Program-made: the position numbers and the translations under genes
Notes under the pieces: generated by a model
The model's input: only the letters and a program-made list of their open reading frames with translations
Database searches by the model: none
Told to the model about the DNA's origin: nothing
IMG/VR virus record: IMGVR_UViG_3300037488_003672
Source of the DNA: an uncultured virus (IMG/VR IMGVR_UViG_3300037488_003672)
Lineage: Duplodnaviria; Heunggongvirae; Uroviricota; Caudoviricetes
Length of the DNA stretch: 64,000 nt
Reading direction: 5' to 3' (one strand)
Part shown: positions 1 to 64,000 of the stretch, piece after piece
How the letters are laid out: every line of letters begins with the position of its first letter
How positions within the stretch are numbered: position 1 is the stretch's first letter

Positions 1-126
1 CGAACCCAAGAAAGAAGCAATCGAACCCAAGAAAGAAGCAATCGAACCCAAGAAAGAAGCAATCGAACCCAAGAAAGAAGCAATCGAACCCAAGAAAGAA
101 GCAATCGAACCTAAGAAAGAAGCAAT
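1..126 (+). repeat. 21-bp tandem repeat x6, coding EPKKEAI
   Basis: cgaacccaagaaagaagcaat repeated; last unit has one substitution. Confidence 0.95.
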
Positions 127-1438
127 TAATCCGTTGGATGCTTTTAAACCACAAGAAAAAGCAATAAAAACAGAAGCGAAACGTGATTTCAGAGATATTA
201 AACTCCCCCTTAAAACTAAAATTGAACAAAAGAATAAAGCAATAATCCCAAAAACACTCCCCCCGACCATAACTGGATCAATTGAAATTCCTTCGGAAAT
301 TTTCACCAAAATTAATGAAGACGAATTAAAAAAAGTTCAAATGAATACAACTAAAAATGCAAATCAACCCACTAAACCATTGGATTCCCAAACGCCTAAA
401 AAAACTACCCCAACTATCGAAAAATCAGATAAGAAAATAGAAGAAACAATTGAAACCAAGATTATTTTTAAAAATCCTAAACAGATGGATTATGCAATTA
501 TCGAATTGAATAATACCAATAAAGAAAAGGAATTAATGCTATTAGAAAAAAAACTGCAATCTAAATCAATTCTCTTAGAAGTGAAAGAAAAAGAGTTATT
601 AATTAAAGAAGAATCAATCGCAAACGAACTTCAGAACTTACGAAAAGAAGAAGAACGCTTAAGAGGTCATACTAAAATCGATAAAGTAATCATTTTATTG
701 CGAGAACTAAAAGACGATATTATCATAAAGAATCTGGATGAAGAACAATTACAATTGAAAGGACTAAAAAGTGATTCGATTAATTCTCTATCGAAAAAAA
801 TCATAAGAAATTTCTCAAATTATGAATTTTACGTGAAAGATGCAAAATGGGATCAATCTCGAATTATTTTGATACTGAAATATCTTACATTACTTATGAT
901 GAATGAAGAAATAAAACCAAAATTAACACAATTAGAATGGAGAGCGTTTTATAAAATGCGAGGATTGCTTAAAGCTCTTCATGTTCGTTTAAATTTTAAT
1001 GATAATCATATTCACTCAATGAAACCAAAACCATTAGAATTAATGCGAATATTTTCCACATTAGAACCGACTTGTACATGGTTATCTCCATTAGAAACCG
1101 ATCAAGAAGCTGAAAATCTCTCCTATGATAAAGTGATCAAATCATTCAGCGAAGATTTTCTTCTCGAAGAAAAAGTTACCTTCTTTAAAACATTTTTCAC
1201 CGATGAATTTATTGACAAATTGGATTCTAAAATACAAAGCAATTGCTTTGTTCGCCTTCAAACAAGAATGGTTCTCAATCCATCTCAAGTGTTAGATCAA
1301 CTCTCTAAATGGGAAAAGATCAATCCAGAATATAGAAAGAAATTTATTAATTTCTTAGCATCCGAACTCTTACCAACCGAACGAGTTATTATTGCCGAAA
1401 AAGAAATTAAAGAAATGAAAGAACGTGGATTATTATAA
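2..1438 (+). CDS. Hypothetical protein, 5'-truncated by the window edge; (EPKKEAI)n repeat, central coiled coil
   Basis: The frame of ORF 134..1438 stays open back to base 2 (gaa ccc aag aaa gaa gca atc...), so TTG 134 is probably not the true start. Confidence 0.8.
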   Translation, partial: EPKKEAIEPKKEAIEPKKEAIEPKKEAIEPKKEAIEPKKEAINPLDAFKPQEKAIKTEAKRDFRDIKLPLKTKIEQKNKAIIPKTLPPTITGSIEIPSEIFTKINEDELKKVQMNTTKNANQPTKPLDSQTPKKTTPTIEKSDKKIEETIETKIIFKNPKQMDYAIIELNNTNKEKELMLLEKKLQSKSILLEVKEKELLIKEESIANELQNLRKEEERLRGHTKIDKVIILLRELKDDIIIKNLDEEQLQLKGLKSDSINSLSKKIIRNFSNYEFYVKDAKWDQSRIILILKYLTLLMMNEEIKPKLTQLEWRAFYKMRGLLKALHVRLNFNDNHIHSMKPKPLELMRIFSTLEPTCTWLSPLETDQEAENLSYDKVIKSFSEDFLLEEKVTFFKTFFTDEFIDKLDSKIQSNCFVRLQTRMVLNPSQVLDQLSKWEKINPEYRKKFINFLASELLPTERVIIAEKEIKEMKERGLL

Positions 1439-1449
1439 GAGGTTAAAAA

Positions 1450-2226
1450 ATGCCATTGATCGATAATGACGAACTTACTGATTCAATATATGCAAGTTTA
1501 GAAGGGAAAAAAAAAAAGAAAGTTGGACAAATCGATATGCCTAATGTAAAAACCAAAGACACAAATTCGAAAACTCTGAATGCCACAGCTCAAGTCTTCA
1601 ATCAGAAGAAATTTGAAAAACCTACCACAAACGAATTAAATGAATGGTTTGGACATATTAAAGAATTAGCTATCGAAGTTTTTTATATTGAAACAAGAAT
1701 TCAACCAAATTGCGAATATTGCGAAGCATGGAAAAACAATACCTTAGAACGAAAATGGTTAAAAAAAATTAATGAATTATTGGGTATTAATGAATCTTGT
1801 GTTAGCGTTTCTGATGTTTTGTGTGATTGGAATTGTCTTCATGGTGAAGAATATATCGATCCTATCACAAAACAAATGGTACAATACCCATTAGATTTAG
1901 ATCAGATGGGTGAAGACTATTTCTATGCAACGGGAATGGATATTGATTATTTTCCCGCAATTCGTATTAAATTAAAATCAACAAAATATAAGAATGCTAA
2001 AGAGACTTTCGAAGCCATCTTTCAAGGTATTGGTTCCAAGAATGAAGAAGAAATAAAATATCAATTCAATGGCAATATTTACGGAAAAAAGAAAACAGTA
2101 ATACAAGTAAAAATATTAAAATCATTGTTAAAATTCTTAAAATCAATTAGTATTGAAGACTCAGATATGCCGATTCACGAAAAATTCTCGCTTCTTATGG
2201 GACAAGTTCATCGTCATGGAGAATAA
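1450..2226 (+). CDS. Hypothetical protein with CxxC and further Cys/His
   Basis: 258-aa ORF, gagg upstream, follows previous gene closely. Confidence 0.75.
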   Translation: MPLIDNDELTDSIYASLEGKKKKKVGQIDMPNVKTKDTNSKTLNATAQVFNQKKFEKPTTNELNEWFGHIKELAIEVFYIETRIQPNCEYCEAWKNNTLERKWLKKINELLGINESCVSVSDVLCDWNCLHGEEYIDPITKQMVQYPLDLDQMGEDYFYATGMDIDYFPAIRIKLKSTKYKNAKETFEAIFQGIGSKNEEEIKYQFNGNIYGKKKTVIQVKILKSLLKFLKSISIEDSDMPIHEKFSLLMGQVHRHGE

Positions 2227-2374
2227 ATCACGTGAAAAAGACTTTTTTTTCTTCTTTAGCAATATTTATTTACTCAAAAAATATATCGTATTTATGTCGC
2301 ATAAAATTGCAATTTTTCTGACTGGATTATATTTCTTTACGCTGACTTATTTTACCTTTTTCGCAATTCCTCGG

Positions 2375-2725
2375 TTATTTTATTATTATACTTTCGGTTT
2401 TTTTCCCTAAAGAAGATTTTAATAACAATAAACGTTCGATAAACTCTTCATTTTGAGCAATCTGTTTATATACTCTTCCTATTTTCAAAAAGATCTTATA
2501 TCTATGATACTCTTCAATCCAAACGTCAATTGCTTTTTCTAACGATTTAATATTTTCACTATTAAATGCCTTAGATTCAATTATGTCTTCTAAATCAACT
2601 AAAATTTTGTCATACATTTTCTTCTGACGAAGAATAATCAACCAAGACCGATGTTGAATGGTTTCTTGCTTAAATTTTTCAAATAATTCTTTGACAATTA
2701 TCAAATCTGCTTTTCGTATTTGCAT
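2375..2725 (-). CDS. Hypothetical helical protein
   Basis: 116-aa ORF, tandem with 2734..3081. Confidence 0.6.
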   Translation of the reverse strand: MQIRKADLIIVKELFEKFKQETIQHRSWLIILRQKKMYDKILVDLEDIIESKAFNSENIKSLEKAIDVWIEEYHRYKIFLKIGRVYKQIAQNEEFIERLLLLKSSLGKKTESIIIK

Positions 2726-2733
2726 AAATAATC

Positions 2734-3081
2734 TTACTCCTTAAGCTTTTTATTCTTTTTTTTTTTGGGAATCTTCACATTGACTGCACAAATTCTCGCA
2801 AATTCTTGATTTATTAAATGTTTTAATAAATAAATAGGCGTTTTAACTTCAAACTCACGTTGTAAAATAAAAATTCGTTTCAAATATTGAGGAGAAAAGT
2901 GAAAATTCATTGATAAATCCTTATTTTCAAGAACTAAGTCTTTTATCTTCATTTCCCAATAATCTTCCCTACTAATCATTCTCCCCTTATAATAAAAACA
3001 TAATCTTGTTTTTGTTTGCCTTCTTTTAGGTATCTGCGGTTTTTTCTTATTCTTCTTTCTTATTGTCGTCATAAGTCTCAA
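2734..3081 (-). CDS. Small basic hypothetical protein (probable start ATG 3072)
   Basis: Lys/Arg-rich ORF. Confidence 0.55.
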   Translation of the reverse strand: MRLMTTIRKKNKKKPQIPKRRQTKTRLCFYYKGRMISREDYWEMKIKDLVLENKDLSMNFHFSPQYLKRIFILQREFEVKTPIYLLKHLINQEFARICAVNVKIPKKKKNKKLKE

Positions 3082-3374
3082 CTCATTGGAATATGCGTTT
3101 TCATCCGCTTTTTACTCGAAGGAAATCTAAATATTTATCTATTACATAATTAATCTGGATTGAATAATTTAAATTTTTAATTCTTTTGACTATTTTAAAT
3201 TTGACGACTCCAAATTAAAATGAATTGATTCTTATTTTTTAGAACAGTATTATGCAAATGCCCTTTTCTCAAAAAAAAACAAGTAATTTAAAATTCACGT
3301 GGGAAAATAGTTCCAAAATATTTTTAAACTAAAAAAAAGATATAACACATAATCATTTCTATTGAGGATTATTT

Positions 3375-3800
3375 ATGGCAGACTTATCAAAAGGATTAGG
3401 AAGAATCCGTTTTTTAGTTAGTCGAGTAAAAACGATTACTAAAGACAATGTTAAAAAAATAGAAGCAAATAAAAATGAAGACGTGAAGGCAGTTCTCTTA
3501 TATGCAAAAGAACATAAAATTGAGATTATGCCATTGCTCAACTCATTGAAAAAAACAAAAGGCGATATCTCGAAAGAAAAAATGAAAGAACTCGGTTTTG
3601 GCGAAAATGGCAAAAAAGCCGATGGTAAAAAAGCTAAACCCGTTAAAAAATCGGATAGTACAGCATCAAAACTACAAATTTTAGTTCCCACATCTCTTAC
3701 GTGTCCAGATGAAGATAGTTTAGGTAATGAAGTCTTCTTGGTTATCGGAAAAGACGGACTAATGGGTTGCGGAACTATGATGCAAATACCCGCTGATTAA
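3375..3800 (+). CDS. Lys-rich hypothetical protein
   Basis: 141 aa; CACGTG at 3296, tttttaaa TATA-like box, gagg RBS, T-tract after stop. Confidence 0.75.
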   Translation: MADLSKGLGRIRFLVSRVKTITKDNVKKIEANKNEDVKAVLLYAKEHKIEIMPLLNSLKKTKGDISKEKMKELGFGENGKKADGKKAKPVKKSDSTASKLQILVPTSLTCPDEDSLGNEVFLVIGKDGLMGCGTMMQIPAD

Positions 3801-3908
3801 TACAATTTCTTTTTTTCTAATTTTACTAAAATAAATCAACAAAAACATTAATAAAGTTATTATACTAATTTAGAAACAATGAATTAAAATTAGTTATTCA
3901 TGTGAGAA

Positions 3909-5207
3909 ATGAAAAACTCGTTTGGGATAATTATGGGAAATAAACAAATTGTAAAAGCTCGAATTATGGATTCCAATACCATATCCGAATTTACTTCAGC
4001 AGTTAAACCACTCCGAATTAAAAAGAAGGATGGAAAACCTAAAACTGCTAAAACTGAAGTAATCGAAACAGAAAAAGAATCTCAACCACATCAAAAAATA
4101 CAAATAATTCTCTCCGTATTAGGTGTATTGGGAATAATTGGATCACTGATCCTTAGCACAATTGATGCGTTATGGTTTTATATAACCTTAGTAGCAACCA
4201 CTTTAATCTTAGTTGTTGATTTAACGTTATATTTTAAAAATAACACATCCAACCTCACCGAGAACGAAAAATCGTCTATGAAACTTGCACTAAAAGCAAT
4301 GAATCCAGTTGATAAACGCTTAATTAGTCTCATCTTTATTGGAATACTCGCCAGTAGTATTACTTTAATTGTTGCAGAGATGTGTTATGAAATAACTATT
4401 GAAGTCACTATGTGTGTAGTTGCAATTTTAGAATTAACAATAGGAACAACAATTTACGATAGATTAACCGATGCAAAAAAGAACCCCACCAAATATGCTA
4501 ATTTTCATCCAAAATATCATTTAGCACAAGGTATCATTGTTATGATCTTATTCTTCTTCGCAATACCTACATTATGTGGAATTGATTTATTTTCCTATCT
4601 TAATCTTGAATTAGGTTCGTACAGCTCAGTTAATATCACATATAATCTGATTATGACCTTAGTTGCAATGTCGGGAATCATGGGAATTTTACAAATGAAA
4701 AACACTTTTACTGAAGTTGGCGATTATGATAAAACTTCTTTAATCCGATTCTTAGCAATGATCTTATTACCAATTACAGCATTAATGATATTCCCTATTT
4801 CTTCTCAAACAATTGAACAAGGGGTTATCTTAGGAGCTATTGGAGGATTTGATTATTTCAATGGAATTTTATTATCAATTACTCAATCTCCATATACCTT
4901 ATTTTCGATGGTAGTAATTGTCTTGGGTTCTTTAACAATTATTGTTGGAAAAGCTCAAGGAAAATCTGGATCTGGGTTAATGTCAGTCGGAGCTTTAGGA
5001 ATGGCTGGAGTACCTATGATCATCACCGTTATGGCTTTTATTGGACAAGTCCCAGCTCCCCCCGAATTTTATTCATTATTTGGAGAAGGATTTGCAGAAT
5101 TAATTTATGCAATTTCATATACAACGGTTATCAGTCTTGCTCTTGCCTTAGTCGGTGTATTCTATGAAGTAGTTCCTTCAATCGCAAGTGGTAGCATAGA
5201 CGATTAA
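3909..5207 (+). CDS. Multi-pass membrane protein
   Basis: About 10 hydrophobic segments; C-terminal part resembles ORF 7938. Confidence 0.8.
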   Translation: MKNSFGIIMGNKQIVKARIMDSNTISEFTSAVKPLRIKKKDGKPKTAKTEVIETEKESQPHQKIQIILSVLGVLGIIGSLILSTIDALWFYITLVATTLILVVDLTLYFKNNTSNLTENEKSSMKLALKAMNPVDKRLISLIFIGILASSITLIVAEMCYEITIEVTMCVVAILELTIGTTIYDRLTDAKKNPTKYANFHPKYHLAQGIIVMILFFFAIPTLCGIDLFSYLNLELGSYSSVNITYNLIMTLVAMSGIMGILQMKNTFTEVGDYDKTSLIRFLAMILLPITALMIFPISSQTIEQGVILGAIGGFDYFNGILLSITQSPYTLFSMVVIVLGSLTIIVGKAQGKSGSGLMSVGALGMAGVPMIITVMAFIGQVPAPPEFYSLFGEGFAELIYAISYTTVISLALALVGVFYEVVPSIASGSIDD

Positions 5208-5444
5208 ACCACATTTCTTTTTTTTTGATTATTGAATTTTCTTAGAAAAGTTGGGAATGGTTCTTGAAATAAATGGGAATGAAATAAAAATCTTAGAAAA
5301 GTTGGGAATAACAATTCGAGTAATTAATGGGAAAAAATGAATATATAAATTGACGTATATGAATGCGAAAAACTTTGACATGTATTATTTAATCTCTTTT
5401 AAAAAAAAAAATCAATTATTCAATTTCAAAGTGGGAAGATTCTA

Positions 5445-6893
5445 ATGGCTGAAATATTTGATGAAAACGAAGAAATAATTACCAAAGGCTCTATTTTAAA
5501 CAACAATAAATTTGTTTTCTTTATAATTCTTCTCACATTTTCGGTCTTCTTATTGATAAATGGAATATACGCATTAATTTACACTTGTCTTATCGCTTTA
5601 GTCTCCTTCTTCATTATCATAATTGATAATTCATTAGGAAAAAATAACGAACATCGAATGCCCTTTAGAACAATTTTACTTCTAATTTCATTAATCGCAT
5701 GGTTAATTGTTATTGATTATGAAATAATTATATTATTATTCTTATTCGGAGTTATTATTATATTAATCAAATCACCTCAATTAATGAAAAAATATAAAAT
5801 GCTTATTCCAGTATCATTAATTCTCATTATTTTCTTCATTTCAAATTTACCTTCTAATTCTTTCCCTCAAGCTTTTACTATAACAGATCATCAATATAAT
5901 ATCGCATTTCAAAAATACGATAAACGAACAGAAGATTTTTTTTCTCCATATCCTCTCTATGATGCTACTATCGATAAAACATTTAGAAGTCTTATGTTTA
6001 TTGGAATTAGAACCGATATGATGACTGGCTCTGGCGTTTTCAACTGGGATCAAGCCAATATTACAGTTGATGCGTATTTCAATCAATCGGAATTTCAATG
6101 GAATACCACATTTCGATCCTATTTAGTTTATTATGAAGGATTAGTTGAAGATATGGTAATCGACCAAGAATTAGCTGGATACGAATTACTTGACGAAATT
6201 ATTAAATTAGGAGGCTTAACCGAACATTATTTTATCCATCATTCTAATGATTCAATTCATCTCGAAGCTAATCAAATTCACATGGGAACATATTTACTCG
6301 TATTAGATATATTAATTCTTCCAACTGTAAATAATTCATATCTATATACTGATTTTTCGTTTAAAGATTTTGAAAGTCGTTTATTTTATTCAATAAACAA
6401 TACGTTAAATTATGGAGGAATTGCAGATATAAAGGGATATTCTTATTTAGTTGATTATTTAACTCCTCGAACCGAAGCTGAAAACTTATTTGACGATTTA
6501 CTTGGAAATGATATTTGGAATCTTATGTTATTATTCTTTATTGTGTTTGCCTTCTCTCTTTTTGTATCCATATTAACTCGAAAATTTGATGTTGTAAAAA
6601 CAATTAATTGGATCTTATTATGTGTCTTTATTATTGGTCTTTTTGCAGTGATCGCAACGGGAATGGAATCGGTTCCCGATTGGATTACGATTTTATTTAG
6701 GGAACGGAACGGGGCATATATTTGGGGGATTTTTGAGTCTGTTAAATATTGTCTATCTTTGGGAGTTGTTCTTGGGATTATTTTCGCAATAACGGGATTT
6801 GTTGAAAGCCAATTCAAAATGATCATGGTTCAAACTCAATACAAATCATTAGTTGCACAATTAAATAAATTTACTGATTCACGTGAGAAATGA
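5445..6893 (+). CDS. Membrane protein with large central extracytoplasmic domain
   Basis: N- and C-terminal TM clusters flanking a soluble domain with NxS/T sequons. Confidence 0.8.
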   Translation: MAEIFDENEEIITKGSILNNNKFVFFIILLTFSVFLLINGIYALIYTCLIALVSFFIIIIDNSLGKNNEHRMPFRTILLLISLIAWLIVIDYEIIILLFLFGVIIILIKSPQLMKKYKMLIPVSLILIIFFISNLPSNSFPQAFTITDHQYNIAFQKYDKRTEDFFSPYPLYDATIDKTFRSLMFIGIRTDMMTGSGVFNWDQANITVDAYFNQSEFQWNTTFRSYLVYYEGLVEDMVIDQELAGYELLDEIIKLGGLTEHYFIHHSNDSIHLEANQIHMGTYLLVLDILILPTVNNSYLYTDFSFKDFESRLFYSINNTLNYGGIADIKGYSYLVDYLTPRTEAENLFDDLLGNDIWNLMLLFFIVFAFSLFVSILTRKFDVVKTINWILLCVFIIGLFAVIATGMESVPDWITILFRERNGAYIWGIFESVKYCLSLGVVLGIIFAITGFVESQFKMIMVQTQYKSLVAQLNKFTDSREK

Positions 6894-7885
6894 TTTTTAT
6901 GATATTAAAAAAAAGAGATTATATTCTAATTTTGCTAATTATTTTTTTAGCAATATTTCCCTTTCGAAGTCAATTTAATTTAGAAGCTCTTATTCTTTCA
7001 AACATAATCATTGCCGATTTTACAAATTCAAATGTAGGTTTTTGGACTATTATCATTTTAATTAGTATTCTCTCTCTCGTTATATTAAAATGGTTCTTCT
7101 CTCTTTCATCTATTTCTAAGTTTGATAAAGATACGGAAAGAAAATTAGTGTCGGATGATCTATTTATTGTGTTTTTCGGAATATCTGCAATCTTCTATAT
7201 GCTACCAATGACTTTCAAAGCAATAACTGATCCTTATGCAATACTGACCGATAAATATTCTATGTTCATTTGGTTCTCTATCTTATATATTGCAATCCTA
7301 AAGCTTAGTCACGTTTTAGAAATAGTTCGCAATCCGAAAGATAAAACTCGACAATTATTCTATTTAGGCGATAAAAAACAATATTTCGAAATTTTTATTA
7401 TATCTGCTATTGGAATTATTGTATTTCTTCTCATTTCTTTCTTAATCCCCACACTCGAAGCATCTGAAAATGCGTTATTAACGGAAGATGGACAGCAATA
7501 TGTATTATTTATGGCGTTTGTATCTATTCCAACAGAAGAATTTATTTTTAGAGGGCTTTTACTTGATTTAAGTCTTATTGTGGTGAGAGAATTAATTTAT
7601 GATTTGAAAAAAATAGATAGGCAAGATCGAAACATTACTAATAAAATTAATCATAACATTGAAAATCTTTCTTGGTCTATTGCGATCATTCTTTCAAGTG
7701 TTGCATTTGGATTATTCCATTTAGATCGTTATGGATACAATATTTATACCATATTATACTTAATTATTTTAGCAATAATTATGGGGATCTCTCGAAAAAT
7801 AGGAGGATTAACCACTTCTTATGTCATTCATTTAATTAACAATATAATTGCTGTGGGATTATTCGCATCTATTTTTATAATTTAG
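6890..7885 (+). CDS. CPBP family (Abi / type II CAAX) intramembrane glutamic endopeptidase
   Basis: Motifs EEFIFRG, FGLFH and HLINN in a multi-TM protein. Confidence 0.85.
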   Translation: MIFMILKKRDYILILLIIFLAIFPFRSQFNLEALILSNIIIADFTNSNVGFWTIIILISILSLVILKWFFSLSSISKFDKDTERKLVSDDLFIVFFGISAIFYMLPMTFKAITDPYAILTDKYSMFIWFSILYIAILKLSHVLEIVRNPKDKTRQLFYLGDKKQYFEIFIISAIGIIVFLLISFLIPTLEASENALLTEDGQQYVLFMAFVSIPTEEFIFRGLLLDLSLIVVRELIYDLKKIDRQDRNITNKINHNIENLSWSIAIILSSVAFGLFHLDRYGYNIYTILYLIILAIIMGISRKIGGLTTSYVIHLINNIIAVGLFASIFII

Positions 7886-7937
7886 AAATACATATTTTTT
7901 TATTATCAAAAAATAAAGTAATACATAAACCACGTGA

Positions 7938-8702
7938 TTGATTATTATGATAGAATTAATTTCAACTTTTACCTTAATTGGAATGCTGATTGGATTTATC
8001 TTATTTGAAATGTATCATTTATTCAATAATAAAAATGAAACATTTATGACATCCAATTTCAAACGATTTGATATGGATTTTGTTTATTTAATCATTTGGG
8101 GTTTGATTTTTACAATATGTACATATTTTTGGATCATATTTATTACTCATTTTTGGATTGTAATATTATTATTTGCGTATTTATTAATCTCAGAGCGATT
8201 TATTTACAACAATACATATTTTTCAACCAAATCCTTTACCTTCGTTCGAAAAAATTATGCTATTGCAATCATTGCTGGATCTTCGATCATAATGATTTGT
8301 TTTATTGTCTTTAACTTCTTTTCATCACAAATATTTTTAGTAGGGGGAATTTTTGAAGGAGCTGATTGGTTCACATCAACTTTTGTCAATATGGTAAAAT
8401 CCCCTCAAATAGGATCTATTTCAGCACTTATGGTCATTGGGGGATTTGCAGTAGTAATTGGAAAATCAAGAAAAAGCTCGGCTTACGAAACCATTGGATA
8501 TTTCTTAATTATCTCATTACCTATCTTTTCAATATTTAATACATTTCTAAATTCAATAGACGATATACAATTTATCGCAACTGCTATTTACATGGCATTT
8601 CAATCAGAAGGTTTAACGTTAATTGTTTATGTTGTTATTGAAATTATGTTTTATATGTTGCTCTGTTCAATCATTGTCGCTTTCACATCACTTATCGATT
8701 AA
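7938..8702 (+). CDS. Multi-pass membrane protein
   Basis: Hydrophobic 254-aa ORF; shares GxDxF..SP..GK segment with ORF 3909. Confidence 0.8.
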   Translation: MIIMIELISTFTLIGMLIGFILFEMYHLFNNKNETFMTSNFKRFDMDFVYLIIWGLIFTICTYFWIIFITHFWIVILLFAYLLISERFIYNNTYFSTKSFTFVRKNYAIAIIAGSSIIMICFIVFNFFSSQIFLVGGIFEGADWFTSTFVNMVKSPQIGSISALMVIGGFAVVIGKSRKSSAYETIGYFLIISLPIFSIFNTFLNSIDDIQFIATAIYMAFQSEGLTLIVYVVIEIMFYMLLCSIIVAFTSLID

Positions 8703-8716
8703 AGAAGTGGGAAAAT

Positions 8717-9799
8717 ATGTCAAAACCTAAGAAAAAGATTGAGGAAGAAGAGGAAGAAGAGGAAGAAGAGGAAGAAGAGGAAGAAGAGGAAGAAGAGGAA
8801 GAAGAGGAAGAAGAGGAAGAAAATATTTCTAAAAAACCACATATTGAAAAAATTCAAAAAAAACAATCACAAGACATTGGATATTGGTATATTGAAAGAT
8901 CTACCATCGGATTATTCCTCTTTGCATTAGCTACTTTCTTTATTGCGTTAGCTTATAATCAAATCACTGTGGTTAGAGAATATATTGATTGGAATATTGA
9001 ATTTTTATTGGGAAGCTTAGATGTTAAAATTTTAACATACATTATTCTTGTAATTCCATTTTGCATGATTTGGGTAGTAATAGTCATAAAAATCTTCAAA
9101 GCTCTTTGGTCATCTTTTGAATTAGTTAAAATTCGTATTCTTTTAAAGAAAATTCGTATTAATTTTTCCATCTTTGGAGTCTTAAGTACTTTTATCTTTC
9201 TCTATTTCGATCAACCCTTTCTTTCTTTTTATACAATAGGATTCCCAACATTATTTATTATCTTATTTAATGTTTTCATTGACTATTCTAATCTTGAAGA
9301 AGAAGAAAGGCGTATTATGAAAGAAAATGAAAGTTTAAAGAAAATACCAACCGATTTTACACACTTTCAGATTATTTCTTTAACAGTATTAGGAATCATT
9401 GCAATCTTCTATTTTGGTGATTTAACGGGAGATGCTAACGGTTTTAGTTTAACTCTAAACACTTATTTTGATAAAATTGCTTCCGATAGCATAATGTTGA
9501 TTGTCTTCTGTCTCACATTAGCACTCAGTATCTTTTGGTATGCTTCAGTTTTCATTCTAAATTGTTTTTGGGTTATTTTACGTTCCGCAAAGAAAAGCCT
9601 TCGAACATTTTTCATTCTCATCTATTTAATTGGCTTTTTTTATCTCTTAGTTAAATTAATAATGTTTAATTTGTCAAATTACCTTGAAGAACCATATCCA
9701 ACCCTAATATCAATGACTATGAGTTTGACAAGCATTGGTATTCAACGTAATAGTCAAAAGGTTATTGATTGGTATAATGGATTCGGAAAGAAGAAATAA
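8717..9799 (+). CDS. Multi-pass membrane protein with N-terminal poly-Glu
   Basis: 27 consecutive Glu followed by about 8 TM segments. Confidence 0.8.
   Translation: MSKPKKKIEEEEEEEEEEEEEEEEEEEEEEEEEEENISKKPHIEKIQKKQSQDIGYWYIERSTIGLFLFALATFFIALAYNQITVVREYIDWNIEFLLGSLDVKILTYIILVIPFCMIWVVIVIKIFKALWSSFELVKIRILLKKIRINFSIFGVLSTFIFLYFDQPFLSFYTIGFPTLFIILFNVFIDYSNLEEEERRIMKENESLKKIPTDFTHFQIISLTVLGIIAIFYFGDLTGDANGFSLTLNTYFDKIASDSIMLIVFCLTLALSIFWYASVFILNCFWVILRSAKKSLRTFFILIYLIGFFYLLVKLIMFNLSNYLEEPYPTLISMTMSLTSIGIQRNSQKVIDWYNGFGKKK
8741..8821 (+). repeat. Perfect 9-bp tandem repeat (GAGGAAGAA)x9
   Basis: Read directly; encodes E27. Confidence 0.95.
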
Positions 9800-9816
9800 T
9801 ACAAAATGGTGAATGT

Positions 9817-10305
9817 ATGAGTTTAAGAATTAAAAAATTCGACTGGATAAAGCGAAAACAACAATTAAAGAAAAAAGAATGCGAAGAAAAATCGGAATTT
9901 GGCGATTTTACTCAAAATAATCAATACGATCAAAAGTATTCTACTCCCAATGAAAATCACATGCAATTAGACTCTGGGATCTCTTTTCAACATGAAATTA
10001 ATGGAAAAGCAGTAATTACCACTTGTCCCGCAGTTATGGTAATTGATAATCATTATAGTGGAGTTATCGTTGATGAAAAAAATTGTAAAACGGAATTGGT
10101 TGAAAATCAACCTAAACCCAATATAATAAAAATAACCCCTCCTCTCAAATCAAATCAAACGAACATTCCCAAAACACAAAATAATCAACCAATATCTCAA
10201 TCGCATAGAGAGAAAGACGAAGATGAAGAAGAAGACGAAGAGCCAATAAATATTGTCGAAAATAATTTTGAAATTCCAACAAAAAGTTCAAAAACTAAAA
10301 ACTAA
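9817..10305 (+). CDS. Hypothetical, largely disordered protein
   Basis: 162-aa ORF closing the membrane-gene cluster. Confidence 0.65.
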   Translation: MSLRIKKFDWIKRKQQLKKKECEEKSEFGDFTQNNQYDQKYSTPNENHMQLDSGISFQHEINGKAVITTCPAVMVIDNHYSGVIVDEKNCKTELVENQPKPNIIKITPPLKSNQTNIPKTQNNQPISQSHREKDEDEEEDEEPINIVENNFEIPTKSSKTKN

Positions 10306-10326
10306 TTTTTTTCCTAATTAAAATTT

Positions 10327-10370
10327 CACGTGAATACTTTATTAAATGAGAAAACCAAATTATAATTATT
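10327..10370 (+). promoter_or_regulatory. Representative promoter: CACGTG motif, BRE-like GAA, TATA-like TTTATTAA, near-leaderless ATG
   Basis: cacgtgaatactttattaaatg...attattATG; same layout at 23826-23871, 29713-29751, 57065-57105, 63908-63952. Confidence 0.6.
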
Positions 10371-11864
10371 ATGAAATTCGTATTCGGAAAATCAAAAAAA
10401 GATGGACTGGCGGATCTTCCTCTCACTAATGATAAAATTAAATTACAAGGAATTCTCGTTAATATTATAGAAGAATATAATTCTCTTAAAAAGGAATTTA
10501 ATGCAAATGATCAAATCGATCTAACTTCTAAAGCCAATGACCTTAAATCAAGATCACTTAAGCACATAAATATGGGAAAACTCCTTTTAGGTTCTGAAAA
10601 AAAAGCACAATTAGAGACCATACAAAATGATATTATTTTTCTAACAACTCTAATTAATGAAAATAATAAATTAAAACAATCAACTCCGATCATAAGCACT
10701 CCATCAACAAGTAGTCCATCAATAACATTTTCGACAAATCCTCCGATCATAAGCACTCCGACTACAATAATTCCTCCAATAACGCAATCTGATCCAAACA
10801 CTCCAAAACCACGAAAAAAAAGAGTTCCAAACACTCCAAACACTCCAAACACTCCAAAACCACGAAAAAAAAGAGTTCCAAAAAATCCAAACACTCCAAA
10901 CACTCCAAACACTCCAAAACCACGAAAAAAAAGAGTTCTTAAGAATCCTCCCCCTATAATTACCAATATTTCGAATGCCCTTCCTTCAAGTCTTAAGTTC
11001 TTAGATATTCCCGATGTTCCTATGGATGAACTCTTATCAAATCATAATGTTAATCATATTCTTTATACCATAAGATATGTGGGAACTGATACAAAAGGAG
11101 ATACAATAGCAACTGATATTTTGGGTTTAGAAAAAGATATTCTAATTGCAATGCTTTATCTTAACCACAGTAAAGGAATGTGTGATCCAGTTCCAATTCT
11201 TAATGATGCTTCAGTAACTTCTTTTGCACAAAATACATGGAATCATGGAAAAATAGTTAGCGTTGGCTCTCATGAAGGTGTAGATCAAGCGTCTTATACA
11301 AAAGCAACTTTAGTTGATGTCTTAATTAATAAATTAAATCATACTGAATTTTTATCTGCCGAAGACAATAGTTTTGGAAAATTACAAGCAAAAATATATC
11401 CTCATCTATATGAATTAATTAAAAAAGGAATTTTATTCGTCTATCTACATAAATATACTTATTTTAATAAACGTACTATGAAAAGTAAGGAACAAACTAA
11501 GAAATTAATCTTTTTTACCCCTCAATTCTTCGAAATGATTCAAAAATTATTATATAGTAACACTTTTAAAATGCCTTCTCCTCTTAAGTTTGCTATATCA
11601 ACTGAGATTGATGAGAATTTAAATAATTTAAATAGTCTATATTTACGTATGGGAGATTTAACTATTCAAAAAGAAATTGTTTCAACGTCAGTCTTTAAAC
11701 CCACAGATAGCCTTAGCGTTTTTGCTACACGATTGCAAAATAGAAGACGATCCGAAGAAGATAAACGAAGAAAAGATACTCAAGATCGAAATGAAGAGAG
11801 AAGAAGAAGAGATAAAAGAAGAGAAGAAGACGAAGAAGATGACGATGACGATACATTTTTTTAA
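10371..11864 (+). CDS. Hypothetical protein: MKFVFG N-terminus, Pro/Thr/basic repeat linker, charged C-tail
   Basis: 497-aa ORF with own promoter. Confidence 0.8.
   Translation: MKFVFGKSKKDGLADLPLTNDKIKLQGILVNIIEEYNSLKKEFNANDQIDLTSKANDLKSRSLKHINMGKLLLGSEKKAQLETIQNDIIFLTTLINENNKLKQSTPIISTPSTSSPSITFSTNPPIISTPTTIIPPITQSDPNTPKPRKKRVPNTPNTPNTPKPRKKRVPKNPNTPNTPNTPKPRKKRVLKNPPPIITNISNALPSSLKFLDIPDVPMDELLSNHNVNHILYTIRYVGTDTKGDTIATDILGLEKDILIAMLYLNHSKGMCDPVPILNDASVTSFAQNTWNHGKIVSVGSHEGVDQASYTKATLVDVLINKLNHTEFLSAEDNSFGKLQAKIYPHLYELIKKGILFVYLHKYTYFNKRTMKSKEQTKKLIFFTPQFFEMIQKLLYSNTFKMPSPLKFAISTEIDENLNNLNSLYLRMGDLTIQKEIVSTSVFKPTDSLSVFATRLQNRRRSEEDKRRKDTQDRNEERRRRDKRREEDEEDDDDDTFF
10794..10937 (+). repeat. 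Nested coding repeats (PNT)n and PKPRKKRV x3
   Basis: ccaaacact units and ccaaaaccacgaaaaaaaagagtt x3. Confidence 0.9.
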
Positions 11865-11905
11865 AACATTTATCTTTTAATAAAATTTTCAAGGATGTGT
11901 AAATT

Positions 11906-12520
11906 ATTCCGACCTTTGTTTTTATCAAACCTAAAAAACCCAGTAAATTCGTCAAAAGTATTGGCGATGCAGAAGGAGATAAATTAGTTCAATATAATAC
12001 GAAGATTCCAAAAAATACAATCAAGTTTTTAAAGGTTCCCTATGTTCCCAATGGCTTTGAAAATTCTTGCTCTGAATGTAGTGCAGAAATGATTTTGAGA
12101 TATTGGGGAGTAGAAAATTGGTCGCAATTTGAAATTCATCAATATGGATTTCAAACCTTCGAAGGCGGAATCTCTGAAGGCGATTTAGGCTTATTACCAT
12201 TATTTAAACTCGATGATCTCCTAACTAAAAAAAAGGAAAAAATACAATTTCACGTGGAATTAATAACCAATGGAACTATTAACGATTTAAAGAAATGGAT
12301 CGATAATGAAATTCCTCTGATACTTCGATATAATACAAATGATCGAGGTGATATGCACACAGTTGTATTAATTGGATATAATGAAAAAGTATTCTATAAG
12401 CACGATAATGATTTAGGTTCATGTTTGGAAATGGAATACGATTATATGAAGAAACATTGGAAAGGACAAGTTGTGTTAGTCTATCCGATTAATTATTTAA
12501 CCGAAAAGAAGGGAAAATAA
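11906..12520 (+). CDS. C39-like (papain-fold) cysteine peptidase; probable non-ATG start
   Basis: Frame is open from TAA 11900 through VPYVPNGFENSCSECSAEMILRYWG (catalytic Cys region lies upstream of ATG 12089); HTVVLIGY and HD motifs follow. Confidence 0.7.
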   Translation: MPTFVFIKPKKPSKFVKSIGDAEGDKLVQYNTKIPKNTIKFLKVPYVPNGFENSCSECSAEMILRYWGVENWSQFEIHQYGFQTFEGGISEGDLGLLPLFKLDDLLTKKKEKIQFHVELITNGTINDLKKWIDNEIPLILRYNTNDRGDMHTVVLIGYNEKVFYKHDNDLGSCLEMEYDYMKKHWKGQVVLVYPINYLTEKKGK

Positions 12521-13189
12521 ATGACCAAAAAAAAGAAAGAACAAGAATTATCTCTCGAAGAAACCAAAGAAATTTCCGAATTATTAAAAACTCAACTTAG
12601 ATCTACTCAGATTTTTGGAATGGTTCTCTATCTTATCGTTTGGGCAATATTCAGTTATGTTAATTCGTGGAGTACTATTATTGCGGAATATCTCCTAACT
12701 GGCAATCTTTTTATCGATTTAGCTTCCTTAATTACCTTTATCGTGAACATTATTTTCTTCATGGTCTTAATTGGAATCTTTTTCTTATTACCCCAGTTAA
12801 AAACGCAACAACGATCTTTGATCTTTTATGGGTTATTGGGATTTTTAACAAGTGCAATTATTTTAGGGTTAAAAATTTATTTTAACACATTATTTTCCTT
12901 CATGATTTTAATGTTTAATCTCCCCTTAGTCTTAATCCTATTTCTTTATACGAATAAAAACATTAAATTACGCTTCTTTGCAAGAATCTTTGGGTTTCTT
13001 CTTGTCTTTGAACTTGGCTTAATTCTCATGGATTTAGGATCTTTATCTCTTTTCCTAACCTTTTGGTCTGAAAATCAGCTTGGAATTATGGGTTTTCTTG
13101 TTTCTCAGATCCTCTTGATTAGTATATTTCTAATTGAAATGAAAAAGAGTAAAAAAGTTCGCATTATTGAAATAAATGAGTTTATTTAA
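12521..13189 (+). CDS. Multi-pass membrane protein
   Basis: About 6 TM segments. Confidence 0.75.
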   Translation: MTKKKKEQELSLEETKEISELLKTQLRSTQIFGMVLYLIVWAIFSYVNSWSTIIAEYLLTGNLFIDLASLITFIVNIIFFMVLIGIFFLLPQLKTQQRSLIFYGLLGFLTSAIILGLKIYFNTLFSFMILMFNLPLVLILFLYTNKNIKLRFFARIFGFLLVFELGLILMDLGSLSLFLTFWSENQLGIMGFLVSQILLISIFLIEMKKSKKVRIIEINEFI

Positions 13190-13656
13190 ACATATTGATC
13201 ATAAATCGATTGAAATAATGAAGATACATCTTCAGCTTTTTTTGTCTTGATTTTATATTGAATAATACTAAGAAAAATGGCAATATATTCTTCATTACGA
13301 AGATTATGAATATATTCGGTTTGGGGAGTACTTTGTAAGATTAAATCATTACCTTCCGTTTGAACTTGAACAAATCGGAATTTTCGAATCAACAAATCAA
13401 ATTTTTGTTTCACATCAACCGAAATGATCATCGTCACTTTTTGATCATTCACATTTTCAGTATTAAGACTGATTTTCACTTGTTGTAAATCACTAAACGA
13501 GTCATCAACGATAAGAAAATCAACCAAAATGTTTAGAATATCCTTCTGTTTTAAGTTCCATCGAAAATTGGCATTTAATTTTTTAAGCATTAACGCCATT
13601 ATCTCTTTTTTTGATTTTGAAAACTTCAGAGAAGTTTCTTGAATTGCATTACTCAT
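13186..13656 (-). CDS. Hypothetical protein
   Basis: 156-aa ORF with tatatata box upstream on the - strand. Confidence 0.65.
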   Translation of the reverse strand: MSNAIQETSLKFSKSKKEIMALMLKKLNANFRWNLKQKDILNILVDFLIVDDSFSDLQQVKISLNTENVNDQKVTMIISVDVKQKFDLLIRKFRFVQVQTEGNDLILQSTPQTEYIHNLRNEEYIAIFLSIIQYKIKTKKAEDVSSLFQSIYDQYV

Positions 13657-13756
13657 AAGTATCTAATAATGTTTCAAATTATTTACAATATATATATTTC
13701 TTTTTTTCGAATAAAAATACGTTAAAATTATAAATAAAAAAGACACATTTTGAATT

Positions 13757-14794
13757 ATGAAAACAAATTATCACGTGAAAAAAATTATTCTTTTCTCACT
13801 ATCCCTTTACTTTTTCTTCTCTCTTTGTGGAATCGCCTTCAATAATCCATCCGATTCTTCTTCCATAACTCCACTTGAAATTAAAGCAAGTTCTATTCAC
13901 AATCTTGGTTCTTATTCCGAAGCTCAATTCATTACTATTTATATCAATACATCTGACATTACAATGGATGAAATCCCATATTCATTAACTACTGAAAATC
14001 GAGTTAAATGTTCCTTTAATATTACTTATCCTACCACGAATAACACATGGAAATTCATACTTCCCTCCATCTATTATGATGCAACGAATTACTATATTAA
14101 AAGATCCTCAACTGATTTTAATTATTGCTTGGAAGACGAAAACGCTTCGGCTCTTATTCGTTATACGGGAGAAGATTCATATTGGATAATAGATGGCAAT
14201 CCATCGATAACCGATATAATTAATTTTGAGATTTTAACTCCTCTTGTTGATTTAAATGAACTTCAAGATGAAACTACTCTTAATAAAACAACTTTTGAAC
14301 TAAATATTTATCGAACCGATCTTACACGTCATTCTTATAATAATCTTCACTTTACCCATAATTTTAATGTATTTTATGAAAACTATGAAATTCAAGTTTT
14401 TAATTATACGGGAGGAATTAATGAAAATATAACTGATACAGTGGAAATCACATCTTCAATTACATTAAAAAATGGCGGATATGTTATATTTTTCGATATT
14501 AATTTAGGTTATATTCAAAAAGCAACCGATTATAAGTTTAAAATCGTTTTCTTAAAAGTTGCCTTACCTCCAAGTTTTTCTACTGCATTATTTGCAAATA
14601 TCATATTACCTCTCTTGGCGGGATTTTTTACTGGCTTATTAGCGAGTCCTTATGTTTTAAAATTATTTAAGATTCAAATGAATACTCGTAAAACGAAAGA
14701 TTTATTCAAAAAAGGTTCTCCAGTCGGAATCGTATTTGCATTACTCTTCTTAGGAATTAATTATTTAATTTATACGTTTAAAATCTTCGGATGA
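13757..14794 (+). CDS. Exported, membrane-anchored protein; paralog of the C-terminus of ORF 57106
   Basis: N-terminal signal/TM, beta-rich domain with NxS/T sequons, two C-terminal TMs. Confidence 0.8.
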   Translation: MKTNYHVKKIILFSLSLYFFFSLCGIAFNNPSDSSSITPLEIKASSIHNLGSYSEAQFITIYINTSDITMDEIPYSLTTENRVKCSFNITYPTTNNTWKFILPSIYYDATNYYIKRSSTDFNYCLEDENASALIRYTGEDSYWIIDGNPSITDIINFEILTPLVDLNELQDETTLNKTTFELNIYRTDLTRHSYNNLHFTHNFNVFYENYEIQVFNYTGGINENITDTVEITSSITLKNGGYVIFFDINLGYIQKATDYKFKIVFLKVALPPSFSTALFANIILPLLAGFFTGLLASPYVLKLFKIQMNTRKTKDLFKKGSPVGIVFALLFLGINYLIYTFKIFG

Positions 14795-14925
14795 GAGAGT
14801 ATCATTTCCATTGGAACCATTGGATTTTTTTAACAAATAAAAAAGCACGTGAATATCCTTTTTTTATTTCTTTTAAAATTGAAAATAACAATATTTAATT
14901 AACTGCATAATTATCAAAATTCATT

Positions 14926-15903
14926 ATGAATCTTTTCAATAAACAAATTGTGATGAAATCATGGCAAAAAGAACTTTTAATTCTTTTAATTTCGTTTCTA
15001 ATTATCAAATATTATCTCTCCGCATTAATTGGTAAATATGGGGTTGATATGTGGGTTTGGAATAATTGCACAGATCCTTATATTTATTCCAGAGAAGTCA
15101 TCGAATATCCATTTCCCAATGTATATCAAAAATGGGGGGGATATTTATATCGAGTAACCTATCTTCCCATTTTTTTTATCTTATGGTACCCATTTTCCCT
15201 TCTCAGTAATGTGATCGTCAATGATTTTATGGTAATAGTTCACATTATTTGTCTTTATTTTATTGTCAGAGCTTGTTTTCGTGATAAATGGATTCATCCT
15301 CTCGTCTCTCTGTTCTTTTGTTGTATTGCACTTGAACTCTATATTCTCTCCCAATTGTATTTGAGTTTGGAAATTGTTATTTTTACGATATTCTATTATT
15401 TTTTCTCCGATCTAAACAAATATACTGAAAAACAACTGATCTGGATTAGTTTAATCTTAGCAATGGTTAATTTTAAAGTCTATTCATCATTTTGGTTAGT
15501 ACTCTATTTCGTTCGTCTTGATTCGAATAAAAAACGGATGAAATTTGCGTTCGCATCGATTTTCTTTAACTTTATCTTAAATGTTTGGATCTTCTTAATC
15601 CCCAAATATCAAACCATTGCATTCTGGCTCGATCTTAGCTCTAATTCACAATTATCTTATTTCTATATCGAAGAATTAGGTAAATTACATCCAATTGTCA
15701 AAATGATCATTACACTCTTTAGGCAAAGAATGCTTTTTACTATTCCAATATATCTCTTACTCTGTTATGCGACAAAACGATTAATACAATTAACTATAAT
15801 GCTAATTAGTTATTTCTATCAATTTCAACTGCAATTCAATTTTACTCATCAAATTTCAGTTTTTCTAAAAAGATTCAAAAAAGTAAAAAATCACGTGAAA
15901 TAA
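14926..15903 (+). CDS. Membrane protein, possible GT-C (GT87-like) glycosyltransferase
   Basis: D after first TM, DPY, YLPIFFILWYPF, FKVY pattern. Confidence 0.5.
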   Translation: MNLFNKQIVMKSWQKELLILLISFLIIKYYLSALIGKYGVDMWVWNNCTDPYIYSREVIEYPFPNVYQKWGGYLYRVTYLPIFFILWYPFSLLSNVIVNDFMVIVHIICLYFIVRACFRDKWIHPLVSLFFCCIALELYILSQLYLSLEIVIFTIFYYFFSDLNKYTEKQLIWISLILAMVNFKVYSSFWLVLYFVRLDSNKKRMKFAFASIFFNFILNVWIFLIPKYQTIAFWLDLSSNSQLSYFYIEELGKLHPIVKMIITLFRQRMLFTIPIYLLLCYATKRLIQLTIMLISYFYQFQLQFNFTHQISVFLKRFKKVKNHVK

Positions 15904-15905
15904 TA

Positions 15906-17330
15906 TTATGGTGATGAAAAATATGTTTTTGGAACGGGTAGTTTCGGATTAGTCAATAATTGAAAATCCTTTCCATTCTTTTTAGGAACAATTGCTATTT
16001 TGGTTATCTTGATCCCGTATTCATTACTTAAGATCGAAAGAATATCTTTTTCATATTTCAATAAGGCTTGTTCTATTTTCTTTCTACTTGATGCAACAGA
16101 CGTAATGCCTAATTTTTTATATTCAATAATGATCGCTTGTGTTCGAAATTCGTTCCAAGCAATTTTCTTCGATGTATTAGATGCGGAAAACGAAGGTAAT
16201 CCTCGAATAAACGCAATTCCTTGAACTCCCTTCTCTTTAAACTCACCAATATCAAAAGTAAAAAACTTCTGAGATGAATTGGGTTCTCTCTCATATTCCT
16301 TAAATCGTTTGGTAAATGCTATCCAATTTGCGTTTGGGTTTAAAACTCTAATTCGCATAAAATATTGAGCATGAGAATCTTTTTGTTTTTGGATTGAGTT
16401 CATCCTATCTTTTTTATCCGTTATTTCTTCATGTTCTGGATATATTACCTTATTAATTTCATAATCAGCATTTCTTTCTTCAAATCCAGAAACATTCACT
16501 TTATAGATAACTTCGCCTCCAGAAACCATTTTTTCTTTATCAATTACTTCCGCAAAATATCCTTCCTTTTTCCATTGACTTCTTTGGTTTATGTAATTTA
16601 TTAAAGCCTCAGATCTTTGATTATTAGTTGGTTTTACAATATATCCATGATAAAGAGAATTTACTCTCTCAACTTCACCATAATTCGCCAATGCTTTCAT
16701 AATTTTTTTATTTACCAATAAGCCATTTTGAATTTCGAATCCTTCTTGTTTTTTTCTCTTCTTCACATCTGCTTTTTCGAGTAAATATATTTGATAAATT
16801 ATTTTATCTTTACAATAATATTTTTTTCTATTTGATGTGTCTATTCCTTTTTCCTTTGCTTTTGCAGTTAATTCGGCATACGTGAGCTTGAGTAATTTTT
16901 CAAATTGTATCAAAGGCATTTTAACGAAAGGATCGCCTTGTTCCTTAGATTCATCCTCTGTCCATTCAGCCATCGAAGCGATTACAACGAAAAAATCATT
17001 AAAAAGTAATAATAATGTTCGATTCTCTAACATATATACTAAAAAATCAACTTTTGAATCTAAAAAGGGTTTAATAAAATTAAAATTAAAAAGGACATTT
17101 CCGAAATAAACATATTGACTTCCCGCATTTGTTAAAAAAATATCCTTCGGTTTTTCATATTGTTCATCAATTTGAGTTTTAAATGTCTCTTGCACTACTT
17201 CAATTAAATCACTCCGATAAAAATATGCACAGATGGTTGAAGAATCGGTTAATATACCATGTTTTTCAATAATCGAAAAACTATATTCTCTCGCAAAATC
17301 TCGAAGTTTTTCATCAATTTTAATATTCAT
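15906..17330 (-). CDS. Hypothetical protein with a Rho-N/HeH-like nucleic-acid-binding motif
   Basis: LLKLTYAELTAKAKEKGI...KDKIIYQI. Confidence 0.65.
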   Translation of the reverse strand: MNIKIDEKLRDFAREYSFSIIEKHGILTDSSTICAYFYRSDLIEVVQETFKTQIDEQYEKPKDIFLTNAGSQYVYFGNVLFNFNFIKPFLDSKVDFLVYMLENRTLLLLFNDFFVVIASMAEWTEDESKEQGDPFVKMPLIQFEKLLKLTYAELTAKAKEKGIDTSNRKKYYCKDKIIYQIYLLEKADVKKRKKQEGFEIQNGLLVNKKIMKALANYGEVERVNSLYHGYIVKPTNNQRSEALINYINQRSQWKKEGYFAEVIDKEKMVSGGEVIYKVNVSGFEERNADYEINKVIYPEHEEITDKKDRMNSIQKQKDSHAQYFMRIRVLNPNANWIAFTKRFKEYEREPNSSQKFFTFDIGEFKEKGVQGIAFIRGLPSFSASNTSKKIAWNEFRTQAIIIEYKKLGITSVASSRKKIEQALLKYEKDILSILSNEYGIKITKIAIVPKKNGKDFQLLTNPKLPVPKTYFSSP

Positions 17331-18151
17331 AATAAGATCTTTAATTCAAATAATTAAAAAACATTGTTCCATTTTCTTTAATACTTAAGAACATTTATCT
17401 AAAGTAATCTTCTTTTTATAAACGTGAAAACTAAAACAAGAAAATTCAAAGAAAAATTCCTTTTGCGTGAGAACCATCCTTTCACAATTATTAAATTTCA
17501 CGTGAAATCTTATATTTCGGACAATTCAAAAGAAAAATTGGAAGAATAAATAGCTTTAAAATGAATAAAAGCAACGTATTATTATTCATAGTCAATAGTC
17601 GCAGTACTAATTGATTGTTCGAACAAAATAAGAGCGTGGACTTTTTTATGAATCGATGGATTAATTTTACTAAGAATCAATTTGGAATCAAAATTGAACT
17701 TCTTTCGATTAAATCCAATTTTCTCCTAACAACTAAAGTTCGCATTTCATTATTATTTTTACTTCCATTTTTTAAAAATTCAACGTCATTCTGTTTTTTT
17801 ATGCGTTTTTTGGAGAGGGGGGTATTTTCACGATCTTTTAATTTATTTTTGCTCAATACCATCCTAATCAATATTTCATCCAGAGTTAAGCCTAACCTAT
17901 TTTGGCATAATCCAATCAAAAACTCAGAAGAATTGTGGGGGATCAAAAATTGAGCAAAAAAATAAATTTTGAACACCATCAATTTTCAAATATGAAAAAA
18001 GGTAGTGACCTATCTAAAATTTCATTTGAGATTGAGTTAGAGAAAACGGGTAATTATAAAAAAACACAATGGTTGCAATCATTAAGATCTCGTCTTCAAA
18101 AAAGAATAATAATTATAAAGGGAAGAAACTCATTATTAGGGGATAAAACTC

Positions 18152-20062
18152 ATGTCTAACTCGGAAATAATCGAACTAATCATTCCAATTTTAAGATCAT
18201 TCAATAATTCACCAAAAATTAAAAAAAGTCTGACCTCACGTGAAATCTTAACTATCGTGAAAATATCCACATTAGACGAAATAGAAAAAACATTAGAATC
18301 TCTGCTTGTTAATACCATGTTTCTTCATAAGGAAATACGGGAAGATACTCATGAAAACGCATATTGGTTGCAATTATTTGAACCAACTCAAGTGTTTCTC
18401 AATGAGATTTTAAAGAAAACGCAAGAGATTTTACATGAAAACATGACTTTTCAAACCATTAATGAGATGGAAGATCTGCTTTTTTTACATGGGTTTTCCT
18501 TTAAAGATCTCTATCCTCTCTATCCTCAAACAAAAACAAATTCGCTTAAGGAACAATCAATAAGAAAAATAATTTCTTCCTTAGCAAAATTGCATTACCT
18601 TAAGAATAATGGGTTAGAAGCGTATGCGATTGATATTTCGTTTTTGAAAGAATTTGAAAACATTGAGATGCAATTGGAATTAAATCGAGTTTTTCAACCG
18701 ATTCTTAACCATGAAAATATCAATAACATAGATGTGCATGGGGTTTTTTGGCTTTCTCCCCGAAAATTACCTATGAAGAAGCCAAAATTAGACCTCACGT
18801 GGAAAAAGGAAAATAATTCGTGGGTTAAAGTCTTTCAGATTCCTAATGGAACCCTTCGTTTTGTCGCATATTCAAATAAAGAAAATCCCGATTTTCACCC
18901 ATTGCATATTTATTATGAAGGTTCTCTGCTCATTAAAAATGAGAATAAACGCAAAGAACGCAATAAATTTGCAGTCAATACAAATGATCTGAGTAAATTA
19001 AATGATTATATCACCTTACGTTTTTATGATTTACAAATGGATGGAACTTTTGATTTCAAACCCGAAGAATTTAATGGTTTTCTTGTCAAAAGTCTGGGGT
19101 TAAACGTGGATACGGATTTAAGCAATGTTCCATATCCATCTATTACGTTTCAAAAAGAAGTATCAATGCGAGATTTAGTCAATAATTATACGCTTCGGTT
19201 TTATAAATATCCCACAGCGTTAGGAGAAAAATTACGAATTGAAACGCATATTGATAATCCTACTAATTTTTCCATTAAAGGAAGCATCGATGCTCTGAGT
19301 TTTTTTTCCAATGGGATTTTAAACCCGAATATTGAGAATCATAAGAAAGATACGTATGCGTATCACAATTCCAAAGAGATAAAAGACGTTTCGCATAGAT
19401 TAGATTCTCTCTCCGTTAGTATCGAGAGAAAAGTAAATGATCTTCATTCGGAAAATCTCCTTACCTTAAAAACAAATAATGATAATGCTTTTGCAATAAC
19501 CGATCTGTTTGGAAAATCAATGAGTTCTTTAACAACCAAGATGGATTCTCTTGAAAACGAAATTCAACAAACCACAAAATCAATTAATACTACTCAATCC
19601 ACAAATTTGATCCAAGTTGTATCGGATAAATTTCAATCTTTGTCTCAATCAATGACCAATTTTGAATCCGAATTTGATCAAATTGCCGAAAAGATCGATC
19701 AATTAGGCGAAAAAGATCAAGATCAAACGGAAGTCATTGAATCACTTAAAGATAATGTTATTCAAATTACTGATCTGTGTGCCAGTCTTCGCCAAGATCA
19801 GCAATCATTCAAAAATAATATGGAAAATGTAATCGAACGGTTAGATCATCATAATTCTATCGTTTCTACCACTTTGAATGAGACTTTAAAATTGAATGAA
19901 AATATCCGAAAAGATATTTCTCACGTGGAAAACCAAATTCTTGAAACTAATCTAAGAAATAATCGATTAGAAAACGTTTTAACGCAGTTCATCGAAATGC
20001 AACTTGAACAAAAGAAGGGATTTTTTCAAAGAAGACGGGAAAAAAAACAAAAAAATCAATAA
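18152..20062 (+). CDS. Large hypothetical protein with possible N-terminal winged helix and long C-terminal coiled coil
   Basis: 636 aa; LTSREILTIV...LESL helix pattern; heptad-rich last ~230 aa. Confidence 0.75.
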   Translation: MSNSEIIELIIPILRSFNNSPKIKKSLTSREILTIVKISTLDEIEKTLESLLVNTMFLHKEIREDTHENAYWLQLFEPTQVFLNEILKKTQEILHENMTFQTINEMEDLLFLHGFSFKDLYPLYPQTKTNSLKEQSIRKIISSLAKLHYLKNNGLEAYAIDISFLKEFENIEMQLELNRVFQPILNHENINNIDVHGVFWLSPRKLPMKKPKLDLTWKKENNSWVKVFQIPNGTLRFVAYSNKENPDFHPLHIYYEGSLLIKNENKRKERNKFAVNTNDLSKLNDYITLRFYDLQMDGTFDFKPEEFNGFLVKSLGLNVDTDLSNVPYPSITFQKEVSMRDLVNNYTLRFYKYPTALGEKLRIETHIDNPTNFSIKGSIDALSFFSNGILNPNIENHKKDTYAYHNSKEIKDVSHRLDSLSVSIERKVNDLHSENLLTLKTNNDNAFAITDLFGKSMSSLTTKMDSLENEIQQTTKSINTTQSTNLIQVVSDKFQSLSQSMTNFESEFDQIAEKIDQLGEKDQDQTEVIESLKDNVIQITDLCASLRQDQQSFKNNMENVIERLDHHNSIVSTTLNETLKLNENIRKDISHVENQILETNLRNNRLENVLTQFIEMQLEQKKGFFQRRREKKQKNQ

Positions 20063-20430
20063 AACTTCATATTTTCCCAATCTTGACGACTTTCTTCGCT
20101 TGGAAAATATAAATACACGTTGCGTTGTTGTACTTCACAGCTTTCATCATACTGAAATACATAAACAAGTTTTTCTGTTCCATCTGGGAAGGGTTGCCTT
20201 CCTTCCATCATAAAACAACTATGTTTTTTACCACAAAGGCATATTGGAGAATCTTTTTCGGACAAAATAAAATGATTTCCATAGTATATCTTGCTTTTTT
20301 CTTCTCCATGATTCACAACTACAAAATGCGAACGATTTGCATAAAAAAACTCCCCATTCAATTGAGATGTAAATGGTTTTATTACATCTGACAAATTTAC
20401 TGTTTCTCTCTTTATTTCCATATTGATCAC
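20056..20430 (-). CDS. Hypothetical protein
   Basis: 124-aa ORF overlapping the stop of the upstream - strand gene. Confidence 0.6.
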   Translation of the reverse strand: MINMEIKRETVNLSDVIKPFTSQLNGEFFYANRSHFVVVNHGEEKSKIYYGNHFILSEKDSPICLCGKKHSCFMMEGRQPFPDGTEKLVYVFQYDESCEVQQRNVYLYFPSEESRQDWENMKFY

Positions 20431-20780
20431 TTAAAATGTTTTTTAGGGATTGCTAAGACTTTCCCGACAATCGAAGGAAAGTTCTTATTAAGAGTTAGTT
20501 CTTTGCTAAGTCCATCTTCATCTGCAAAATAAAAATAGATGAGATCTTCTTGAAATTTCTCCAGATAGCCTCCCATGATTTCAATGGCTTCTTCAATGGT
20601 AAGACCTTTTGTTAAAGTCTTCGTCTCAATAGTGCCATCAACCTCATAAATAATTAAAGGGGGATTTGAATCGAGATATTTGGATTTTCCAGTAGATTCC
20701 GTTATTAAAACTCCCACATTATTTTTTTCTTCTAATATTTTCAACAATGATGGATTTATATCTTTTTTTGCGATTTTCAT
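20427..20780 (-). CDS. DUF3846-like protein
   Basis: IMGGYLE...ADEDGL..L.LN...IVG.VL pattern, common on mobile elements. Confidence 0.6.
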   Translation of the reverse strand: MKIAKKDINPSLLKILEEKNNVGVLITESTGKSKYLDSNPPLIIYEVDGTIETKTLTKGLTIEEAIEIMGGYLEKFQEDLIYFYFADEDGLSKELTLNKNFPSIVGKVLAIPKKHFK

Positions 20781-20952
20781 AAAAATTCTTCCTTAATGAA
20801 ATCATATTCTCTCTGCTATATAAATTTATTCGTTTCACCATACAATAAAATAATGCCACAAATATTCACGTGAATTTAACATTTTTTCTACTTCTTGACT
20901 TTTAAACATCTAATCAAATAGGTTTAAATGTTATTTGATTTATTTCTCTCTT

Positions 20953-21312
20953 ATGTTCAATTTTTCTCACAAATATTACAAATTACGAGAAGATGAATTT
21001 ACTACTATTAGAAGCATTCATTACTCAAAAGAACATAACCTAACCATTGGACAAGTCGGAATGATCACAATTGATCGAGTTCCTTTTACGTGGGTTAAAA
21101 TAGTCAAATGGGAAGATAAACGCATTTGCGATATTCCCTTAGATCTTCTCAAAAAAGACGTTGCGTATGGCGAATTTATGATTAATACGTATGCTGAATT
21201 TGTCGATGGTTTAAATACAATTCTCAAAGCTTCGGGAATGCCTTTTGCGAACAATCGAATAACCACAAAAAAGCGAGTCTTCTATCTGAAAAAATATGCT
21301 TCTCCACAATAA
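20953..21312 (+). CDS. ASCH/PUA-like domain protein
   Basis: FSHKYYKL...FTTIR...RICDI...LLKKD pattern; ATG 20953 preferred over TTG 20935. Confidence 0.55.
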   Translation: MFNFSHKYYKLREDEFTTIRSIHYSKEHNLTIGQVGMITIDRVPFTWVKIVKWEDKRICDIPLDLLKKDVAYGEFMINTYAEFVDGLNTILKASGMPFANNRITTKKRVFYLKKYASPQ

Positions 21313-21318
21313 AGGATT

Positions 21319-21612
21319 TTGAAACGAATGACAATAAATCATTATTACATGCTAAATTCAGATTATTCAAAGATTTACAAAGAAAGTGAACTAAAGAACA
21401 AATTAGGAATTAAAGAAACAATAATCGAAACGTATTGCGAATATTGGATAAAACCGATTGATTTTCCATGTCATAAAGGAAATCTTATGTTAAAAGAATG
21501 TCCTCTCTCTAAAGGGGATGATCCTTGTTTTAATGCAAAAAAATGTTATATTCATTGGTATGAAGGTACTTTCTCAATCCCTTCAAAAAATAAACAACTC
21601 ACGTTATTCTAA
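21319..21612 (+). CDS. Cys-containing hypothetical protein
   Basis: 97-aa ORF within an operon-like run. Confidence 0.55.
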   Translation: MKRMTINHYYMLNSDYSKIYKESELKNKLGIKETIIETYCEYWIKPIDFPCHKGNLMLKECPLSKGDDPCFNAKKCYIHWYEGTFSIPSKNKQLTLF

Positions 21613-21626
21613 GGAACATAGTCATC

Positions 21627-22739
21627 ATGAAAAAACAAACAATAATAATCTACTTGGGAATCTTCTTTCTATCTCTCTTGTTTTCAATAATCAATCTTGA
21701 TATGAAACCAATATGGAGTGATGAATTATTCAGCATTGACTTTGCGTTAAACGTTTTACCATCTTATAATGTTTTCACTGAAATTTGGATCGATCCACAT
21801 CCTCCCCTTTATTATCTTCTCTTAATGGGTTGGATAAATATTTTTGGAACAAGTATTTTTGCAGTTCGGTTCTTGTCAGTTCTTTTTCATTCACTTTCCA
21901 TAGTTTCAATGTATTATTTTATTGAAACCAATTACAATCAGAAAATCGCTCTCAGTATTCTTCCTCTTTTAGAATTTAATTGGCTACTATTAAGTTTTGC
22001 TCAAGAAACTCGCATGTATTCACTAATCGTATTGGAATTTATCTGGAGTACTATTCTTTTTATTCGTTTTAAGAATGAATCGACAATCAAAAATGGAATA
22101 TCTTATGCGTTAATTCTTATTCTTTCACTATATACGGAAAATTTAACATGGTTTCTTATCGGTTCCCAGTTCCTTTTTGGTCTATTTTCACTCTTAATAG
22201 AAAAGAAACTTTCAATTAAAAATTTATTTCGGTTTTCGATCCCATATATAATTACATGCTTAGGAATTGGCTTCTGGATTTGGAAAATAATTCAATCCAA
22301 CAATATTCAAAATATGTCGTGGATTTCTTGGGATATTACTTTAAAGAATTTAGGTGGAGTATATGCAAGACTTTTTGGAATCAATACGGAAGATTTTGAC
22401 TCTATGCTTATTCCCATGTTTTATTTAGTTAATATTACGATTATTCTCTTCTTCTTAATATTATACAAATTAAAAAATATGTATTCACGTGATTTAACTA
22501 TTTTATTATTAATTTATTTGGTAATACCGATTATCTTTTTTCTAATCTCTAAAATAATATTTCCGATTTTATTCTATCGTTATCTTATTAGTTATATTCC
22601 ATTTTTTAGTCTTTCATTGATTTTAGGCTTTGAACAAATATATAAAAAAAATAAAGTAATTGCAATTGGATGGTATTGTCTAATTATAATGGTTCTTCTT
22701 CTCTCAACCATAAATGTATTCTTATCACCTACAAAATAA
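21627..22739 (+). CDS. GT-C fold glycosyltransferase (GT39 / PMT-like)
   Basis: IWSDE, HPPLYY, RFLS and ETRMYSL motifs; multi-TM. Confidence 0.85.
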   Translation: MKKQTIIIYLGIFFLSLLFSIINLDMKPIWSDELFSIDFALNVLPSYNVFTEIWIDPHPPLYYLLLMGWINIFGTSIFAVRFLSVLFHSLSIVSMYYFIETNYNQKIALSILPLLEFNWLLLSFAQETRMYSLIVLEFIWSTILFIRFKNESTIKNGISYALILILSLYTENLTWFLIGSQFLFGLFSLLIEKKLSIKNLFRFSIPYIITCLGIGFWIWKIIQSNNIQNMSWISWDITLKNLGGVYARLFGINTEDFDSMLIPMFYLVNITIILFFLILYKLKNMYSRDLTILLLIYLVIPIIFFLISKIIFPILFYRYLISYIPFFSLSLILGFEQIYKKNKVIAIGWYCLIIMVLLLSTINVFLSPTK

Positions 22740-22753
22740 AGGAAAAATTAACC

Positions 22754-22891
22754 ATGTGTATGATTATCTTAAATCAAAATCAAAAATGCGAACATTGCAA
22801 TGTTCCTCTAACCAATGATGAAATAGATAGACACTTGAAAATATATGGGTTTATTGGTATTTGTTTTAAATGTCTGTATGAATTAGCATAA
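22754..22891 (+). CDS. Small Zn-finger protein
   Basis: CEHC...CFKC; ATG at 22754. Confidence 0.5.
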   Translation: MCMIILNQNQKCEHCNVPLTNDEIDRHLKIYGFIGICFKCLYELA

Positions 22892-22897
22892 AAGGAA

Positions 22898-23275
22898 ATG
22901 AATATGATGAATTTAAAAATCTATTATATGCACAATTATAATTCGGAAGAATGGGGTAATTGTATTGTTGCGGAATCCTTCAAAGAAGCCAAAATAATAT
23001 TTCATAAGACTGCTGAATGTGAAGGGTTTCTCTCAATTCGAGGAAGGATAGTGAATCCCATTCCTCCAATAACAACAATAAAAAAAGGGGAGTTAAATGC
23101 GTGGATCGGATTATTTCACAGTTGTTATCGCTGGATCTCCGAAAACTGTCCTTTTTGTCATAAGTTGGTTGAATTTCATTTAGATGAAGTCTCAGAAACA
23201 ATATGTGAATGTCCAATTTGTCATAAACAATTTACTGAAATAGATCTTTTAGCAATTAAAAAGGGATTAAAATGA
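22898..23275 (+). CDS. Zn-ribbon protein
   Basis: CPFC...CPIC. Confidence 0.65.
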   Translation: MNMMNLKIYYMHNYNSEEWGNCIVAESFKEAKIIFHKTAECEGFLSIRGRIVNPIPPITTIKKGELNAWIGLFHSCYRWISENCPFCHKLVEFHLDEVSETICECPICHKQFTEIDLLAIKKGLK

Positions 23276-23817
23276 AAATACTTGTAATAGATATTGAAAC
23301 ATTAGGGTTCGATCCAGCAATTGATGCAATTGCTGAAATTGGAGTCGTATCATTAGATTTAGATACGCATGAAATTCTTGACGAATTTTATTCACTCCTC
23401 AATGAATATGATAAACCGAGAAGTCCTTCAGCATGGATTTTTTCTCATTCAAATCTAAAATTTAAGGAAATGGTTGAGAAGGGAGTTCAAATAGAAGAGA
23501 TTAGACCAAAATTGCAACAATTATTTGATACTTATTCTTTAACTTCCTATAATCAAGCATTTGATTTCCGATTTTTAAAAGATCGAAAATTTAAAATTGA
23601 AAAAATAGCTCCCGATCCAATGCTAATCGCAACCGATGTTCTCCAAATTCATCACGAATATTATGGGGTAAAATATCCGAAAGTGCAAGAATGTTTGGAT
23701 TTTTTTGAATTAAATGAACAAGAGCCTCATCGAGCGTTATTAGATGCACGTCAAGAAGCTAAAATTATTGTAGAATTAATCAAACGTAAGAAATATCATT
23801 TGGTAAAGATCTGTTAA
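23272..23817 (+). CDS. DEDDh 3'-5' exonuclease (DnaQ-like)
   Basis: ExoI DIET, ExoII YNQAFD, ExoIII HRALLDA. Confidence 0.9.
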   Translation: MKILVIDIETLGFDPAIDAIAEIGVVSLDLDTHEILDEFYSLLNEYDKPRSPSAWIFSHSNLKFKEMVEKGVQIEEIRPKLQQLFDTYSLTSYNQAFDFRFLKDRKFKIEKIAPDPMLIATDVLQIHHEYYGVKYPKVQECLDFFELNEQEPHRALLDARQEAKIIVELIKRKKYHLVKIC

Positions 23818-23871
23818 TAATATTTCACGTGAAATAACTTTAATAATAAATAAAACCAAATATTTATTATT

Positions 23872-26253
23872 ATGAAGTACATATTCGGCAATAACAACGT
23901 GAAAATCGTGGGAGATTCAGCTTCCGATATTGACGTGATTAATAAATTAATGAAATATCTCGAAAAGAACAATTATTATATTACAATTGAAAAATTAAGT
24001 GAAATTTACTCTTCATTATTCTTAACCGATTCTTTAGGTGTAAGGGGTTGTATTCTAAAAGGATTAGCTGGGACTGGGAAAACAAAGTTAGCAGAGTTAA
24101 TTTGTAGTTTCTTCGTTTGGGATTCAATCTATTTTCAAGCTACTTATGGATTAATGGAAGATCAACTGTTATATGATTATATTCCCTCTGAAGAAACCAA
24201 GTCGGGATTTAAAATGATCGAAGGAAAATTAGTACGAGCATTACAACAATCAAAGAACAAACCTACCATGCTAACAATTGATGAATGGGATAAGACTAAT
24301 CCCAATTTAGATTCGGTCTTATTAGATTTTCTTCAGAATGCACGTTTATCATTAGGAAATACCACTTTTGAAGGAACGAAAGAAAACCTTCGGGTAATAA
24401 TTATTTCTAATGATGAAAGACCTTTTTCAAATCCACTCATAAGACGATTGCCATCTATTGAATTACCAATTCCTTCATTGGATATGGTTCGAAAATTCTT
24501 GATCAAAACTTTTGGAAAAGAAAACGCCTATATCGAACCGACCTTACGCCTTTATGAAATAACTCAACTCTGTACTTTAGATCGTAATATTACAATTCAA
24601 GAATTAACCCAATTCATCTCAGCCATTCAATTATTAACCGATGAGAAAACAAAAGTTTCAATGTTAGACTGGGGGGATTTAATCTATATTTATATTGCTA
24701 AAAACGAATATAATTTCAATTTGATCCAAGAAAAATCAGAGTTATTAAAAACGAAAAAACAATTAGAAATAATAAGAAACGAAAAATTACGCAAGATTGA
24801 AATAGAACCTTATGCAAAACTTGAAGAATATACAATTAAAGGCGAAAAGGAAAAACAAACTGAAATTCCTACTGCTGAAACAAGTGAAATTCCTATTGTA
24901 GAATCCAAAGCACTTCCGAAAAATATCCTTCCTCAAACTATCTTTACCATGCCGATCAAAATCGAAAGTTCGCTTAAATTGTCAGAAGAAATACCTCAAT
25001 CTGATAAAAAAGAAATTCAAATCGTAATAAAACGATTAGGTTTAGGGATATTAATCAATCCCGATAACGATTTTAAGATTACACCAAGCGAAGACAAAAG
25101 TTTTTTTGAATTGACGCTTGATACTCAAAAATGTTATTTTTCAGTTACTAATGAATTTATCATGAGTTTTGATCAATTTCCATTAAAATTATATTTGATT
25201 GCTGATGGTAGATTTCGATTCCCAGATATAATTAAGGATATTTCACCTTATTTGATTGCGGGGACTTTTGTTTTTTCGGGAACTCCTCGCTTAACTAATG
25301 AAAACATTCTAAGATTGAAAGATATATTCAAAAACTCAAAATTAGCAACTTATTCTCAAAAAGAGATTCTTCTTATTGGAGAAGAATTCTCGCTTCTTAT
25401 TTCTTATGTAGACAATAAGACATTCTTATGGATTTCCGATGGACAAACTTTTTCAGAAAGCCAACATAATCTAAATTACACATTTCAAATGACCATTACT
25501 GAAAAGGAATTACTCGAAGAACAAATGAATGCAAAGAAGATCAAAGAAGAGACATCTAAGAAAGAAATGGAAGAAAAAGAAAATCAATTAACAAAAGAAG
25601 AAGCAAAGAAGAAAGAAACGGAAGAAAAGGAACAATTGGCTTTAAAAATAAAAGAATTAAATGAACAAATTAATAAAAAAGGGAAGATACCTCTTAAAGT
25701 GCAGCTAACACAAGACTTTTCGAATACTACTGCGAAAATAGTACTTATAGATACTTTAGAAAGTTCTTTAGATGTGTCAATTCAATATGCCGAATTAATT
25801 CTTAATCATGAAAAAGAACTACTTACAAGAATTCCTAATATAATACAAGAAATACATACGATTATTCCCTATTTATATGATGTTAAACTATTTATTGAAA
25901 GCAAAACGGATGCCTTTAACCTTATGGAGTTTAGAAGGGAAAATTCGAATAACATATTTAATGAAATATTTGCAATACATTTTGAGTCTTGTCAATATAT
26001 AACATTTGACTTATGGAAATCCCTTAGATTTAACGATCCTAAACAAGAAACCAAACAAGAAACCAAAGAAGAAACCAAAGAAGAAACCAAAGAAGAAGAC
26101 GAAAAGATCGATGAACAAAAAACCATGAGTTTAAATAAATTAAACCATCAATTTTTTGATAATCTTATTTTAGAAATCATTAAAAAAACGAAGAAAGAAA
26201 CGAAGAATAAAATTAAGAATAAAACCGAACAAATATTCAAAAAGGGGAAATAA
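23872..26253 (+). CDS. MoxR-type AAA+ ATPase with long C-terminal extension
   Basis: Walker A GLAGTGKT, Walker B LTIDEWDK, LLDFLQ, ISNDER...LIRR; followed by a vWA gene. Confidence 0.85.
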   Translation: MKYIFGNNNVKIVGDSASDIDVINKLMKYLEKNNYYITIEKLSEIYSSLFLTDSLGVRGCILKGLAGTGKTKLAELICSFFVWDSIYFQATYGLMEDQLLYDYIPSEETKSGFKMIEGKLVRALQQSKNKPTMLTIDEWDKTNPNLDSVLLDFLQNARLSLGNTTFEGTKENLRVIIISNDERPFSNPLIRRLPSIELPIPSLDMVRKFLIKTFGKENAYIEPTLRLYEITQLCTLDRNITIQELTQFISAIQLLTDEKTKVSMLDWGDLIYIYIAKNEYNFNLIQEKSELLKTKKQLEIIRNEKLRKIEIEPYAKLEEYTIKGEKEKQTEIPTAETSEIPIVESKALPKNILPQTIFTMPIKIESSLKLSEEIPQSDKKEIQIVIKRLGLGILINPDNDFKITPSEDKSFFELTLDTQKCYFSVTNEFIMSFDQFPLKLYLIADGRFRFPDIIKDISPYLIAGTFVFSGTPRLTNENILRLKDIFKNSKLATYSQKEILLIGEEFSLLISYVDNKTFLWISDGQTFSESQHNLNYTFQMTITEKELLEEQMNAKKIKEETSKKEMEEKENQLTKEEAKKKETEEKEQLALKIKELNEQINKKGKIPLKVQLTQDFSNTTAKIVLIDTLESSLDVSIQYAELILNHEKELLTRIPNIIQEIHTIIPYLYDVKLFIESKTDAFNLMEFRRENSNNIFNEIFAIHFESCQYITFDLWKSLRFNDPKQETKQETKEETKEETKEEDEKIDEQKTMSLNKLNHQFFDNLILEIIKKTKKETKNKIKNKTEQIFKKGK

Positions 26254-26267
26254 AAATAACAAATCAC

Positions 26268-27656
26268 GTGAAAAAACAAATCAAATCATTCATTTTTTTC
26301 CAAAAATCAGATAATTCCATTCTCAACAAAATTAAAAAACCTAATTGGATTCAATCCTATTCCAATGTAAATTCCATCGAATTAGAAACAAATCAACCAA
26401 TTAATGAAAAAGAAGAACAAGAAGCAGATCAACCAATTGATGAAAAAGAAGAAGAAGAATTAAAATATAACGAAGAACCCGAAGAAAAACCATTAATGCC
26501 TTCAGAAAGCGAAACATCCGAAGATACTCATGGAGGATCGGAAATAACCGAATCAATAGAAACATCTCCTCCTCGGAAATCCACTGCAAAAAAAACATCT
26601 CAAGAAGAAGAATCTCAAGAAGAAGTATCTCAAGAAGAAGAATCCAAAGAAAAAGAATCTCAAGAAAAAGAATCTCAAGAAGAAGAATCCCAAGAAGAAG
26701 AATCTCAAGAAAAAGAATCTCAAGAAGAAGAATCCAAAGAAAAAGAATCTCAAGAAGAAGAATCTCAAGAAGAAGAATCCCAAGAAAAAGAATCCAAAGA
26801 AAAAGAATCTCAAGAAGAAGAATCCCAAGAAAAAGAATCCAAAGAAAAAGAATCTCAAGAAGAAGAATCCCAAGAAAAAGAATCTCAAGAAGAAGAATCC
26901 CAAGAAAAAGAATCTCAAGAAGAAGAATCTCAAGAAGAAGAATCCCAAGAAGAAGAATCTCAAGAAGAACCCAAAAATATAGGAAAACAAATTAAAGTGA
27001 GTTATGTTATTCCAAAAGAACTTCAAAATGCAACAGATCTTTCAAATCAAATCGTGAAATTATTTTATCAAGTATTGAATCGAATGATTAATTCTCAATG
27101 GCTACCAAAAGAACGAGGATTTTCGAGAATTTCAATGAATCGTGCAATGAAGCGAACAATTCATAAACAAGCTCCCAGTTATGCTTATTCTCTCCTTTCG
27201 ATTGATAAAATTAAATTGGTATTGGATAATTCGGGAAGTTGTCAAGAATACGCTGAATATTTAGCAGAGATCGGAAAAGGATTAATGAAATGGAATAATT
27301 TGGAATTATATTATAATGGAAATTTTGAACTTCATAGAGGTACGAAATATAATCGAAAGACAAAAAAAATGGATCAAATCAATCCAATGGTTGAAATATA
27401 CTCTCAAACCAATATTCCTATTATTTTTGTGGGGGATATTGATGGTATGGCAAATTTAGTTCAATTTTCTCGAATGAATCCGAAATTATTATGGATTAAC
27501 TTAGAACAACGTGAAGATTATGAAGATAATCCTTCTTCACATAGTTGGGTTAGAAGATACGAATATGCCGATTTTAAGGGTTATATGATTAAAGCTCCTA
27601 CCAAAAAAATATTACCTCAACAACTAACTCAATTATTGCGAACCATGCAAATCTAA
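26268..27656 (+). CDS. vWA-domain protein with long acidic repeat linker (MoxR partner)
   Basis: MIDAS-like LVLDNSGS and FVGD; GTG start lies within a CACGTG copy. Confidence 0.7.
   Translation: MKKQIKSFIFFQKSDNSILNKIKKPNWIQSYSNVNSIELETNQPINEKEEQEADQPIDEKEEEELKYNEEPEEKPLMPSESETSEDTHGGSEITESIETSPPRKSTAKKTSQEEESQEEVSQEEESKEKESQEKESQEEESQEEESQEKESQEEESKEKESQEEESQEEESQEKESKEKESQEEESQEKESKEKESQEEESQEKESQEEESQEKESQEEESQEEESQEEESQEEPKNIGKQIKVSYVIPKELQNATDLSNQIVKLFYQVLNRMINSQWLPKERGFSRISMNRAMKRTIHKQAPSYAYSLLSIDKIKLVLDNSGSCQEYAEYLAEIGKGLMKWNNLELYYNGNFELHRGTKYNRKTKKMDQINPMVEIYSQTNIPIIFVGDIDGMANLVQFSRMNPKLLWINLEQREDYEDNPSSHSWVRRYEYADFKGYMIKAPTKKILPQQLTQLLRTMQI
26598..26969 (+). repeat. 15-bp coding tandem repeat, about 25 units (SQEEE/SQEKE/SKEKE)
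   Basis: tcy maa gaa raa gaa units. Confidence 0.95.
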
Positions 27657-27776
27657 TTGAAATAAAAATAATAATTCACGTGAAAAAACATATTTTCATT
27701 TTTTTGACTTGTTTTAGTAAAGTATATATTACTAAAAAGAGAATTATATGTAACCAAAATTTTAATTGGTGACATT

Positions 27777-28010
27777 ATGCCGATAACGCCTACAACTATG
27801 AAAATGAGCTTAACGACAAGCGATGGAAAAATTCACGAATTTGACAAGATCGGGTATTTTCCAAAAGTTGAATGTATTCGCATTTATTTAAATGACAAGC
27901 ATTTAGTGACGTTCTATATCAAAGATATTATTAAATTCATGGGAAAATCATGGGAATCGATTTCCGATGAACAAAAAATAATCGAGATTAAAAAATACGT
28001 TCCTAAATAA
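27777..28010 (+). CDS. Small hypothetical protein
   Basis: TATA-like box, ggtga RBS, T-tract after stop. Confidence 0.6.
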   Translation: MPITPTTMKMSLTTSDGKIHEFDKIGYFPKVECIRIYLNDKHLVTFYIKDIIKFMGKSWESISDEQKIIEIKKYVPK

Positions 28011-28218
28011 TCTTTTTTTATTGAGGTCTTTTTATGAAAAAAAAAGGAGTTACGAATAAAGAATTAAAAGAAGAAGAATCTCGACATTTATTAATGATGA
28101 AAAGTAATGGTTTATGTGGGTTTTTCTTTGATAACTCCTTATTAGATAACTATTCCGTTTTTATTCAAATAAAGAAGAAATCAAAGAAAAACATTAAATT
28201 GAAAGGGAAATAATAACG

Positions 28219-28737
28219 ATGAAAAAAAATCAATCTCAAATTGCATACAAAAACGAATTAAAACGAAATAATAAATTAATTCGATTAATTTATGCGAAAA
28301 TAAAACCACGTGATAAGGATGCTCAATTACGCATGATCACAGATCCCCTTCACGAAGGTATGAATAAACAACTTCTCTATGGATATTTTCCATTTCGGTT
28401 TGAATGTTTTTTTATTGAACTTGATATAATTGTATTTAAGTTTTTCCACAATCGAACGAAACAATATGCTCAAGACTATCTTGATCTGATAAGTGTATAT
28501 CCAAGCCTTGACACAATCAAAAAATATGAACTTGTGGGACAAATCTTTTTTCGAACGCCGAAGGATGAGAATTTTGAATATTTTAAACTTGATCTTAAAC
28601 CAGCTCACCTTTTGGAACGATATAATCGCTTAAAAAAAACCTTTCAGCACATGGAATATCGAAATGATCTAATTTCCAAAATAATAGAAAAATTGGAATT
28701 AAAAGAGGAAAATAACTATTTACAATTCAGAATTTAA
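28219..28737 (+). CDS. Hypothetical protein
   Basis: 172-aa ORF. Confidence 0.65.
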   Translation: MKKNQSQIAYKNELKRNNKLIRLIYAKIKPRDKDAQLRMITDPLHEGMNKQLLYGYFPFRFECFFIELDIIVFKFFHNRTKQYAQDYLDLISVYPSLDTIKKYELVGQIFFRTPKDENFEYFKLDLKPAHLLERYNRLKKTFQHMEYRNDLISKIIEKLELKEENNYLQFRI

Positions 28738-28749
28738 GGAAGGATAAAT

Positions 28750-28986
28750 ATGACAAAACTTACTGATTCAAAAAGTGGATGGGATTATGATGATCTCATG
28801 GCAGATATTATCAAGAAAATGAGCGAGATTAAAAAATATTCGAAGGAATCATTCGAACATGAGACTAAAAAAATCTTAGAACGATTTCTAAATGGTCTTC
28901 CGAATGGAGAGATTCTTTCGGATGGTTATTTTAAAAAATTTGTTCAATTCGACAAAATGAATTTGTTCAAACTTCAACAGAGTTAA
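28750..28986 (+). CDS. Small hypothetical protein
   Basis: aggaagga RBS. Confidence 0.6.
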   Translation: MTKLTDSKSGWDYDDLMADIIKKMSEIKKYSKESFEHETKKILERFLNGLPNGEILSDGYFKKFVQFDKMNLFKLQQS

Positions 28987-29143
28987 TTTTATGAGCGAAA
29001 AGATTGATAATACGAATATTTTTTTATTTTATTGTCTTCTCTGTGGAAAGATTTGTAAAATCTTTTTATCTCACGAATCTTATATTTTACTCAAAGCTTG
29101 TGAATGTAAAAATTAATAAACCCTAAACCAAAATATAAATTAT

Positions 29144-29422
29144 ATGAAATATACTATTGTTAGCTCTGACGCTGAAATTGACGAAAACATCGAAAAAAAG
29201 AATTATATTTTAAGCAACATGATTAGTAGTTTCTTTTTTTCTTCACTTGCCTTTGGGTTATTAATATATCATGGACTTAATGTTAATTGGATATTTTCCG
29301 AAGGGATAGGAATTGTTATAGGAATATTAATCTTTGGGATTGCTACATTCTTATTTGGATTACGTGATATATTCAAACTAAGAAAAACAATAAAAAAGAT
29401 TAATAGTATTAAACAATCATAA
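29144..29422 (+). CDS. Small 2-TM membrane protein
   Basis: Two hydrophobic segments. Confidence 0.65.
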   Translation: MKYTIVSSDAEIDENIEKKNYILSNMISSFFFSSLAFGLLIYHGLNVNWIFSEGIGIVIGILIFGIATFLFGLRDIFKLRKTIKKINSIKQS

Positions 29423-29427
29423 AATCG

Positions 29428-29703
29428 ATGAAACTTATGAACTCTAAAGAGCGAATTGGAGGCAAATTAATCAGTTCGTCTTATTTTCATAGTTATTACG
29501 TCAATCTAAGCGAAGAATTTCGGATTGAATTTAACGCCGAACGTAATTTAAACGCCAAAGTGCTTCGATCTACCCTTTGCGAAAAGGGAGATCTCTATGC
29601 AAGAGTCTATAAGAAAAATAATCAATTGGTGATCTTGGAACTCTTAACGAAAAATCAAATCACAAATCGAAAATTACTTCCCAAATCACTACCTATCATA
29701 TAA
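29428..29703 (+). CDS. Small hypothetical protein
   Basis: 91-aa ORF. Confidence 0.55.
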   Translation: MKLMNSKERIGGKLISSSYFHSYYVNLSEEFRIEFNAERNLNAKVLRSTLCEKGDLYARVYKKNNQLVILELLTKNQITNRKLLPKSLPII

Positions 29704-29751
29704 TTAAATTTCCACGTGAAAACTTAAATGAACTAAAAACCAAGAATAATT

Positions 29752-30144
29752 ATGAAATATACATTTACAAGCAAAAAAACGGATCAAAATAAATCCCTTT
29801 CCGAAATCAATATTGAAGATCCTCTCTTTTTTATTACGTTATCATTAGAAGAGTCAGCAACCAAAGAACGCTTTTTCTATTTCAACTTAATGAGTTATAT
29901 TGATGGCGATGTAAGCGAAGCAAAATTTAAGACTGTTGAAGAAGTAAATGAGTTTTCAAAAAAAAAGAAATTCTCTGCGGAATCAATACACCAAATCAAT
30001 CAATTTACAATGAATTTAACCAATAATGGTGATTATAAATGGGATCTAATGATGGAATCGTCTGCAGAATTGGGTTATTTTACCAATCCGCCAGAAAAAG
30101 AAAAGAAACCAATAACGAAAAAGAAAAATATTAAAACTAAATAA
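29752..30144 (+). CDS. Hypothetical protein with MKYTF N-terminus and Lys-rich tail
   Basis: Motif-linked promoter at 29713. Confidence 0.7.
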   Translation: MKYTFTSKKTDQNKSLSEINIEDPLFFITLSLEESATKERFFYFNLMSYIDGDVSEAKFKTVEEVNEFSKKKKFSAESIHQINQFTMNLTNNGDYKWDLMMESSAELGYFTNPPEKEKKPITKKKNIKTK

Positions 30145-30197
30145 AGGATAAAACTGTACTTTTTTTAACTTCCTTCTTTTCTAAGATATAGAGAAAA

Positions 30198-30566
30198 ATG
30201 ACTGCTTGTAATTATTATAAAGAAGCTCCCAAATGTATCAAATGTGGGAAGATAACAACAATCGTCAGCCAAACCGAGCGATATTGCGAATTTTGTAATT
30301 CCGTTTTTGAATTATCGGATCAAGAACGTGAAGATGTAAAACAAATGCGTAAAAATGGCTTACTTATTCCCGAAAAATTCATAAATACTCGAAAAATCAA
30401 TAAAATCTATATCCGTTGTAATGCATGTGGGTTCGTCTTCGATCAAATCAAATTAAGGATGAATCAAGACAAATGTATCAAATGTGATATTAATAACGGA
30501 TTTCGAATAATTGTACGTTCGCAAACTAAACTAAAAAATGTGGATGATCTCAAAAATGAAAATTAA
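30198..30566 (+). CDS. Double Zn-ribbon protein
   Basis: Four CxxC pairs. Confidence 0.7.
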   Translation: MTACNYYKEAPKCIKCGKITTIVSQTERYCEFCNSVFELSDQEREDVKQMRKNGLLIPEKFINTRKINKIYIRCNACGFVFDQIKLRMNQDKCIKCDINNGFRIIVRSQTKLKNVDDLKNEN

Positions 30567-30747
30567 TAACAATTGGCTTCTTCTGCTCTCTGTGGGAATT
30601 ATCTGTATTCAATTTATTTATTCTATCTATTTCGCAAAACATTTCTCTGATTTTTATCATTTTTGGAATGCGGGTAGATACTTTTTAGATGGAAAGTGGA
30701 GTGAATTATATACAACCGATTCCCTATTCGGTCTTCCAAAGGTTTAG
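30556..30747 (+). pseudogene. Truncated GT87-like glycosyltransferase N-terminal fragment
   Basis: TM then DFYHFWNAGRYFLDG..LY; stops after 63 aa. Confidence 0.45.
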
Positions 30748-30860
30748 TTTAATATTTCTATTTCCGATAAGACGCTTAATTGCGTATGTATTTTTAATTG
30801 ATGGGAACTATATGTTCTCATTAATTGGAAAAAAAATAAAAAAGGATAAATCAGTTTAAT

Positions 30861-31025
30861 ATGTCAGCAATGAATTTAATTGGAAGAACAGTTGATTCGA
30901 AATATTGTCAATCATGCGGAATTAAAAACGGAATTTTTATCATGAGTTTAGATAAAAGCGAATATCTTTGTCCAACTTGTAAAAAACCAATGACAAATCA
31001 AGTTTTTATCACAATCCAAAAATAA
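30861..31025 (+). CDS. 54-aa Zn-ribbon protein (not in ORF track)
   Basis: Hand translation MSAMNLIGRTVDSKYCQSC...YLCPTCKKPM... Confidence 0.6.
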   Translation: MSAMNLIGRTVDSKYCQSCGIKNGIFIMSLDKSEYLCPTCKKPMTNQVFITIQK

Positions 31026-31091
31026 GAACTCACGTGAAAGTTTAAATTACTTTAACGCTCCTTTTTTATTAACATCAAATTGTGTGATAAT

Positions 31092-32705
31092 ATGGTACAA
31101 TTTAAATTTAATAAAGATGGAAATGCGTATGTTAATGATTTAGCAAAACATCCCAATTCCTTTATTCAAATTGGAGGCGATATTGCGTGGAAGTCCTATG
31201 GAGGTCTCTTTGCATGGTACGATCCAATTAATGAAACAGTAGCAGTTTATAACATCTCCGAGCTTACAGATGCTGAATTAGAAGGGAAATACTCTGTTGG
31301 TACTCAAACCTTTTATTTAGATGAATTTGAGTTTGATCTTAAACAATTAGGATTAGATAAAGTTCAAGATTTGAAATTGAGTCAAATTCTTCGAGAACAA
31401 GTGGGCATGTCTGGCTGTGATGACGAAGTTTATTGCGAAAAATGCAAATCTAAAGATAGAACTATCTTTCCAAATGCTGAAATGGTTGAAAGCCAGATTT
31501 TTGAAAAGGAAATTGTACATGGATTTGGTGAAATCGAACCCGATCAATTAATTATGCAATATTCGGATTCATTTAAACGAGCCAGATTCAAAAATCCTTC
31601 CGAAATTAATAAATATATTTTAGAAAATATTGTCTATCTGAAATTAGAAGGAACAGATCCAATCACCGATTGGTTCGCTTATTCGTTATTAATTACCAAT
31701 AATCGTATAAAAATCAATTGGGATAAGAAGAAAGAAGTCAATGCGTTAGGTGAATCCTTAAATTCAACCCAAAATTGTTATTATGATTTGAAAGAGAAAA
31801 AAATTGTTGCAATGCCGAAAGGTCATTCGGAAGAATCTTTACTTAATTCGCAAAAAGGCAAAACTCACGTGAAAACTTCAATCGTTGCAAAAAAGAGTTC
31901 TAAGAAAATCAGTACAAAGAAGCCCGAACCCACTAAAGTTATTCCAAAAAAGAGTTCCAAGAAAATCACTACAAAGAAGCCCGAACCTACTAAAGTAATT
32001 CCAAAAAAGAGTTCTAAGAAAATCAGTACAAAGAAGCCCGAACCCACTAAAGTTATTCCAAAAAAGAGTTCCAAGAAAATCACTACAAAGAAGCCCGAAC
32101 CTACTAAAGTAATTCCAAAAAAGAGTTCTAAGAAAGCTATTCCAAAACATTTCAAATGTGAATATATTAATGAATTGGATATTACTGTTCCAGACTTCAA
32201 AACCTTTAAAACCTTTAAAATGCAATTTGGGGTTTTGGTAACAAATCCTTATATCATCGACGGAGTATCCATTGTATTAGGAATACGGAAAGAAGATCTT
32301 GAGACTGTCCCTTATTTATTAGATCTTGAGACTGTTACTGTCGTTTATTTATTAGATCCTAACACTTTTGATGTAACTCCCGTAGATATACGTCTCATTA
32401 AAACAGTGAATAATGAAAAACCATTATCTGAAGAGAAAATGATTGATTTTATTAGTTTTGATCATGGTTTAGATTTTGAAAAAGAAGCAAAAATAAATTA
32501 TAAAAAAATAAAAGCCTTTCAAAAAGAACTTATGAAATGTGAGTATATTGATCTTATGGATCTTAAAAAATATCCTAAAGGTTATCGCTTGGAAAAGAGT
32601 TCCAAGAAAACCACTGCAAAGAACGAATCTACATCGGTGAAACCACTTACACTAAAAGAAAAACTATTACTTATGAAAAAAGAAAAAGAACCAAAGCGAA
32701 CCTAA
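31092..32705 (+). CDS. Hypothetical protein: MVQFKFNKDG N-terminus, Lys-rich repeats; partial paralog of ORF 47713
   Basis: ATG 31092; shared SDSFKR...EIN.YIL.NI.Y domain and KKSSKK repeats. Confidence 0.8.
   Translation: MVQFKFNKDGNAYVNDLAKHPNSFIQIGGDIAWKSYGGLFAWYDPINETVAVYNISELTDAELEGKYSVGTQTFYLDEFEFDLKQLGLDKVQDLKLSQILREQVGMSGCDDEVYCEKCKSKDRTIFPNAEMVESQIFEKEIVHGFGEIEPDQLIMQYSDSFKRARFKNPSEINKYILENIVYLKLEGTDPITDWFAYSLLITNNRIKINWDKKKEVNALGESLNSTQNCYYDLKEKKIVAMPKGHSEESLLNSQKGKTHVKTSIVAKKSSKKISTKKPEPTKVIPKKSSKKITTKKPEPTKVIPKKSSKKISTKKPEPTKVIPKKSSKKITTKKPEPTKVIPKKSSKKAIPKHFKCEYINELDITVPDFKTFKTFKMQFGVLVTNPYIIDGVSIVLGIRKEDLETVPYLLDLETVTVVYLLDPNTFDVTPVDIRLIKTVNNEKPLSEEKMIDFISFDHGLDFEKEAKINYKKIKAFQKELMKCEYIDLMDLKKYPKGYRLEKSSKKTTAKNESTSVKPLTLKEKLLLMKKEKEPKRT
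31890..32135 (+). repeat. 57-bp coding tandem repeat x4.3 (KKSSKKI[S/T]TKKPEPTKVIP)
   Basis: Alternating A/B units give a 114-bp super-period. Confidence 0.95.
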
Positions 32706-32733
32706 TGAACTAAACGTCTATTTATAATTTTTT

Positions 32734-33102
32734 TTAAATTATTTTATTTACCTTTGATTGATAGGCAATTTGTCCCTTATAATCGACTTGCTCAATATCT
32801 CGATAATGATGAATTACTCGATTCATTAGATTATGAATATATTCATCTTTTTCATGAATCATATTATAGGATTTTATCAATAACACTGTCATAGGTTCTT
32901 TATATTGCATACTTTCAATAAAAAATTTATGAACTTTTCGAACTAAAATATCGTCAGATTCGGGGATTATTTCTTCGATTATTGGGATTATTATTGGCTT
33001 GGGAGTAAAATCAAGTATTATTTCATTCTCTTGACTCAAATCAAACAGAAAAGATTGAAAAACTAAGGCTTTTTGAGAATGATCTTTTTTTAAATCTGTC
33101 AT
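32734..33102 (-). CDS. Hypothetical protein
   Basis: 122-aa ORF with tatata box upstream. Confidence 0.6.
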   Translation of the reverse strand: MTDLKKDHSQKALVFQSFLFDLSQENEIILDFTPKPIIIPIIEEIIPESDDILVRKVHKFFIESMQYKEPMTVLLIKSYNMIHEKDEYIHNLMNRVIHHYRDIEQVDYKGQIAYQSKVNKII

Positions 33103-33270
33103 AATAAATAATAAAGAACTATTTTTACAATATATATCTTCCTTTCATTTTCCAATTTTGAATAAAATAATAATAACAATTTCACGTGAAAACTCATATC
33201 AATATTTCTTCTCCTTCTCTATCCAAAGATTTATATGCTTTTACTAAATAATCATAATAAGGTTTTTTTA

Positions 33271-33696
33271 ATGTGGAAATTTACTAAAATTGGAAAAGAA
33301 AAAGTGCAAAATGTGATGATCGGAGAAGATGATCGTTCTTGTCATCATACTAATGATGAAATATTTCATGTGGATGTGTTTGGATTAACCTTAACTCAAC
33401 ATATTGATATGAAACAAGCACATGCAGTAATGCTTGTCGAAGGAAAATTGTGGGATTCAGATGGAATTTCCACGCATGGAAAAAGTGCAAAACAAATCGC
33501 TGACGAAGGAACCGAAGCATTTAAGAAAGAAGGAATTTATAATCTCTTTGCATTTCATCCAGAATTATTGAAAAAGGAATATATCGACAATCTTGAACAA
33601 TGTCCGATGCTACATGATAACGATATGCGAGGAATTTCCGTAGTGACTTCGGATGGAATTTTTGATTTTTTGGGGAAGCAAAAGTCATCTAATTGA
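33271..33696 (+). CDS. Hypothetical protein (start probably ATG 33271, MWKFTKIG)
   Basis: ORF 33235..33696; aagg precedes 33271. Confidence 0.65.
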   Translation: MWKFTKIGKEKVQNVMIGEDDRSCHHTNDEIFHVDVFGLTLTQHIDMKQAHAVMLVEGKLWDSDGISTHGKSAKQIADEGTEAFKKEGIYNLFAFHPELLKKEYIDNLEQCPMLHDNDMRGISVVTSDGIFDFLGKQKSSN

Positions 33697-33708
33697 ATGT
33701 TAGATGAC
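33684..33708. terminator. Hairpin gtcatctaa-N7-ttagatgac overlapping a gene end
   Basis: Perfect 9-bp inverted repeat. Confidence 0.35.
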
Positions 33709-33733
33709 ATTTAATTAAAAAAATGGAGATGTA

Positions 33734-33997
33734 ATGAAAATGGATCATAAAAAAAGGGAAGATGTTGCTGAGTTTATTATAGATTTACTCAAAGAAAAGG
33801 AATTTTGGTCTTTTGAAGAGATCTTTGAAAAGCTTAAACTGAAAGATGTTTATACAATGAAAGAGATCGATAGAGTTCTTAACACTTTTATTTTAGCGGG
33901 ATGGGTTGCTCTAAATGATAAGGTCTATCATTTACTTAAAACAACCGAATATTATAACGAACAAACACACAAATACGAACTCTTAGATGACATTTAA
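33734..33997 (+). CDS. Small winged-helix-like protein
   Basis: SFEEIFEKL...EIDRVLNTF..AGWV. Confidence 0.6.
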   Translation: MKMDHKKREDVAEFIIDLLKEKEFWSFEEIFEKLKLKDVYTMKEIDRVLNTFILAGWVALNDKVYHLLKTTEYYNEQTHKYELLDDI

Positions 33998-34029
33998 TAA
34001 AAAATGGAAAAAAGCGAGGAATAAAAACG

Positions 34030-34395
34030 ATGGAAAACGAAATACCAGATAAAATTGCATTAGAAACAGAACAATGCGAAGATGAAATTATAAAAACAAC
34101 GAAAAAATTAAATGAATTAAACAAAAAATTATTAAATCTTCATATTTTAGGATTAGAACAAAAATTCAATCCTCACATTCTCCTAAGTTTGAAAATGCTT
34201 GGGGAAAGCGATGAAGATGGAATGCAAATAAATGGAATTGATTATTGGAATTATCTGGAAAAAATTAAAGTCGGAACCGTCATTTTAGTTAAAAAAATGG
34301 CTGATAATGATGATTTTTTTCCAATTTCATTAGGAATTTTAACAATTCTGAATCAAAAACCATTAAAATATAAATATGATATTTATTACAAATAA
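34030..34395 (+). CDS. Hypothetical protein
   Basis: gagg RBS; short N-terminal coiled coil. Confidence 0.65.
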   Translation: MENEIPDKIALETEQCEDEIIKTTKKLNELNKKLLNLHILGLEQKFNPHILLSLKMLGESDEDGMQINGIDYWNYLEKIKVGTVILVKKMADNDDFFPISLGILTILNQKPLKYKYDIYYK

Positions 34396-34487
34396 TTTTT
34401 TACTCTTTCTCTACCTTCCAAATTTACTCCTTCAAACGCACTAAAAACGCATTAAAAGTGGGGAAAAAAGTGCTTTTTTTCGGTTTT

Positions 34488-34586
34488 TTGAATTTAGTAA
34501 GGTAAATTAAAATCGAAAGGCAAAGTATGCGAAAATTTCAGTTAATATAAAGAAAAAAATAGAAAAATAATACTTCACGTGAAGAA
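34488..34586 (+). repeat. Direct repeat A, copy 1 (~99 bp; copy 2 at 35828..35927)
   Basis: ttgaatttagta...tacttcacgtgaagaa near-identical. Confidence 0.9.
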
Positions 34587-34689
34587 AATTTGTAATTAAA
34601 TTTGTAAACAATTACATGCATTATTTTAGCAGATTCAATTGAAGATTCATTTGTCTTATATGCAAGAATCATGCAAAATATTTGCATTA

Positions 34690-35565
34690 TTATTTCATAA
34701 ATCTTTGAAGGTTTGAAAATTGCCCTATTCGTTTTTTTATTATTGTTTTAAATTCTGGATTTATTTCAAATCCGATACTATTCCGTTTTAAATCTTTGGC
34801 TGCTCGACTCGTTGTCCCAGTACCAGCAAAAGGATCGAGAATTAAATCTCCAATAAAACTCCATAAAGTGATACATCTTTTAGGAATTTCAATTGGATAC
34901 GCTGCTGGATGTCCATCAACATGATCACCAGCAAATGACCAGATTTGAGATGTATATTCTTCCCACGTTTTTTTAGATATTTTAGATTGTTCTCTTATAT
35001 CTTGAGAACGAGAAATTGGTTTAGATTCGGGATTAGTTTTTTTTCTAAAAATCAAAACATATTCTATTTTTGATGAAACATGTGCACTTGGAGGATAGGG
35101 ATACGAACCAATAAAATTTAACGCAGATGTATGTTGTGCCGCCCCACCTCCAATTTTTTCCCACAATATTGCACCAAGATATTTAAAATTCTCTGATATT
35201 GCATCTTCAATTAAATAAGCATGAAGTGGAATCATCTCAAAATTACCTCTCAATTTTGGATCGGCTATTTCTCCAGATGGAACGGTTTTATCTCGGATAT
35301 TTACAATCATTCTTCTTGCTTCTTTTAAAACTCGAAAACATTCTCTAAAAACTTCTCTAATTTTTTCCCGATATTGTTCCATAGATTGTCCAAAACCTAT
35401 TTGGTTTTTATTTCCATAATCTTTCAAATTCCAATAAGGAGGAGATGTTATTATTAAATCTATTGATTCATTTTCAATTCTTTGTTTCATTCCTTCAATA
35501 CAATCTTGAAAATATATCTTCTGATTAGTGATTCCATCATTGATTTCAAAAAAATTTTCTTCCAT
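34690..35565 (-). CDS. Beta-class amino DNA methyltransferase (N4-C/N6-A)
   Basis: Motif IV ITSPPY before motif I LDPFAGTGTT; HPAAYP. Confidence 0.9.
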   Translation of the reverse strand: MEENFFEINDGITNQKIYFQDCIEGMKQRIENESIDLIITSPPYWNLKDYGNKNQIGFGQSMEQYREKIREVFRECFRVLKEARRMIVNIRDKTVPSGEIADPKLRGNFEMIPLHAYLIEDAISENFKYLGAILWEKIGGGAAQHTSALNFIGSYPYPPSAHVSSKIEYVLIFRKKTNPESKPISRSQDIREQSKISKKTWEEYTSQIWSFAGDHVDGHPAAYPIEIPKRCITLWSFIGDLILDPFAGTGTTSRAAKDLKRNSIGFEINPEFKTIIKKRIGQFSNLQRFMK

Positions 35566-35614
35566 ATTTAGCTACTCCTTGAATATAATCTAATAAAGAT
35601 TACTTAAATAAATA

Positions 35615-35827
35615 AAAAAATTTGAATTGGTTTTATCGATTGAAATTACTCGATTTAAACAGTTTAATAGATGCGTTATATTGTTGCTTAGATTAAACAC
35701 TCTTTTTTCTTCCCTTTAATCGAATTTTCTTCCCAATAAAATGATTTTTCTCTCGTTAAGTTAATTCAAACAAATAAAAACGCAATATTTTTCACAATCC
35801 CACAAAAAACAATCTTTCTTCACGTGA
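35615..35827 (+). repeat. Direct repeat B, copy 1 (~213 bp; copy 2 at 36790..37002); orphan 3' end of gene 36359..36871
   Basis: aaaaaatttgaattgg...ctttcttcacgtga near-identical. Confidence 0.9.
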
Positions 35828-35999
35828 TTGAATTTAGTAGGGGTAAATTAAAATCGAAAGGCAAAGTATGCGAAAATTTCAGTTAATATAAAGAAAAAAA
35901 TAGAAAAATAATACTTCACGTGAAGAATATCAATGGTATTATTTTCATAGATATCCCCAAATATTTAAATGTTTTTGAAATATTAATTGATCGATCATT

Positions 36000-36368
36000 A
36001 TGTTCAAATGTGAAAAATTAGGTAATTCAAGAATAGTTAATGTTGATCTGTGGGGGAATAAATTTTGGATAATAACCGATCCTATTGGTAAGAGTAGTGT
36101 TATTCAATATTTATGTCCTTTTTGTCATAGTGAACCAATTGATTCAATATGGAGTGAAAACAGAGTTTTAAATTGTGCAATGAAAGAGATTAATCCCGAA
36201 TATGCTCAGATTTGTGATCAATGTCAATTTATTTTATCTTATGATCATGAAAGTAAAAATGAAAGGGAATTTATTGGTCACTTAAAAGATATTTTTATAA
36301 ATTATAAACATAATTTTGACTGGATTGCCTATAATAAGCATAAAAAATCAATGAATTTATGGAAATGA
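36000..36368 (+). CDS. Zn-finger protein
   Basis: CPFC...CDQC. Confidence 0.65.
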   Translation: MFKCEKLGNSRIVNVDLWGNKFWIITDPIGKSSVIQYLCPFCHSEPIDSIWSENRVLNCAMKEINPEYAQICDQCQFILSYDHESKNEREFIGHLKDIFINYKHNFDWIAYNKHKKSMNLWK

Positions 36369-36871
36369 TTACAATGATAAAAGAAAGCCGAATAAATCGT
36401 CTTTTTCCTATGTTTAAGAAAAAAAGAGAAGAGATAAATTGCCTTGATCCAAACTCGGATCTAAAACAAATCGATAAAGAATTATCTATTGTTATTCCGT
36501 TATTGGATGAAATGATTCTTCTTCTGACGAAGCAAGAATCTTCTTCGGAAATGCAAAAATGGGAATTTACGAAAGAGAAAAAAAAAACCATTACTTTGAC
36601 TAACTATGATGAAAAAATCTCCGTTCTTTTGAAAATTTACGAAAGACTTGAAGAATATCAACTCAGTATTGAACAAGATTATGAAGTTCTTAATGTTTTA
36701 TTATTAAATATTATGCACAAAGAAACCATTATCAATGTGAATAACTTATATAAGCTTCGAGAAGCATTTCAGACTTGTTTTAATGAATCAAAAAATTTGA
36801 ATTGGTTTTATCGATTGAAATTACTCGATTTAAACAGTTTAATAGATGCGTTATATTGTTGCTTAGATTAA
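36359..36871 (+). CDS. Hypothetical helical protein
   Basis: 170-aa ORF. Confidence 0.65.
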   Translation: MEMITMIKESRINRLFPMFKKKREEINCLDPNSDLKQIDKELSIVIPLLDEMILLLTKQESSSEMQKWEFTKEKKKTITLTNYDEKISVLLKIYERLEEYQLSIEQDYEVLNVLLLNIMHKETIINVNNLYKLREAFQTCFNESKNLNWFYRLKLLDLNSLIDALYCCLD

Positions 36872-37072
36872 ACAATCTTTTTTCTTCCCTTTAATCGAAT
36901 TTTCTTCCCAATAAAATGATTTTTCTCTCGTTAAGTTAATTCAAACAAATAAAAACGCAATATTTTTCACAATCCAACAAAAAACAATCTTTCTTCACGT
37001 GAATTTTTACAATCTTAAACAAAAATCAACTAAACCCAATATTTATTATCTTAATTAATTATTATCTCATAT

Positions 37073-37345
37073 ATGAAAACAAATTTTAAATATCTTCAGC
37101 AGTTAATTGATGGAAAATGGTCATTCAAACTCACAAGTGAAGACTATAACACAAGAGAAGAAATGTTAGACGATTTAACTAAAATCACAATGTTTGTAAT
37201 TTCTAAAACAACGTATGAAGAAGAAAAAAAACCAATTCTAAACCAAATTTCCAGTATCTTTCGAAATCAAGATCATTGCATTAATAAACCAATCGATTTT
37301 GAAAGTCTTATCTTATCAAATGCTCACACATTTTCTGGAGAATAA
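37073..37345 (+). CDS. Small hypothetical protein
   Basis: 90-aa ORF downstream of motif and tttatta box. Confidence 0.6.
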   Translation: MKTNFKYLQQLIDGKWSFKLTSEDYNTREEMLDDLTKITMFVISKTTYEEEKKPILNQISSIFRNQDHCINKPIDFESLILSNAHTFSGE

Positions 37346-37368
37346 AATATAAAAAACGTGAAAAACTT

Positions 37369-37896
37369 ATGAATATGCAATTTATTAGCAGAAATGAAAA
37401 ATCAAGCGATCTCTGGGAGACTCCCCTTGATTTTTTTGAACCCCTTAATCGTGAATTTCACTTTACGTTAGACGCTTGTGCATCACATGAAAATCACCTA
37501 CTTCCCAAATATTTTACGATTGAAACTAACGGACTAATACAAAGCTGGGAAGGAGAATGTGTGTTTATTAATCCTCCTTTTTCCACATTCTCCGCATGGA
37601 TTGAAAAAGCCTATTTTGAATCGAAAAAAAACGATATCACCATTGTAATGATTATTCCTTCCCGAACTGATACAAAAGCGTGGCATAATTTTGCGATGAA
37701 AGCTAACCAAATTCGCTTTTGCATCCCCAGAGTTAATTTTTTATTAAATAAACAAAAAACTAAGAATGGATCGACCTTTCCCTTATCAATTATTGTCTTT
37801 CAACCCAATAAAAACCCCTATCCTTCGGTTTCAAGTTATTATTGGAAAGAACAATCAAAAAATCCGTTAAAAAAAGGAGACGTTTTCTTTTATTAA
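37369..37896 (+). CDS. Phage-type DNA N6-adenine methyltransferase (Dam-like family)
   Basis: WETP, FTLDACAS, VFINPPFS, PSRTDT motifs. Confidence 0.9.
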   Translation: MNMQFISRNEKSSDLWETPLDFFEPLNREFHFTLDACASHENHLLPKYFTIETNGLIQSWEGECVFINPPFSTFSAWIEKAYFESKKNDITIVMIIPSRTDTKAWHNFAMKANQIRFCIPRVNFLLNKQKTKNGSTFPLSIIVFQPNKNPYPSVSSYYWKEQSKNPLKKGDVFFY

Positions 37897-37970
37897 GAAA
37901 TCAAAAATCACGTGAATAACCACATGATAAAACCGTTAAATTAATATCTAACTGGTTTCTTAATTGTTTT

Positions 37971-38267
37971 ATGTCGGACAAATTATTTACCTTTTTTTCT
38001 AAAATTCATGATAACATCGAAATAACAACGATTCTCGAACAATTTACCATTTCCGAAATCGTTCTATTTCTCAATCAATTATCTACTGAAGTGTTTTTGA
38101 AAATCAAATGGAGTTCTAATGTTACGCTTAATTTAATTAAAGAATGCCTTCTCAAAAATTATAATTCTTCGATGAAAATTGAATTTACTGAAAAAGGAAA
38201 AAAACTACATAACGATCTAAAACTCATGGTAAAAAATCACGAACATATTCTTCTAAACATCGTTTAA
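37971..38267 (+). CDS. Winged-helix-like protein
   Basis: C-terminal IEFTEKGKKL wing motif. Confidence 0.55.
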   Translation: MSDKLFTFFSKIHDNIEITTILEQFTISEIVLFLNQLSTEVFLKIKWSSNVTLNLIKECLLKNYNSSMKIEFTEKGKKLHNDLKLMVKNHEHILLNIV

Positions 38268-38868
38268 ATTCGAATTGAAACTCTCTTTGAGCATGTAAAT
38301 TTCGAACTACTGCATCTAAATGTTCAATAAACTTTGTTTTTGGAACGCAAAGTACCAAAGGAAGAAAGGCTTGTTCGGACTCTTGAAATTCTCTCTCTTT
38401 TTGAAGTATGGTTTGCATCAACAATAATTGATGTTTTTCACTCAAGTTCTCATTGATTAGAACCCCAATCGCTTCGTTTCTTAAAATTAATTGATATACC
38501 GAACCAATATCTTCATTGGATATTCTTAAAGTGTCAAGTATATCACTCAATTTCAATTCTCCCTTTTGCTTCTGAAGAGCCATAATCGTTTTATAATGAT
38601 GACAAGTAGGATGGATCACTAAAACCATCTCATCATTTTCATGCCAGAAATACTTAAAAGGAAAAATACGACACAATAATGGTCGTTCCTCATAAATTGA
38701 ACATCGATTGTCTACTAAAAATTGACAAGGACTCTTCATTTGAATTAAAAAGGGATCTGCGTTATATTCGAATTGTTTCAATTTCTTCATCCGAACAAAC
38801 TCAAAAAAATGCAGATCAATATTTTCATGTTTTGTATTGCAACATGAACAACAATTTGAGCAATTCAT
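38224..38868 (-). CDS. YkgJ-family cysteine cluster protein
   Basis: CxxCxxCC, CQFL...CSIYEERPLLCRIFPF. Confidence 0.85.
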   Translation of the reverse strand: MNCSNCCSCCNTKHENIDLHFFEFVRMKKLKQFEYNADPFLIQMKSPCQFLVDNRCSIYEERPLLCRIFPFKYFWHENDEMVLVIHPTCHHYKTIMALQKQKGELKLSDILDTLRISNEDIGSVYQLILRNEAIGVLINENLSEKHQLLLMQTILQKEREFQESEQAFLPLVLCVPKTKFIEHLDAVVRNLHAQREFQFEFKRCLEEYVRDFLP

Positions 38869-38948
38869 AATAACTTAAATGAACTAACAATAAATAAACG
38901 TTTCTACTTTCAAAAGAATATTTCGATTAAAATTCACGTGAAAAAAGA

Positions 38949-39776
38949 TTAAATATGTTTTAAGAGTTTATAGAGTTGACGAATTTGTTTCTGTCCAAAT
39001 TTTATTTTATATTTTTTGATCAATTCCTCAAATTTATACGATCCTAAGAACAATTCTAACCAAATTGCTTCTTCTACTGTCCAGAACGAATAATTATCAA
39101 ACGATAATTCTTTTCGGTTCCTTCTCTCAAACACAGATTCTCCTTCCTTCAAAATCCGAGCATAATTTCGAGAAGCCCAAATATCTGCATAGAAATAATC
39201 ATAATGTTTCTCACTTTTATAATGAAAGAAATTGGCTTCTATCAAGTTCACTTTCGGATGGTTTGGGAAGAGTTCTTCATACATTTGAATTGCTAACGCA
39301 TCATTATCAATAACATCAATCGATAAAACCGATTCTTTTTCTTGTAATTGATTCACAATAAATCCTAAGCCTAAACCCGCAATCAATATATGACCATTTC
39401 CCCATAAAAACGGATTGATATGGGATTGTACTTCCATCGGACTAATTGACATATATAATTCTCCATCCAGATAGAGAACGGGATATTTCATATTCTCGTT
39501 TAAAATCGTATCATTTGAGAGGTAAAAATCAAACTTATTTCCAGACTCAAAATTTAGTATATCAATCTCCGCAAAATCTCGCTCAACTTTCCGATATTGT
39601 TTTGAAATCGCATTACAAAAATCAGCATATATTCGTTGATCAGTGAACAAACCTTTTTTTAATTCTCGCAATAAATCCGAAATTAACGGTTTTCGTTGAG
39701 TAAAAATCTTAGGCGTTATAGATGCTTGAAACGATTCTCTCTCTCCATCGTTTTGAAATCGAAATTTCTTAATCAT
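38949..39776 (-). CDS. Class I SAM-binding fold protein (spermidine-synthase/methyltransferase-like)
   Basis: ILIAGLGLG, IDVID, YDYFYADIW; N-terminus MIKKFRFQNDG. Confidence 0.7.
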   Translation of the reverse strand: MIKKFRFQNDGERESFQASITPKIFTQRKPLISDLLRELKKGLFTDQRIYADFCNAISKQYRKVERDFAEIDILNFESGNKFDFYLSNDTILNENMKYPVLYLDGELYMSISPMEVQSHINPFLWGNGHILIAGLGLGFIVNQLQEKESVLSIDVIDNDALAIQMYEELFPNHPKVNLIEANFFHYKSEKHYDYFYADIWASRNYARILKEGESVFERRNRKELSFDNYSFWTVEEAIWLELFLGSYKFEELIKKYKIKFGQKQIRQLYKLLKHI

Positions 39777-39797
39777 ATTTGAATTATTATACGCATA

Positions 39798-39912
<115 letters not shown>

Positions 39913-39931
39913 GTGAGTCGGAGGGAATTAC

Positions 39932-40084
39932 ATGAGCCGAACTAAACGAATTTATAATGTCAATGGAATTTATGGCGAAATTTGTATGGGAAATTGTAAA
40001 TTCTGTAAGGATTTACGCAAAAATCAAAAAAAACGCACATTCAAACACGAACAATTCCGCATTCGAATCGTGGAAATGATTTAA
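39932..40084 (+). CDS. 50-aa basic Cys-containing protein (not in ORF track)
   Basis: ggagg RBS; MSRTKRIYN...CMGNCKFCKD...; T-tract after stop. Confidence 0.55.
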   Translation: MSRTKRIYNVNGIYGEICMGNCKFCKDLRKNQKKRTFKHEQFRIRIVEMI

Positions 40085-40203
40085 TCTTTTTTTCGCTTTT
40101 ATTTCGAACCTTGCATCGAAGTATTTATTTTTTATTTATTTATTTATTTGGTTTATCATTCATAAAAAGATAATTTTTTTAACTTTCTCATTGAAGTTTA
40201 ATT

Positions 40204-40368
40204 ATGAAAAATATGAAAGAAAAATGCGATAGAATCAAATTAAAGAAAAAAGAATGTTTTAATTGCGATCAATTATTTGACATTGAGACGTTAATTCTCT
40301 ATATTGATTCAACTGGGAAAGCGGTCTTTCTCTGTAAGACTTGCTATAATAAAATCATAAAAAATTAG
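40204..40368 (+). CDS. 54-aa Zn-finger protein (not in ORF track)
   Basis: Leaderless after the 43-bp repeat; CFNC...CKTC. Confidence 0.6.
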   Translation: MKNMKEKCDRIKLKKKECFNCDQLFDIETLILYIDSTGKAVFLCKTCYNKIIKN

Positions 40369-40730
40369 GGTTTTACCAATATCGTTTTCATAACTTCTTG
40401 TTTAAGTTCTTTTCCAAATTCGATAAATCGTTCCGTATATATTTCGATGGCTTCTCTGGATTTAGGCGTTAAACAAAGAAAGGAAGGAATATCAAGATTG
40501 CATTTACTACACCACATAAAATAATTATATTCCGAAAACTCTAATCGTTGAAAGGCTTCCTTTATATTCCCTTGTTTATCAAAAACTGATATGCCTTCAT
40601 GAATCCCCGTAGTACAAAGGGGACACGCATAATCTAATTCAAATGGCAATTGAAATGGGGTACCCTTAATCCTTCTCCCAAATATCTTTTCTGCTTCTAA
40701 ATTCTCAGAGACTTTCGGTTTCTTCTTCAT
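40365..40730 (-). CDS. Zn-finger protein
   Basis: CPLC...CSKC. Confidence 0.65.
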   Translation of the reverse strand: MKKKPKVSENLEAEKIFGRRIKGTPFQLPFELDYACPLCTTGIHEGISVFDKQGNIKEAFQRLEFSEYNYFMWCSKCNLDIPSFLCLTPKSREAIEIYTERFIEFGKELKQEVMKTILVKP

Positions 40731-41001
40731 TTTCTATTTCATCTTCTTGGCTTTTCTTCGTCTTCTTTCGAGGAACATATTCTTTCATTATTCCCTTACA
40801 TTTATCACAGATTAAATCGCTTTCATCAAGTATCTTTTTTCGAAGTCGCCTTTCAAATTTACATTTAACATTATTACATTTCAAAAAATGGTGATTTGAA
40901 TCAATTACAACAGTTTCAACTTCTAAAAGATCTTTCTTTGGAGTTGTTTTCTTCTTCTCAATCGGTTTTTTGACGTTTTTTAAAAATCCTTCTAATCCCA
41001 T
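40705..41001 (-). CDS. Zn-ribbon protein
   Basis: CNNVKC...CDKC. Confidence 0.65.
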   Translation of the reverse strand: MGLEGFLKNVKKPIEKKKTTPKKDLLEVETVVIDSNHHFLKCNNVKCKFERRLRKKILDESDLICDKCKGIMKEYVPRKKTKKSQEDEIENEEETESL

Positions 41002-41280
41002 ATTTTATTTTTATCTTGAAAACAATTTAAACATGATGAAAAAAGAGAGAAAACTATAATAACAAATATTTCACGTGAATAATTAAAGTAGTATTTTATT
41101 GAATTATGAAAACCTCATTTCTTTTTTAATTATTACATCGATTATGGCTTTCAATTCGCTTTTGAACCCGTTTTAATTTAATTTTTTTACTTTATTTTTA
41201 TTGGATTTTCCAAATTGAAAAATCACATGGAGAATCTTTTATTAACATTAAATCGTAAATTAAGATAATTACAATACAAT

Positions 41281-42015
41281 GTGATACAAATGAGTGATGC
41301 AAAATTTAATATAATTTCGGGATTGCTATTATCTGCGTTAGTGGGATTGCCGATTCTATTTAGTTTCATTAACACTGTCCCTAATCCAGACCGATTCGAA
41401 GAAGGCTTTAATGAAGGATATGCGAACGGATATATTGACGGACAATGGAACGCAAAACGGGAGGGATATATTATTTTTCCTCCCGCATATAATAGTCTGA
41501 ATGAAGGTACACCTAATGTAATATATCAAAATAATGGAACAAATGCAGATCTGAATTATGCCGACAATAAAACAATAAATATGACTATTACCAATCAAGT
41601 CCCACTTGTATTAGGATGGCAAGTATTTTATGTCGTTGACGATATGATCGATTTAATTAATTGCACACTAAATTTTACGATTTATGTAAATAGATCAATG
41701 GATATTGAATTATTATTTGTATCAGCTCCTTTAACATCTTTTGCCAATATTAGTTTGGTAGAAGGATGGAATGTTATTGATAATATTACTCTAATTGGAG
41801 AAAGCGGAATTTATGAAAATTCTACCCGAGCTGAACAATATCCTACACCTCTCGTTTGCTCTCGAAATGGATTATTTCAAATCCAATTTAAAATGCCATC
41901 GGTTTCGTCATCTGATCACTACAATATAGCTTTTGATCAAGTCGTTTGCAATTTTTATGCGACCAAATTAGCTTCTCATCTATTTACTCAATTTTTTGAA
42001 GGTCTCTTTTTTTAA
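41281..42015 (+). CDS. Membrane-anchored exported protein with GxxxG stalk
   Basis: N-terminal TM, EEGFNEGYANGYIDG, many NxS/T sequons. Confidence 0.75.
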   Translation: MIQMSDAKFNIISGLLLSALVGLPILFSFINTVPNPDRFEEGFNEGYANGYIDGQWNAKREGYIIFPPAYNSLNEGTPNVIYQNNGTNADLNYADNKTINMTITNQVPLVLGWQVFYVVDDMIDLINCTLNFTIYVNRSMDIELLFVSAPLTSFANISLVEGWNVIDNITLIGESGIYENSTRAEQYPTPLVCSRNGLFQIQFKMPSVSSSDHYNIAFDQVVCNFYATKLASHLFTQFFEGLFF

Positions 42016-42106
42016 TTTCTTTCTTTCACGTGAAAATATGTTTTTTCATAATTTTTGAACATGCAAACAAACATTTATATGGTTTTTGCACTTCAAAACA
42101 ACTAAT

Positions 42107-42463
42107 ATGAAAATAATTACTGTTAATCTTCCGATAACCTTTCTTAAAATTATCGAAGGTTATGTCGGAGAAGGTAATCTGTATCCTTCTCGAAGTGAGC
42201 TATTCCGAGTTGCAATTCGTGAATTTCTCATTAAAGAATTAAATGACGTGGAGAATCAACAATTATTAGAAGCAAAAAATCTCCAAAAAAAAGCAATAAT
42301 TCCCGATCTTGATTTAGATGCAATTATAATCAACAATACTCGCTCTGAAGTCATGAAAAAAGTCATAAAAAAAGATTTAGAAAAAACCAATAAAAACATT
42401 TCATCAATCAATAAGATCACAATCAATACTCAAACTTCAAAATCTGGAGGAGAATGGGATTGA
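42107..42463 (+). CDS. CopG/ribbon-helix-helix transcriptional regulator
   Basis: MKIITVNLP...LYPSRSELFRVAIREFL. Confidence 0.85.
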   Translation: MKIITVNLPITFLKIIEGYVGEGNLYPSRSELFRVAIREFLIKELNDVENQQLLEAKNLQKKAIIPDLDLDAIIINNTRSEVMKKVIKKDLEKTNKNISSINKITINTQTSKSGGEWD

Positions 42464-43233
42464 AAGAACTTGAATCAGAGATGGTCTTTGATGGTCGTTT
42501 TGTCAAAATGACTCCCATTGGAATAACATATCTCCAAGAAACTCGTTCTTTTGACGAATGGATAACCTACTGCGAAGAAAACATTGCCAAAAACATTCAA
42601 AAAAATACTTTCATTCGATTTGAGTATCTAATTCGCCGATACTATCCCAAATACTTCGATAATCAAAGCACTCTGCATTATTTAATTAAAAATCAAACTC
42701 CCAATGATCAAATGCAATTACGCAGTAAGATTATTGAAATCTATGGATTAATGAAACGCATTGAAACAAGTTATGAATCCGAATCAAAATTAAAACATAC
42801 TTTTCAAACCAACGAGCAAAAAATCAAAGATCTTCAATTACAGATGGATATTCTGAATGCCGAGCAAAAACTAATTCAACTGAGAATGAATGATCTTAAA
42901 GAAGAATCAATCCAATACCAAGAATTACGATCCAAAATTGATAAAGATTCTTTGAATATTGCGGATTTTCAACTACTTTTATTCAATATCGTGGACTATC
43001 ACTCCGATAATTTGTCGCATTATGTTCGTGTAATTGGTAAATCTAAAAATCTGCTTGTCATTGAAGGGACTTTTGATAAAGATCAAAAAGAACTTATGAT
43101 GGATCATAAATGGAACTTAAAATATATTCTAAACTTAAATAACGATGAAATCCCGATCATAAACGAAGTTCAAGAGCTTAAATTTAATATATATGAAATT
43201 TCATACTCGATTAAAAAGAAGATTAAAAAATAG
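42454..43233 (+). CDS. Coiled-coil hypothetical protein
   Basis: ggagg RBS; central heptad repeats. Confidence 0.7.
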   Translation: MGLKELESEMVFDGRFVKMTPIGITYLQETRSFDEWITYCEENIAKNIQKNTFIRFEYLIRRYYPKYFDNQSTLHYLIKNQTPNDQMQLRSKIIEIYGLMKRIETSYESESKLKHTFQTNEQKIKDLQLQMDILNAEQKLIQLRMNDLKEESIQYQELRSKIDKDSLNIADFQLLLFNIVDYHSDNLSHYVRVIGKSKNLLVIEGTFDKDQKELMMDHKWNLKYILNLNNDEIPIINEVQELKFNIYEISYSIKKKIKK

Positions 43234-43741
43234 GGAGCTTTGGGAACATATCATAATAATGTTCGGGGATTTTTTCTTTTTCTTTGAAATACCAAAACTG
43301 AATGACAATTACTTCTTTTGATAACGTCTTATCAACAATTCGAGCTAATAGATGAGATTCTTGAATCAATTGATTCAATTTGTTATATACATTTCGATTA
43401 ACTTGATAATCAAAACGGAAATTAAATAAAACTTCCTTCTCGTTTCGCAAATGTTCTAAAATGAGATTATAATAAAAATCGGATTGTTCAGCTTGCGAAG
43501 TTTTAATTTCGGAATCGATCTTGCATTTGGAAAGATCGCAAGGATCAGTACTTTTACAATCGCATTTCACCCCAATTTCGTCAAAAAAACAATTGTAATC
43601 AAGAACTGCTTGTTTTGGAGTTATAGAAGATTCACATATACCAAATTTTCTTCCGCAACACTTACAAATTCCAAAAAGAGTGTATTTAGAGGGGATTTGA
43701 AATTTTCCTTCGATTTTATTCACAAATTCTAAATTCATCAT
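43223..43741 (-). CDS. Cys-rich hypothetical protein
   Basis: CKCC, CDC clusters. Confidence 0.6.
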   Translation of the reverse strand: MMNLEFVNKIEGKFQIPSKYTLFGICKCCGRKFGICESSITPKQAVLDYNCFFDEIGVKCDCKSTDPCDLSKCKIDSEIKTSQAEQSDFYYNLILEHLRNEKEVLFNFRFDYQVNRNVYNKLNQLIQESHLLARIVDKTLSKEVIVIQFWYFKEKEKIPEHYYDMFPKLPIF

Positions 43742-43828
43742 ATATGATCTTTAGAAAACCATAAATAAATACCTTTTGGAAATAAAAGAAATAACATACA
43801 TAAAATCCACGTGAAAAAATAAGGAAAA

Positions 43829-44350
43829 TTAAAAATAATCTTGCTGATAAACTAAATCAAATCGCTTTTTCGCAACTTCATAATCCGATTCATTATATAC
43901 CCAACTTTCGACAATTTTTCCAAAATTCTTAGTCGCAACCATATAGGTCTTTGAGTTTGAATCAAATGACAAGACCAATAAAACATTATGATTTAAAAAG
44001 CGATATTCGATTAATTCTTTCGAAGGGGCATCCGTTTTGGTTGCGACGGGAGATTTATTTTGTAATTCGCTTACAAAACTATAAGATAAAAACATAAAAA
44101 GATAGTTATATATTTGACTTTGATTAGATCCCGTTTCATATTTCAGTATATTTTGAGCCAAATCATATATTTCTTCTTCAGTAATGATAACATAGGTAGA
44201 ATCAACGCTCATTTGATCATTTATCTTTCTTGCTAATGGGGTTGTAGCTAATTGTGAATATGACCAAATGGCATTAGAATATGCACAATAATCGTCAGAT
44301 GGATAAACTGATACAAAAGACGATATATCTAAAATATTTACTTGTTTCAT
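43829..44350 (-). CDS. Hypothetical protein
   Basis: 173 aa, divergent from 44425; its first ~14 codons recur at 46107..46147. Confidence 0.7.
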   Translation of the reverse strand: MKQVNILDISSFVSVYPSDDYCAYSNAIWSYSQLATTPLARKINDQMSVDSTYVIITEEEIYDLAQNILKYETGSNQSQIYNYLFMFLSYSFVSELQNKSPVATKTDAPSKELIEYRFLNHNVLLVLSFDSNSKTYMVATKNFGKIVESWVYNESDYEVAKKRFDLVYQQDYF

Positions 44351-44517
44351 ATTTTACTCTTCCGCGTGAAAGTTTATATTCATTAGGATCACATTTTTTA
44401 TTAAACATTCTAATGTGAAGAAAAATGGTAAAATTTGAATTTAATCAAGATGGAAGCGTCAAAAATATCTCTCAGACAAATATCTCCGCAAATAAATCGC
44501 CAGAAGATTCTAAATTA
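44310..44517 (+). repeat. Promoter plus leader-peptide cassette, copy 1 (copy 2 at 46107..46325; partial copy 3 at 47648..47741)
   Basis: Near-identical DNA spanning the motif, TATA-like box and MVKFEFNQDGSVK codons. Confidence 0.9.
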
Positions 44518-46005
44518 TTTATGAATAAAATATATGATTATATTGTTATTGGTATGGGATTAAGTGGATTATCTTGTGCCTTAAAATTAACACAAAAATA
44601 TCCTCAAAAATCAATATTATGCTTAGAGCAAAATGATCAAGTCGGGGGTTATGCTGTCAATTTTAAAAGAAAGGATTTTAGATTTGAAGTATCTCTTCAT
44701 TATTGCGGAAAACCAATGAAAAATTCAATTAACGAATTAAATTTGACTGATATTTCTTTAATTGAATGTCCAATTTGGAAAGAATCCATTATTAAAGACA
44801 AACATTATTTTTACTCATGGAATCATCTGGAATATCAAAAAACACTTTCAGAACAATTCCCCCTCGAAAAAGAAAACTTAGAGCGATTCTTTGGTGAAAA
44901 CATGGCAATTGCCCCCTTCTTAGCTGAATTTGCAACAAAGGGTGGTATTAAAAAATTTTATTATAGCTTAAAAAATATATCCAAACTGATGAAAGTCAAA
45001 GATTTAGTTAAACTAAATGCAAAAGAGTTATTGGATCAATATTTTCAAGATCAAAAATTAAAAACAGAGTTATTCTCTCTCGCATCTTATTTTGGTTCTA
45101 CTCCAGAAGTATTAAGTGCAATTATATATATCGCATCTGTTCTCAATATGTTTTGTCAAGGTTCATATTATATTAAAGGGGGTTCTGAAGCATTAACACG
45201 ATCTATGGCAAATCATATTAAACAAAATAATGGAACTATCGAGCTAAATGCCAAAGTGAATGAAATTATTGTAATCAATAATCAAATTAATACCATAAAA
45301 TATGTTCAAAACAAAATTTCGCATGAAATTAAGGGAAAAAAAATTATTTTTGCGGGGGATATTCATAATTTAATGGAAAATATAATTCATCAAACCATAC
45401 TTGATTCTAAAGTAAATATTCTTCAATTAACCAATATAAACAAAAAATCAATTGTTGAAGCCATATTTGAAGTTTGGATCGGATTAGATATTGCATTAAA
45501 AGATTTCAACTTACCTAATTATGCTACTGAAATCGAAACACAATCGGGTAAATTCTATTTCACGAACTATTCTAATATTGATGCTACTTGTTCCCCTCAA
45601 GGAACATCTGCGATCACATTATTAAAAATTACAACGATAGATAAATTTGAAGAAGCTGTGAAATTGGATGGAAATAAGCGAGGAAAAAACTACTATCACC
45701 TAAAGGAAGAAGAAACAAAAAAAATGGTTGATGAATTTATTAATGTCTTGAAAACATATATCCCCGACATTAAAAATCATATCAAAGTTATTGAAAGTGC
45801 ATCTCCAATCACTATGAAACGCTATACCTCTAATTATCGAGGTTCATTTGGGGGATTTCAACCATCACATGAAAACATGATTAAAAACCCCATCCCGAAT
45901 GAAACCCCAATCCCTAATCTATTTCTTTTATCACAATGGGTTGGATTTGGAGCTGGTTATGAGATGACTATTCGTAATGGATTAGAATTAGCAAAAAAAA
46001 TATAA
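44425..46005 (+). CDS. FAD-dependent oxidoreductase, phytoene desaturase (CrtI)-like, with 32-aa N-terminal extension
   Basis: YDYIVIGMGLSGL, LEQNDQVGGY..F.RKDFRFEVSLH, SPITMKRYT...G, TPIPNLFL. Confidence 0.85.
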   Translation: MVKFEFNQDGSVKNISQTNISANKSPEDSKLFMNKIYDYIVIGMGLSGLSCALKLTQKYPQKSILCLEQNDQVGGYAVNFKRKDFRFEVSLHYCGKPMKNSINELNLTDISLIECPIWKESIIKDKHYFYSWNHLEYQKTLSEQFPLEKENLERFFGENMAIAPFLAEFATKGGIKKFYYSLKNISKLMKVKDLVKLNAKELLDQYFQDQKLKTELFSLASYFGSTPEVLSAIIYIASVLNMFCQGSYYIKGGSEALTRSMANHIKQNNGTIELNAKVNEIIVINNQINTIKYVQNKISHEIKGKKIIFAGDIHNLMENIIHQTILDSKVNILQLTNINKKSIVEAIFEVWIGLDIALKDFNLPNYATEIETQSGKFYFTNYSNIDATCSPQGTSAITLLKITTIDKFEEAVKLDGNKRGKNYYHLKEEETKKMVDEFINVLKTYIPDIKNHIKVIESASPITMKRYTSNYRGSFGGFQPSHENMIKNPIPNETPIPNLFLLSQWVGFGAGYEMTIRNGLELAKKI

Positions 46006-46223
46006 GATTTAATTTTTCCAATTTGTGAATAAGTTCCAAAGACAATTAATTGCCGATTCTAAACAACATTTTTTTATCCAATTGTCCGATTCTGTAATTA
46101 CTAAAAGATACAAAAGACGATATATCTAAAATATTTACTTGTTTCATATTTTACTCTTCCACGTGAAAGTTTATATTCATTAGGATCACATTTTTTATTA
46201 AGAAATCCTATTTGTGAAGAAAA

Positions 46224-47621
46224 ATGGTAAAATTTGAATTTAATCAAGATGGAAGCGTCAAAAACATCTCTGAGACACAAGATTCTTCCCCTTCGGTAAA
46301 TAAATCGCCAGAAGATTCTAAATTAGATCGATCCTTTGTCGATTCATTCATTCGTAATAATATTAAAGATATTTATTATGATTTAGATTTAAGAATCCTT
46401 TATTATGCGAAAGGAAAAAGACATTATCAACCTATTGTTTCTCTATTAACTCCAATTGAAAATGTTCTAATCATAAGCAATCGTGCATTTGATACATTGA
46501 TTAAACCATTCTTAGAGATTTATCCTTCTTATCTTAACGATAGTAATAGTTTCGACCATTTTTTTGGAAAATTGGATATTCATATTAACCCTCTATTCAA
46601 ATATGCAAATTTTAACGATATTTTTGAAAAAGAAAAAGAAGAAAAAGAAATTGAATACGGAGAAGAAGAAATTGAATATGGTGAGTTCTATAACTCGAAG
46701 ATCCATCTTGTTTTAGGTGAAGAAAAGAAACCCACTAAGAAGACTTCCAAGAAAAGCACACCTAAGAAGACCACAGCAAAGAAGACCACAGCAAAGAAAC
46801 CCACTAAGAAGACTTCCAAGAAAAGCACACCTAAGAAGACCACAGCAAAGAAACCCACTAAGAAGACTTCCAAGAAAAGTACTGCACTAAACACAGTAGA
46901 AACCATATACTTAGGAAATTGTGAATTAATTGATACTATTTTTTCTAAAGAAGTGAGTTCAAAAGAAGAAATTGCTAATACTAAAAAAGACCTCCCCGAA
47001 TATATCAAAGAATTTCAAAGATGGGGGATATTCTGGAAAATAAAAGAAGACGATCATCAATTTGAAATTCAAGAAACACTTCTTCAATTAGCAACGGAAA
47101 AAACTTTATCTCAAAATTATATCCTTGTCTATGATCTTTCAACGAAAGGACAAGAATCAGAAGACTTTATGGGAATTATTGTGAATCGGAAATCAGAAGA
47201 GATAAAAATAGAAATGAAGATAATTGAAAAGATACAAACTCGATTAGAAATTGATAAAATAATTAGGCAAAAAATTAAACACATATATTATAATAATGAA
47301 CTAAAAATGGTCTTCCTCCTCCTTAGAAAAGCTGAAGATAATGAATTTGTATTTAGACCTTTACTTTCAATAGTAGTACCGATTGAAAATGACGATATTA
47401 TTGTAAATAAAAAGATTAAAGAGACCAAATTCTCTCCATTTTTACCAAACTATCCCCAATATCTCGAAGATCCCAATGGTCTTGATCATTATTTTAGATA
47501 TTGGAAAATTAATGCAGAGCCTTATCCGAATCCAATAAAGGAGATTACTTATGATGTTTATTCTAAACAGATTCTCCCTCAAATTAAGCACACTTATGAA
47601 CAATTCGAAGATTTTTTTTAA
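46224..47621 (+). CDS. Hypothetical protein: MVKFEFNQDG leader, duplicated domain, H1-like Lys/Thr-rich linker
   Basis: Two copies of an IR..IK.IYY...PIEN...PFL..YP.YL.D.N..DH.F domain. Confidence 0.8.
   Translation: MVKFEFNQDGSVKNISETQDSSPSVNKSPEDSKLDRSFVDSFIRNNIKDIYYDLDLRILYYAKGKRHYQPIVSLLTPIENVLIISNRAFDTLIKPFLEIYPSYLNDSNSFDHFFGKLDIHINPLFKYANFNDIFEKEKEEKEIEYGEEEIEYGEFYNSKIHLVLGEEKKPTKKTSKKSTPKKTTAKKTTAKKPTKKTSKKSTPKKTTAKKPTKKTSKKSTALNTVETIYLGNCELIDTIFSKEVSSKEEIANTKKDLPEYIKEFQRWGIFWKIKEDDHQFEIQETLLQLATEKTLSQNYILVYDLSTKGQESEDFMGIIVNRKSEEIKIEMKIIEKIQTRLEIDKIIRQKIKHIYYNNELKMVFLLLRKAEDNEFVFRPLLSIVVPIENDDIIVNKKIKETKFSPFLPNYPQYLEDPNGLDHYFRYWKINAEPYPNPIKEITYDVYSKQILPQIKHTYEQFEDFF
46725..46883 (+). 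repeat. Coding repeats KKPTKKTSKKSTP / KKTTA
   Basis: aagaaacccactaagaagacttccaagaaaag x3. Confidence 0.9.
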
Positions 47622-47712
47622 TTTTTTATCTAAATTTCAGATGAAAACCACGTGAAAGTTTAAATTCATTAGGATCACATTTTTTATTAAGAAATCCTAT
47701 TTGTGAAGAAAA

Positions 47713-48963
47713 ATGGTAAAATTTGAATTTAATCAAGATGGGAGTGTTAAGAAAGTATCCCATGATCAAGATTCTGTTTCTAATGCAGTCAAATTAGATA
47801 ACTTATTATCTGAATCTGACGATTCGTTTAAACGCCTTCGTCTCGAAAAGCCACATGAAATTAATGACTATATCCTAACCAATATTATTTATGTAAAGAA
47901 AAGTAAAACAAATTGGATGGGTTATGGTCTTCAGATTACGAGTACTCGCTTAAAGAATAATCACTTAACGGTTAATTGGAATAAAAAATATCCTTCAATT
48001 ATAACTAACTTAGTGTCATCATTAGGATTAACCGAAAATTGTTATGTCGATCTTAAACTTCAAAAAATAGTAGCACTTCCCAAAATTCATGCTGAAGAAG
48101 CTATTTTAAACGATCCTAATATACAAACTTCTCCTAAACCGAGTTCGAAAGCAGTTAAAACAATTCCAAAAAAGAGTTCTAAGAAAACCACTACAAAGAA
48201 ACAAGAACCCACTAAAGTTATCCCAAAAAAGAGTTCTAAGAAAACCACTACAAAGAAACAAGAACCCACTAAAGTTATCCCAAAAAAGAGTTCTAAGAAA
48301 AGGACTGCAAAGAAGGCAAAAAATGAACCAGATCCAAAATATTTATTTCAATATGATCCCCTCTTTAAGGAAGATAAGAAAAAAGATGAACCATATTTTG
48401 AAGAATATGAACTACCATCTGAGATGATCATTCCAATCTCCAGTTTTAACTTATTGGAGAATGTAGCATTTAAGAACGCCATTACTGCTACAACCATGAG
48501 CGATTCAAACGTTCCAATATTCAAAAATAGTTTATATAAATCACAAAATGAGATTAACACAAATTTTGATGAAACCATCCTTACTGAACTATTCAATCAA
48601 ATGAATAGAAATGACAATAAATTTAAGATAGAAGATTATTCAAATAATCTTAGCATGATCGATAATTTAATCTATGAAAGTAAAGGAAATGGGAAATTAA
48701 AAGAACTTTTTAAAATAATTCATGCACATTATACAAGAATAACATTCAAAAGCCTTAGTGGTAATGATACTCTCCCGTTATTAGCACTCTTAAGCTATGA
48801 TCGTATGTTAGTCGGGATTCTTGCAATTCCAGAAGATGAATTTCCAACCAAAGACAAACTCTTCTCTCAATATTTTAAACTTAAAGATCCCATAACCGAA
48901 CCGTTCTTTTGGGTTAAAGATCCCCCGAAACCAAAAAAAAGTAAAAAAAAAACCAAGAAATAA
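47713..48963 (+). CDS. Hypothetical protein: MVKFEFNQDG leader, Lys-rich repeats; partial paralog of ORF 31092
   Basis: Shared domain and 19-aa repeat. Confidence 0.8.
   Translation: MVKFEFNQDGSVKKVSHDQDSVSNAVKLDNLLSESDDSFKRLRLEKPHEINDYILTNIIYVKKSKTNWMGYGLQITSTRLKNNHLTVNWNKKYPSIITNLVSSLGLTENCYVDLKLQKIVALPKIHAEEAILNDPNIQTSPKPSSKAVKTIPKKSSKKTTTKKQEPTKVIPKKSSKKTTTKKQEPTKVIPKKSSKKRTAKKAKNEPDPKYLFQYDPLFKEDKKKDEPYFEEYELPSEMIIPISSFNLLENVAFKNAITATTMSDSNVPIFKNSLYKSQNEINTNFDETILTELFNQMNRNDNKFKIEDYSNNLSMIDNLIYESKGNGKLKELFKIIHAHYTRITFKSLSGNDTLPLLALLSYDRMLVGILAIPEDEFPTKDKLFSQYFKLKDPITEPFFWVKDPPKPKKSKKKTKK
48169..48300 (+). repeat. 57-bp coding repeat x2.3 (KKSSKKTTTKKQEPTKVIP)
   Basis: Same family as 31890..32135. 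Confidence 0.9.
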
Positions 48964-49115
48964 CAACTAACAAAAAAGTAAATTACACTTTTTTACCTTC
49001 TTTTTTTACTCCCCCATACTCAAAAGAAACAAAGAATGCACTTTTAGAGTTAATCTTTCATCTTTCCGATGAAAATTATCTCAAATCTCTTCCTCAAGAA
49101 GATTTACTTGATCTA

Positions 49116-50135
49116 TTGAGAGATCTAAAAAAAATAACGAAGCTTACCAAAAAAGGCATAATATTTGACAATGCAGAAGAATGCATAAAACTCTTAATAC
49201 AAAAAATAACGGGAAAAGATGAAAAGATTATGACAATCGAAGACAATATCAAAAAGAAAATCGCAGATCTCGATAAACGTAAAAAGGATCTCCAAAGCGA
49301 ACTCATTCATTCGAAAATATTTAACGATCAATCCAAACAAAAGCAATTCTTTGAAACATTTTATGACAAACTAACCGAATTTATAATTCAAATCTCGCAA
49401 ACTAAAGCATCGATTCATAAATTAGAAGAAAAATCTCAAAATTATTATTTAAATCAAGAGATAAAGAATTATGATGAATATGATAAATTCATTAAAAGTA
49501 CAATAGAATTGAATCTCAATATGAACCCATTTTCATTTTCCTTTGAAGAAGATTTTATTGGGTTTAAATATCTCCTTCTTCAAAAAGAACCATCCAATAA
49601 CCCAAGTGATCCAGCTTACAATATGACAAAAAAACTCTGGACAATCTTAGGCGATAAGGATAAAGATCCCTATTATATAAATCGAAAGAATTGGTTATTA
49701 TGTGCAGAAAGAGAAGAGTATATGGCTTCTCATCCCTATGATAGTCTTCATAATGTTGACACATCTCTTCTTCCTCGATATTTTAACATCTGGCTGAACC
49801 AAAGTTATTATCTCAAACATAAAAAACTTCCATCTCCACATTACTATTGGCTTTTGGATAATACTCATGAAATCAATGAAATAACATACTATCTCAATAA
49901 GCCTATCAAATTAGTTCATCAAACTAATATCGAACATTCTGGCAATAGATTTCAACGAGAATTTTACATCACCTTAGAAAAAGGAATCGAAGCTAATAAC
50001 AAGATGATCAAATTGGTCTCAGATACCTTAACGACCTTATATTCTCCCCGTATTTGTACTTTCGAGATATGGATAAAAGATCCTTCCACACTTTCCTTCA
50101 AAGTAATTCCAACTCCCCTTCCCTATGATCAATAA
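49116..50135 (+). CDS. Hypothetical protein with N-terminal coiled coil; start uncertain
   Basis: Frame stays open upstream of TTG 49116 with no nearby ATG. Confidence 0.65.
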   Translation: MRDLKKITKLTKKGIIFDNAEECIKLLIQKITGKDEKIMTIEDNIKKKIADLDKRKKDLQSELIHSKIFNDQSKQKQFFETFYDKLTEFIIQISQTKASIHKLEEKSQNYYLNQEIKNYDEYDKFIKSTIELNLNMNPFSFSFEEDFIGFKYLLLQKEPSNNPSDPAYNMTKKLWTILGDKDKDPYYINRKNWLLCAEREEYMASHPYDSLHNVDTSLLPRYFNIWLNQSYYLKHKKLPSPHYYWLLDNTHEINEITYYLNKPIKLVHQTNIEHSGNRFQREFYITLEKGIEANNKMIKLVSDTLTTLYSPRICTFEIWIKDPSTLSFKVIPTPLPYDQ

Positions 50136-50225
50136 TGTTTTTCTTTTTTTTTCCGTTTTTCTTTTTTCACGTGATACATGAAAGTTTTTTAATGAAAAAA
50201 ATCAATATCAATTAGATGACTTTTT

Positions 50226-51461
50226 ATGCCGAAAATCTTTTATTTTAAGAATAAAGATGACGCTTCCGCAACAATTACTCCGTTAATAATTGGATTAATC
50301 ATTGCATTGCCTTGTCTTTTTATTGGCGGATGGTTTGGAAATCAATTTCTCAATCCATCTGCAACAATCATTCCCCAAAATGCAAACATGAACATAACCA
50401 TTAGTTATGCGAATGATTTTAGTATGACCAAATATTTAAAGGGATATGATCGTTTGACAAATGAAAATGGAGATTATTCTTCTCAAGTGGGAATTATCTC
50501 AGATACAATGTTTGAAAGTTTTCAAATTCAAAAAGATTTCAATCTCAGTGAAGTAGAATTATCCTTTCAAACCAGTGGATATTATGAAACAAACATTTCA
50601 ATTTGGAATGCAACCATATATTCCAGTACACTTATTCCCGATACAATGATTTACAATGAAAGCGATGACTATCAACAATATATGACCGATCTTAGTGTAG
50701 AATTAAAACTTTCCAATACTGAAGGAAATACCTTTTTCATCGCCATGAACTATTCCAATTCGGGAATGGATACATTTAATATTATAGGAACATTTGAATC
50801 TGACGGTTTAAGTTATACAAATCAAAGTAGTGGGTTCCATCCTAATTTTACTCCAACTGCGTTCCATTTCTTTTATACAATTTATGGGAATTATCTTGAT
50901 AATTCCAATTGGTTAGTAAAATGGCAAGATAACTCGCCATTGTTCTTATATTTGAAATTAGGATTTAATATGAGTGGTTCCAATGATAGTACGCTTTATA
51001 CTGAAAATGATCTAACTTATGGCATGGTTAATAATTCTTTTTCAACGGAAATCGAAACCTTACCAAATGCTTTAGATCAATCTCGAAATTATACCACAAA
51101 AATTGAAACTTCCGAGAATATTTCTATTGGTCACATGATGGAATTTATGTGTATTTCTCCTATTAAAAATGTGGGGTTAAGGGGAGCCTTAGCTGTTGAT
51201 TGGGGTTTTCTGTTCATGATGTTAGGCGTTAGTGAACCTTCTGTTTCGGGAATATTCTTTAGTTCTCCCTTAACAAATGGATCTGTTGTCTTAGAAACCA
51301 ATAAAAATCATACCATCAATATAACTGGAATGGAATTATATCGAAATTTGGGTTATGAATTTACAATCCCCTACATAGATATTCACACATATATGACAAT
51401 TGACAATATCGCTTATGATTTTGTCATTCAAACCATCGATACGGAATTAATGTTTAATTAA
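50226..51461 (+). CDS. Membrane-anchored exported glycoprotein-like protein
   Basis: MPKIFYFKNKDD leader, single TM, many NxS/T sequons. Confidence 0.8.
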   Translation: MPKIFYFKNKDDASATITPLIIGLIIALPCLFIGGWFGNQFLNPSATIIPQNANMNITISYANDFSMTKYLKGYDRLTNENGDYSSQVGIISDTMFESFQIQKDFNLSEVELSFQTSGYYETNISIWNATIYSSTLIPDTMIYNESDDYQQYMTDLSVELKLSNTEGNTFFIAMNYSNSGMDTFNIIGTFESDGLSYTNQSSGFHPNFTPTAFHFFYTIYGNYLDNSNWLVKWQDNSPLFLYLKLGFNMSGSNDSTLYTENDLTYGMVNNSFSTEIETLPNALDQSRNYTTKIETSENISIGHMMEFMCISPIKNVGLRGALAVDWGFLFMMLGVSEPSVSGIFFSSPLTNGSVVLETNKNHTINITGMELYRNLGYEFTIPYIDIHTYMTIDNIAYDFVIQTIDTELMFN

Positions 51462-51537
51462 TTTTTTTACTTTTTCACATGATAAATCCTTTATGAAACT
51501 TTTTTAATCAAATCAAACATATTTTACTTAGTTGAAA

Positions 51538-54435
51538 ATGCCGAACACATACTATTTTAAACATAAAGATGGAAAAACAGCCATCTTAACCAATTCTTAT
51601 AAGATGAAAGCACTTCTACTCACAGCGGGACTCTTAGTTGTTATTGGATTTTCTCTCTTCTTGTATAATTCAAATAGAGAAGGAAAACTAATTGATGAAC
51701 TGCTTCTTTCTTCTCATGATCAAATTACCTTATCTTCTAATGCTGATTTAGATGCCTATGTTGCGGGAAATGGAACCGATGGTTCGATGAATAATCCTCA
51801 TATCTTTGAAAATTATGAATTTACGCTTTCCGATGGCGAATTAAGCACTTATGCAATATTTCTTGGATCAATTGATGAGAGAAATGTTATTATTAGAAAT
51901 TGTCGTTTCATCTTTGAAGATGAAGTTCAATCGCCTTATTCTCATTTTGGGATAAAAATTTCAGCATCTAACAATATCTCGTTTCAAAATTGTGAATTTT
52001 ATTCGGTTCAAACCAATTTTATTAATACTAATGCAATTAGTTTAGATTATATAACAAATAACCTTCTAATCTCAGAAAATACCTTTCATAATCTTGCATC
52101 GGCAATAATTCAACCATTTTTCACGATGGAATCGGAGAATATTTCCATTATTACTAATGAATTTGATGAGATCGAGACGGCAATTTCTGTTCTTCATTGT
52201 AGTAATTTTTTAATCGATATGAATACGTTTTCAACTTGCACATATCCAATTTCCTTCGGAAAATCAACTGATATTGAATATGAATATAATGTTCGCTTTA
52301 ATAATATCACCATCTCTAATAATTTTCTTGAAACTGGGATTGATGGAATAAGTCTCCCTTATTCTAATTGCACAATCACCAATAACACAATAAAATCTTT
52401 TTCAAACGGAGGAATTATCTCAATACTTCCTCCCATAAGTTCAATTGATTTCTTTCCTATTGTTAATTGTACTATCTTGAACAATACCTTCGAATCTTGC
52501 TATCAAGGAATTGGGGGATATTATGGGAATTCTCGTATTGCAGTTATCGAAAACAATTCTTTCTTAGATTGTATCAATGGAATCAAACGAGAATATAGTT
52601 ATTCATATAATTTTCTTGAATATAACAATATTTCTATCCAATACAATTCATTCATATATTCTAAAAGCGATGGATTAGGTAAAACGGGGATTTATTTAAA
52701 TGATGACAGTCTAATCTTAAATAATACGATTATTGGATACAAAAACGGGTTATATTTTAGTTCTTATAATGCCTATTGGATTAATTTCTTTCCTCAAGTA
52801 TATAACAATAGTTTTGAATGCGAATACGCCTTATATGATGAAAGCTTACGCAATTTTTATTCGTTTTTCATCTATAATAATACGCTCTTGCCTAATAATA
52901 TTAAAAGCATTTATTATGATCAAGCTATTGGTTTTAATGGAAAAGATATTCATACTTTTACAGATGGAGGCGATGGAACTGAATTAAATCCTTATATTAT
53001 CCATAATTTTGATGCAATACGCATTGATATTATCTATTCTTATGACTATTTCAATATTTCAAACGTCAATTTATTGAGAGAAGACTATTTTGGGTTTATC
53101 CGCATTGCCGAATCAGCTAACATTAACTTAAAAAACATTACATTTCCCTTGGGTACTGGATATTCTCAAGCATGTATTTATCTTTCTTATTGCGATAATA
53201 TTTCAATTGCTGATATTAATGCCAATAGTCAATCTAATCCATTTATTGACAGTCAATATTCCAATATTTCATTAAATAATATACAATATGATGGAGAATA
53301 TTTCTTTAAACCCTTTAATTATTATGGTAAAATGTCAATCATTCAATTAGATACTATTTATTCACCTTTTTCAACGTTTAAATTCTCTCAAGAACTTGGA
53401 TCTGAACTAAAACTCCAATTTAGAAACATCACCTTTAACACAATTGATTTATACTGCGATCAAATGTGTGAATTGAGTATCACCAATTCGAATTTTAATG
53501 AATTTTACATTCAAGGGAATGTCAATCTCACGTGGGAAAACAATATTATTGAAAAAATCGATTTTACCGACCAAAGTTATATTTCTTCGCTTAACTCTTC
53601 GATTCACATTAGTAATAATTCCGTCAACAATCATGATTTTATTATGCTAACTAATCAATTTGGTGTGTGTGAATTTACTAATAACTCCTTTAATTCAAGA
53701 TCTGTGTTATTTGTGGGAGATAATATGACCATTGCATTAAACGATTTTATCTCAACTACAATCTATGTTGGCGAGAATGTGTCAATGGATAACGGTGAAT
53801 TTGGAAATTATTATTCTAATTATGAAGAAATCTATCCAAATGCTGAAAATAATGGGATTATTTGGGATACTCCATTTGAAATATCACAAATCAACTTAAA
53901 TTTTGAAACGCCTATTATCATAATCAATGCATCTGCTGATAATTATCCGTTAGTTCGATCTATCTGTGAATCTAAATCTTGGACTTATATCAATTTTGTC
54001 CCTAAAATCTCTACGCCTTCTGATATTGTCATGCTTTCTCAAATGCAAGAAACAATTGTTTGGACTGTCTATGACTTCAGTATTAATGCTTCTACTTGTG
54101 GATACGCCATTTTCTTAAATGGTACTCAAATCAAACAAGAATATACTCCCCTTCTCTCTATTGAATATGTTCTAAACAATCTGTCAATCGGAATTTTGAA
54201 TTTTACCATCATATTCTATGATGGGATCGGGTTATATGTTGAAGACTCTGTTTTAGTTTATTGTGTCAATATATCAACCCCAATAATTAATCCGATTATC
54301 CCAATCGATTCAAATGAATTTGTAATATCCGATCAACTTCTGTGGTTATTTATTGGTGTAGGAAGTTTAGGCGGAATTGAAGGAATTGTTTGGATCGGAA
54401 AATATATAATAACCAAAAAGAAAATAATCACATAA
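51538..54435 (+). CDS. Right-handed parallel beta-helix (NosD/CASH-like) surface protein with N- and C-terminal TMs
   Basis: I.NN.F/I repeats, GSMNNPHIFENY, GTELNPYII, GNYYSNY...GIIWDTP...DNYPL. Confidence 0.85.
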   Translation: MPNTYYFKHKDGKTAILTNSYKMKALLLTAGLLVVIGFSLFLYNSNREGKLIDELLLSSHDQITLSSNADLDAYVAGNGTDGSMNNPHIFENYEFTLSDGELSTYAIFLGSIDERNVIIRNCRFIFEDEVQSPYSHFGIKISASNNISFQNCEFYSVQTNFINTNAISLDYITNNLLISENTFHNLASAIIQPFFTMESENISIITNEFDEIETAISVLHCSNFLIDMNTFSTCTYPISFGKSTDIEYEYNVRFNNITISNNFLETGIDGISLPYSNCTITNNTIKSFSNGGIISILPPISSIDFFPIVNCTILNNTFESCYQGIGGYYGNSRIAVIENNSFLDCINGIKREYSYSYNFLEYNNISIQYNSFIYSKSDGLGKTGIYLNDDSLILNNTIIGYKNGLYFSSYNAYWINFFPQVYNNSFECEYALYDESLRNFYSFFIYNNTLLPNNIKSIYYDQAIGFNGKDIHTFTDGGDGTELNPYIIHNFDAIRIDIIYSYDYFNISNVNLLREDYFGFIRIAESANINLKNITFPLGTGYSQACIYLSYCDNISIADINANSQSNPFIDSQYSNISLNNIQYDGEYFFKPFNYYGKMSIIQLDTIYSPFSTFKFSQELGSELKLQFRNITFNTIDLYCDQMCELSITNSNFNEFYIQGNVNLTWENNIIEKIDFTDQSYISSLNSSIHISNNSVNNHDFIMLTNQFGVCEFTNNSFNSRSVLFVGDNMTIALNDFISTTIYVGENVSMDNGEFGNYYSNYEEIYPNAENNGIIWDTPFEISQINLNFETPIIIINASADNYPLVRSICESKSWTYINFVPKISTPSDIVMLSQMQETIVWTVYDFSINASTCGYAIFLNGTQIKQEYTPLLSIEYVLNNLSIGILNFTIIFYDGIGLYVEDSVLVYCVNISTPIINPIIPIDSNEFVISDQLLWLFIGVGSLGGIEGIVWIGKYIITKKKIIT

Positions 54436-54476
54436 TCTTTTTTTAACGGAATATCGGAATAACGGAGAGTTTGCTT

Positions 54477-55583
54477 ATGGGTTTAACAACTTTGAAAGAT
54501 AACGCAGAATTTTTTGACGATCCGCTTATGCGAGAATTAATTACAGATGGAAATGATGGACTTGATCATATCCCAGAGAACCAACAAGAAGGATTCTTCG
54601 AAGCGTCAAAAAGTTTTGCTATGCAATTACAACAATTACATGATCTAAAACCTTTTGATAAAAAACGATGGAAAAAAAGAGCTTATCGAGGAGGCTTATT
54701 CGATGTGGATGACATTATCGATATGACCTTATTGACGGGAGTTAAAACCTTACGAGAGCGAAAAAAAATGCGAGTAAATCCCGACAAACCAAGAGTTTGT
54801 CTTCTTGTTGATGTCTCAAGTTCAATGGATACGAGTTCTGTAAAAAGAGCAACAATACTTTTAGGCATTGCCTTTATTGAATTATTTGGCGAAAACTTTG
54901 CCGAAAGCGTGAGTTATGGCACGATTGGAGGATCGGTTTGCCGATATTTCTCGAAAGACGAATGTAAAACAATTCAACGAGAAATTCTTAAAACAAGATT
55001 TAATACGGATACCCATTTTAGTCCCGTTCTTCAAGAAATGGAGACACAAGGCTTTTATGATACACGAATCACGAAATATATTTTTCTAATAACCGATGGT
55101 ACTCCAGAAATACATGGATCAAATATCACTGTCTCTGCATCTGGAGGTCTTCCCCCTCATATCCCAGCTCAAACCCTTAAAGATATGGAGACTACCATTG
55201 ATTATATTACAAATCGATGGAAAAACGATGATCGAGTCGAATATTTTTGGATTCAATTGGGAACTAATGTTGATTTTCTCAAGTGGGTTATTAGCATGGG
55301 TTATTGTCCGAGTAATTCAACCGAATGCCCTTGGATGACAAAAGATCAATGGAATATGTTTATTAACGATCCATTGTATTCCTATTATTTAAACCAATCC
55401 AATATAAACGCTCAAAATCTCGGTACTATTCGGTACGCATGGCATCTTTGGTCTAAATTCTGTTTAGAACAATATGCCCGAGGAGATATGTTTTATATGA
55501 CTGTCAATGACATGAAAAACAATGGTATTCATACAATGATGGATTATTTCAAAGTTAAGTTCTTACGAAAGATCAAAGCCTAA
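54477..55583 (+). CDS. vWA-domain protein (paralog 1)
   Basis: MIDAS LLVDVSSSM, FLITDG. Confidence 0.8.
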   Translation: MGLTTLKDNAEFFDDPLMRELITDGNDGLDHIPENQQEGFFEASKSFAMQLQQLHDLKPFDKKRWKKRAYRGGLFDVDDIIDMTLLTGVKTLRERKKMRVNPDKPRVCLLVDVSSSMDTSSVKRATILLGIAFIELFGENFAESVSYGTIGGSVCRYFSKDECKTIQREILKTRFNTDTHFSPVLQEMETQGFYDTRITKYIFLITDGTPEIHGSNITVSASGGLPPHIPAQTLKDMETTIDYITNRWKNDDRVEYFWIQLGTNVDFLKWVISMGYCPSNSTECPWMTKDQWNMFINDPLYSYYLNQSNINAQNLGTIRYAWHLWSKFCLEQYARGDMFYMTVNDMKNNGIHTMMDYFKVKFLRKIKA

Positions 55584-55654
55584 GCCAAGATTCTTTTTTT
55601 CACGTGAAAAAGATTTTTATTGAAAACAATCATAAATATATTGAAGGAAAAAAT

Positions 55655-56773
55655 ATGACTATGAACATAACATTCAAGGATGGTGAATTTTTTGACGATC
55701 CCCTTATGCAAGACTTAATTACCGATGAAGCGGGATCAGCCTTAACCACGCCTACACAACTTAAACAAGCTCTTCGAGATGGATTCCTCGAAGCATCAAA
55801 AAGTTTTGCAATGCAATTACAACAAATGCACGATCTTAAACCATTTGATAAAAAAAAATGGAAAAAAAGAACCTATCGAGGAGGCTTATTCGATGTGGAT
55901 GACATTATCGATATGACCTTATTGACGGGAGTTAAAACCTTACGAGAACGGAAAAAAATGCGAATAAATCCCGACAAACCACGTGTAGCATTACTCTTAG
56001 ATGTGTCATATTCAATGCATCGAAGTAAAGTAAAACGAGCGTCTCTCCTCTTGGGAATCGCTTTAACCGAATTATTAGGAGAAGGGTTTGCTGAAAGTTT
56101 GAGTTATGGAACAATTGGGGGAACAGTATGCGAATATCGATCCAGAGAAGATTTTAAAAACATACAACGCAGAATTCTGACTGCTGATTTTTGTGAAGGA
56201 TCTACCAATTTCTCTCCCGTTCTTGACGAGATGGAAGCTCAAGATTTCTATAATACTCGAATTACGAAATATATTTTTCTCATAACTGACGGTGTACCAG
56301 AAAATCATGGAGTTTCTATTCAACATGCATCACAAGGAATACTCCCCTATAATCCATCAGCTTCGTTAAAAGATATAGAGATCACGATTGATTATATAAC
56401 AAATCGATGGCGAAATGATGATCGGGTAGAATATTTTTGGATTCAAATAGGAAAAGTACCCACTTTTTTAGAATGGGTTTGCCTTTTTAATTATTGTCCC
56501 ATAGTTCGAACCGAATGTCCTTGGATCAAAGAAGATGAATGGAATATTTGGGTTGCAAGTAGTGATTATGCTGATAAATTACAAAAGTCTAATTTAGTTT
56601 TAGCTCAAGGAACTGGAGAACATTATAATTATCGCTTATGGGTTAAATTTTGCTTGGATCAATATGCTCAAGGGGATATGTTTTACATGACCGTTGATGA
56701 TCTTAAAAAGAATGGGATTCATTCATTAGTCGATTATTTCAAACTTAAATTTCAAAAGAAGATACAAATATGA
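55655..56773 (+). CDS. vWA-domain protein (paralog 2)
   Basis: LLLDVSYSM, FLITDG; ATG 55655 after gaagga preferred over GTG 55604, which lies inside the motif. Confidence 0.8.
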   Translation: MTMNITFKDGEFFDDPLMQDLITDEAGSALTTPTQLKQALRDGFLEASKSFAMQLQQMHDLKPFDKKKWKKRTYRGGLFDVDDIIDMTLLTGVKTLRERKKMRINPDKPRVALLLDVSYSMHRSKVKRASLLLGIALTELLGEGFAESLSYGTIGGTVCEYRSREDFKNIQRRILTADFCEGSTNFSPVLDEMEAQDFYNTRITKYIFLITDGVPENHGVSIQHASQGILPYNPSASLKDIEITIDYITNRWRNDDRVEYFWIQIGKVPTFLEWVCLFNYCPIVRTECPWIKEDEWNIWVASSDYADKLQKSNLVLAQGTGEHYNYRLWVKFCLDQYAQGDMFYMTVDDLKKNGIHSLVDYFKLKFQKKIQI

Positions 56774-57042
56774 GCAACCATAACAACTATTTTTGTGAGT
56801 TTTGTGGGAATCCCCTCACTTCAACCCTTCCCCAATGTTCAAAATGCAATTCGCCGAATCCACATTATATTTCAAAAGCTCTAAAACCCCATCGAACCAT
56901 ACAGAATCGAGAAGAAATGGAATTACTGAATCTCCAAGAACAAAGAGAAATGGACAAATTCAATAAAAAAGCAACCGATTTAGGTCTCTTTATTGTTTTT
57001 TGTCTTTTAGTGTGTTTGACATTCTATCTAATAAAATGGTAA
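56770..57042 (+). CDS. Zn-ribbon protein with C-terminal TM
   Basis: CEFC...CSKC, hydrophobic tail. Confidence 0.7.
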   Translation: MSNHNNYFCEFCGNPLTSTLPQCSKCNSPNPHYISKALKPHRTIQNREEMELLNLQEQREMDKFNKKATDLGLFIVFCLLVCLTFYLIKW

Positions 57043-57105
57043 TTTTTTTCAAAACTATCTTTTCCACGTGAAACATTTTAATTAGATTTAGATTATATTA
57101 TAATT

Positions 57106-60100
57106 ATGAAAAAAAAAGTCTCGATTTTGATTCTTAGTATTCTTATGAATCTTTCTTTTCTATTCTCTTGTCTCTATATTAACAATAGCATGTCTATTGA
57201 ATCTCCAATTACCGAATCTCCTATTCAAACACTTCCCAATTCAACGCCAGACTCTAATCAATATATCGAATATCCTAATATTGAAGGTCATCAAGTCGAA
57301 TCGTCTTATACTGGGGAAAGTGGGGATGTGGTTCGAAAAATCTCTCAAACGACATCTGATACTCATTTATCTCCTCAACAATATCGAGTTAGTCAATACA
57401 CTAATCGATATTCGGATCGAAATGTTGGCGGAGATATTGTTTATGATGCAAACGGATTAGAGATTAGTTCTGTTTATGGAACCGAATTAGATAATGTAAA
57501 TACTAATTTAGATACAAAAAATGATGGTAAGACTGATATTATTTCTTCAAGTAATCAATATCAAAGAAAGGGATTAATATCAACCTTAGCAAGTTCAGAT
57601 GGTTATATGAGTTTAGATTCTATTGAATCTAAATATGGATCAGTTACACTTGCAAATTTAGATGACGGAGAAAAACCGCTGTTAACTGTGATTGGATTAC
57701 CTAGTACTATTCCAGATTATTATCCTAAGATTGATTTTACGGTTCCTCCTTACGATGAACATACTCCCAGAACATTCTTGTTTGAAAATCTATATAATCA
57801 GCGATCTCCATATACTTTATATGGGGTAACAACTTCGGAAGCATCAAATCTATTTAATCCTTATGTTTCGGCTCTACTAGCTGATAAAGGTTCTTCTTCA
57901 AGTTTTGATCATAAATATACTGGAAATCTGGGTTTTGATGATCTATGTCTTGGTTGGTGGGGAGCTTTATTGGGAATCAATGAACCAAGTGGTTCTTTTG
58001 TTATGTCAAAACCTAATGATTTTTCTGGAAGTGAATATGCATTTGGGAGTGATTATTTAAACGTCAAATACAATTGGGTAGCCCCATCTTCTCCCTATTA
58101 TACTTTTGTTTTTAAAGCTCGGGTTTATACTCAAGCTGAATCTACATTCAAATCATGGGAAAATATATATCATGATGACTATTATACATTAACTTTGGAA
58201 TATAATGACGGATCTACACCATATTCCATTACCAATCCAATTCGAGAAGAAGAAAATATTTTATCAAATGAAAGATTGAAAATTGATCGATTTGAAACTA
58301 TTGAATTAGCATATCCAGAGTCTCAAAATTATCGAATAAATAATCTAAAATCAGTACAATATTCCTTTTCAATTGATCCTTATGTTCATCGAACTGAAGA
58401 ATTTGGGGAACGAGATACAACGGGATGTTGGGGATTTATTGTATTGGATTATTTAGAAACATTCATAGTACGAGATGGGGGATATATGTCCACTGTCCTT
58501 TATGAGATAGAAACCCCATTTCTTCAAACATCCAACCCTACACAAGGAATCGATTTTAAAACCATGTCTACAACTCCCAATATCCAGATCGAATCAATTA
58601 GTTTATCAATAAAAGCAACCATGACTTCTCAAGAAGAAAGTTCTCGAACAATTTCATTTATGTCTCCTAAGTTTATAACAATAAATGGTAAATGGACTAC
58701 GAATCACTTTAGAATTGATCAATATGCAGAAACTATATTATATAATATTCCAATAAACGAATGTAATTTAGATAAAACATTTACGTGGACAACTCGATCA
58801 CAAATAAATTCATTTTTAAATTATATTATTCACGATGAAGGAAATCCGTACCAAGATGGAGGTTTTTATTATACAAATAATTCTCGAATTGCACTTATGA
58901 TCACATCTTCATCGCCTTTTGGAGATCTGAGCAATACTGCAATGACTATTGACTATCTTCATTTTAGCATTACTTACTCTGATCATCTCGATCAACAAAC
59001 GTCAAATTATCGTTATCTTTTGGATACGGACTCAACTAATCCAATTTCTTTTCAAGAAACATTTCCAATAAAGACACTTGCGGGAAATACGCCAAAATCG
59101 ATTACAATTTATGGAAATCCGTCTGATTGGAATCTCTATAAATATACCTATATCAGCAATGGTATATTAAAAGAGTCATCAAGTTCTCCTTTAAGCATAA
59201 CCGATCAACTTATTCCAGATTTAATATATACCAATATACGAGCAATTACTTTTAATGGCTTAACCGATCAATCCAATTTTACTCTATTTTTTTCGGGAGG
59301 TAATTATTGGAAAAATCAAAATATTTCATACTCACGTGAAGTTTCATATGGTAATAGTATGAAAACAACAATATCACGAAATAATTTTGAATTTTTACAT
59401 GGTGATAACATTAAGATCGATTGTGAAGTATTCCCAGCTCCTTCTAATTTTTATTCCTTTCTTGGAGAAGGAATAGTGGTTGCATATTTTATCGATAAAG
59501 ACGATAATATTGTTTATTCTCAACAAATAACAAGAACCAAACCAACAGAATTTAACTCAACAATTAATCTTGGAATTAGTAATTTTAATACACACAATCC
59601 TTATCGCTATTTTGAATATAATACAACATATAGCATATTTTTCACGTTTATTAATTCACAAGAGATAACCAAAGCGGGATACTATTATTGGGATAATGCT
59701 TTTACAATTAAACCGAATAAAATCTCAGATCCGACCTATTCCTTTGATAGTGATTTTATTTATTATTCTTTTAATGTGAGTGCAAAGGGTAACTATTCTG
59801 CAATGGTTGTTTCTCAAAACGTTAAAAGTACTAACTATATTGGAGAAACTCAAAAATACCCAATTGGCATGTATTCAAATAACATTAATCTCACGAACGT
59901 ATATATTGATAATCAATATATAAAGGGGATTAATACCTTTACAAATCTCCCAAATACAAATATTATTTTTGAATTTGAAAACCTTGGATTAACTGCTCAA
60001 AATATAATTATTGACGATATGAGAATAGTTCCCTATTTTTACCGAGAAAATACGTTTCAAAACTACACCTATCGTAATGCAACAACTTTCTCTTTAGAAA

Positions 60101-61599
60101 TTGGTGAAACCAAAAACATTTCCTTCTATCATAATTATTATAATTATAATTCAACTATTTCAAGAGGGATATTTACTCCCTATATTCAGTTCCATGAAGA
60201 ATTTCAACCCACTAATCAAAGTTATATGAATTGTACTCTATTTAGTGAATCGGACATTACCAATTATGGAAAAATCTACAATTATACCATTTTTGAAAAT
60301 CTAACTGGATCTGCATATTTACAAGGAAATTTCACCAAGAATATCGAGAGTTCAAAACTTTCTTGTTATATTATGGATGAATTTGGACAAGGTAATTCTC
60401 CGATGTGGGATATTTCATCTGGATATTATTTTGGGAATCAATATACACCTACAATTGAAATTTTATCTCCCGATCAAGGAGAAGAATTTTCCACATCATA
60501 TATTCCCTTAAATTTGCGAGTGAATGATCCAAATAGTGATTTAGATAAAGTATATGTTCGATATTCTTCAGATATGATCGATTCGGAATATTATTTAATG
60601 AATACTACATCTACATTTTATCCAAAATGGTATTATCAACTATTGAATCCGTTTGAATTAGCAACGGGAATGATCACATTTAACGTGATGGCGTATGATT
60701 TGAATGAAAATTATATGTATCAAACTTTCTATATCTCTGTTATCTCATATAAGCAAATATCTTTAGAAAATGAAAATATCAGCATCGGAAAAGTGAATAT
60801 TTATCCGTCAGCAACTTATATTCCATGTTCCGTTTTCGTGAATTATAGTCAATATTATGCAGATCCTATTAGTACTTATTTCTTTGATTTAGGAAGCAAT
60901 TATACGGATGCTCGAAACTATAAAATTCAGAGATCGCCTATCAATATTTATTATGCGATTAAAAGTTCAAGGGAAGGAATCTCAGATGTGGGCAGATATT
61001 CATATTGGAATTTTGCTGAAACAACAGAAATAGACAAAGTTCAATTTGCGTTAAATGCCCCTATTTCAACCATTACTGCGGATATTGAAAACACAATCGC
61101 TCTTCAACAAAAAGTCTATGATATTCGTTTAAAACGTCATACTAATATTCGAACTTATTCGCAACCCTCGATTATTTTCTCTATCGATCAACCTTTCAAT
61201 AATCTCTTAATTAAAATCTATGATACAACGGGAGGAGAAAATTATTCAATTACCGATTCTTGCAACTTGCAATATGGTCTAATTGGATCTGAAGGTAATT
61301 TTATAATCAATTTTACCATTGAAGAAGTCTTGGAAAATGTGGATTATGCGTTTAAAATTTTTATCTATAATATCGTCACATATCAAGATCTTATCGAAGA
61401 AGCGAGAAATGCCAACATGATTATTGGAGTATTACTTTTTGGTTCTATTGCAATCTCTATTCGCATATTAGTTTCATACAAAGGAGGACAATATGCAATT
61501 CGAGAAAAAAACATGAAAAAAGAATTAGGTATTTATGGAGGTATTGGAGCTGTAGTTGGACTTCTTTTTGGGTACTTTGTCGGGTTTAGCTGGTGGTAA
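57106..61599 (+). CDS. 1497-aa exported multi-domain surface protein with two C-terminal TMs
   Basis: Signal/TM, S/T/N/Y-rich beta domains, Ig-like PTIEILSP...V.D..SD segment. Confidence 0.85.
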   Translation: MKKKVSILILSILMNLSFLFSCLYINNSMSIESPITESPIQTLPNSTPDSNQYIEYPNIEGHQVESSYTGESGDVVRKISQTTSDTHLSPQQYRVSQYTNRYSDRNVGGDIVYDANGLEISSVYGTELDNVNTNLDTKNDGKTDIISSSNQYQRKGLISTLASSDGYMSLDSIESKYGSVTLANLDDGEKPLLTVIGLPSTIPDYYPKIDFTVPPYDEHTPRTFLFENLYNQRSPYTLYGVTTSEASNLFNPYVSALLADKGSSSSFDHKYTGNLGFDDLCLGWWGALLGINEPSGSFVMSKPNDFSGSEYAFGSDYLNVKYNWVAPSSPYYTFVFKARVYTQAESTFKSWENIYHDDYYTLTLEYNDGSTPYSITNPIREEENILSNERLKIDRFETIELAYPESQNYRINNLKSVQYSFSIDPYVHRTEEFGERDTTGCWGFIVLDYLETFIVRDGGYMSTVLYEIETPFLQTSNPTQGIDFKTMSTTPNIQIESISLSIKATMTSQEESSRTISFMSPKFITINGKWTTNHFRIDQYAETILYNIPINECNLDKTFTWTTRSQINSFLNYIIHDEGNPYQDGGFYYTNNSRIALMITSSSPFGDLSNTAMTIDYLHFSITYSDHLDQQTSNYRYLLDTDSTNPISFQETFPIKTLAGNTPKSITIYGNPSDWNLYKYTYISNGILKESSSSPLSITDQLIPDLIYTNIRAITFNGLTDQSNFTLFFSGGNYWKNQNISYSREVSYGNSMKTTISRNNFEFLHGDNIKIDCEVFPAPSNFYSFLGEGIVVAYFIDKDDNIVYSQQITRTKPTEFNSTINLGISNFNTHNPYRYFEYNTTYSIFFTFINSQEITKAGYYYWDNAFTIKPNKISDPTYSFDSDFIYYSFNVSAKGNYSAMVVSQNVKSTNYIGETQKYPIGMYSNNINLTNVYIDNQYIKGINTFTNLPNTNIIFEFENLGLTAQNIIIDDMRIVPYFYRENTFQNYTYRNATTFSLEIGETKNISFYHNYYNYNSTISRGIFTPYIQFHEEFQPTNQSYMNCTLFSESDITNYGKIYNYTIFENLTGSAYLQGNFTKNIESSKLSCYIMDEFGQGNSPMWDISSGYYFGNQYTPTIEILSPDQGEEFSTSYIPLNLRVNDPNSDLDKVYVRYSSDMIDSEYYLMNTTSTFYPKWYYQLLNPFELATGMITFNVMAYDLNENYMYQTFYISVISYKQISLENENISIGKVNIYPSATYIPCSVFVNYSQYYADPISTYFFDLGSNYTDARNYKIQRSPINIYYAIKSSREGISDVGRYSYWNFAETTEIDKVQFALNAPISTITADIENTIALQQKVYDIRLKRHTNIRTYSQPSIIFSIDQPFNNLLIKIYDTTGGENYSITDSCNLQYGLIGSEGNFIINFTIEEVLENVDYAFKIFIYNIVTYQDLIEEARNANMIIGVLLFGSIAISIRILVSYKGGQYAIREKNMKKELGIYGGIGAVVGLLFGYFVGFSWW

Positions 61600-62052
61600 T
61601 TACTCAAAAATTGCTTTAACAACAGAGTTATAATATTTATCTTTTTTTACTTTTTGATATTTAATAATACTCACAAATACAAAAATACCATAGACAATAA
61701 AACAAATCATGTGATATTTAACCATATTAAACACAAAATAGAATATCACAAATAGTCCCATGTCAATTAAATGCGAAACAATGTTTTTTCGGTTTAATTT
61801 TAAAACAACAATAAACGCAAGTTCAATTAATTTTATGAATACAAATACAATCAAATAAAAATTCTTAAGATTAAACGCCATTACAAAATCTGCCAAACCT
61901 ATATAATCCAGATTTCTTAAGATAATAAATTGAAGAATATATTGTTCGATCCATAGATATGATGCAAAGACTCCTAAGATCGCATAAAATAGATTGATTT
62001 GATCTATTTTCAAACTGGCTTTTAATTTAGCTAAAATGCTTTTATCTACCAT
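61600..62052 (-). CDS. 4-TM membrane protein
   Basis: Hydrophobic ORF; ATG 62052 probable start. Confidence 0.65.
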   Translation of the reverse strand: MVDKSILAKLKASLKIDQINLFYAILGVFASYLWIEQYILQFIILRNLDYIGLADFVMAFNLKNFYLIVFVFIKLIELAFIVVLKLNRKNIVSHLIDMGLFVIFYFVFNMVKYHMICFIVYGIFVFVSIIKYQKVKKDKYYNSVVKAIFE

Positions 62053-62200
62053 ATTCTTCACACAAATACACAAGAATATAAAGATTATTTTTCGAAAAAT
62101 CCAAAAAATAACCATTCACGTGAAAGTATTCTTTTTATGAAATTTGGATCTTAAAAAACCATTATACCCTAACTTTAAATAACTTGCCTACAAAATATTA

Positions 62201-62755
62201 TTGATCAATATGATCTCAAATCAGATCTTATTTTTAGATTTTGATGGAGTTTTCGTACCGAATTTGTTTCGTACAAAAAACAAAAACATCAATACTGCGA
62301 ACATTTCTTCCGAAGAGTTCGCCAAAACGGTTCAAATCTATGATCAAATCTCCCGTTTCTTTTTGAACTTCTTTGATTTTCTGCAAGGACTCTTCCCGAA
62401 CGCATACACACTCATTCTGACGGGAAGAAAAGAATCTCTTTTAGGGGATTTTACAAGAGAATTGTTAAGAAAAGCTAACATCGTCGATAAAATTAATGAA
62501 ATCGCTTTTTATCCCGAAGATAAATCCTATCAGCAAGATGTTTATTTTGATTGGAAAACTTGCTACATTCGAGGTATAATGGATAAGTTTAAAAAAGCGA
62601 AAGCAATCGTGCTTGACGATGACTTAGCCTTATTAAAAGAACTTCGTCATAATACAACGCTTCCTCAGCGTCAATTAAAATTTTTATTCTTTGAAGTCAG
62701 TGAAATCCCAACTTATACATACTTTTGGGTTGAATCATATTCTTTTTTCACGTGA
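62201..62755 (+). CDS. HAD-superfamily phosphatase
   Basis: DFDGV, LTGR, K and LDDD motifs; stop TGA overlaps a CACGTGA copy. Confidence 0.8.
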   Translation: MINMISNQILFLDFDGVFVPNLFRTKNKNINTANISSEEFAKTVQIYDQISRFFLNFFDFLQGLFPNAYTLILTGRKESLLGDFTRELLRKANIVDKINEIAFYPEDKSYQQDVYFDWKTCYIRGIMDKFKKAKAIVLDDDLALLKELRHNTTLPQRQLKFLFFEVSEIPTYTYFWVESYSFFT

Positions 62756-62823
62756 TTTTTTATGGTTTTATTATTTTCACATTTGAACAATACATTTAAA
62801 TAGATCTAATACATTAAAATAAT

Positions 62824-63075
62824 ATGGATACACATATTGTGATGAAGGATACTGAAAAACTAAAAGTAAAAGTGATTTTTTCTAATGAATTTACGACTAT
62901 TTTAAAAGTTGAAAAATTAAATATTAAATTTTTAGCTTCAAAAAGAGATATAAATCAAAATATTGTCGAAATTTCCGTTTGGCTCTTCAATAATTGGGTT
63001 CCTCTTCAAATCTCAATCAATCGAACTTTAGATGATCTGAGTACAGTTATTCAAATGTTTATTGATAATTTTTAA
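62824..63075 (+). CDS. Small hypothetical protein
   Basis: tttaaa box about 25 bp upstream. Confidence 0.6.
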   Translation: MDTHIVMKDTEKLKVKVIFSNEFTTILKVEKLNIKFLASKRDINQNIVEISVWLFNNWVPLQISINRTLDDLSTVIQMFIDNF

Positions 63076-63087
63076 GGAAGTGATCAA

Positions 63088-63594
63088 ATGAGTCAAATTA
63101 ATGTTGCTTCTCGATCTGAGATGATCGACAAAGCTTTAAACGAAGAGAAAACGCTTCTCGAAATCAATCGAGAATTACGTTCTCTCAATATGAAACCCCT
63201 TTCCAAAAAGCAATTTACACAAAAGCTCTCAACAATCAAAAAGAAGGGGAATTATGAAATCGAATATACTCAAAAATTTGCGGGAAAATTTGATAATAAA
63301 ACCTTTTCTCTAAAAAAATATGGCGTTAAAAACTGCGTCAAAGAATGGTTCGAGTTGAAATTGTTGATTGATAAATGTTATCGCATCTCTGAAATGATGG
63401 ATGCTCGAATTAAACCCATTCCACTTCTGAAAACACAATTACACACTGCAACTGTGTCTCAAAACGATCACGCAATCCTTTTAATTCAAACTGAAATTGA
63501 TCGCTTAATTCGAGAATATGATGCGTTAAGTTCGCAACTCAACGCTTTAACTGATAATTATGCAATTAATGAATTAATTGAACCGAGCAATTAA
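63088..63594 (+). CDS. Hypothetical protein
   Basis: 168 aa, aagga RBS. Confidence 0.7.
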   Translation: MSQINVASRSEMIDKALNEEKTLLEINRELRSLNMKPLSKKQFTQKLSTIKKKGNYEIEYTQKFAGKFDNKTFSLKKYGVKNCVKEWFELKLLIDKCYRISEMMDARIKPIPLLKTQLHTATVSQNDHAILLIQTEIDRLIREYDALSSQLNALTDNYAINELIEPSN

Positions 63595-63648
63595 AAATAT
63601 GAACAAATCAACATCAAAAAAACTTCCTTCACTCGATTTTTTCTTTCT

Positions 63649-63894
63649 TTATGGTAATGAATGAACAAACGAAAGAAGCGTTTTAAATTGCTTTGGCTTG
63701 GCTTCTCTTTTACAATTGGAACAAACACTTTCTTCATCGCAACAGTTAACACAAGTAAAATTGTTGCATTTCTTGCAGATCGAACATTCATAATATCCTT
63801 CTTCTTGATCATCGTTGATTTCAATGTGTTTTTTGCACACAATACACACAATTTCAATCTCGTCAGTCATAGTCTCGATCCTCAAAGCTTTCAA
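63649..63894 (-). CDS. Cys-rich Zn-finger protein
   Basis: CIVC, CSICKKC, CVNC, CSNC. Confidence 0.65.
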   Translation of the reverse strand: MKALRIETMTDEIEIVCIVCKKHIEINDDQEEGYYECSICKKCNNFTCVNCCDEESVCSNCKREAKPKQFKTLLSFVHSLP

Positions 63895-63952
63895 TCATTA
63901 TAAATTTCACGTGGTAAATGTTTTTAAATATTTAAAACAATTAAATATTAAT

Positions 63953-64000
63953 ATGAAGAAATCAACTTCAAAAAAACCGAATACAGATTATTATAATCTT
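63953..64000 (+). CDS. 5' end of a gene running off the window
   Basis: Motif 63908, tttttaaa box, ATG; frame open to the end (MKKSTSKKPNTDYYNL). Confidence 0.45.
   Translation, partial: MKKSTSKKPNTDYYNL

Follow-up and report, generated by a model that had tools for sequence, protein, structure and literature searches.

Introduction

Archaeal activators such as Ptr2 and TFB-RF1 bind just upstream of the BRE, and viral regulators of the RHH or wHTH type include SvtR. In mimiviruses, the early motif AAAATTGA is a virus-private promoter motif, and in T4-type phages promoter/stem-loop (PeSL) cassettes at gene boundaries mediate module shuffling. Plasmid RK2 (IncP) carries 12 OB sites. Its KorB protein, a bacterial ParB-family CTPase clamp, uses palindromic OB sites and acts on promoters up to 1.5 kb away (PMC11790492). 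Bacterial parS clusters, fetched here for contrast, kept the full TGTTTCACGTGAAACA at spacings of 50-570 bp, mostly 100-200.

Here we focused on a 64-kb window (the whole stretch of viral DNA analysed, 64,000 nucleotides). It would belong to an archaeal mobile element or virus of 119 kb. On balance, we lean towards reading its recurrent CACGTG as the upstream site of one global regulator on an archaeal mobile element or virus, doubling as a recombination joint.

Results

Enrichment and sequence of the CACGTG core

Across the whole window, 43 exact CACGTG cores were counted, at the positions given in the original prediction and at about 20 times the chance frequency. Dinucleotide shuffles contained a mean of 1.9 and at most 5 (0 of 100 attained 43). 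Markov models of order 1, 2 and 3 predicted 2.1, 2.6 and 5.0 on a single strand, and CACGTG was the top-ranked 6-mer in all three. The proposed over-representation (43 versus about 2-5 expected) thus survived both kinds of background. At order 4, with both strands counted, 86 were found versus 51.9 expected and rank 1 was kept; the excess is smaller because the 5-mers CACGT and ACGTG derive mostly from the CACGTG sites themselves. The remaining 63 six-base palindromes were depleted (1032 observed versus 1490 expected), and the enrichment is confirmed as real and specific to this one palindrome. The G+C content of the window is 28-32%, not the roughly 27% first assumed.

Positions of the cores (exact unless marked as variants; strand in brackets where assigned):

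2229..2234, convergent junction, 3 nt past the stop of 1450-2226
3296..3301, divergent gap, 79 nt before start 3375
6880..6885, within the final 14 nt of 5445-6893; precedes the overlapping start 6890 by 10 nt; not promoter-like
7931..7936, tandem gap, 46 nt past a stop; start of the next gene only tentative
10327..10332 (+), 44 nt before start 10371; adjoins BRE/TATA of a leaderless-type promoter
12251..12256, deep in ORF 12089-12520
13772..13777, 15 nt into ORF 13757-14794, divergent junction
14846..14851 (+), 80 nt before start 14926
15892..15897, convergent junction, last 12 nt of 14926-15903
17499..17504, divergent gap
18237..18242, deep in ORF 18152-20062, first of three
18796..18801, deep in ORF 18152-20062
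19922..19927, in ORF 18152-20062, 134 nt from the end of minus-strand block 20056-20780
20867..20872, divergent gap, 68 nt to 20935 and 92 nt to 20780
22486..22491, deep in ORF 21627-22739
23826..23831 (+), 46 nt before start 23872; centre of the palindrome 23821-23836
26265..26270, 14-nt tandem gap; start 26268 is predicted at the core's own GTG; not promoter-like
27677..27682 (+), 21 nt past a stop, 100 nt before small ORF 27777-28010
28307..28312, deep in ORF 28219-28737
29713..29718 (+), 39 nt before start 29752 (closest case)
31031..31036 (+), 49 nt before TTG 31080, 70 nt before ATG 31101
31866..31871, deep in ORF 31080-32705, within an insertion relative to its paralogues
33183..33188, divergent gap, 52 nt to 33235 and 86 nt to 33102
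34576..34581, convergent gap, within repeat D19 copy A
35821..35826, joint where repeat D12 (copy A, to the left) meets D19 (copy B, to the right)
35917..35922 (+), 83 nt before start 36000, within D19 copy B
36996..37001 (+), 77 nt before start 37073; 98%-identical D12 copy B ends 1 nt later
37909..37914 (+), 62 nt before start 37971
38935..38940 (-), 72 nt before minus-strand start 38868; flanks are those of plus-strand promoters, reversed
41072..41077, divergent gap, 76 nt to 41001
42027..42032 (+), 80 nt before ATG 42107 of an RHH gene
43808..43813 (-), 72 nt before minus-strand start 43741
44363..44368, one-base variant CGCGTG, at the homologous place of the 46160 and 47649 promoters; the sole divergent gap without an exact core
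46160..46165 (+), 64 nt before start 46224; from 1 nt before the core onwards the sequence is homologous to 47649
47649..47654 (+), 64 nt before start 47713
50168..50173 (+), 58 nt before start 50226
51476..51481 (+), variant CACATG, upstream of 51532, context resembling 50168
53529..53534, deep in ORF 51532-54435
55601..55606 (+), 18 nt past a stop, 54 nt before likely start ATG 55655
55980..55985, deep in ORF 55604-56773
57065..57070 (+), 41 nt before start 57106; in order: core, AAAC, TATA-like box, ATG about 23 nt on
59333..59338, middle of the 1497-aa ORF 57106-61599
62117..62122, divergent gap, 84 nt to 62201
62749..62754 (+), overlaps the stop of 62201-62755, 75 nt before start 62824
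63908..63913, past the last ORF, window end

The form TT(T/C)CACGTGAAA had been called usual. Its innermost flanks held up, with T at -1 in 34/43 cores and A at +6 in 36/43, but the longer forms were overstated: TCACGTGA was found in just 28/43, TTCACGTGAA in 14/43 and TTTCACGTGAAA in 5/43. The palindrome reached at least 8 bp in 28 of the 43, the perfect 16-bp case at 23821-23836 was as described, and minus-strand genes had the same flanks reversed (T6-CACGTG-RATTTTWAT). These flanks and the palindrome support the idea of a symmetric site suited to a putative dimeric protein.

Allowing up to two mismatches, TTCACGTGAA had 74 matches, 35 of them without an intact core, and 39 matches were expected by chance. 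The core is nearly invariant with almost no degenerate copies, and core-less matches do not exceed chance; sites of transcription factors are usually more degenerate than this. An exact six-base palindrome almost without degeneracy would also suit a DNA methyltransferase target, of the window's two enzymes or of the host's, acting as an epigenetic or self-recognition mark and not mainly as a factor site. Two DNA methylase genes do lie among the cores (N6_N4, 34690-35565; Dam-like, 37369-37896), and the element otherwise avoids restriction-type palindromes. However, the best models of both are adenine methylases (YhdJ/CcrM-like and Dam-like), and such a mark leaves the exclusion zone before starts and the junction gradient described below unexplained; we regard it as very improbable. 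We give similarly little credence to a host-wide motif, in which a regulatory, uptake or highly iterated palindrome has the same density in the host genome and the element merely resembles its host. In one genome scan, the matches listed were mainly bacterial parS.

Placement at gene junctions and upstream of promoters

The estimate that about three quarters of the cores sit at gene boundaries agrees with the counts: 29/43 were not wholly within an ORF and 32/43 were at most 20 nt from a gene junction, the density between genes being 15 times that inside ORFs (binomial P=4e-17). Upstream of 23 genes a core was found 39-92 nt from the start (median 68), and no gene had one at 16-38 nt. All 14 tandem-gap cores were at least 39 nt from the start, which has a chance of 2e-4 under uniform placement. 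Occupancy followed a gradient by junction type, with exact cores in 8/9 divergent gaps (the ninth has the CGCGTG variant), 17/27 tandem gaps of at least 40 nt, 3/22 shorter tandem gaps and 3/9 convergent junctions, the predicted 2229 and 15892 among the last. An SD was present in 2/23 genes with an upstream core versus 16/44 others (Fisher P=0.02), a scarcity that fits first genes of transcription units. About 16 of the 43 cores were upstream of no start (10 deep in genes, 3 convergent, plus 6880, 26265 and 13772), and those deep in genes were themselves enriched (10 versus 1.9-4.4 expected).

In SD-less genes a TATA box was found about 27 nt before the start codon. TTTAWAWA-like boxes peaked at -30 to -21 in 48 such genes (0.52 per gene within this 10-nt stretch) and were absent from this interval in the 19 genes with an SD; the start-aligned view reads aAaC-ATTTAWAT. 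The best two named homologues were from Asgard archaeal MAGs. The element is probably archaeal, and its host is possibly an Asgard archaeon.

A core headed 20 of the 29 listed SD-less promoters, and the variable core-to-TATA spacing indicates an upstream factor site outside the BRE/TATA core promoter. TATA-like boxes immediately adjoining the core were not enriched (9/43 per side versus 14.7% in the control), and no helical phasing of core-to-start distances was found. Among the roles first proposed, global regulation is the best fit, given cores upstream of archaeal-type promoters. The promoters would be of the usual archaeal BRE/TATA kind, their messages mostly leaderless, and T-CACGTG-A(A) would form a symmetric site 0-50 nt upstream of BRE/TATA at most transcription units. 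A dimeric DNA-binding protein, whether of the element or of the host, may bind there and act as a common on/off switch for the transcription units of the element; the upstream position makes activation or recruitment likelier than repression. Two candidate binders are encoded in the window:

33734..33997 (+), 87-aa winged-helix protein
42107..42463 (+), ribbon-helix-helix protein (weakly CdrS/aCcr1-like)

Spacing and the relationship to parS

The cores followed each other at a mean of 1469 nt (minimum 96, maximum 3584), matching the predicted average of about 1.5 kb and ceiling of about 3.6 kb, and were spaced more evenly than gene starts subsampled at random (CV 0.51 versus 0.90, P<1e-4). In-gene cores occupied the longest gaps, as had been suggested, by a CV test (P=0.003), and a max-gap test was not significant (P=0.11). 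Promoters alone fail to predict the in-gene enrichment, the gap filling or the even spacing.

The proposed parS identity was rejected. The 16-mer occurred in 0/43 sites, one of the 43 had the defining G at -4 and three had the C at +9, and no protein of the ParB, ParA, SMC or bHLH families was found in the 68 ORFs of the window. The site singled out earlier, 57060-57075 (TTTTCCACGTGAAACA), does match the T/C-degenerate parS at 15/16 positions and the T form at 14/16.

A looser relative, in which a KorB/ParB-like clamp or bridge protein from the unseen 55 kb or the host loads at the spread palindromes, partitions or compacts the element and silences neighbouring promoters, seems rather unlikely. 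It would account for spacing whose evenness exceeds both chance and gene-start subsets, for in-gene cores in long gaps and for copies at convergent junctions; the element's central 12 bp are the inside of parS, several very basic repeat proteins are encoded, and KorB of RK2 is itself a ParB-family clamp on palindromic OB sites that acts up to 1.5 kb off (PMC11790492). Yet the ParB, ParA and SMC families were not found in the 68 ORFs, the parS-defining outer positions are absent, the max-gap test of in-gene cores was not significant, and a purely structural array needs neither the 38-nt avoidance before starts nor the junction gradient.

Cores as joints of duplicated modules

Several blocks of homology began or ended at cores. 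The 224-nt copies of D12 (98% identical) end 1 nt after a core, D13 starts 1 nt before one, and D19 copy B begins directly after core 35821 and ends 5-8 nt past core 35917.

34501..34589 (+), copy A of repeat D19; it shares 99% identity with 35842-35930, and the DNA methylase gene 34690-35565 lies between the two
35604..35827 (+), copy A of repeat D12; it shares 98% identity with 36779-37002 and ends at a core

Cores were also found at both ends of 4/9 minus-strand blocks (2229/3296, 15892/17499, 19922/20867 and 34576/35821), and strain variants had whole-cassette differences. Recent duplications that begin or end exactly at cores suggest that the cores double as recombination joints. It is improbable, in our view, that this is their primary role, with a site-specific recombinase or nuclease crossing over or cutting at CACGTG to shuffle and invert cassettes, and with the promoter link secondary. 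The homology blocks, the core-bounded minus-strand blocks and the cassette differences all speak for it, but neither a recombinase nor a nuclease was recognised among the genes of the window, the joints seen number just four to five, and the breakpoints of the one strain variant examined were 19-27 nt from cores, not at them. Crossover at the sole shared microhomology, with selection for intact genes, would also give the same picture. In the regulatory reading that we favour, the recurrence of the same 8-10 bp at almost all unit boundaries would have turned them into points of module duplication, exchange and probably inversion.

Discussion

The central 10-12 bp of the bacterial parS/ParB (Spo0J) centromere, TTCACGTGAA, are identical to the element's core region. 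In the parS clusters fetched for contrast, however, the sites lie 50-570 bp apart, mostly 100-200, and keep the full 16-mer, whereas the element has a core every 1.5 kb, never the 16-mer, unconserved G2/C15 and no ParAB genes in the window. KorB-OB of RK2 (PMC11790492) is similar in that a palindromic operator is scattered, with some copies promoter-adjacent and some distant, for global control; the element is denser (43 per 64 kb), has archaeal transcription machinery and has no KorB-type protein found in the window. As with PeSL cassettes, modules that were duplicated or exchanged end where a short conserved regulatory sequence marks a gene boundary, but the element shares 6-10 bp alone, too short for ordinary homologous recombination, and its host is probably archaeal.

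Archaeal upstream factor sites resemble the element in having a short dyad-symmetric site upstream of BRE/TATA and leaderless messages, and RHH and winged-helix candidates are nearby in the element. In contrast to a small regulon, one site type heads most units of 64 kb here, with an invariant core, variable TATA spacing and extra in-gene and convergent copies. Private viral promoter motifs are likewise short exact words, strongly over-represented 40-100 nt upstream of many starts, but the word of this element is palindromic, lies upstream of a normal host-type BRE/TATA and is also found at gene ends and recombination joints.

CACGTG is over-represented as a short, exact word

The window holds 43 exact CACGTG palindromes (hereafter, cores, cited by their first base). 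Dinucleotide-preserving shuffles gave 1.9 copies on average and at most 5, and first-, second- and third-order Markov models predicted 2.1, 2.6 and 5.0, with CACGTG as the top over-represented hexamer under each. The array announced in the original prediction is thus real, as 43 copies against 1.9-5.0 expected survive both kinds of background. Under a maximal-order Markov model the excess was smaller (86 vs 51.9 both-strand counts), because the 5-mers of CACGTG itself hold the signal, and the word still ranked first. The G+C content of the window is even (28-32%).

The remaining 63 six-base palindromes were found 1032 times vs 1490 expected, with TCTAGA (0 vs 18 expected), GGATCC (0 vs 9) and CATATG (1 vs 15) as examples. 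Given this general avoidance, CACGTG is a lone, deliberate exception; the avoidance itself suggests heavy restriction pressure on the element. TCCGGA, CGATCG, CTATAG and CCATGG also lack any copy in the window, and GATC is common (315 copies), with a Dam-like methylase encoded at 37369-37896. The target of a restriction-modification system is an exact short palindrome that mobile elements normally avoid. CACGTG is exact but 9- to 20-fold over-represented, with the other palindromes depleted, and was rejected as such a target. That it serves as a methylation mark is, in our view, very improbable.

The conserved word is short: a T stands at -1 in 34 of the 43 cores and an A at +6 in 36. TCACGTGA is present at 28 cores, TTCACGTGAA at 14 and TTTCACGTGAAA at 5, and 28 have a perfect palindrome of at least 8 bp. 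When up to two mismatches were allowed, TTCACGTGAA had 74 matches, 35 of them without an intact core, vs 39 matches expected by chance; degenerate copies of the word are essentially absent. At homologous places in promoters, two clear one-base variants occur: CGCGTG (44363) and CACATG (51476). A dispersed repeat of the REP or MITE kind is ruled out, as only 8-12 bp are common to the copies and the flanks are unique save in a few recent duplicates.

Cores lie upstream of archaeal promoters

Shine-Dalgarno (SD) sequences of the GGAG/GGGA type precede operon-internal genes, and on this ground a eukaryotic-virus origin was rejected. Promoters were scanned with TTTAWAWA, which we take to be the TATA-box consensus; the resulting peak is seen in the data. 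Such boxes peak sharply 21-30 nt before the start codon, at 0.52 per gene in the 48 SD-less genes, and none was found in this zone among the 19 genes with an SD. Lined up by their start codons, the SD-less promoters read aAaC-ATTTAWAT. The peak and this alignment are the hallmark of archaeal promoters of the BRE/TATA type that give leaderless messages. A sigma-70 reading was rejected by eye on four promoters.

The DNA between ORFs has 29 cores in 7,755 nt and the ORFs have 14 in 56,245 nt, a 15-fold higher density outside genes. A core is found in 8 of the 9 divergent gaps, with the CGCGTG variant in the ninth; of the tandem gaps, 17 of the 27 that measure at least 40 nt have one, as do 3 of the 22 shorter ones, and so do 3 of the 9 convergent junctions. 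In 23 genes the start is preceded by a core at a distance of 39-92 nt (median 68), and no gene has one at 16-38 nt; each of the 14 tandem-gap cores stays 39 nt or more away from the start (P = 2e-4 under uniform placement), and the core promoter is left free. An SD is present in 2 of these 23 genes vs 16 of the 44 others (P = 0.02). Minus-strand genes have the same arrangement reversed (T6-CACGTG-RATTTTWAT). The core directly abuts the BRE/TATA at four promoters (29713, 57065, 10327 and 23826), and at the other promoters it stands farther upstream, by as much as about 50 nt. A TATA-like box stands beside 9 of the 43 cores on each side vs 14.7% in the control, with no overall enrichment, and no helical phasing of the core-to-start distances was found.

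The BRE adjoins the TATA box on its upstream side at a set position, about -33 to -38. The variable distance to the start and the lack of enrichment of TATA-like boxes beside the cores rule out a fixed BRE extension. Since the core stands at variable positions upstream and leaves the core promoter free, it is best taken as an upstream factor site, not as part of the basal promoter. The geometry of an archaeal upstream factor site (operator or UAS) was found, with a symmetric T-CACGTG-A, a TATA peak at -30 to -21 and cores at least 39 nt from starts. In the best-supported reading, which we consider somewhat probable, CACGTG would act throughout the element as a dyad-symmetric site upstream of its archaeal promoters, one dimeric factor would read these sites, and they would secondarily have become joints for module shuffling.

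Cores beyond promoters and their spacing

Promoters leave part of the array unexplained. Ten cores lie deep in ORFs, in all three reading frames as read from the sequences, vs 1.9-4.4 expected; three are at convergent junctions, and cores 6880, 26265 and 13772 are in places where no promoter fits. The mean spacing across the whole window is 1469 nt, and it is under-dispersed: the coefficient of variation (CV) is 0.51, where randomly placed positions gave 0.97 and gene starts sampled at random gave 0.90, and 0.51 is a value that 0 of 10,000 simulations reached. The in-gene cores sit in the longest gaps by the CV test (P = 0.003), with P = 0.11 in the max-gap test. The regular intervals of the original prediction thus gain some support beyond promoter placement.

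Cores as joints of duplicated and possibly inverted modules

Recent duplications start or stop at cores. In a 224-nt repeat with 98% identity (35604-35827 and 36779-37002), similarity is gone one base past the core, and a promoter-plus-gene repeat (46159 and 47648) starts one base ahead of the core. An 89-nt repeat that flanks a methylase gene ends 5-8 nt past a core, and its second copy starts right after core 35821; as two repeat ends meet there, core 35821 is the joint of two unrelated homology blocks. The surrounding region is a recent rearrangement hot spot:

34400-37100, N6_N4 DNA methylase gene on the minus strand, with an 89-nt direct repeat on either side

The 224-nt repeat adjoins this gene and copies the 3' end of the gene at 36359-36871, and a strain variant joins 33890 to 37015.

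Of the nine minus-strand blocks, four are bounded by a core on each side. An inversion between two palindromic cores would give exactly such blocks, and would account for the cores at convergent junctions. Together with the repeat ends, this speaks for recombination as the primary role of the cores, but the breakpoints of strain variants, which differ by whole cassettes in other sediment runs, lie 19-27 nt away from cores (40 of 195 differences, from contigs of four sediment runs with thin and fragmentary cover), and we regard that role as improbable. From the even spacing, the copies within genes and the recombination joints, it seems that the word also shapes how the genome is built and how its modules evolve.

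An element with few known relatives

The 68 ORFs of the window are nearly all on the plus strand, and few have any family match. Those with a match encode two DNA methylases, a DEDD exonuclease, a MoxR-like AAA ATPase, a CrtI-like oxidase, a CAAX-protease-like protein, a glycosyltransferase and a weak ribbon-helix-helix (RHH) protein. No tRNA and no Rfam family was detected in the window. For two window proteins the best named homologues belong to Asgard MAGs, one of Freyarchaeota (40% identity across 30% of the query) and one of Lokiarchaeota (32% across 96%), a weak hint from sequence similarity that the host may be an Asgard archaeon.

DNA of the element occurs in sediment metagenomes. Apart from the window's own contig, the paralogue pair tested had no relative among 5.8 billion proteins save a 99% copy, which is on a contig of 67 kb. 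No relatives were found in viral contigs searched with the AAA ATPase, the vWA-like paralogue (P0056) and the methylase, in phage records searched with a 1497-aa protein or in metagenome contigs scanned with the paralogue alignment, and a DNA pattern search of the promoter type gave two chance matches only. A distant homologue of the CrtI-like oxidase (P0065, 24% identity) is on a contig of 119,220 bp, near the 119,250 bp of the window's contig, and possibly belongs to a related element. A scan of genome contigs for AAAAATAA-N4-TCACGTGAA returned, among the matches listed, mostly bacterial loci, several parS clusters and no Asgard genome. We hold it to be scarcely probable that CACGTG is a motif of the whole host genome.

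Several other features of the window were recorded:

1-126, 8741-8821, 10793-10938, 26597-26969, 31888-32135, 46724-46879 and 48166-48314, in-gene tandem repeats
31080-32705, 46224-47621 and 47713-48963 (and the first codons of 44425-46005), paralogous family starting MV(K/Q)F(E/K)FN(Q/K)DG
23872-26253, 54471-55583 and 55604-56773, MoxR-like AAA_5 ATPase with two paralogues (63% identical, DxSxS motif)
27777-28010, 28034-28213, 30861-31025, 39932-40084 and 40204-40368, small plus-strand ORFs of 50-77 aa

The tandem repeats inside genes are many, perfect or near-perfect and in frame, with periods of 9, 15, 21, 51-60, 57 and 114 nt; in-gene tandem repeats are a trait reported for Borg elements of archaea. 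The paralogous family has long Lys/Ser/Thr/Pro-rich repeats like histone H1/HC2 tails, and its promoter and first codons are duplicated before the unrelated CrtI-like gene. The two DxSxS paralogues are vWA-like by eye and have no Pfam match. The small ORFs fill gaps in the 80-aa ORF list, and several are CxxC zinc ribbons.

Candidate binders of the core

Two proteins are candidate CACGTG binders from their family and structure matches, and are leads only:

42107-42463, RHH protein (Pfam RHH_8, E = 1.7e-4; NCBIfam CdrS, E = 1.3e-4)
33734-33997, 87-aa winged-helix protein, matched by structure in the Atlas to the winged helices of Fur, DeoR, IclR and DprA (TM 0.66-0.72)

The AlphaFold model of the RHH protein (pLDDT 43.5) is usable for its beta-alpha-alpha order only and is too poor for a fold search, as is that of a further lead, the ORF at 37971-38267 (pLDDT 51.2). 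The first 200 residues of the ORF at 18152-20062 had no named match in the Atlas.

Comparison with known systems

The parS site of ParABS systems is a 16-bp palindrome, TGTTNCACGTGAAACA, with a conserved outer G2 and C15, present in few copies clustered near the origin or parAB, and the system needs genes for the cognate ParB (ParBc and HTH) and ParA. The sites match parS over their central 10-12 bp. However, the full 16-mer is present at none of the 43 cores (best 14/16, or 15/16 with T/C), G stands at -4 in one and C at +9 in three, and the cores are spread across the window in contrast to the clusters of true parS. Canonical parS (TGTTTCACGTGAAACA) clusters in AT-rich Bacilli, Mollicutes and related MAGs have 5-9 sites 50-570 bp apart, mostly 100-200 (loci L013, L043, L037, L005, L050 and L071, among the matches listed in the genome-contig scan). 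The parS reading of the original prediction is therefore not supported, and a parS centromere is ruled out on the sequence and distribution of the sites. No ParB, ParA, SMC or bHLH family was found among the 68 ORFs of this 64-kb part of the 119-kb contig (Pfam, PHROGs and NCBIfam), nor ParB or ParA among 22 small or otherwise unexplained ORFs re-scanned at E <= 1. A parS-like hexamer core is no evidence of a ParABS system. A eukaryotic E-box read by bHLH proteins (or a bZIP G-box) was also rejected, with no HLH or bZIP in the same two ORF sets and nothing beyond the hexamer in common.

According to PMC11790492, KorB of plasmid RK2 is a ParB-family clamp on scattered palindromic operators that represses promoters up to 1.5 kb away. 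The cores resemble this network in being one palindrome in many copies, both promoter-proximal (23 genes) and distal (10 in-gene, 3 convergent), but KorB is a ParB-family CTPase clamp, and the ParB family was not found in the 64-kb window of the 119-kb contig; a KorB/ParB-like architectural role of the cores is rather unlikely. Literature on TTCACGTGAA was mainly on parS/ParB among the matches listed, and CACGTG was absent from the matches listed on Asgard or archaeal-virus themes. The search gave nothing relevant on CACGTG with archaeal promoters or on Asgard promoter motifs, and the accessible part of an Asgard mobile-element paper (PMC11529989) has no mention of palindromes or promoters.

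If one factor does read the site, a single regulon with an easily testable operator would take in about two thirds of the promoters in an archaeal element of 119 kb. Gene control would thereby become accessible in a lineage with almost no known protein relatives, whose host may be an Asgard archaeon. At its widest, the picture would be a giant Asgard-type archaeal element organised around one E-box-like palindrome, in which a single element-encoded dimeric protein switches nearly all transcription units, anchors compaction or partition as KorB/ParB do in bacteria, and defines the joints of cassette duplication, swap and inversion; this is unlikely as a whole. To our knowledge, such a whole-genome palindrome architecture has not been described for any archaeal element. 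The unusual parts are the palindromic core, its invariance, its even spacing and the joints at cores. Our literature search found no archaeal example of a word that links gene control with architecture; a few bacterial plasmids and phages are known in which a regulatory word is tied to genome architecture and the evolution of modules.

Follow-up and report, generated by a model that had tools for sequence, protein, structure and literature searches.

Likely insertion of a methyltransferase gene biased toward putative CACGTG promoter sites, rather than an integron-like cassette system, in a circular element of a probable Asgard host

The window analyzed here, a stretch of 64,000 nt, is part of a circular element of 119,250 bp whose host is probably a member of the Promethearchaeota (Asgard). 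It contains a tandem arrangement, A1-methyltransferase-B1-A2-two genes-B2, and the coordinates given for it in an earlier note on this DNA were reproduced by stringent self-BLAST. A1 (34488..34586), a copy of a conserved non-coding module, matches 35828-35927 with 98% identity, and the B copies (35615-35827 and 36790-37002) match over 213 bp with 99.1% identity, differing by two substitutions; the longest exact stretch between copies is 86 bp for A and 100 bp for B. The A module is also found at genome positions 65708-65838 and 109352-109469, with a decayed copy near 117262; it has no Rfam match as a structured RNA, and the consensus fold computed from three sequences is weak and driven by AT content. 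A1 lacks the motif at its left end and carries a CACGTG at its right end (34576..34581), with the A1/A2 identity extending 5 nt beyond the core. The inserted segment that follows (34587..35614, 1028 bp) encodes an orphan N6/N4 DNA methyltransferase of 291 aa (34690..35565, minus strand; PF01555, E 1e-44), preceded by a Shine-Dalgarno-like AAGGAG sequence (35575..35580, minus strand). B1 (35615..35827) is, as the earlier note had recognized, an orphan copy comprising the final 26 codons and the 3' flank of ORF 36359-36871, and its left end lies in A-rich microhomology without the motif. At the B1|A2 junction (35821..35835, plus strand), the motif plus 1 nt is followed by A; the left-truncated A2 (35828..35927) begins directly after the CACGTGA at 35821, also as previously described, and ends in CACGTG (35917-35922). 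Downstream are two plus-strand ORFs, a Cys-containing one of 122 aa (36000..36368) and one of 170 aa (36359..36871), neither of which has a match in Pfam, NCBIfam or PHROG. B2 (36790..37002), the parent copy of B, ends in CACGTG (36996-37001).

The earlier note held that both copies of A and of B end at or within 5 bp of a CACGTG. This holds for the right ends, B ending 1 nt and A 5 nt beyond the core, and fails for the left ends of both; the four claimed motif-ends also reduce to two independent breakpoints, each counted twice. The methyltransferase|B1 junction falls within coding sequence, where the motif is absent. At B1|A2, the two parents (B2 right end and A1 left end) have TGAATTT in common and the junction contains 4 extra nt, while the sequence of A2 follows none of the other sites in the genome (best match 12/20 nt). 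Neither A nor B has the motif at its left end, which, taken with the TGAATTT microhomology, favors insertion through short homology. Integration of a circularized A-to-B unit had been proposed, and the A-methyltransferase-B-A layout is compatible with a small circle as well as with a template switch; the junction, however, joins a motif to motif-free DNA through 7 bp of microhomology, which site-by-site excision cannot give. Both focal breakpoints separate a site from its own TATA box, an observation that counts against the explanation favored below. The insert contains none (0) of the 4-mers that the element avoids, and these are likewise absent from 112/116 element tiles and from 3/1109 host-lineage-locus tiles; judged by this composition, the insert is likely to have come from a sibling element or to be long resident.

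The CACGTG palindrome, which is likely an element-specific upstream promoter site, occurs 43 times in the window (2229..63913) against 1.9 expected and a maximum of 5 among 100 shuffles, and 79 times on the whole circle against 4.0 expected (~20-fold excess). Other palindromes are mostly avoided in the element. The form YCACGTGR accounts for 77/79 sites, 58 sites are intergenic, and a stop codon precedes many of the sites by 0-30 nt. The core is near-invariant, with only 3 one-mismatch 10-mers having a changed core compared to 29 in which the core is kept. Beyond ±2 nt of the motif, the information content is at most 0.22 bits, and no complementarity was found over 66 boundary sites. Sites occur all around the circle, with no array beside the recombinase gene, and the 78 inter-site intervals comprise 37 with genes on the plus strand, 16 on the minus strand, 14 mixed and 11 empty. 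Thirteen sites are situated deep in genes, without a TATA box behind them, and one CACGTG lies inside the tyrosine recombinase gene itself. The same 8-mer is placed in all three frames at internal coding sites, and deep-in-gene YCACGTGR occurs 11 times versus 0.9 after codon shuffling. The spacing of sites is somewhat more even than expected (CV 0.59), with P 0.013-0.07 under fairer nulls, a P of 0.004 having come from a hand-picked and hence biased set of internal sites.

The main signal of the palindrome is that it stands at a set distance ahead of TATA-like boxes, as opposed to the delimiting of cassettes that the earlier note had envisaged. A start codon is located 50-100 nt away from 39/58 intergenic sites, compared to 23% of random intergenic positions (P 1e-12), and the motif is found 35-100 nt upstream of 51/94 run-heading genes versus 4/43 tightly linked genes. 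TTTAWA at +46..49 is present on 14/45 gene-facing sides, 3/87 non-facing sides and 1/26 sides of internal sites; the contrast between facing and non-facing sides (Fisher P 1.8e-5) applies to a bin picked after a motif-finder run on the same 45 gene-facing sides, and a clean TTTAWA is found in this bin on only about a third of them. In the motif-finder output, 22/45 core-promoter matches share one offset, and 6 are about ten bases further. At the focal locus, the TATA-like TTTAAA at 35964..35969 (plus strand), 47 nt after the motif at 35917, is the predicted promoter of ORF 36000, and TTTATT at 37042..37047 (plus strand), 46 nt after the motif at 36996, is that of ORF 37073. The site-to-TATA spacing on the gene-facing side fits the fixed-spacing palindrome of an archaeal upstream activator. 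Within 33000-38500, sigma70-like sites (32 vs 30.7 expected) and terminators (3 vs 2.0) showed no appreciable excess. From its placement, CACGTG is likely to be the element's own promoter switch. Several proteins are candidate binders, among them a ribbon-helix-helix (RHH) protein (42107..42463, plus strand), whose closest genome relatives in Promethearchaeota and other Asgard records provide the clue to the host, winged-helix ORFs with weak Pfam matches, and, as a lead, a TFB-like protein (TM 0.67 to TFIIB clusters). The motif is rare in host-lineage chromosomes. A host regulon was considered and rejected: 22-49 TTCACGTGAA occur in 5/161 class genomes, but the sampled sites are mostly in long open frames, with 10/34 sites intergenic in genomes G004 and G012, and lack TATA phasing.

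Other repeats bear on the coincidence of breakpoints and motifs. One control event, a 43-bp exact direct repeat (39798-39840 / 40160-40202) around a 319-bp piece (39798..40202), has no motif within 850 nt. In another (44310..46325, plus strand), an oxidoreductase lies between copies of direct repeat C (44310-44517 / 46107-46325), which begins 53 nt upstream of a motif that reads CGCGTG in the first copy. Repeat D (46159-46252 / 47648-47741, 98.9%; 46159..47741, plus strand) spans a promoter and the first codons of an MVKFEFNQDG leader, and its identity begins at CCACGTG, in agreement with the earlier note; it may represent a module-by-module crossover. Promoter-plus-leader blocks are common to the unrelated genes 44425, 46224, 47713 and 31092. 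Four other direct-repeat-flanked insertions have ends without the motif. Among eight recent repeat pairs (a set from which tandem arrays, the transitive pair 44365/47651 and any match shorter than 39 bp or below 95% identity had been removed), 5/8 lack the motif at either end. A motif is found no more than 5 nt from 3/16 ends, with P = 0.0015 genome-wide and about 0.04 against a rough intergenic-only null; of the four blocks that carry the motif, three terminate at most 5 nt from it (P about 0.003). The 3/16 count leaves a breakpoint bias toward the motif that is real but non-obligatory. A promoter role alone does not predict three repeat ends this close to the core. Among the top motif-anchored similar pairs, similarity is one-sided in 8/8, six of which involve the A family and hence are not independent. 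A 92.5% paralogue tract ends on internal site 55980, an ambiguous case, since the mismatch arises from the motif. The one-sided similarity, the 13 deep-in-gene sites, the even spacing and the 55980 tract end all sit uneasily with the favored explanation.

At the protein level, the element has relatives among recombinases (41-59%) and AAA proteins (30-43%), and sibling proteins are encoded on contigs of 34,191 bp and 67,493 bp. Searches of viral contigs by way of gene 36359, the AAA ATPase, the A-core pattern, the recombinase alignment, the promoter pattern, the RHH alignment and P0221 yielded no usable DNA relative, genome contigs searched with the recombinase, oxidoreductase and promoter pattern yielded no usable match, and a scan of metagenome contigs returned a single chance locus without similarity to the element (L134); very near records may be absent from the searched sets. 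The AAA alignment had 1 match in 161 class genomes, at 23% identity and without the motif, and the recombinase alignment had 0 matches in 400 phylum genomes at E 1e-45.

The earlier note had proposed searching the full element for tyrosine or serine recombinases; an intact tyrosine recombinase (P0001) is encoded at genome 76403-77512, and a search of the element for a serine resolvase found none. P0001 scores 157 bits to XerC and 80 bits to integron integrase, both below cut-offs. Among profile relatives with solved structures, XerD and XerA are best and IntI4 is lower; in the fold comparison, XerH (Z 14.8), XerA (14.4) and IntI4 (13.0) were matched with rmsd 8-10, a list that is also compatible with IntI. 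No attC-like hairpins were found at the 8/79 sites folded as DNA (z -1.5 to +0.5), and there was no Rfam match at gathering score. Integron cassettes are mostly promoterless, co-oriented and arrayed beside intI/attI; the element's genes carry their own TATA-like boxes and occur in both orientations. In an Xer/dif core site, a spacer of 6-8 bp is flanked by inverted arms of 11 bp that are conserved; 10/11 complementary arms are present at only 1/79 sites, and 19 such AT-rich repeats exist genome-wide. An 11-6-11 repeat is located immediately upstream of the recombinase gene. None of the focal junctions is site-by-site, B1|A2 having the motif on one side only, methyltransferase|B1 having none and A1|methyltransferase lying 5 nt past the core. 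Like integrons, including those of archaea and Asgard (PMC9668308), the element has a tyrosine recombinase in the replicon, intergenic palindromes and a possible circular intermediate. Unlike them (PMC9668308), it has no attC hairpins at the folded sites and no recombinase-side array, its observed junction is not site-by-site, its genes have their own promoters on both strands, and its recombinase scores closer to Xer. IntI is a tyrosine recombinase with an IntI-specific extra domain around patch III (PMC9668308); the recombinase here carries its own helical insertion before patch III.

The explanation that we favor, and consider reasonably probable, is that YCACGTGR is the site of an activator protein at archaeal promoters, and that A-methyltransferase-B-A records one short-homology insertion of the methyltransferase gene in which two of four ends were drawn to such sites with no requirement for them. 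The duplication is then likely to be a gene insertion biased toward CACGTG sites and not the work of an integron-like cassette machine. A dimeric protein would bind YCACGTGR and switch on the element's archaeal promoters. A sibling element would have supplied the insert, whether as a small A-methyltransferase-B circle that integrated through A or through a template switch in the course of replication. Ends may have come to lie at the site edge where bound protein stops a fork or nuclease, or alternatively because the site with its AT-rich flanks would be the genome's commonest short homology. The earlier note had instead taken the palindrome for a recombination or cleavage site of integron-like cassettes. 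A system in which the element's tyrosine recombinase uses CACGTG as its crossover point to excise and insert gene units bounded by the motif would account for the intact recombinase, the near-invariant core, the many sites just after stop codons, the three repeat ends at motifs and the one-sided similarity around them. We consider it very unlikely: B|A joins motif to non-motif, methyltransferase|B1 is inside a gene, the right end of A runs 5 nt past the core (a run with a 3% chance), neither conserved or complementary arms nor, at the 8/79 sites folded, attC-like hairpins accompany the sites, the genes between sites are on both strands with one site within the recombinase gene, and the recombinase scores favor XerC. 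As to cleavage, the motif is kept whole, so its middle is not cut.

It is also doubtful that the palindrome mainly organizes or marks the genome in the manner of HIP1, as a target of methylation or of a chromatin or partition protein. The excess of one palindrome while most others are avoided, its presence in all three coding frames, the even spacing, seven DNA-methyltransferase matches (N6/N4-type) in the element and the enrichment of the inner C-to-T variant (CATGTG, which alone is enriched between genes, 8 vs 0.67 expected), the pattern expected if a methylated C decays, all speak for such a role, but a C5 methyltransferase is absent from the element, CpG is not depleted (ratio 1.14) and no ParB match was found among 134 proteins scanned in Pfam. 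We attach similarly low probability to the accompanying view that the intergenic position follows from tolerance and that breakpoints gather at the palindrome as a side effect, since tolerance alone gives no fixed gene-facing distance to TATA-like boxes; for HIP1, a role in gene regulation was not found (PMC5861425). An assembly chimera of two alleles (A-methyltransferase-B and A-gene-gene-B) from a mixed population finds some encouragement in the short contigs (901 and 1087 bp) of other assemblies that carry almost identical variants of the two genes and in the difference of only 1-2% between copies of A and B. Such a chimera is nonetheless highly improbable, as a two-allele bubble creates no B-to-A junction with 4 new bases, no exact repeat exceeds 100 bp, comparable flanked insertions are present at other places in the element, and a local artefact would leave the genome-wide motif untouched. 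The methyltransferase is letter-for-letter identical in the JGI/IMG and Logan assemblies, which together with the short exact repeats gives indirect support for the assembly. A dual use of the site, with one element-encoded protein both activating about half of the promoters and fixing where DNA ends are joined, we regard as unlikely. If true, genes would move between sibling Asgard elements in promoter-site-edged units, an archaeal, promoter-carrying counterpart of integron cassettes that relies on short double-stranded sites occupied by protein where integrons use attC hairpins, and an E-box-like code (CACGTG, tolerating CATGTG) would exist in the lineage closest to eukaryotes.

Returning to biased insertion at the putative activator sites, a close parallel is with the PeSL (promoter/stem-loop) cassettes of T4-type phages RB49 and phi1, in which repeated promoter modules lie between genes of a large mobile genome and supply homology for gene shuffling without a dedicated integrase, insertions being flanked by module copies (PMC2839356). 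The element's promoter-plus-leader blocks common to unrelated genes resemble this arrangement. PeSLs consist of sigma70 promoters with a terminator stem-loop, and PeSL-by-PeSL mini-circles have been shown by inverse PCR (PMC2839356), whereas the common part in the element is only 8-10 bp with an archaeal promoter and no stem-loop, its focal junctions are not module-by-module, and its circles are hypothetical. If the breakpoint bias holds in siblings, gene acquisition by an archaeal element could be steered by a transcription-factor site, much like the role of PeSLs in T4-type phages. Activators of archaea bind to palindromes located upstream of BRE/TATA (PMC7830388), and the motifs of CopR (Pyrococcus furiosus) and Ptr2 (Methanocaldococcus jannaschii) described there are likewise palindromes at a fixed distance upstream of core promoters. 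The CopR motif is placed directly upstream of BRE and marks a small regulon, unlike the element's motif, whose core starts 46-49 nt before TATA, which marks about half of run-heading genes, also occurs inside genes, is rare in host-lineage chromosomes and has candidate binders only. HIP1 (GCGATCGC) of cyanobacteria is an 8-bp palindrome over-represented 15-300-fold, found in and between genes and loosely linked to recombination and orphan methyltransferases (PMC5861425, PMC4390886), as is the motif here with its ~20-fold excess. The element's motif differs from HIP1 in being mostly intergenic, phased to TATA-like boxes and on a mobile element instead of a chromosome; HIP1 recurs periodically along the genome, and the motif here shows strong promoter phasing and weak evenness (P 0.013-0.07).

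The element places a strict 8-bp site before about half of its transcription units and encodes candidate binders and its own TFB-like protein, a combination that makes the promoter-code idea directly testable. Motif searches of open-access papers and term searches within Asgard mobile-element papers turned up no account of a promoter code spanning the whole replicon in such an element. In a search for a basic helix-loop-helix (bHLH) protein, none of the element's six reading frames matched PF00010, and a candidate ORF (genome 71948-72280), predicted to form four helices in a single-sequence fold, had no PDB match at E 0.001. The site shares its core, its TCACGTGA extension, a single tolerated variant and a likely Asgard context with the eukaryotic bHLH-ZIP E-box (CACGTG, with a CATGTG variant and the TCACGTGA extension), a likeness that is likely due to convergence or C-to-T decay.

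In the window the palindrome CACGTG is present at 43 sites where 1.9 are expected; the whole element has 79 sites against 4.0 expected, 77 of the 79 in the extended form YCACGTGR. Intergenic DNA holds 58 of these sites, while 87% of the DNA is coding. A start codon lies 50-100 nt away from 39 of the 58 intergenic sites, compared to 23% of random intergenic positions, and the motif is found 35-100 nt upstream of 51/94 genes heading a run but of only 4/43 tightly linked genes. Motif searching in the 45 gene-facing flanks detected a BRE/TATA-like element at a single offset in 22 of them, and in 6 it stood farther out by roughly one turn of the helix. The sequence TTTAWA at +46..49 was present on 14/45 gene-facing sides, 3/87 non-facing sides and 1/26 internal sides (P 1.8e-5), this bin having been picked on the same 45 flanks on which it was scored, with the controls playing no part in the choice. 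This geometry is that of archaeal upstream factor sites (PMC7830388). The motif is element-specific, as 1.2 Mb of host-lineage loci contain 44 copies against 31 expected and the genome titled Promethearchaeum syntrophicum MK-D1 has four copies of TTCACGTGAA; five of 161 class genomes carry 22-49 copies, and the sites sampled there are mainly coding and unphased.

The element is a single contig of 119,250 bp (29.4% G+C), the first 64 kb of which form the window. The virus record has direct terminal repeats of 107 bp, and because one reading frame continues across them the replicon is likely circular. No capsid, portal or terminase was found by Pfam on 134 of ~137 ORFs or by PHROGs on 65, hence the term "element". 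The gene content includes seven DNA-methyltransferase matches, two AAA ATPases, an XPB-like helicase, a tyrosine recombinase and a TFB-like protein of 197 aa (genome 80983-81576; L001:17483-18073 in sub-locus L001), which has two cyclin folds and is shorter than a full TFB. This last ORF is a lead as a candidate element-specific initiation factor, and it would not be new in kind, since PMC13700489 notes TFB in other Asgard viruses. Relatives of the ribbon-helix-helix protein among the 80 loci listed are mainly from Promethearchaeota and other Asgard records, suggesting that the host is likely an Asgard archaeon. A 20 kb locus in a record titled Patescibacteria (L193) encodes an Asgard-type ribbon-helix-helix protein, an exonuclease (41% to ORF 23272) and methyltransferases resembling those of the element, and lacks the motif; it is possibly a mis-binned Asgard element from another family. 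The element is nearly free of CCGG (0 observed/90 expected), GCGC (0/46), GGCC (0/67), CGCG (1/62), CTAG (3/163) and CAGG (one occurrence), GAATTC is at 7/93, and the element lacks 30 of the 64 palindromic hexamers altogether. This extreme word avoidance, together with the seven methyltransferase matches, suggests heavy host restriction pressure.

Stringent self-BLAST reproduced exactly the coordinates given in the earlier note for three direct repeats: A (34488-34586 = 35828-35927, 98% identity), B (35615-35827 = 36790-37002, 99.1%) and D (46159-46252 = 47648-47741, 98.9%). Copy B1 does carry the last 26 codons of ORF 36359-36871, and the identity in D does begin at the motif, 1 nt before the core. 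Repeats A and B end 5 nt and 1 nt beyond the core, respectively; the motif is thus found at these ends of both copies of each, as had been claimed, but this tally counted two breakpoints twice, and neither A nor B has it at the left end. As intact promoters lie to the right of A2 and B2 (TATA-like boxes at 35964 and 37042), the ancestral order was most simply A, gene (36000-36368), gene (36359-36871), B. Variants of these two genes in other assemblies (P0124, P0126) each lie on a 1087-bp contig, the same size as 35916-37002, a span running from motif to motif plus one base per side; this match is probably a coincidence.

Three new junctions are associated with the 1028-bp insert (34587-35614) bearing the methyltransferase gene (34690-35565). 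At the A1/insert junction (34586) identity extends 5 nt beyond the core, a run seen in only 3% of unrelated site pairs, so that the break probably falls outside the palindrome. The insert/B1 junction (about 35604-35615) lies within the coding sequence of gene 36359, at A-rich microhomology with no motif. The B1/A2 junction (35827) has the motif on the B side alone: at the matching end A1 and the older A copies (genome 65708 and 109352) carry none, and no other genome site has the sequence continuing into A2 (best 12/20 nt). Here TGAATTT is common to both parents, four additional bases are present, and the palindrome is kept whole, indicating that no cut was made through its middle. The insert is free of the avoided 4-mers, like 112/116 tiles of the element but just 3/1109 host-lineage tiles, a sign that it came from a sibling element or has been resident for long; no donor was found among 161 class genomes, where the closest homologues top out at 44% identity.

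Module A, to the left of the motif, is non-coding and conserved over about 100-150 bp, with copies at 34396-34586 and 35828-35927, at L001:2076-2340 and L003:7760-8100 in two sub-loci, and near genome position 117262. The full copies (n=3) lie directly 3' of a plus-strand gene, and their leftward-reading TATA-like box at +29/30 faces no protein gene. The module folds weakly and has no Rfam match; it may bind a protein or serve as the promoter of a small RNA.

Recent repeat pairs (at least 39 bp and at least 95% identity, tandem arrays left out; n=8) served as control insertions, and four of the eight flank an inserted piece while being motif-free at both ends. No motif ends repeat C, which surrounds an oxidoreductase and begins 53 nt upstream of a site; the nested pairs at genome 92261/93199 and 92341/93107 (71 and 56 bp), in a cluster (genome 91642-93401; L002:9142-10901) where one methyltransferase gene is split into N- and C-terminal pieces by a second methyltransferase; or the pair 39798/40160. 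The near-tandem pair 98500/98566, within a gene, is a fifth without the motif. Direct-repeat-flanked insertion is therefore the usual route by which the element gains DNA, and the motif is not needed for it. Of 16 repeat ends, three are no more than 5 nt from a core (genome-wide P 0.0015; P about 0.04 under an intergenic-only null, a rough count on 10 intergenic ends), and 3/4 motif-bearing blocks end that close to one (P about 0.003); given the motif-free control insertions, this bias is real, modest and non-obligatory. The best eight motif-anchored similar pairs are all one-sided, though six involve the A family, and selection acting on a module that stops at the site accounts for the old ones. 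Within 72% paralogues (vWA-like genes), a 92.5% tract (54591-54791 / 55781-55981) stops on the motif inside the gene at 55980; gene conversion may have ended there, or the stop may be no more than the mismatch that the motif makes. A 32-bp, 94% motif-centred direct repeat (26247-26278 / 27659-27690) brackets the lone gene 26268-27656; no other case hints as well at a unit bounded motif by motif, but the sequence is of low complexity.

The search for recombinases proposed in the earlier note found a tyrosine recombinase (genome 76403-77512) and no serine resolvase in the element. The former retains its catalytic residues, and belongs to a small clade of 41-59% relatives; its score is 157 bits against XerC and 80 bits against integron integrase. 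Its best solved relatives by profile are XerD and XerA, and by fold, using a modest model, XerH, XerA and IntI4 all fall within 2 Z units. Passages of PMC9668308 define IntI by an additional domain around patch III; the recombinase has its own helical insertion ahead of that patch. The simplest role for it would be dimer resolution of the circle. Immediately upstream of its gene is an AT-rich 11-6-11 inverted repeat (genome 77518-77545; L001:14018-14045), one of 19 such genome-wide and a weak candidate for the enzyme's true target. The palindromes themselves were rejected as attC or dif: no hairpins were found at the 8 of 79 sites tested, arms show no conservation or complementarity past 2 nt, genes between sites face both ways, and one site falls inside the recombinase gene. 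The integron-like system suggested earlier is not borne out on the features tested.

On balance we favour a reading, built on the observed site geometry, junction sequences and control insertions, of a promoter-site palindrome and a short-homology methyltransferase insertion with ends drawn to site edges. A dimeric factor would bind YCACGTGR and activate the neighbouring promoter. A methyltransferase from a related element would have entered by short-homology recombination, leaving A duplicated, through either template switching or the integration, via A, of a circle made up of A, methyltransferase and B. Two of the ends may have been pulled to the edge of the site because it was bound or because it ranks as the commonest short homology. 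That the palindrome delimits site-specific cassettes, as first proposed, gains from the bias of repeat ends but is very unlikely: a circle formed palindrome by palindrome would give a motif-to-motif join, which B1/A2 is not, the uncut palindrome excludes central cleavage, and the control insertions are motif-free. A chimeric assembly of the focal tandem is equally improbable. An organising or methylation mark is a somewhat better prospect, if still unlikely. Deep inside genes there are 13 sites, which between them occupy every reading frame (11 YCACGTGR vs 0.9 after codon shuffling), and site spacing is slightly over-even (P 0.013-0.07), both arguing against a purely promoter role. The inner C-to-T variant YCATGTGR/YCACATGR is the sole one-off form enriched between genes (8 vs 0.67, masked count), at 3899, 37921, 41224 and 51476 in the window and at 69853, 82111, 87161, 95233 and 102603 beyond it, with four copies 59-92 nt ahead of a start codon; this fits either binder tolerance or methylated-C decay. 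Binders of eukaryotic E-boxes tolerate the same variant; neither a bHLH protein nor a C5 methyltransferase was found in the element.

Among known systems, the mechanism in the favoured promoter-site reading would come nearest to that of the PeSL modules found in T4-type phages, in which, according to PMC2839356, recombination between promoter cassettes shuffles genes and mini-circles form; unlike PeSLs, the motif has no stem-loop and no sigma70 promoter. It resembles HIP1 in abundance (PMC5861425, PMC4390886) but has a regulatory link which, according to the abstract of PMC5861425, HIP1 lacks. No report of the motif in archaeal elements was found in the open-access literature searched, including passages of PMC13700489 and PMC11529989.

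Nineteen of 137 ORFs, whose proteins are otherwise unrelated, open with the pattern M-x(0-2)-[KQI]-[FY]-x-[FILV] (for example MKFVF, MKYIF, MVKFEF), with starts at 10371, 23872, 29144, 29752, 31092, 38949-39776, 44425, 46224 and 47713 in the window and ten others in the element; a leader for targeting or packaging, carried along with promoter modules, may be what these starts represent. Several proteins contain Lys/Glu-rich tandem repeats (1-126, 26597-26969, 31888-32135, 46724-46878 and 48166-48301), and genes 31092 and 47713 have a 57-bp tandem-repeat unit in common.

Follow-up and report, generated by a model that had tools for sequence, protein, structure and literature searches.

The locus studied here raises the question of how a gene for an FAD oxidoreductase came to begin with the N-terminal peptide of its lysine-rich neighbors, and from where it obtained the signals for its expression. 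It lies on an uncultured, gene-dense, 119-kb sediment element, of which we analyzed one 64-kb stretch, hereafter called the window. A sequence-only reading had proposed the enzyme gene to be an insert behind a duplicated promoter and 5′ coding cassette that acts as a targeting module or tag. We found the chimeric gene to be real, a fresh example of an already known kind of event; the insert and its duplicated cassette withstood the analysis, but the "targeting module" and the "tag" did not. Judging from the anatomy of the locus (Table 1), the chimeric gene probably arose when a gene lacking a promoter was inserted into a resident gene at its 5′ end.

Table 1. Features of the chimeric locus and its relatives, with their positions in the window
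Feature	Position	Strand	Description
Older fourth family member	31030..32705	+	Diverged cassette and ORF 31092-32705 (537 aa); starts MVQFKFNKDGN...
Divergent ORFan gene, 173 aa, intact	43829..44350	-	First 41 nt within repeat copy A
Repeat copy A, 208 nt	44310..44517	+	41 nt of divergent gene, 74-nt intergenic promoter region, 31 leader codons
Promoter-like core, cassette A	44363..44380	+	CGCGTGAAA, then G, then A/T box TTTATATT
Chimeric ORF, 526 aa	44425..46005	+	Leader residues 1-31, Phe32, oxidoreductase from Met33
Putative inserted segment, 1,589 nt	44518..46106	+	TTT, enzyme ORF 44521-46005, 101-nt 3′ flank
FAD oxidoreductase proper, 494 aa, CrtI/CrtD/amine-oxidase superfamily	44521..46005	+	GMGLSG = GxGxxG, chimera residues 43-48
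61-nt segment missing from variant form	46082..46142		25 nt and most of the divergent-gene stub
Repeat copy B, 219 nt	46107..46325	+	Heads intact paralogue 46224; stub of divergent gene at 46107-46147 (minus strand)
Resident paralogue B, 465 aa	46224..47621	+	34-aa leader, internal duplication, lysine-rich repeats (KKTSKKSTPKKTTAKK...)
Cassette copy C, partial	47648..47775	+	Promoter-like core, untranslated part, first ~21 codons
Resident paralogue C, 416 aa	47713..48963	+	Lysine-rich 19-aa repeats

The chimeric ORF starts with MVKFEFNQDGSVKNISQTNISANKSPEDSKL-F-MNKIYDYIVIGMG, and paralogues B and C open with the same MVKFEFNQDGSVKNISQTNISANKSPEDSKL peptide. As the sequence-only reading had claimed, the oxidoreductase Met at 44521 is preceded in frame by 31 leader codons matching the start of ORF 46224 and by one codon for Phe. 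Its prediction that homologues lack the 32-aa extension also held, the leader being found on none of the seven homologues in an eight-sequence alignment. The solved CrtI structure 4dgk aligns from chimera residue 40 onward, and in 13 further genomic homologues, wherever an upstream ATG existed, the nearest one mostly lay 8 to 22 residues before the GxGxxG motif.

The enzyme body matched the Pfam families Amino_oxidase (PF01593, 2.1e-16) and NAD_binding_8 (1.4e-8) and has an N-terminal FAD-binding β-α-β unit with GxGxxG. It scored below the cut-offs of the NCBIfam profiles for crtI_fam (TIGR02734; 76.9 bits versus 238.1), CrtD (86.3 versus 549.7), and carotenoid isomerase (73.3 versus 586.9); by these profiles, it is a member of the superfamily only and reaches no curated family. 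In the AlphaFold2 model of the chimera (mean pLDDT, 82.2), the predicted enzyme fold is complete, three-domain, and CrtI-like, with the gamma-carotenoid desaturase 4rep as the best Foldseek match (TM, 0.75/0.80), then 4dgk, and 3ka7 also among the matches. Among the ORFs of the window, none was recognized as a carotenoid pathway gene. Among cellular proteins, the nearest relatives come from archaeal MAGs and share only 32 to 33% identity, so no donor can be named, and we found no donor locus for the gene. The closest relatives sit on archaeal MAG contigs among ordinary neighbors, which supports a cellular origin of the enzyme family.

The ~210-bp direct repeat that had been described as bracketing the enzyme gene and as holding the first codons of the divergent gene was recovered on both counts: local alignment of copies A and B gave 200 matches over 208 aligned bases, with 8 mismatches and 11 indel bases, and 41 nt of the divergent gene lie in copy A. 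The third partial copy said to head ORF 47713 was recovered as well; copy B (46159-46286) and copy C shared 118 matches with 7 mismatches in a local alignment, and global alignments of B and C outside the cassette found 193/300 in the 300 nt that follow and 35/60 in the 60 nt ahead of it. The leader-start 20-mer occurred five times at up to three mismatches (0.21 expected; 0/100 shuffles reached five), and the 26-nt core of the untranslated part was exact in all three copies (expected, 0.00). A fourth, diverged cassette copy, which the earlier reading had overlooked, heads ORF 31092-32705 and is identical to cassette B at 82 of 104 bases.

The two long copies differ in what lies next to them. 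Copy A runs on into the intact divergent gene, and copy B runs on into the intact paralogue 46224 and itself holds a dead stub consisting of the divergent gene's start and first 13 to 14 codons (MKQVNILDISSFVS), followed by unrelated residues up to a stop. This arrangement suggests that segment 44518-46106 was inserted and is flanked by a target duplication of ~208 bp. Its content is the enzyme ORF plus non-coding flank only, with an oligo-T run in the 3′ flank at about 46069-46075. No inverted repeat joined its two ends in the list of 25 pairs, 46082-46106 had no second copy within the window, and none of the 52 window ORFs scanned matched transposase or integrase families. We rejected a transposon with a target-site duplication as the source, since the repeat measures 208 to 219 bp versus the usual 2 to 15 bp and these searches showed neither terminal inverted repeats nor a transposase. 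The divergent gene itself had no match in Pfam, PHROG, or NCBIfam; other contigs carry 173-aa variants of it, P0020 (98.8% identity) and P0021.

All cassette copies (three near-identical and one diverged) hold a word, CACGTGAAA, that is found across the element 31 times versus 0.31 expected. An ATG-initiated ORF of at least 60 aa begins 30 to 90 nt downstream of 13 of these 31 copies, versus 15% of random positions. The CGCGTGAAA of cassette A differs from CACGTGAAA by one change; position 44364 is G in copy A of the window (the mutated word, CGCGTG) and A in copies B and C and in copy A of run X3. We take the core of cassette A to be BRE/TATA-like by its resemblance to the archaeal promoter consensus. 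A sigma-70 promoter scan performed at chance (26 found versus 25.9 expected), and the promoter type looks archaeal rather than sigma-70-like. Words resembling GTGA, GGTGA, or GGAGG stand ahead of many of the 43 ORF starts inspected. The start at 44425 has GTGA at -10 to -7, the same word and spacing as in two resident paralogues, and no such word lies ahead of 44521 (Met33); the two starts are in frame with no stop between them.

The fusion is present in at least one other strain. A chimera variant of 529 aa, P0012, was found on a separate 3,781-bp contig of another strain, and in run X1, which represents a different strain, separate contigs cross the leader/enzyme joint (44436-46083) and the joint between the flank and copy B (46054-46136). 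The leader of the P0012 strain has a complex change of net 9 nt, so that the frame is kept; an in-frame difference of this kind has a one-in-three chance without selection. In the enzyme segment, the strains differ by three letters in a 1,657-nt contig, less than the 8 mismatches per 208 nt between copies A and B, which suggests that the insertion predates the strain split. The differences at 44942 and 45342 in the enzyme ORF are both non-synonymous by codon reading and show no hint of purifying selection, with two sites being far too few for a verdict. No empty-site allele was seen in the strain contigs compared. Among the contigs of four runs, the sole variant joint (46081->46143) skips the 61-nt segment and is not cassette-bounded; it occurs in one contig each of X1 (depth, 19.4) and X2 (depth, 2.8), and the window form 46054-46136 is also present in X1 (depth, 14.4). 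A copy-B-like contig of run X2 bears copy-A-type variants in the untranslated part. This mixed contig, and the identity of cassettes B and C at 118 of 128 positions versus 193/300 in the bodies, indicate that the cassette copies were homogenized by gene conversion after the insertion. The conservation from A to C covers synonymous and untranslated sites and therefore points to gene conversion rather than to selection on the peptide.

We propose that the ancestral layout consisted of the divergent ORFan gene on the minus strand, a 74-nt bidirectional promoter region, and the lysine-rich paralogue B. A 1,589-bp piece, made up of 3 nt of upstream sequence, a complete ORF for a CrtI/CrtD-fold FAD oxidoreductase, and ~100 nt of 3′ flank with the oligo-T run, would have been joined in after codon 34 of paralogue B. 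The ~208 to 219 bp to the left of the joint, in which the promoter region lies between 13 to 14 divergent-gene codons and the 34 leader codons, would thereby have ended up on both sides of the insert, possibly by a one-step template switch, by tandem duplication with replacement of the upstream body, or by integration of a circle. Cassette A may then transcribe the enzyme gene from the element's own type of promoter, CACGTGAAA plus A/T box, and translation would begin at the resident start 44425 and read the 31 leader codons and then the enzyme in a single frame. Resident sequence would in this manner have supplied the enzyme gene with a promoter, a start codon, and a GTGA word resembling a ribosome site. 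The in-frame joint may have been kept because Met33 is not preceded by any ribosome-site-like word. With cassette B in place, paralogue B would stay fully expressed, and the insertion would therefore have cost nothing.

The cassette may instead provide transcription only, with the enzyme made from Met33 and the 32 upstream codons left untranslated or read as a by-product. Met33 stands where the homologues start, the leader is modeled as disordered and adds nothing to the fold, and several window ORFs without any ribosome-site-like word may use leaderless or unusual starts. However, the paralogue-like start signal at 44425, the open frame up to 44521, and the lack of such a signal at 44521 make this doubtful, as does a leader that stays open and in frame in two strains despite the complex 9-nt change. 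How the insert got there could also be explained differently. The stub, promoter, paralogue B, and terminator may have been duplicated in tandem, as the tandem paralogues B and C show to happen at this locus, and the upstream body then swapped for the enzyme ORF with the B terminator left behind; 46070-46090 behind the enzyme and 47622-47642 behind paralogue B match at 17 of 21 positions. We regard this as unlikely, since the match is weak and T-run-anchored, being reached by 96/1000 shuffles in an unbiased comparison and by 6/1000 in a narrow post-hoc one, and two precise events would be required instead of one.

An array of three cassette-gene units is also the layout expected from shuffling like that of the PeSL cassettes of T4-type phages, in which a circle with one cassette and the enzyme gene would have integrated at a resident cassette by homologous recombination. 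A single crossover would yield exactly repeat-insert-repeat, and the cassette copies do exchange sequence. Yet we hold this route to be quite unlikely: the A/B repeat overruns the B/C cassette by 52 nt on the left, into the divergent gene, and is thus not a standard cassette unit; the cassettes have no stem-loop (fold z-scores of 0.20 for B, -0.32 for A, and -0.40 for C); no cassette-bounded gain or loss was seen among the contigs of the four runs; and the fusion event would merely be moved elsewhere. Repeats of ~200 bp can mislead short-read assemblers, but a mis-join at the repeat is hardly credible as the source of the fusion, given the other-strain contigs over both junctions and the 3,781-bp contig with the same chimera. 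An insertion that fused the enzyme to the resident 5′ cassette remains our preferred reading.

As to the leader itself, its sequence relationships mark it as the ordinary N-terminus shared by a lysine-rich paralogue family specific to the element (46224, 47713, and 31092), the N-terminal domain of the 31092 ORF matching 47713 at an E value of 4.1e-19. Paralogue B had only sub-threshold HC2/DUF6465 matches in Pfam, and its 490-aa variant P0014 contains more repeat units. In the AlphaFold2 model, the leader on the chimera is disordered (pLDDT <50 for residues 1 to 5 and 12 to 33), and it has no hydrophobic core and, by inspection, no signal-peptide-like features. A word-indexed comparison of leader residues 1 to 40 with 5.8 billion protein clusters of 255 to 814 aa gave two candidates, both from its own contig, and a HMMER search of 1.84 billion representatives retrieved only its own paralogue and one junk-like repeat protein. 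The leader thus has four carriers, three paralogues and one unrelated body, the enzyme, on which it is most likely a tolerated disordered extension and not a signal. The claims of a targeting module and of new cargo lack support because the leader is the N-terminus of the paralogue family and was found on no other body in these searches. Moreover, no capsid, portal, terminase, or protease was matched among the 52 ORFs searched against PHROGs and Pfam (the 64 kb analyzed out of a 119-kb contig), and the enzyme thus has nothing, so far, to be cargo of.

The leader could still be a functional address, for packaging, localization, or assembly, with the enzyme recruited as tagged cargo. Even the old paralogue 31092 retains the leader core M-V-x-F-x-F-N-x-D-G, the remaining carriers are rich in lysine and possibly DNA-binding (the weak sub-threshold HC2 match), and the T4 internal proteins offer a precedent of diverse bodies sharing only a capsid targeting sequence (PMC3012670). 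We consider it very unlikely, given the enzyme as the sole non-family carrier in any search, the lack of virion-gene matches in the window, a conservation pattern better attributed to gene conversion, and the absence of signal-peptide-like features. It would be bolder still, and less probable, to suppose that promoter and leader form a portable module whose copies serve as recombination linkers for foreign ORFs and whose MVxFxFNxDG motif directs lysine-rich, DNA-binding-like proteins and the FAD enzyme to a common destination, such as a particle or the DNA of the element. If true, the portable cassette and targeting peptide would form an archaeal equivalent of the T4 internal-protein locus, with its targeting peptide and promoter-bearing flanks.

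The element is unclassified and ORFan-rich, an extrachromosomal element or virus that is probably archaeal, the archaeal assignment drawing only on the resemblance of its promoter and ribosome sites and on the nearest enzyme relatives. Its AAA ATPase had a match in none of five Asgard genomes, and 0/400 matched the N-terminal domain of the paralogue family. On present evidence, the locus does not reveal a new targeting system; it is a clean but fairly ordinary example of a new gene gaining expression signals. Nevertheless, it is an unusually legible record of a mobile or viral genome domesticating a foreign gene that lacked a promoter on arrival: one can still read the two junctions, the target in its duplicate copies, the neighboring gene's dead stub, and the intact parent gene, and the fused state occurs in more than one strain. 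It suggests that translational fusion to a resident 5′ cassette can stand in for a missing promoter and ribosome site, and it draws attention to a sediment element of 119 kb whose own promoter word is strongly over-represented.

The birth of chimeric genes by duplication and fusion, or by capture of a 5′ exon or promoter, has been described for new genes in many genomes. The present case is alike in that an unrelated ORF obtains its regulatory sequence and N-terminal codons from a duplicated resident 5′ region, with the parent left intact, but it occurred in a compact prokaryote-type element and shows a 208-bp flanking repeat like a target-site duplication, with neither transposase nor terminal inverted repeats. 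The PeSL (promoter-early stem-loop) mobile regulatory cassettes of the T4-type phages RB49 and phi1 (Arbiol et al. 2010, PMC2839356) are likewise short and conserved and stand in direct orientation before one accessory gene after another in a plastic region; a gene that is newly placed runs from a resident-type promoter, and cassette copies recombine with one another. By comparison, the cassette here includes a leader of 31 to 34 codons, which makes the capture a translational fusion, has no stem-loop or terminator part, has an A/B repeat that overruns it into the neighboring gene, was associated with no cassette-bounded gain or loss between strains (contigs of four runs) and no mini-circle, and bears a promoter that looks archaeal, not sigma-70-like. 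The T4 internal proteins' capsid targeting sequence (Virol J 2010, PMC3012670; Repoila 1994 via PMC2839356) resembles the leader as a short conserved N-terminal peptide on divergent proteins in a small hypervariable locus with promoter-bearing conserved flanks, and the other carriers are basic proteins in both cases. Three of the four leader carriers here, however, are true paralogues and not unrelated bodies, and the window gave no evidence of a virion, prohead protease, or cleavage. Moron accretion in lambdoid phages (Hendrix et al. 2000, as summarized in PMC2839356) similarly places a single foreign gene between resident genes by apparently illegitimate recombination, with a terminator brought along. 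According to that summary, morons bring their own promoter, whereas the insert here would have come without one and relies on resident signals, namely duplicated copies of the promoter, the ribosome-site-like word, and the start codon.

Local alignment reproduced exactly the long direct repeat that the sequence-only reading had placed at 44310-44517 (copy A) and 46107-46325 (copy B), with 200 matches, 8 mismatches, and 11 indel bases. The third, partial copy reported at the head of ORF 47713 was confirmed at 47648-47775 (copy C; 118 matches and 7 mismatches in a local alignment of this shorter copy against 46159-46286 of copy B). We also found an older fourth copy that had not been listed there before, heading the ORF at 31092-32705 (MVQFKFNKDGN...), with 82 of 104 bases equal to those of copy B. 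A 20-mer from the start of the leader, i.e., the first 31 codons of the chimeric ORF that derive from the cassette (34 codons in copy B), occurred five times in the window at up to 3 mismatches versus 0.21 expected, and an untranslated stretch of 26 nt was identical in all three cassette copies A to C (0.00 expected). Residues 1 to 31 of the chimera are the N-terminus of three lysine-rich paralogues of the element (46224, 47713, and 31092), and a peptide reading ...SPEDSKLFMNKIYDY... would span the joint between leader and enzyme.

Features of the locus and of the surrounding element (window coordinates)
Feature	Position	Strand	Product	Remark
Divergent gene	43829-44350	-	ORF, 173 aa	
Chimeric ORF	44425-46005		526 aa	begins MVKFEFNQDGSVK
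Paralogue B	46224-47621		465 aa	begins MVKFEFNQDGSVK
Paralogue C	47713-48963		416 aa	begins MVKFEFNQDGSVK
DNA methyltransferase-like genes	34690-35565, 37369-37896, 38949-39776			within 5 kb
AAA_5 (MoxR/dynein-type) ATPase	23872-26253		793 aa	
VWA-like protein	55604-56773			language-model similarity only
CACGTGAAA, examples	2229, 17499/17504, 23826/23831, 29713, 31031, 33183/33188			
CACGTGAAA, further examples	42027/42032, 46160, 47649, 55601/55606, 57065			

Residues 33 to 526 of the chimera make up a complete flavin oxidoreductase of the amine-oxidase/CrtI superfamily, with Pfam matches to Amino_oxidase (E 2.1e-16) and NAD_binding_8 (E 1.4e-8). Its AlphaFold2 model (mean pLDDT 82.2) was closest in fold to the gamma-carotenoid desaturase 4rep (TM 0.75/0.80), CrtI 4dgk, and the Methanosarcina oxidoreductase 3ka7, with the leader modelled as disordered (pLDDT <50 at residues 1-5 and 12-33). 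The enzyme scored far under every curated NCBIfam cutoff, e.g., 76.9 versus 238.1 for crtI_fam, so the label "phytoene-desaturase-like" that it had been given is right at the superfamily level but not at the family level. As gene capture had led one to expect, the homologues lack the leader: none of the seven in an 8-sequence alignment carried the extension, and the alignment with the solved CrtI starts at query residue 40. Among 13 genomic homologous ORFs, the nearest upstream ATG, where present, lay mostly 8 to 22 residues ahead of the GxGxxG motif; the distance from Met33 to GxGxxG is 10 residues.

Copy A runs leftward unbroken into the intact divergent gene, and copy B runs rightward unbroken into the intact paralogue B. 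The left end of copy B holds the start codon of the divergent gene plus 13 to 14 codons, followed by a meaningless frame of 33 codons. Because copy A is continuous with the intact divergent gene, and copy B with the intact paralogue B and a mere stub, we assign the insert to 44518-46106 (1,589 nt); an ancestor consisting of the divergent gene, a promoter region, and paralogue B is the only layout explaining both. Approximately 208 to 219 bp left of the joint would thereby have been duplicated on both sides of the insert. Copy A ends after leader codon 31, which corresponds to codon 34 of copy B and of the leader in the other strain, and is joined via TTT to the enzyme ATG. The insert has no upstream region of its own and no ORF other than the enzyme, and its 3′ flank of about 100 nt includes an oligo-T run. 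A transposon insertion was ruled out because the duplication is 208 bp long and both transposon ends and a transposition enzyme are missing: there were no terminal inverted repeats at the insert termini among the 25 pairs listed, and transposase and integrase families matched none of the 52 window ORFs scanned. A likeness between the 3′ flanks of the enzyme gene and paralogue B was not significant in an unbiased test. The sequence-only observation holds in every part, and gene capture is well supported by the continuity of copies A and B, the divergent-gene stub in copy B, and the leaderless homologues, and the locus is a clear new case of a known event, i.e., the birth of a chimeric gene by an insertion that duplicates the resident 5′ region.

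A 529-aa variant of the chimera from the protein collection (P0012) has the leader at full length, with 34 residues followed by Phe and Met. It and P0020, which is a divergent-gene variant, each lie on a 3,781-bp contig, presumably one and the same; the divergent gene is 98.8% identical in another strain. We further compared 43500-48000 with the Logan contigs, which cannot show absence, of four sediment sequencing runs. A slightly divergent strain is present in one run (X1), showing 9 differences across an 840-nt contig over the divergent gene and 3 across 1,657 nt over the enzyme segment; one X1 contig spans the leader/enzyme joint, with an extra 9 nt, and another spans 46106|46107. Both X1 and a second run, X2, contain a form without 46082-46142 (61 nt, most of the divergent-gene stub), which is present together with the undeleted form in X1 and is the only form seen in X2; it is most simply explained by loss of junk sequence at a later time. 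X2 coverage of the enzyme gene was limited to 45868-46081. Since an X2 contig over copy B (46162-46327) has variants of the copy-A type in its untranslated stretch, where copy B of the window equals copy C, the cassette copies appear to exchange sequence by gene conversion, judging from this one contig at a depth of 3.3. No empty site was seen in the contigs of the four runs, and no contig joined the two flanks of the insert directly. Contigs of the third run (X3) reach over the divergent gene, over cassette A as far as 44411, with a canonical CACGTG versus CGCGTG in copy A of the window, and over paralogue C from 47723, but give no genuine coverage of the enzyme gene or of paralogue B, uncovered contig stretches being no evidence; as the best lead, X3 may represent a strain whose content between the cassettes differs.

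The cassette starts with CACGTGAAA, a word found 31 times in the window versus 0.31 expected, nearly always in intergenic positions and often as the full palindrome TTTCACGTGAAA. An ATG-initiated ORF of at least 60 aa begins 30 to 90 nt downstream of 13 of the 31 copies, versus 15% of random positions, and an A/T box such as TTTATATT or TTTAAAT usually follows within a few bases. The word resembles a promoter or regulator site specific to the element, possibly a bidirectional one; with the A/T box, we take it to be an element-specific promoter of the extended BRE/TATA type, judging by the archaeal promoter consensus. A sigma-70 scan of the region found 26 candidates versus 25.9 expected, i.e., chance level. 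Of 43 ORF starts examined, many have GTGA, GGTGA, or GGAGG-like words ahead of them; GTGA stands at -10 to -7 in all three cassette-headed ORFs, and Met33 has no comparable word. Cassette A would then drive transcription of the enzyme gene, translation would initiate at 44425 to give the fusion protein, and the oligo-T run 3′ of the enzyme gene would probably terminate its transcript. The in-frame joint may have been retained because the inserted ORF lacked initiation signals, and the insertion may have come without cost since cassette B leaves paralogue B intact.

The sequence-only reading had gone on to propose that the leader is a targeting tag that new cargo could acquire. We consider this very unlikely because of the conservation pattern of the cassette, the confinement of the leader to the element's own proteins, and a window without virion genes. 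The untranslated part and the synonymous sites of copies A to C are conserved to the same degree as the peptide, which points to gene conversion. The core M-V-x-F-x-F-N-x-D-G is kept even in the old paralogue 31092, so the peptide probably matters to the paralogue family. A search with residues 1 to 40 against 5.8 billion clusters (255 to 814 aa) gave two candidates, both from the element's own contig, and so placed the leader on no other protein body; an exhaustive HMMER search for the leader returned the element's own proteins and one junk-like repeat protein only, and own-contig proteins stood alone among the matches listed for a profile of the family alignment (A4). The leader DNA had no exact-string match in viral contigs and, as a degenerate pattern, none in metagenome or genome contigs. 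Head, portal, and terminase families matched none of the 52 window ORFs, and of 40 further ORFs only 10 gave a Pfam match at all, none of them structural.

The lysine-rich paralogues are united by a post-leader domain (E 4.1e-19 between 47713 and 31092) and by KKxxKK-type tandem repeats. An AlphaFold2 model of paralogue C was unusable (mean pLDDT 30.4), and the lysine-rich proteins gave no usable feature match in the ESM Atlas, with all structure TM scores at or below 0.25. The repeats at 46721-46912 in 46224 (15-nt periods, 69-nt units) and at 48156-48326 in 47713 (57-nt units) change copy number between strains, and tandem repeats are also present in 31092-32705. Variants of different length were found in the protein collection: that of paralogue B (P0014) has 490 aa versus 465 aa in the window, with additional repeat units, and that of 31092 (P0018, on a 34,191-bp contig) has 830 aa, matching at 98.5% over residues 1-533. 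Nothing in the window corresponds to the last ~297 residues of P0018; this C-terminal module was therefore either lost in the window or gained on that contig.

In a maximum-likelihood tree of 21 sequences (excluding two partial ones, L008 and the hit P0009, as well as P0002, a duplicate, and P0012, the strain variant), the enzyme clustered at 100/99 support with sequences from two MAG contigs, one of Promethearchaeota (L002) and one labelled "Bathyarchaeota" (L005), and other Asgard and bacterial sequences were farther away. Phylogeny could therefore place the enzyme among archaeal MAG relatives, but it could not name a donor lineage, as had been hoped, at the 32 to 33% identity of the nearest relatives. 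This identity, the ordinary cellular neighbours on the contigs of these relatives, and a GC content of the enzyme gene equal to that of its surroundings (0.293) argue for a capture that is old or from an unsampled lineage. The only locus that the metagenome scan returned with P0012 (L001; Ga0114997_10013898, 1-4200) was matched mainly via MNKIYDYIIIGAG and was rejected: this AT-rich carotenoid/retinal cluster, with crtI, crtB, lycopene cyclase, and a blh-like gene in a row (retinal pathway), is not related to the element. Its cyclase begins with MNKIYDYIIIGAG, the same as the enzyme in the window.

The element, on a 119,250-bp contig of 28 to 35% GC of which the window covers 64 kb, is unusual and unclassified. 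It encodes mostly ORFans, along with three DNA methyltransferase-like genes, an RNase T-like exonuclease, an AAA_5 ATPase, a VWA-like protein, and ribbon-helix-helix regulators. The methyltransferase matches were to N6_N4_Mtase (E 1e-44), phage-type Dam (E 1.5e-30), and, more weakly, a methyltransferase PHROG, as would fit evasion of restriction by a virus or other mobile element. AAA_5 ATPases and VWA-like proteins usually act together as pairs; here, their genes are 30 kb apart. The window contained no tRNA genes and no Rfam families. Paralogue B, the enzyme, a 1,497-aa ORF, and the AAA ATPase had no relative among IMG/VR viral contigs, and tblastn with the latter two found no match in 50,697 phage records. 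The AAA ATPase was found in none of 5 Asgard genomes and the N-terminal domain of the paralogue family in none of 400.

Among known systems, the tag idea is most closely paralleled by the internal-protein locus of T4, which carries a capsid targeting sequence (PMC3012670); we could not demonstrate the defining features of that locus here. Morons differ from the insert because they carry their own promoter. The closest parallel at the level of mechanism is the promoter-early stem-loop (PeSL) cassettes of T4-type phages, where, according to PMC2839356, direct repeats of promoter cassettes flank accessory genes and mediate their shuffling. Unlike the PeSL cassettes, the cassette here lacks a stem-loop; the repeat at this locus overruns the cassette, and the locus adds a coding leader.
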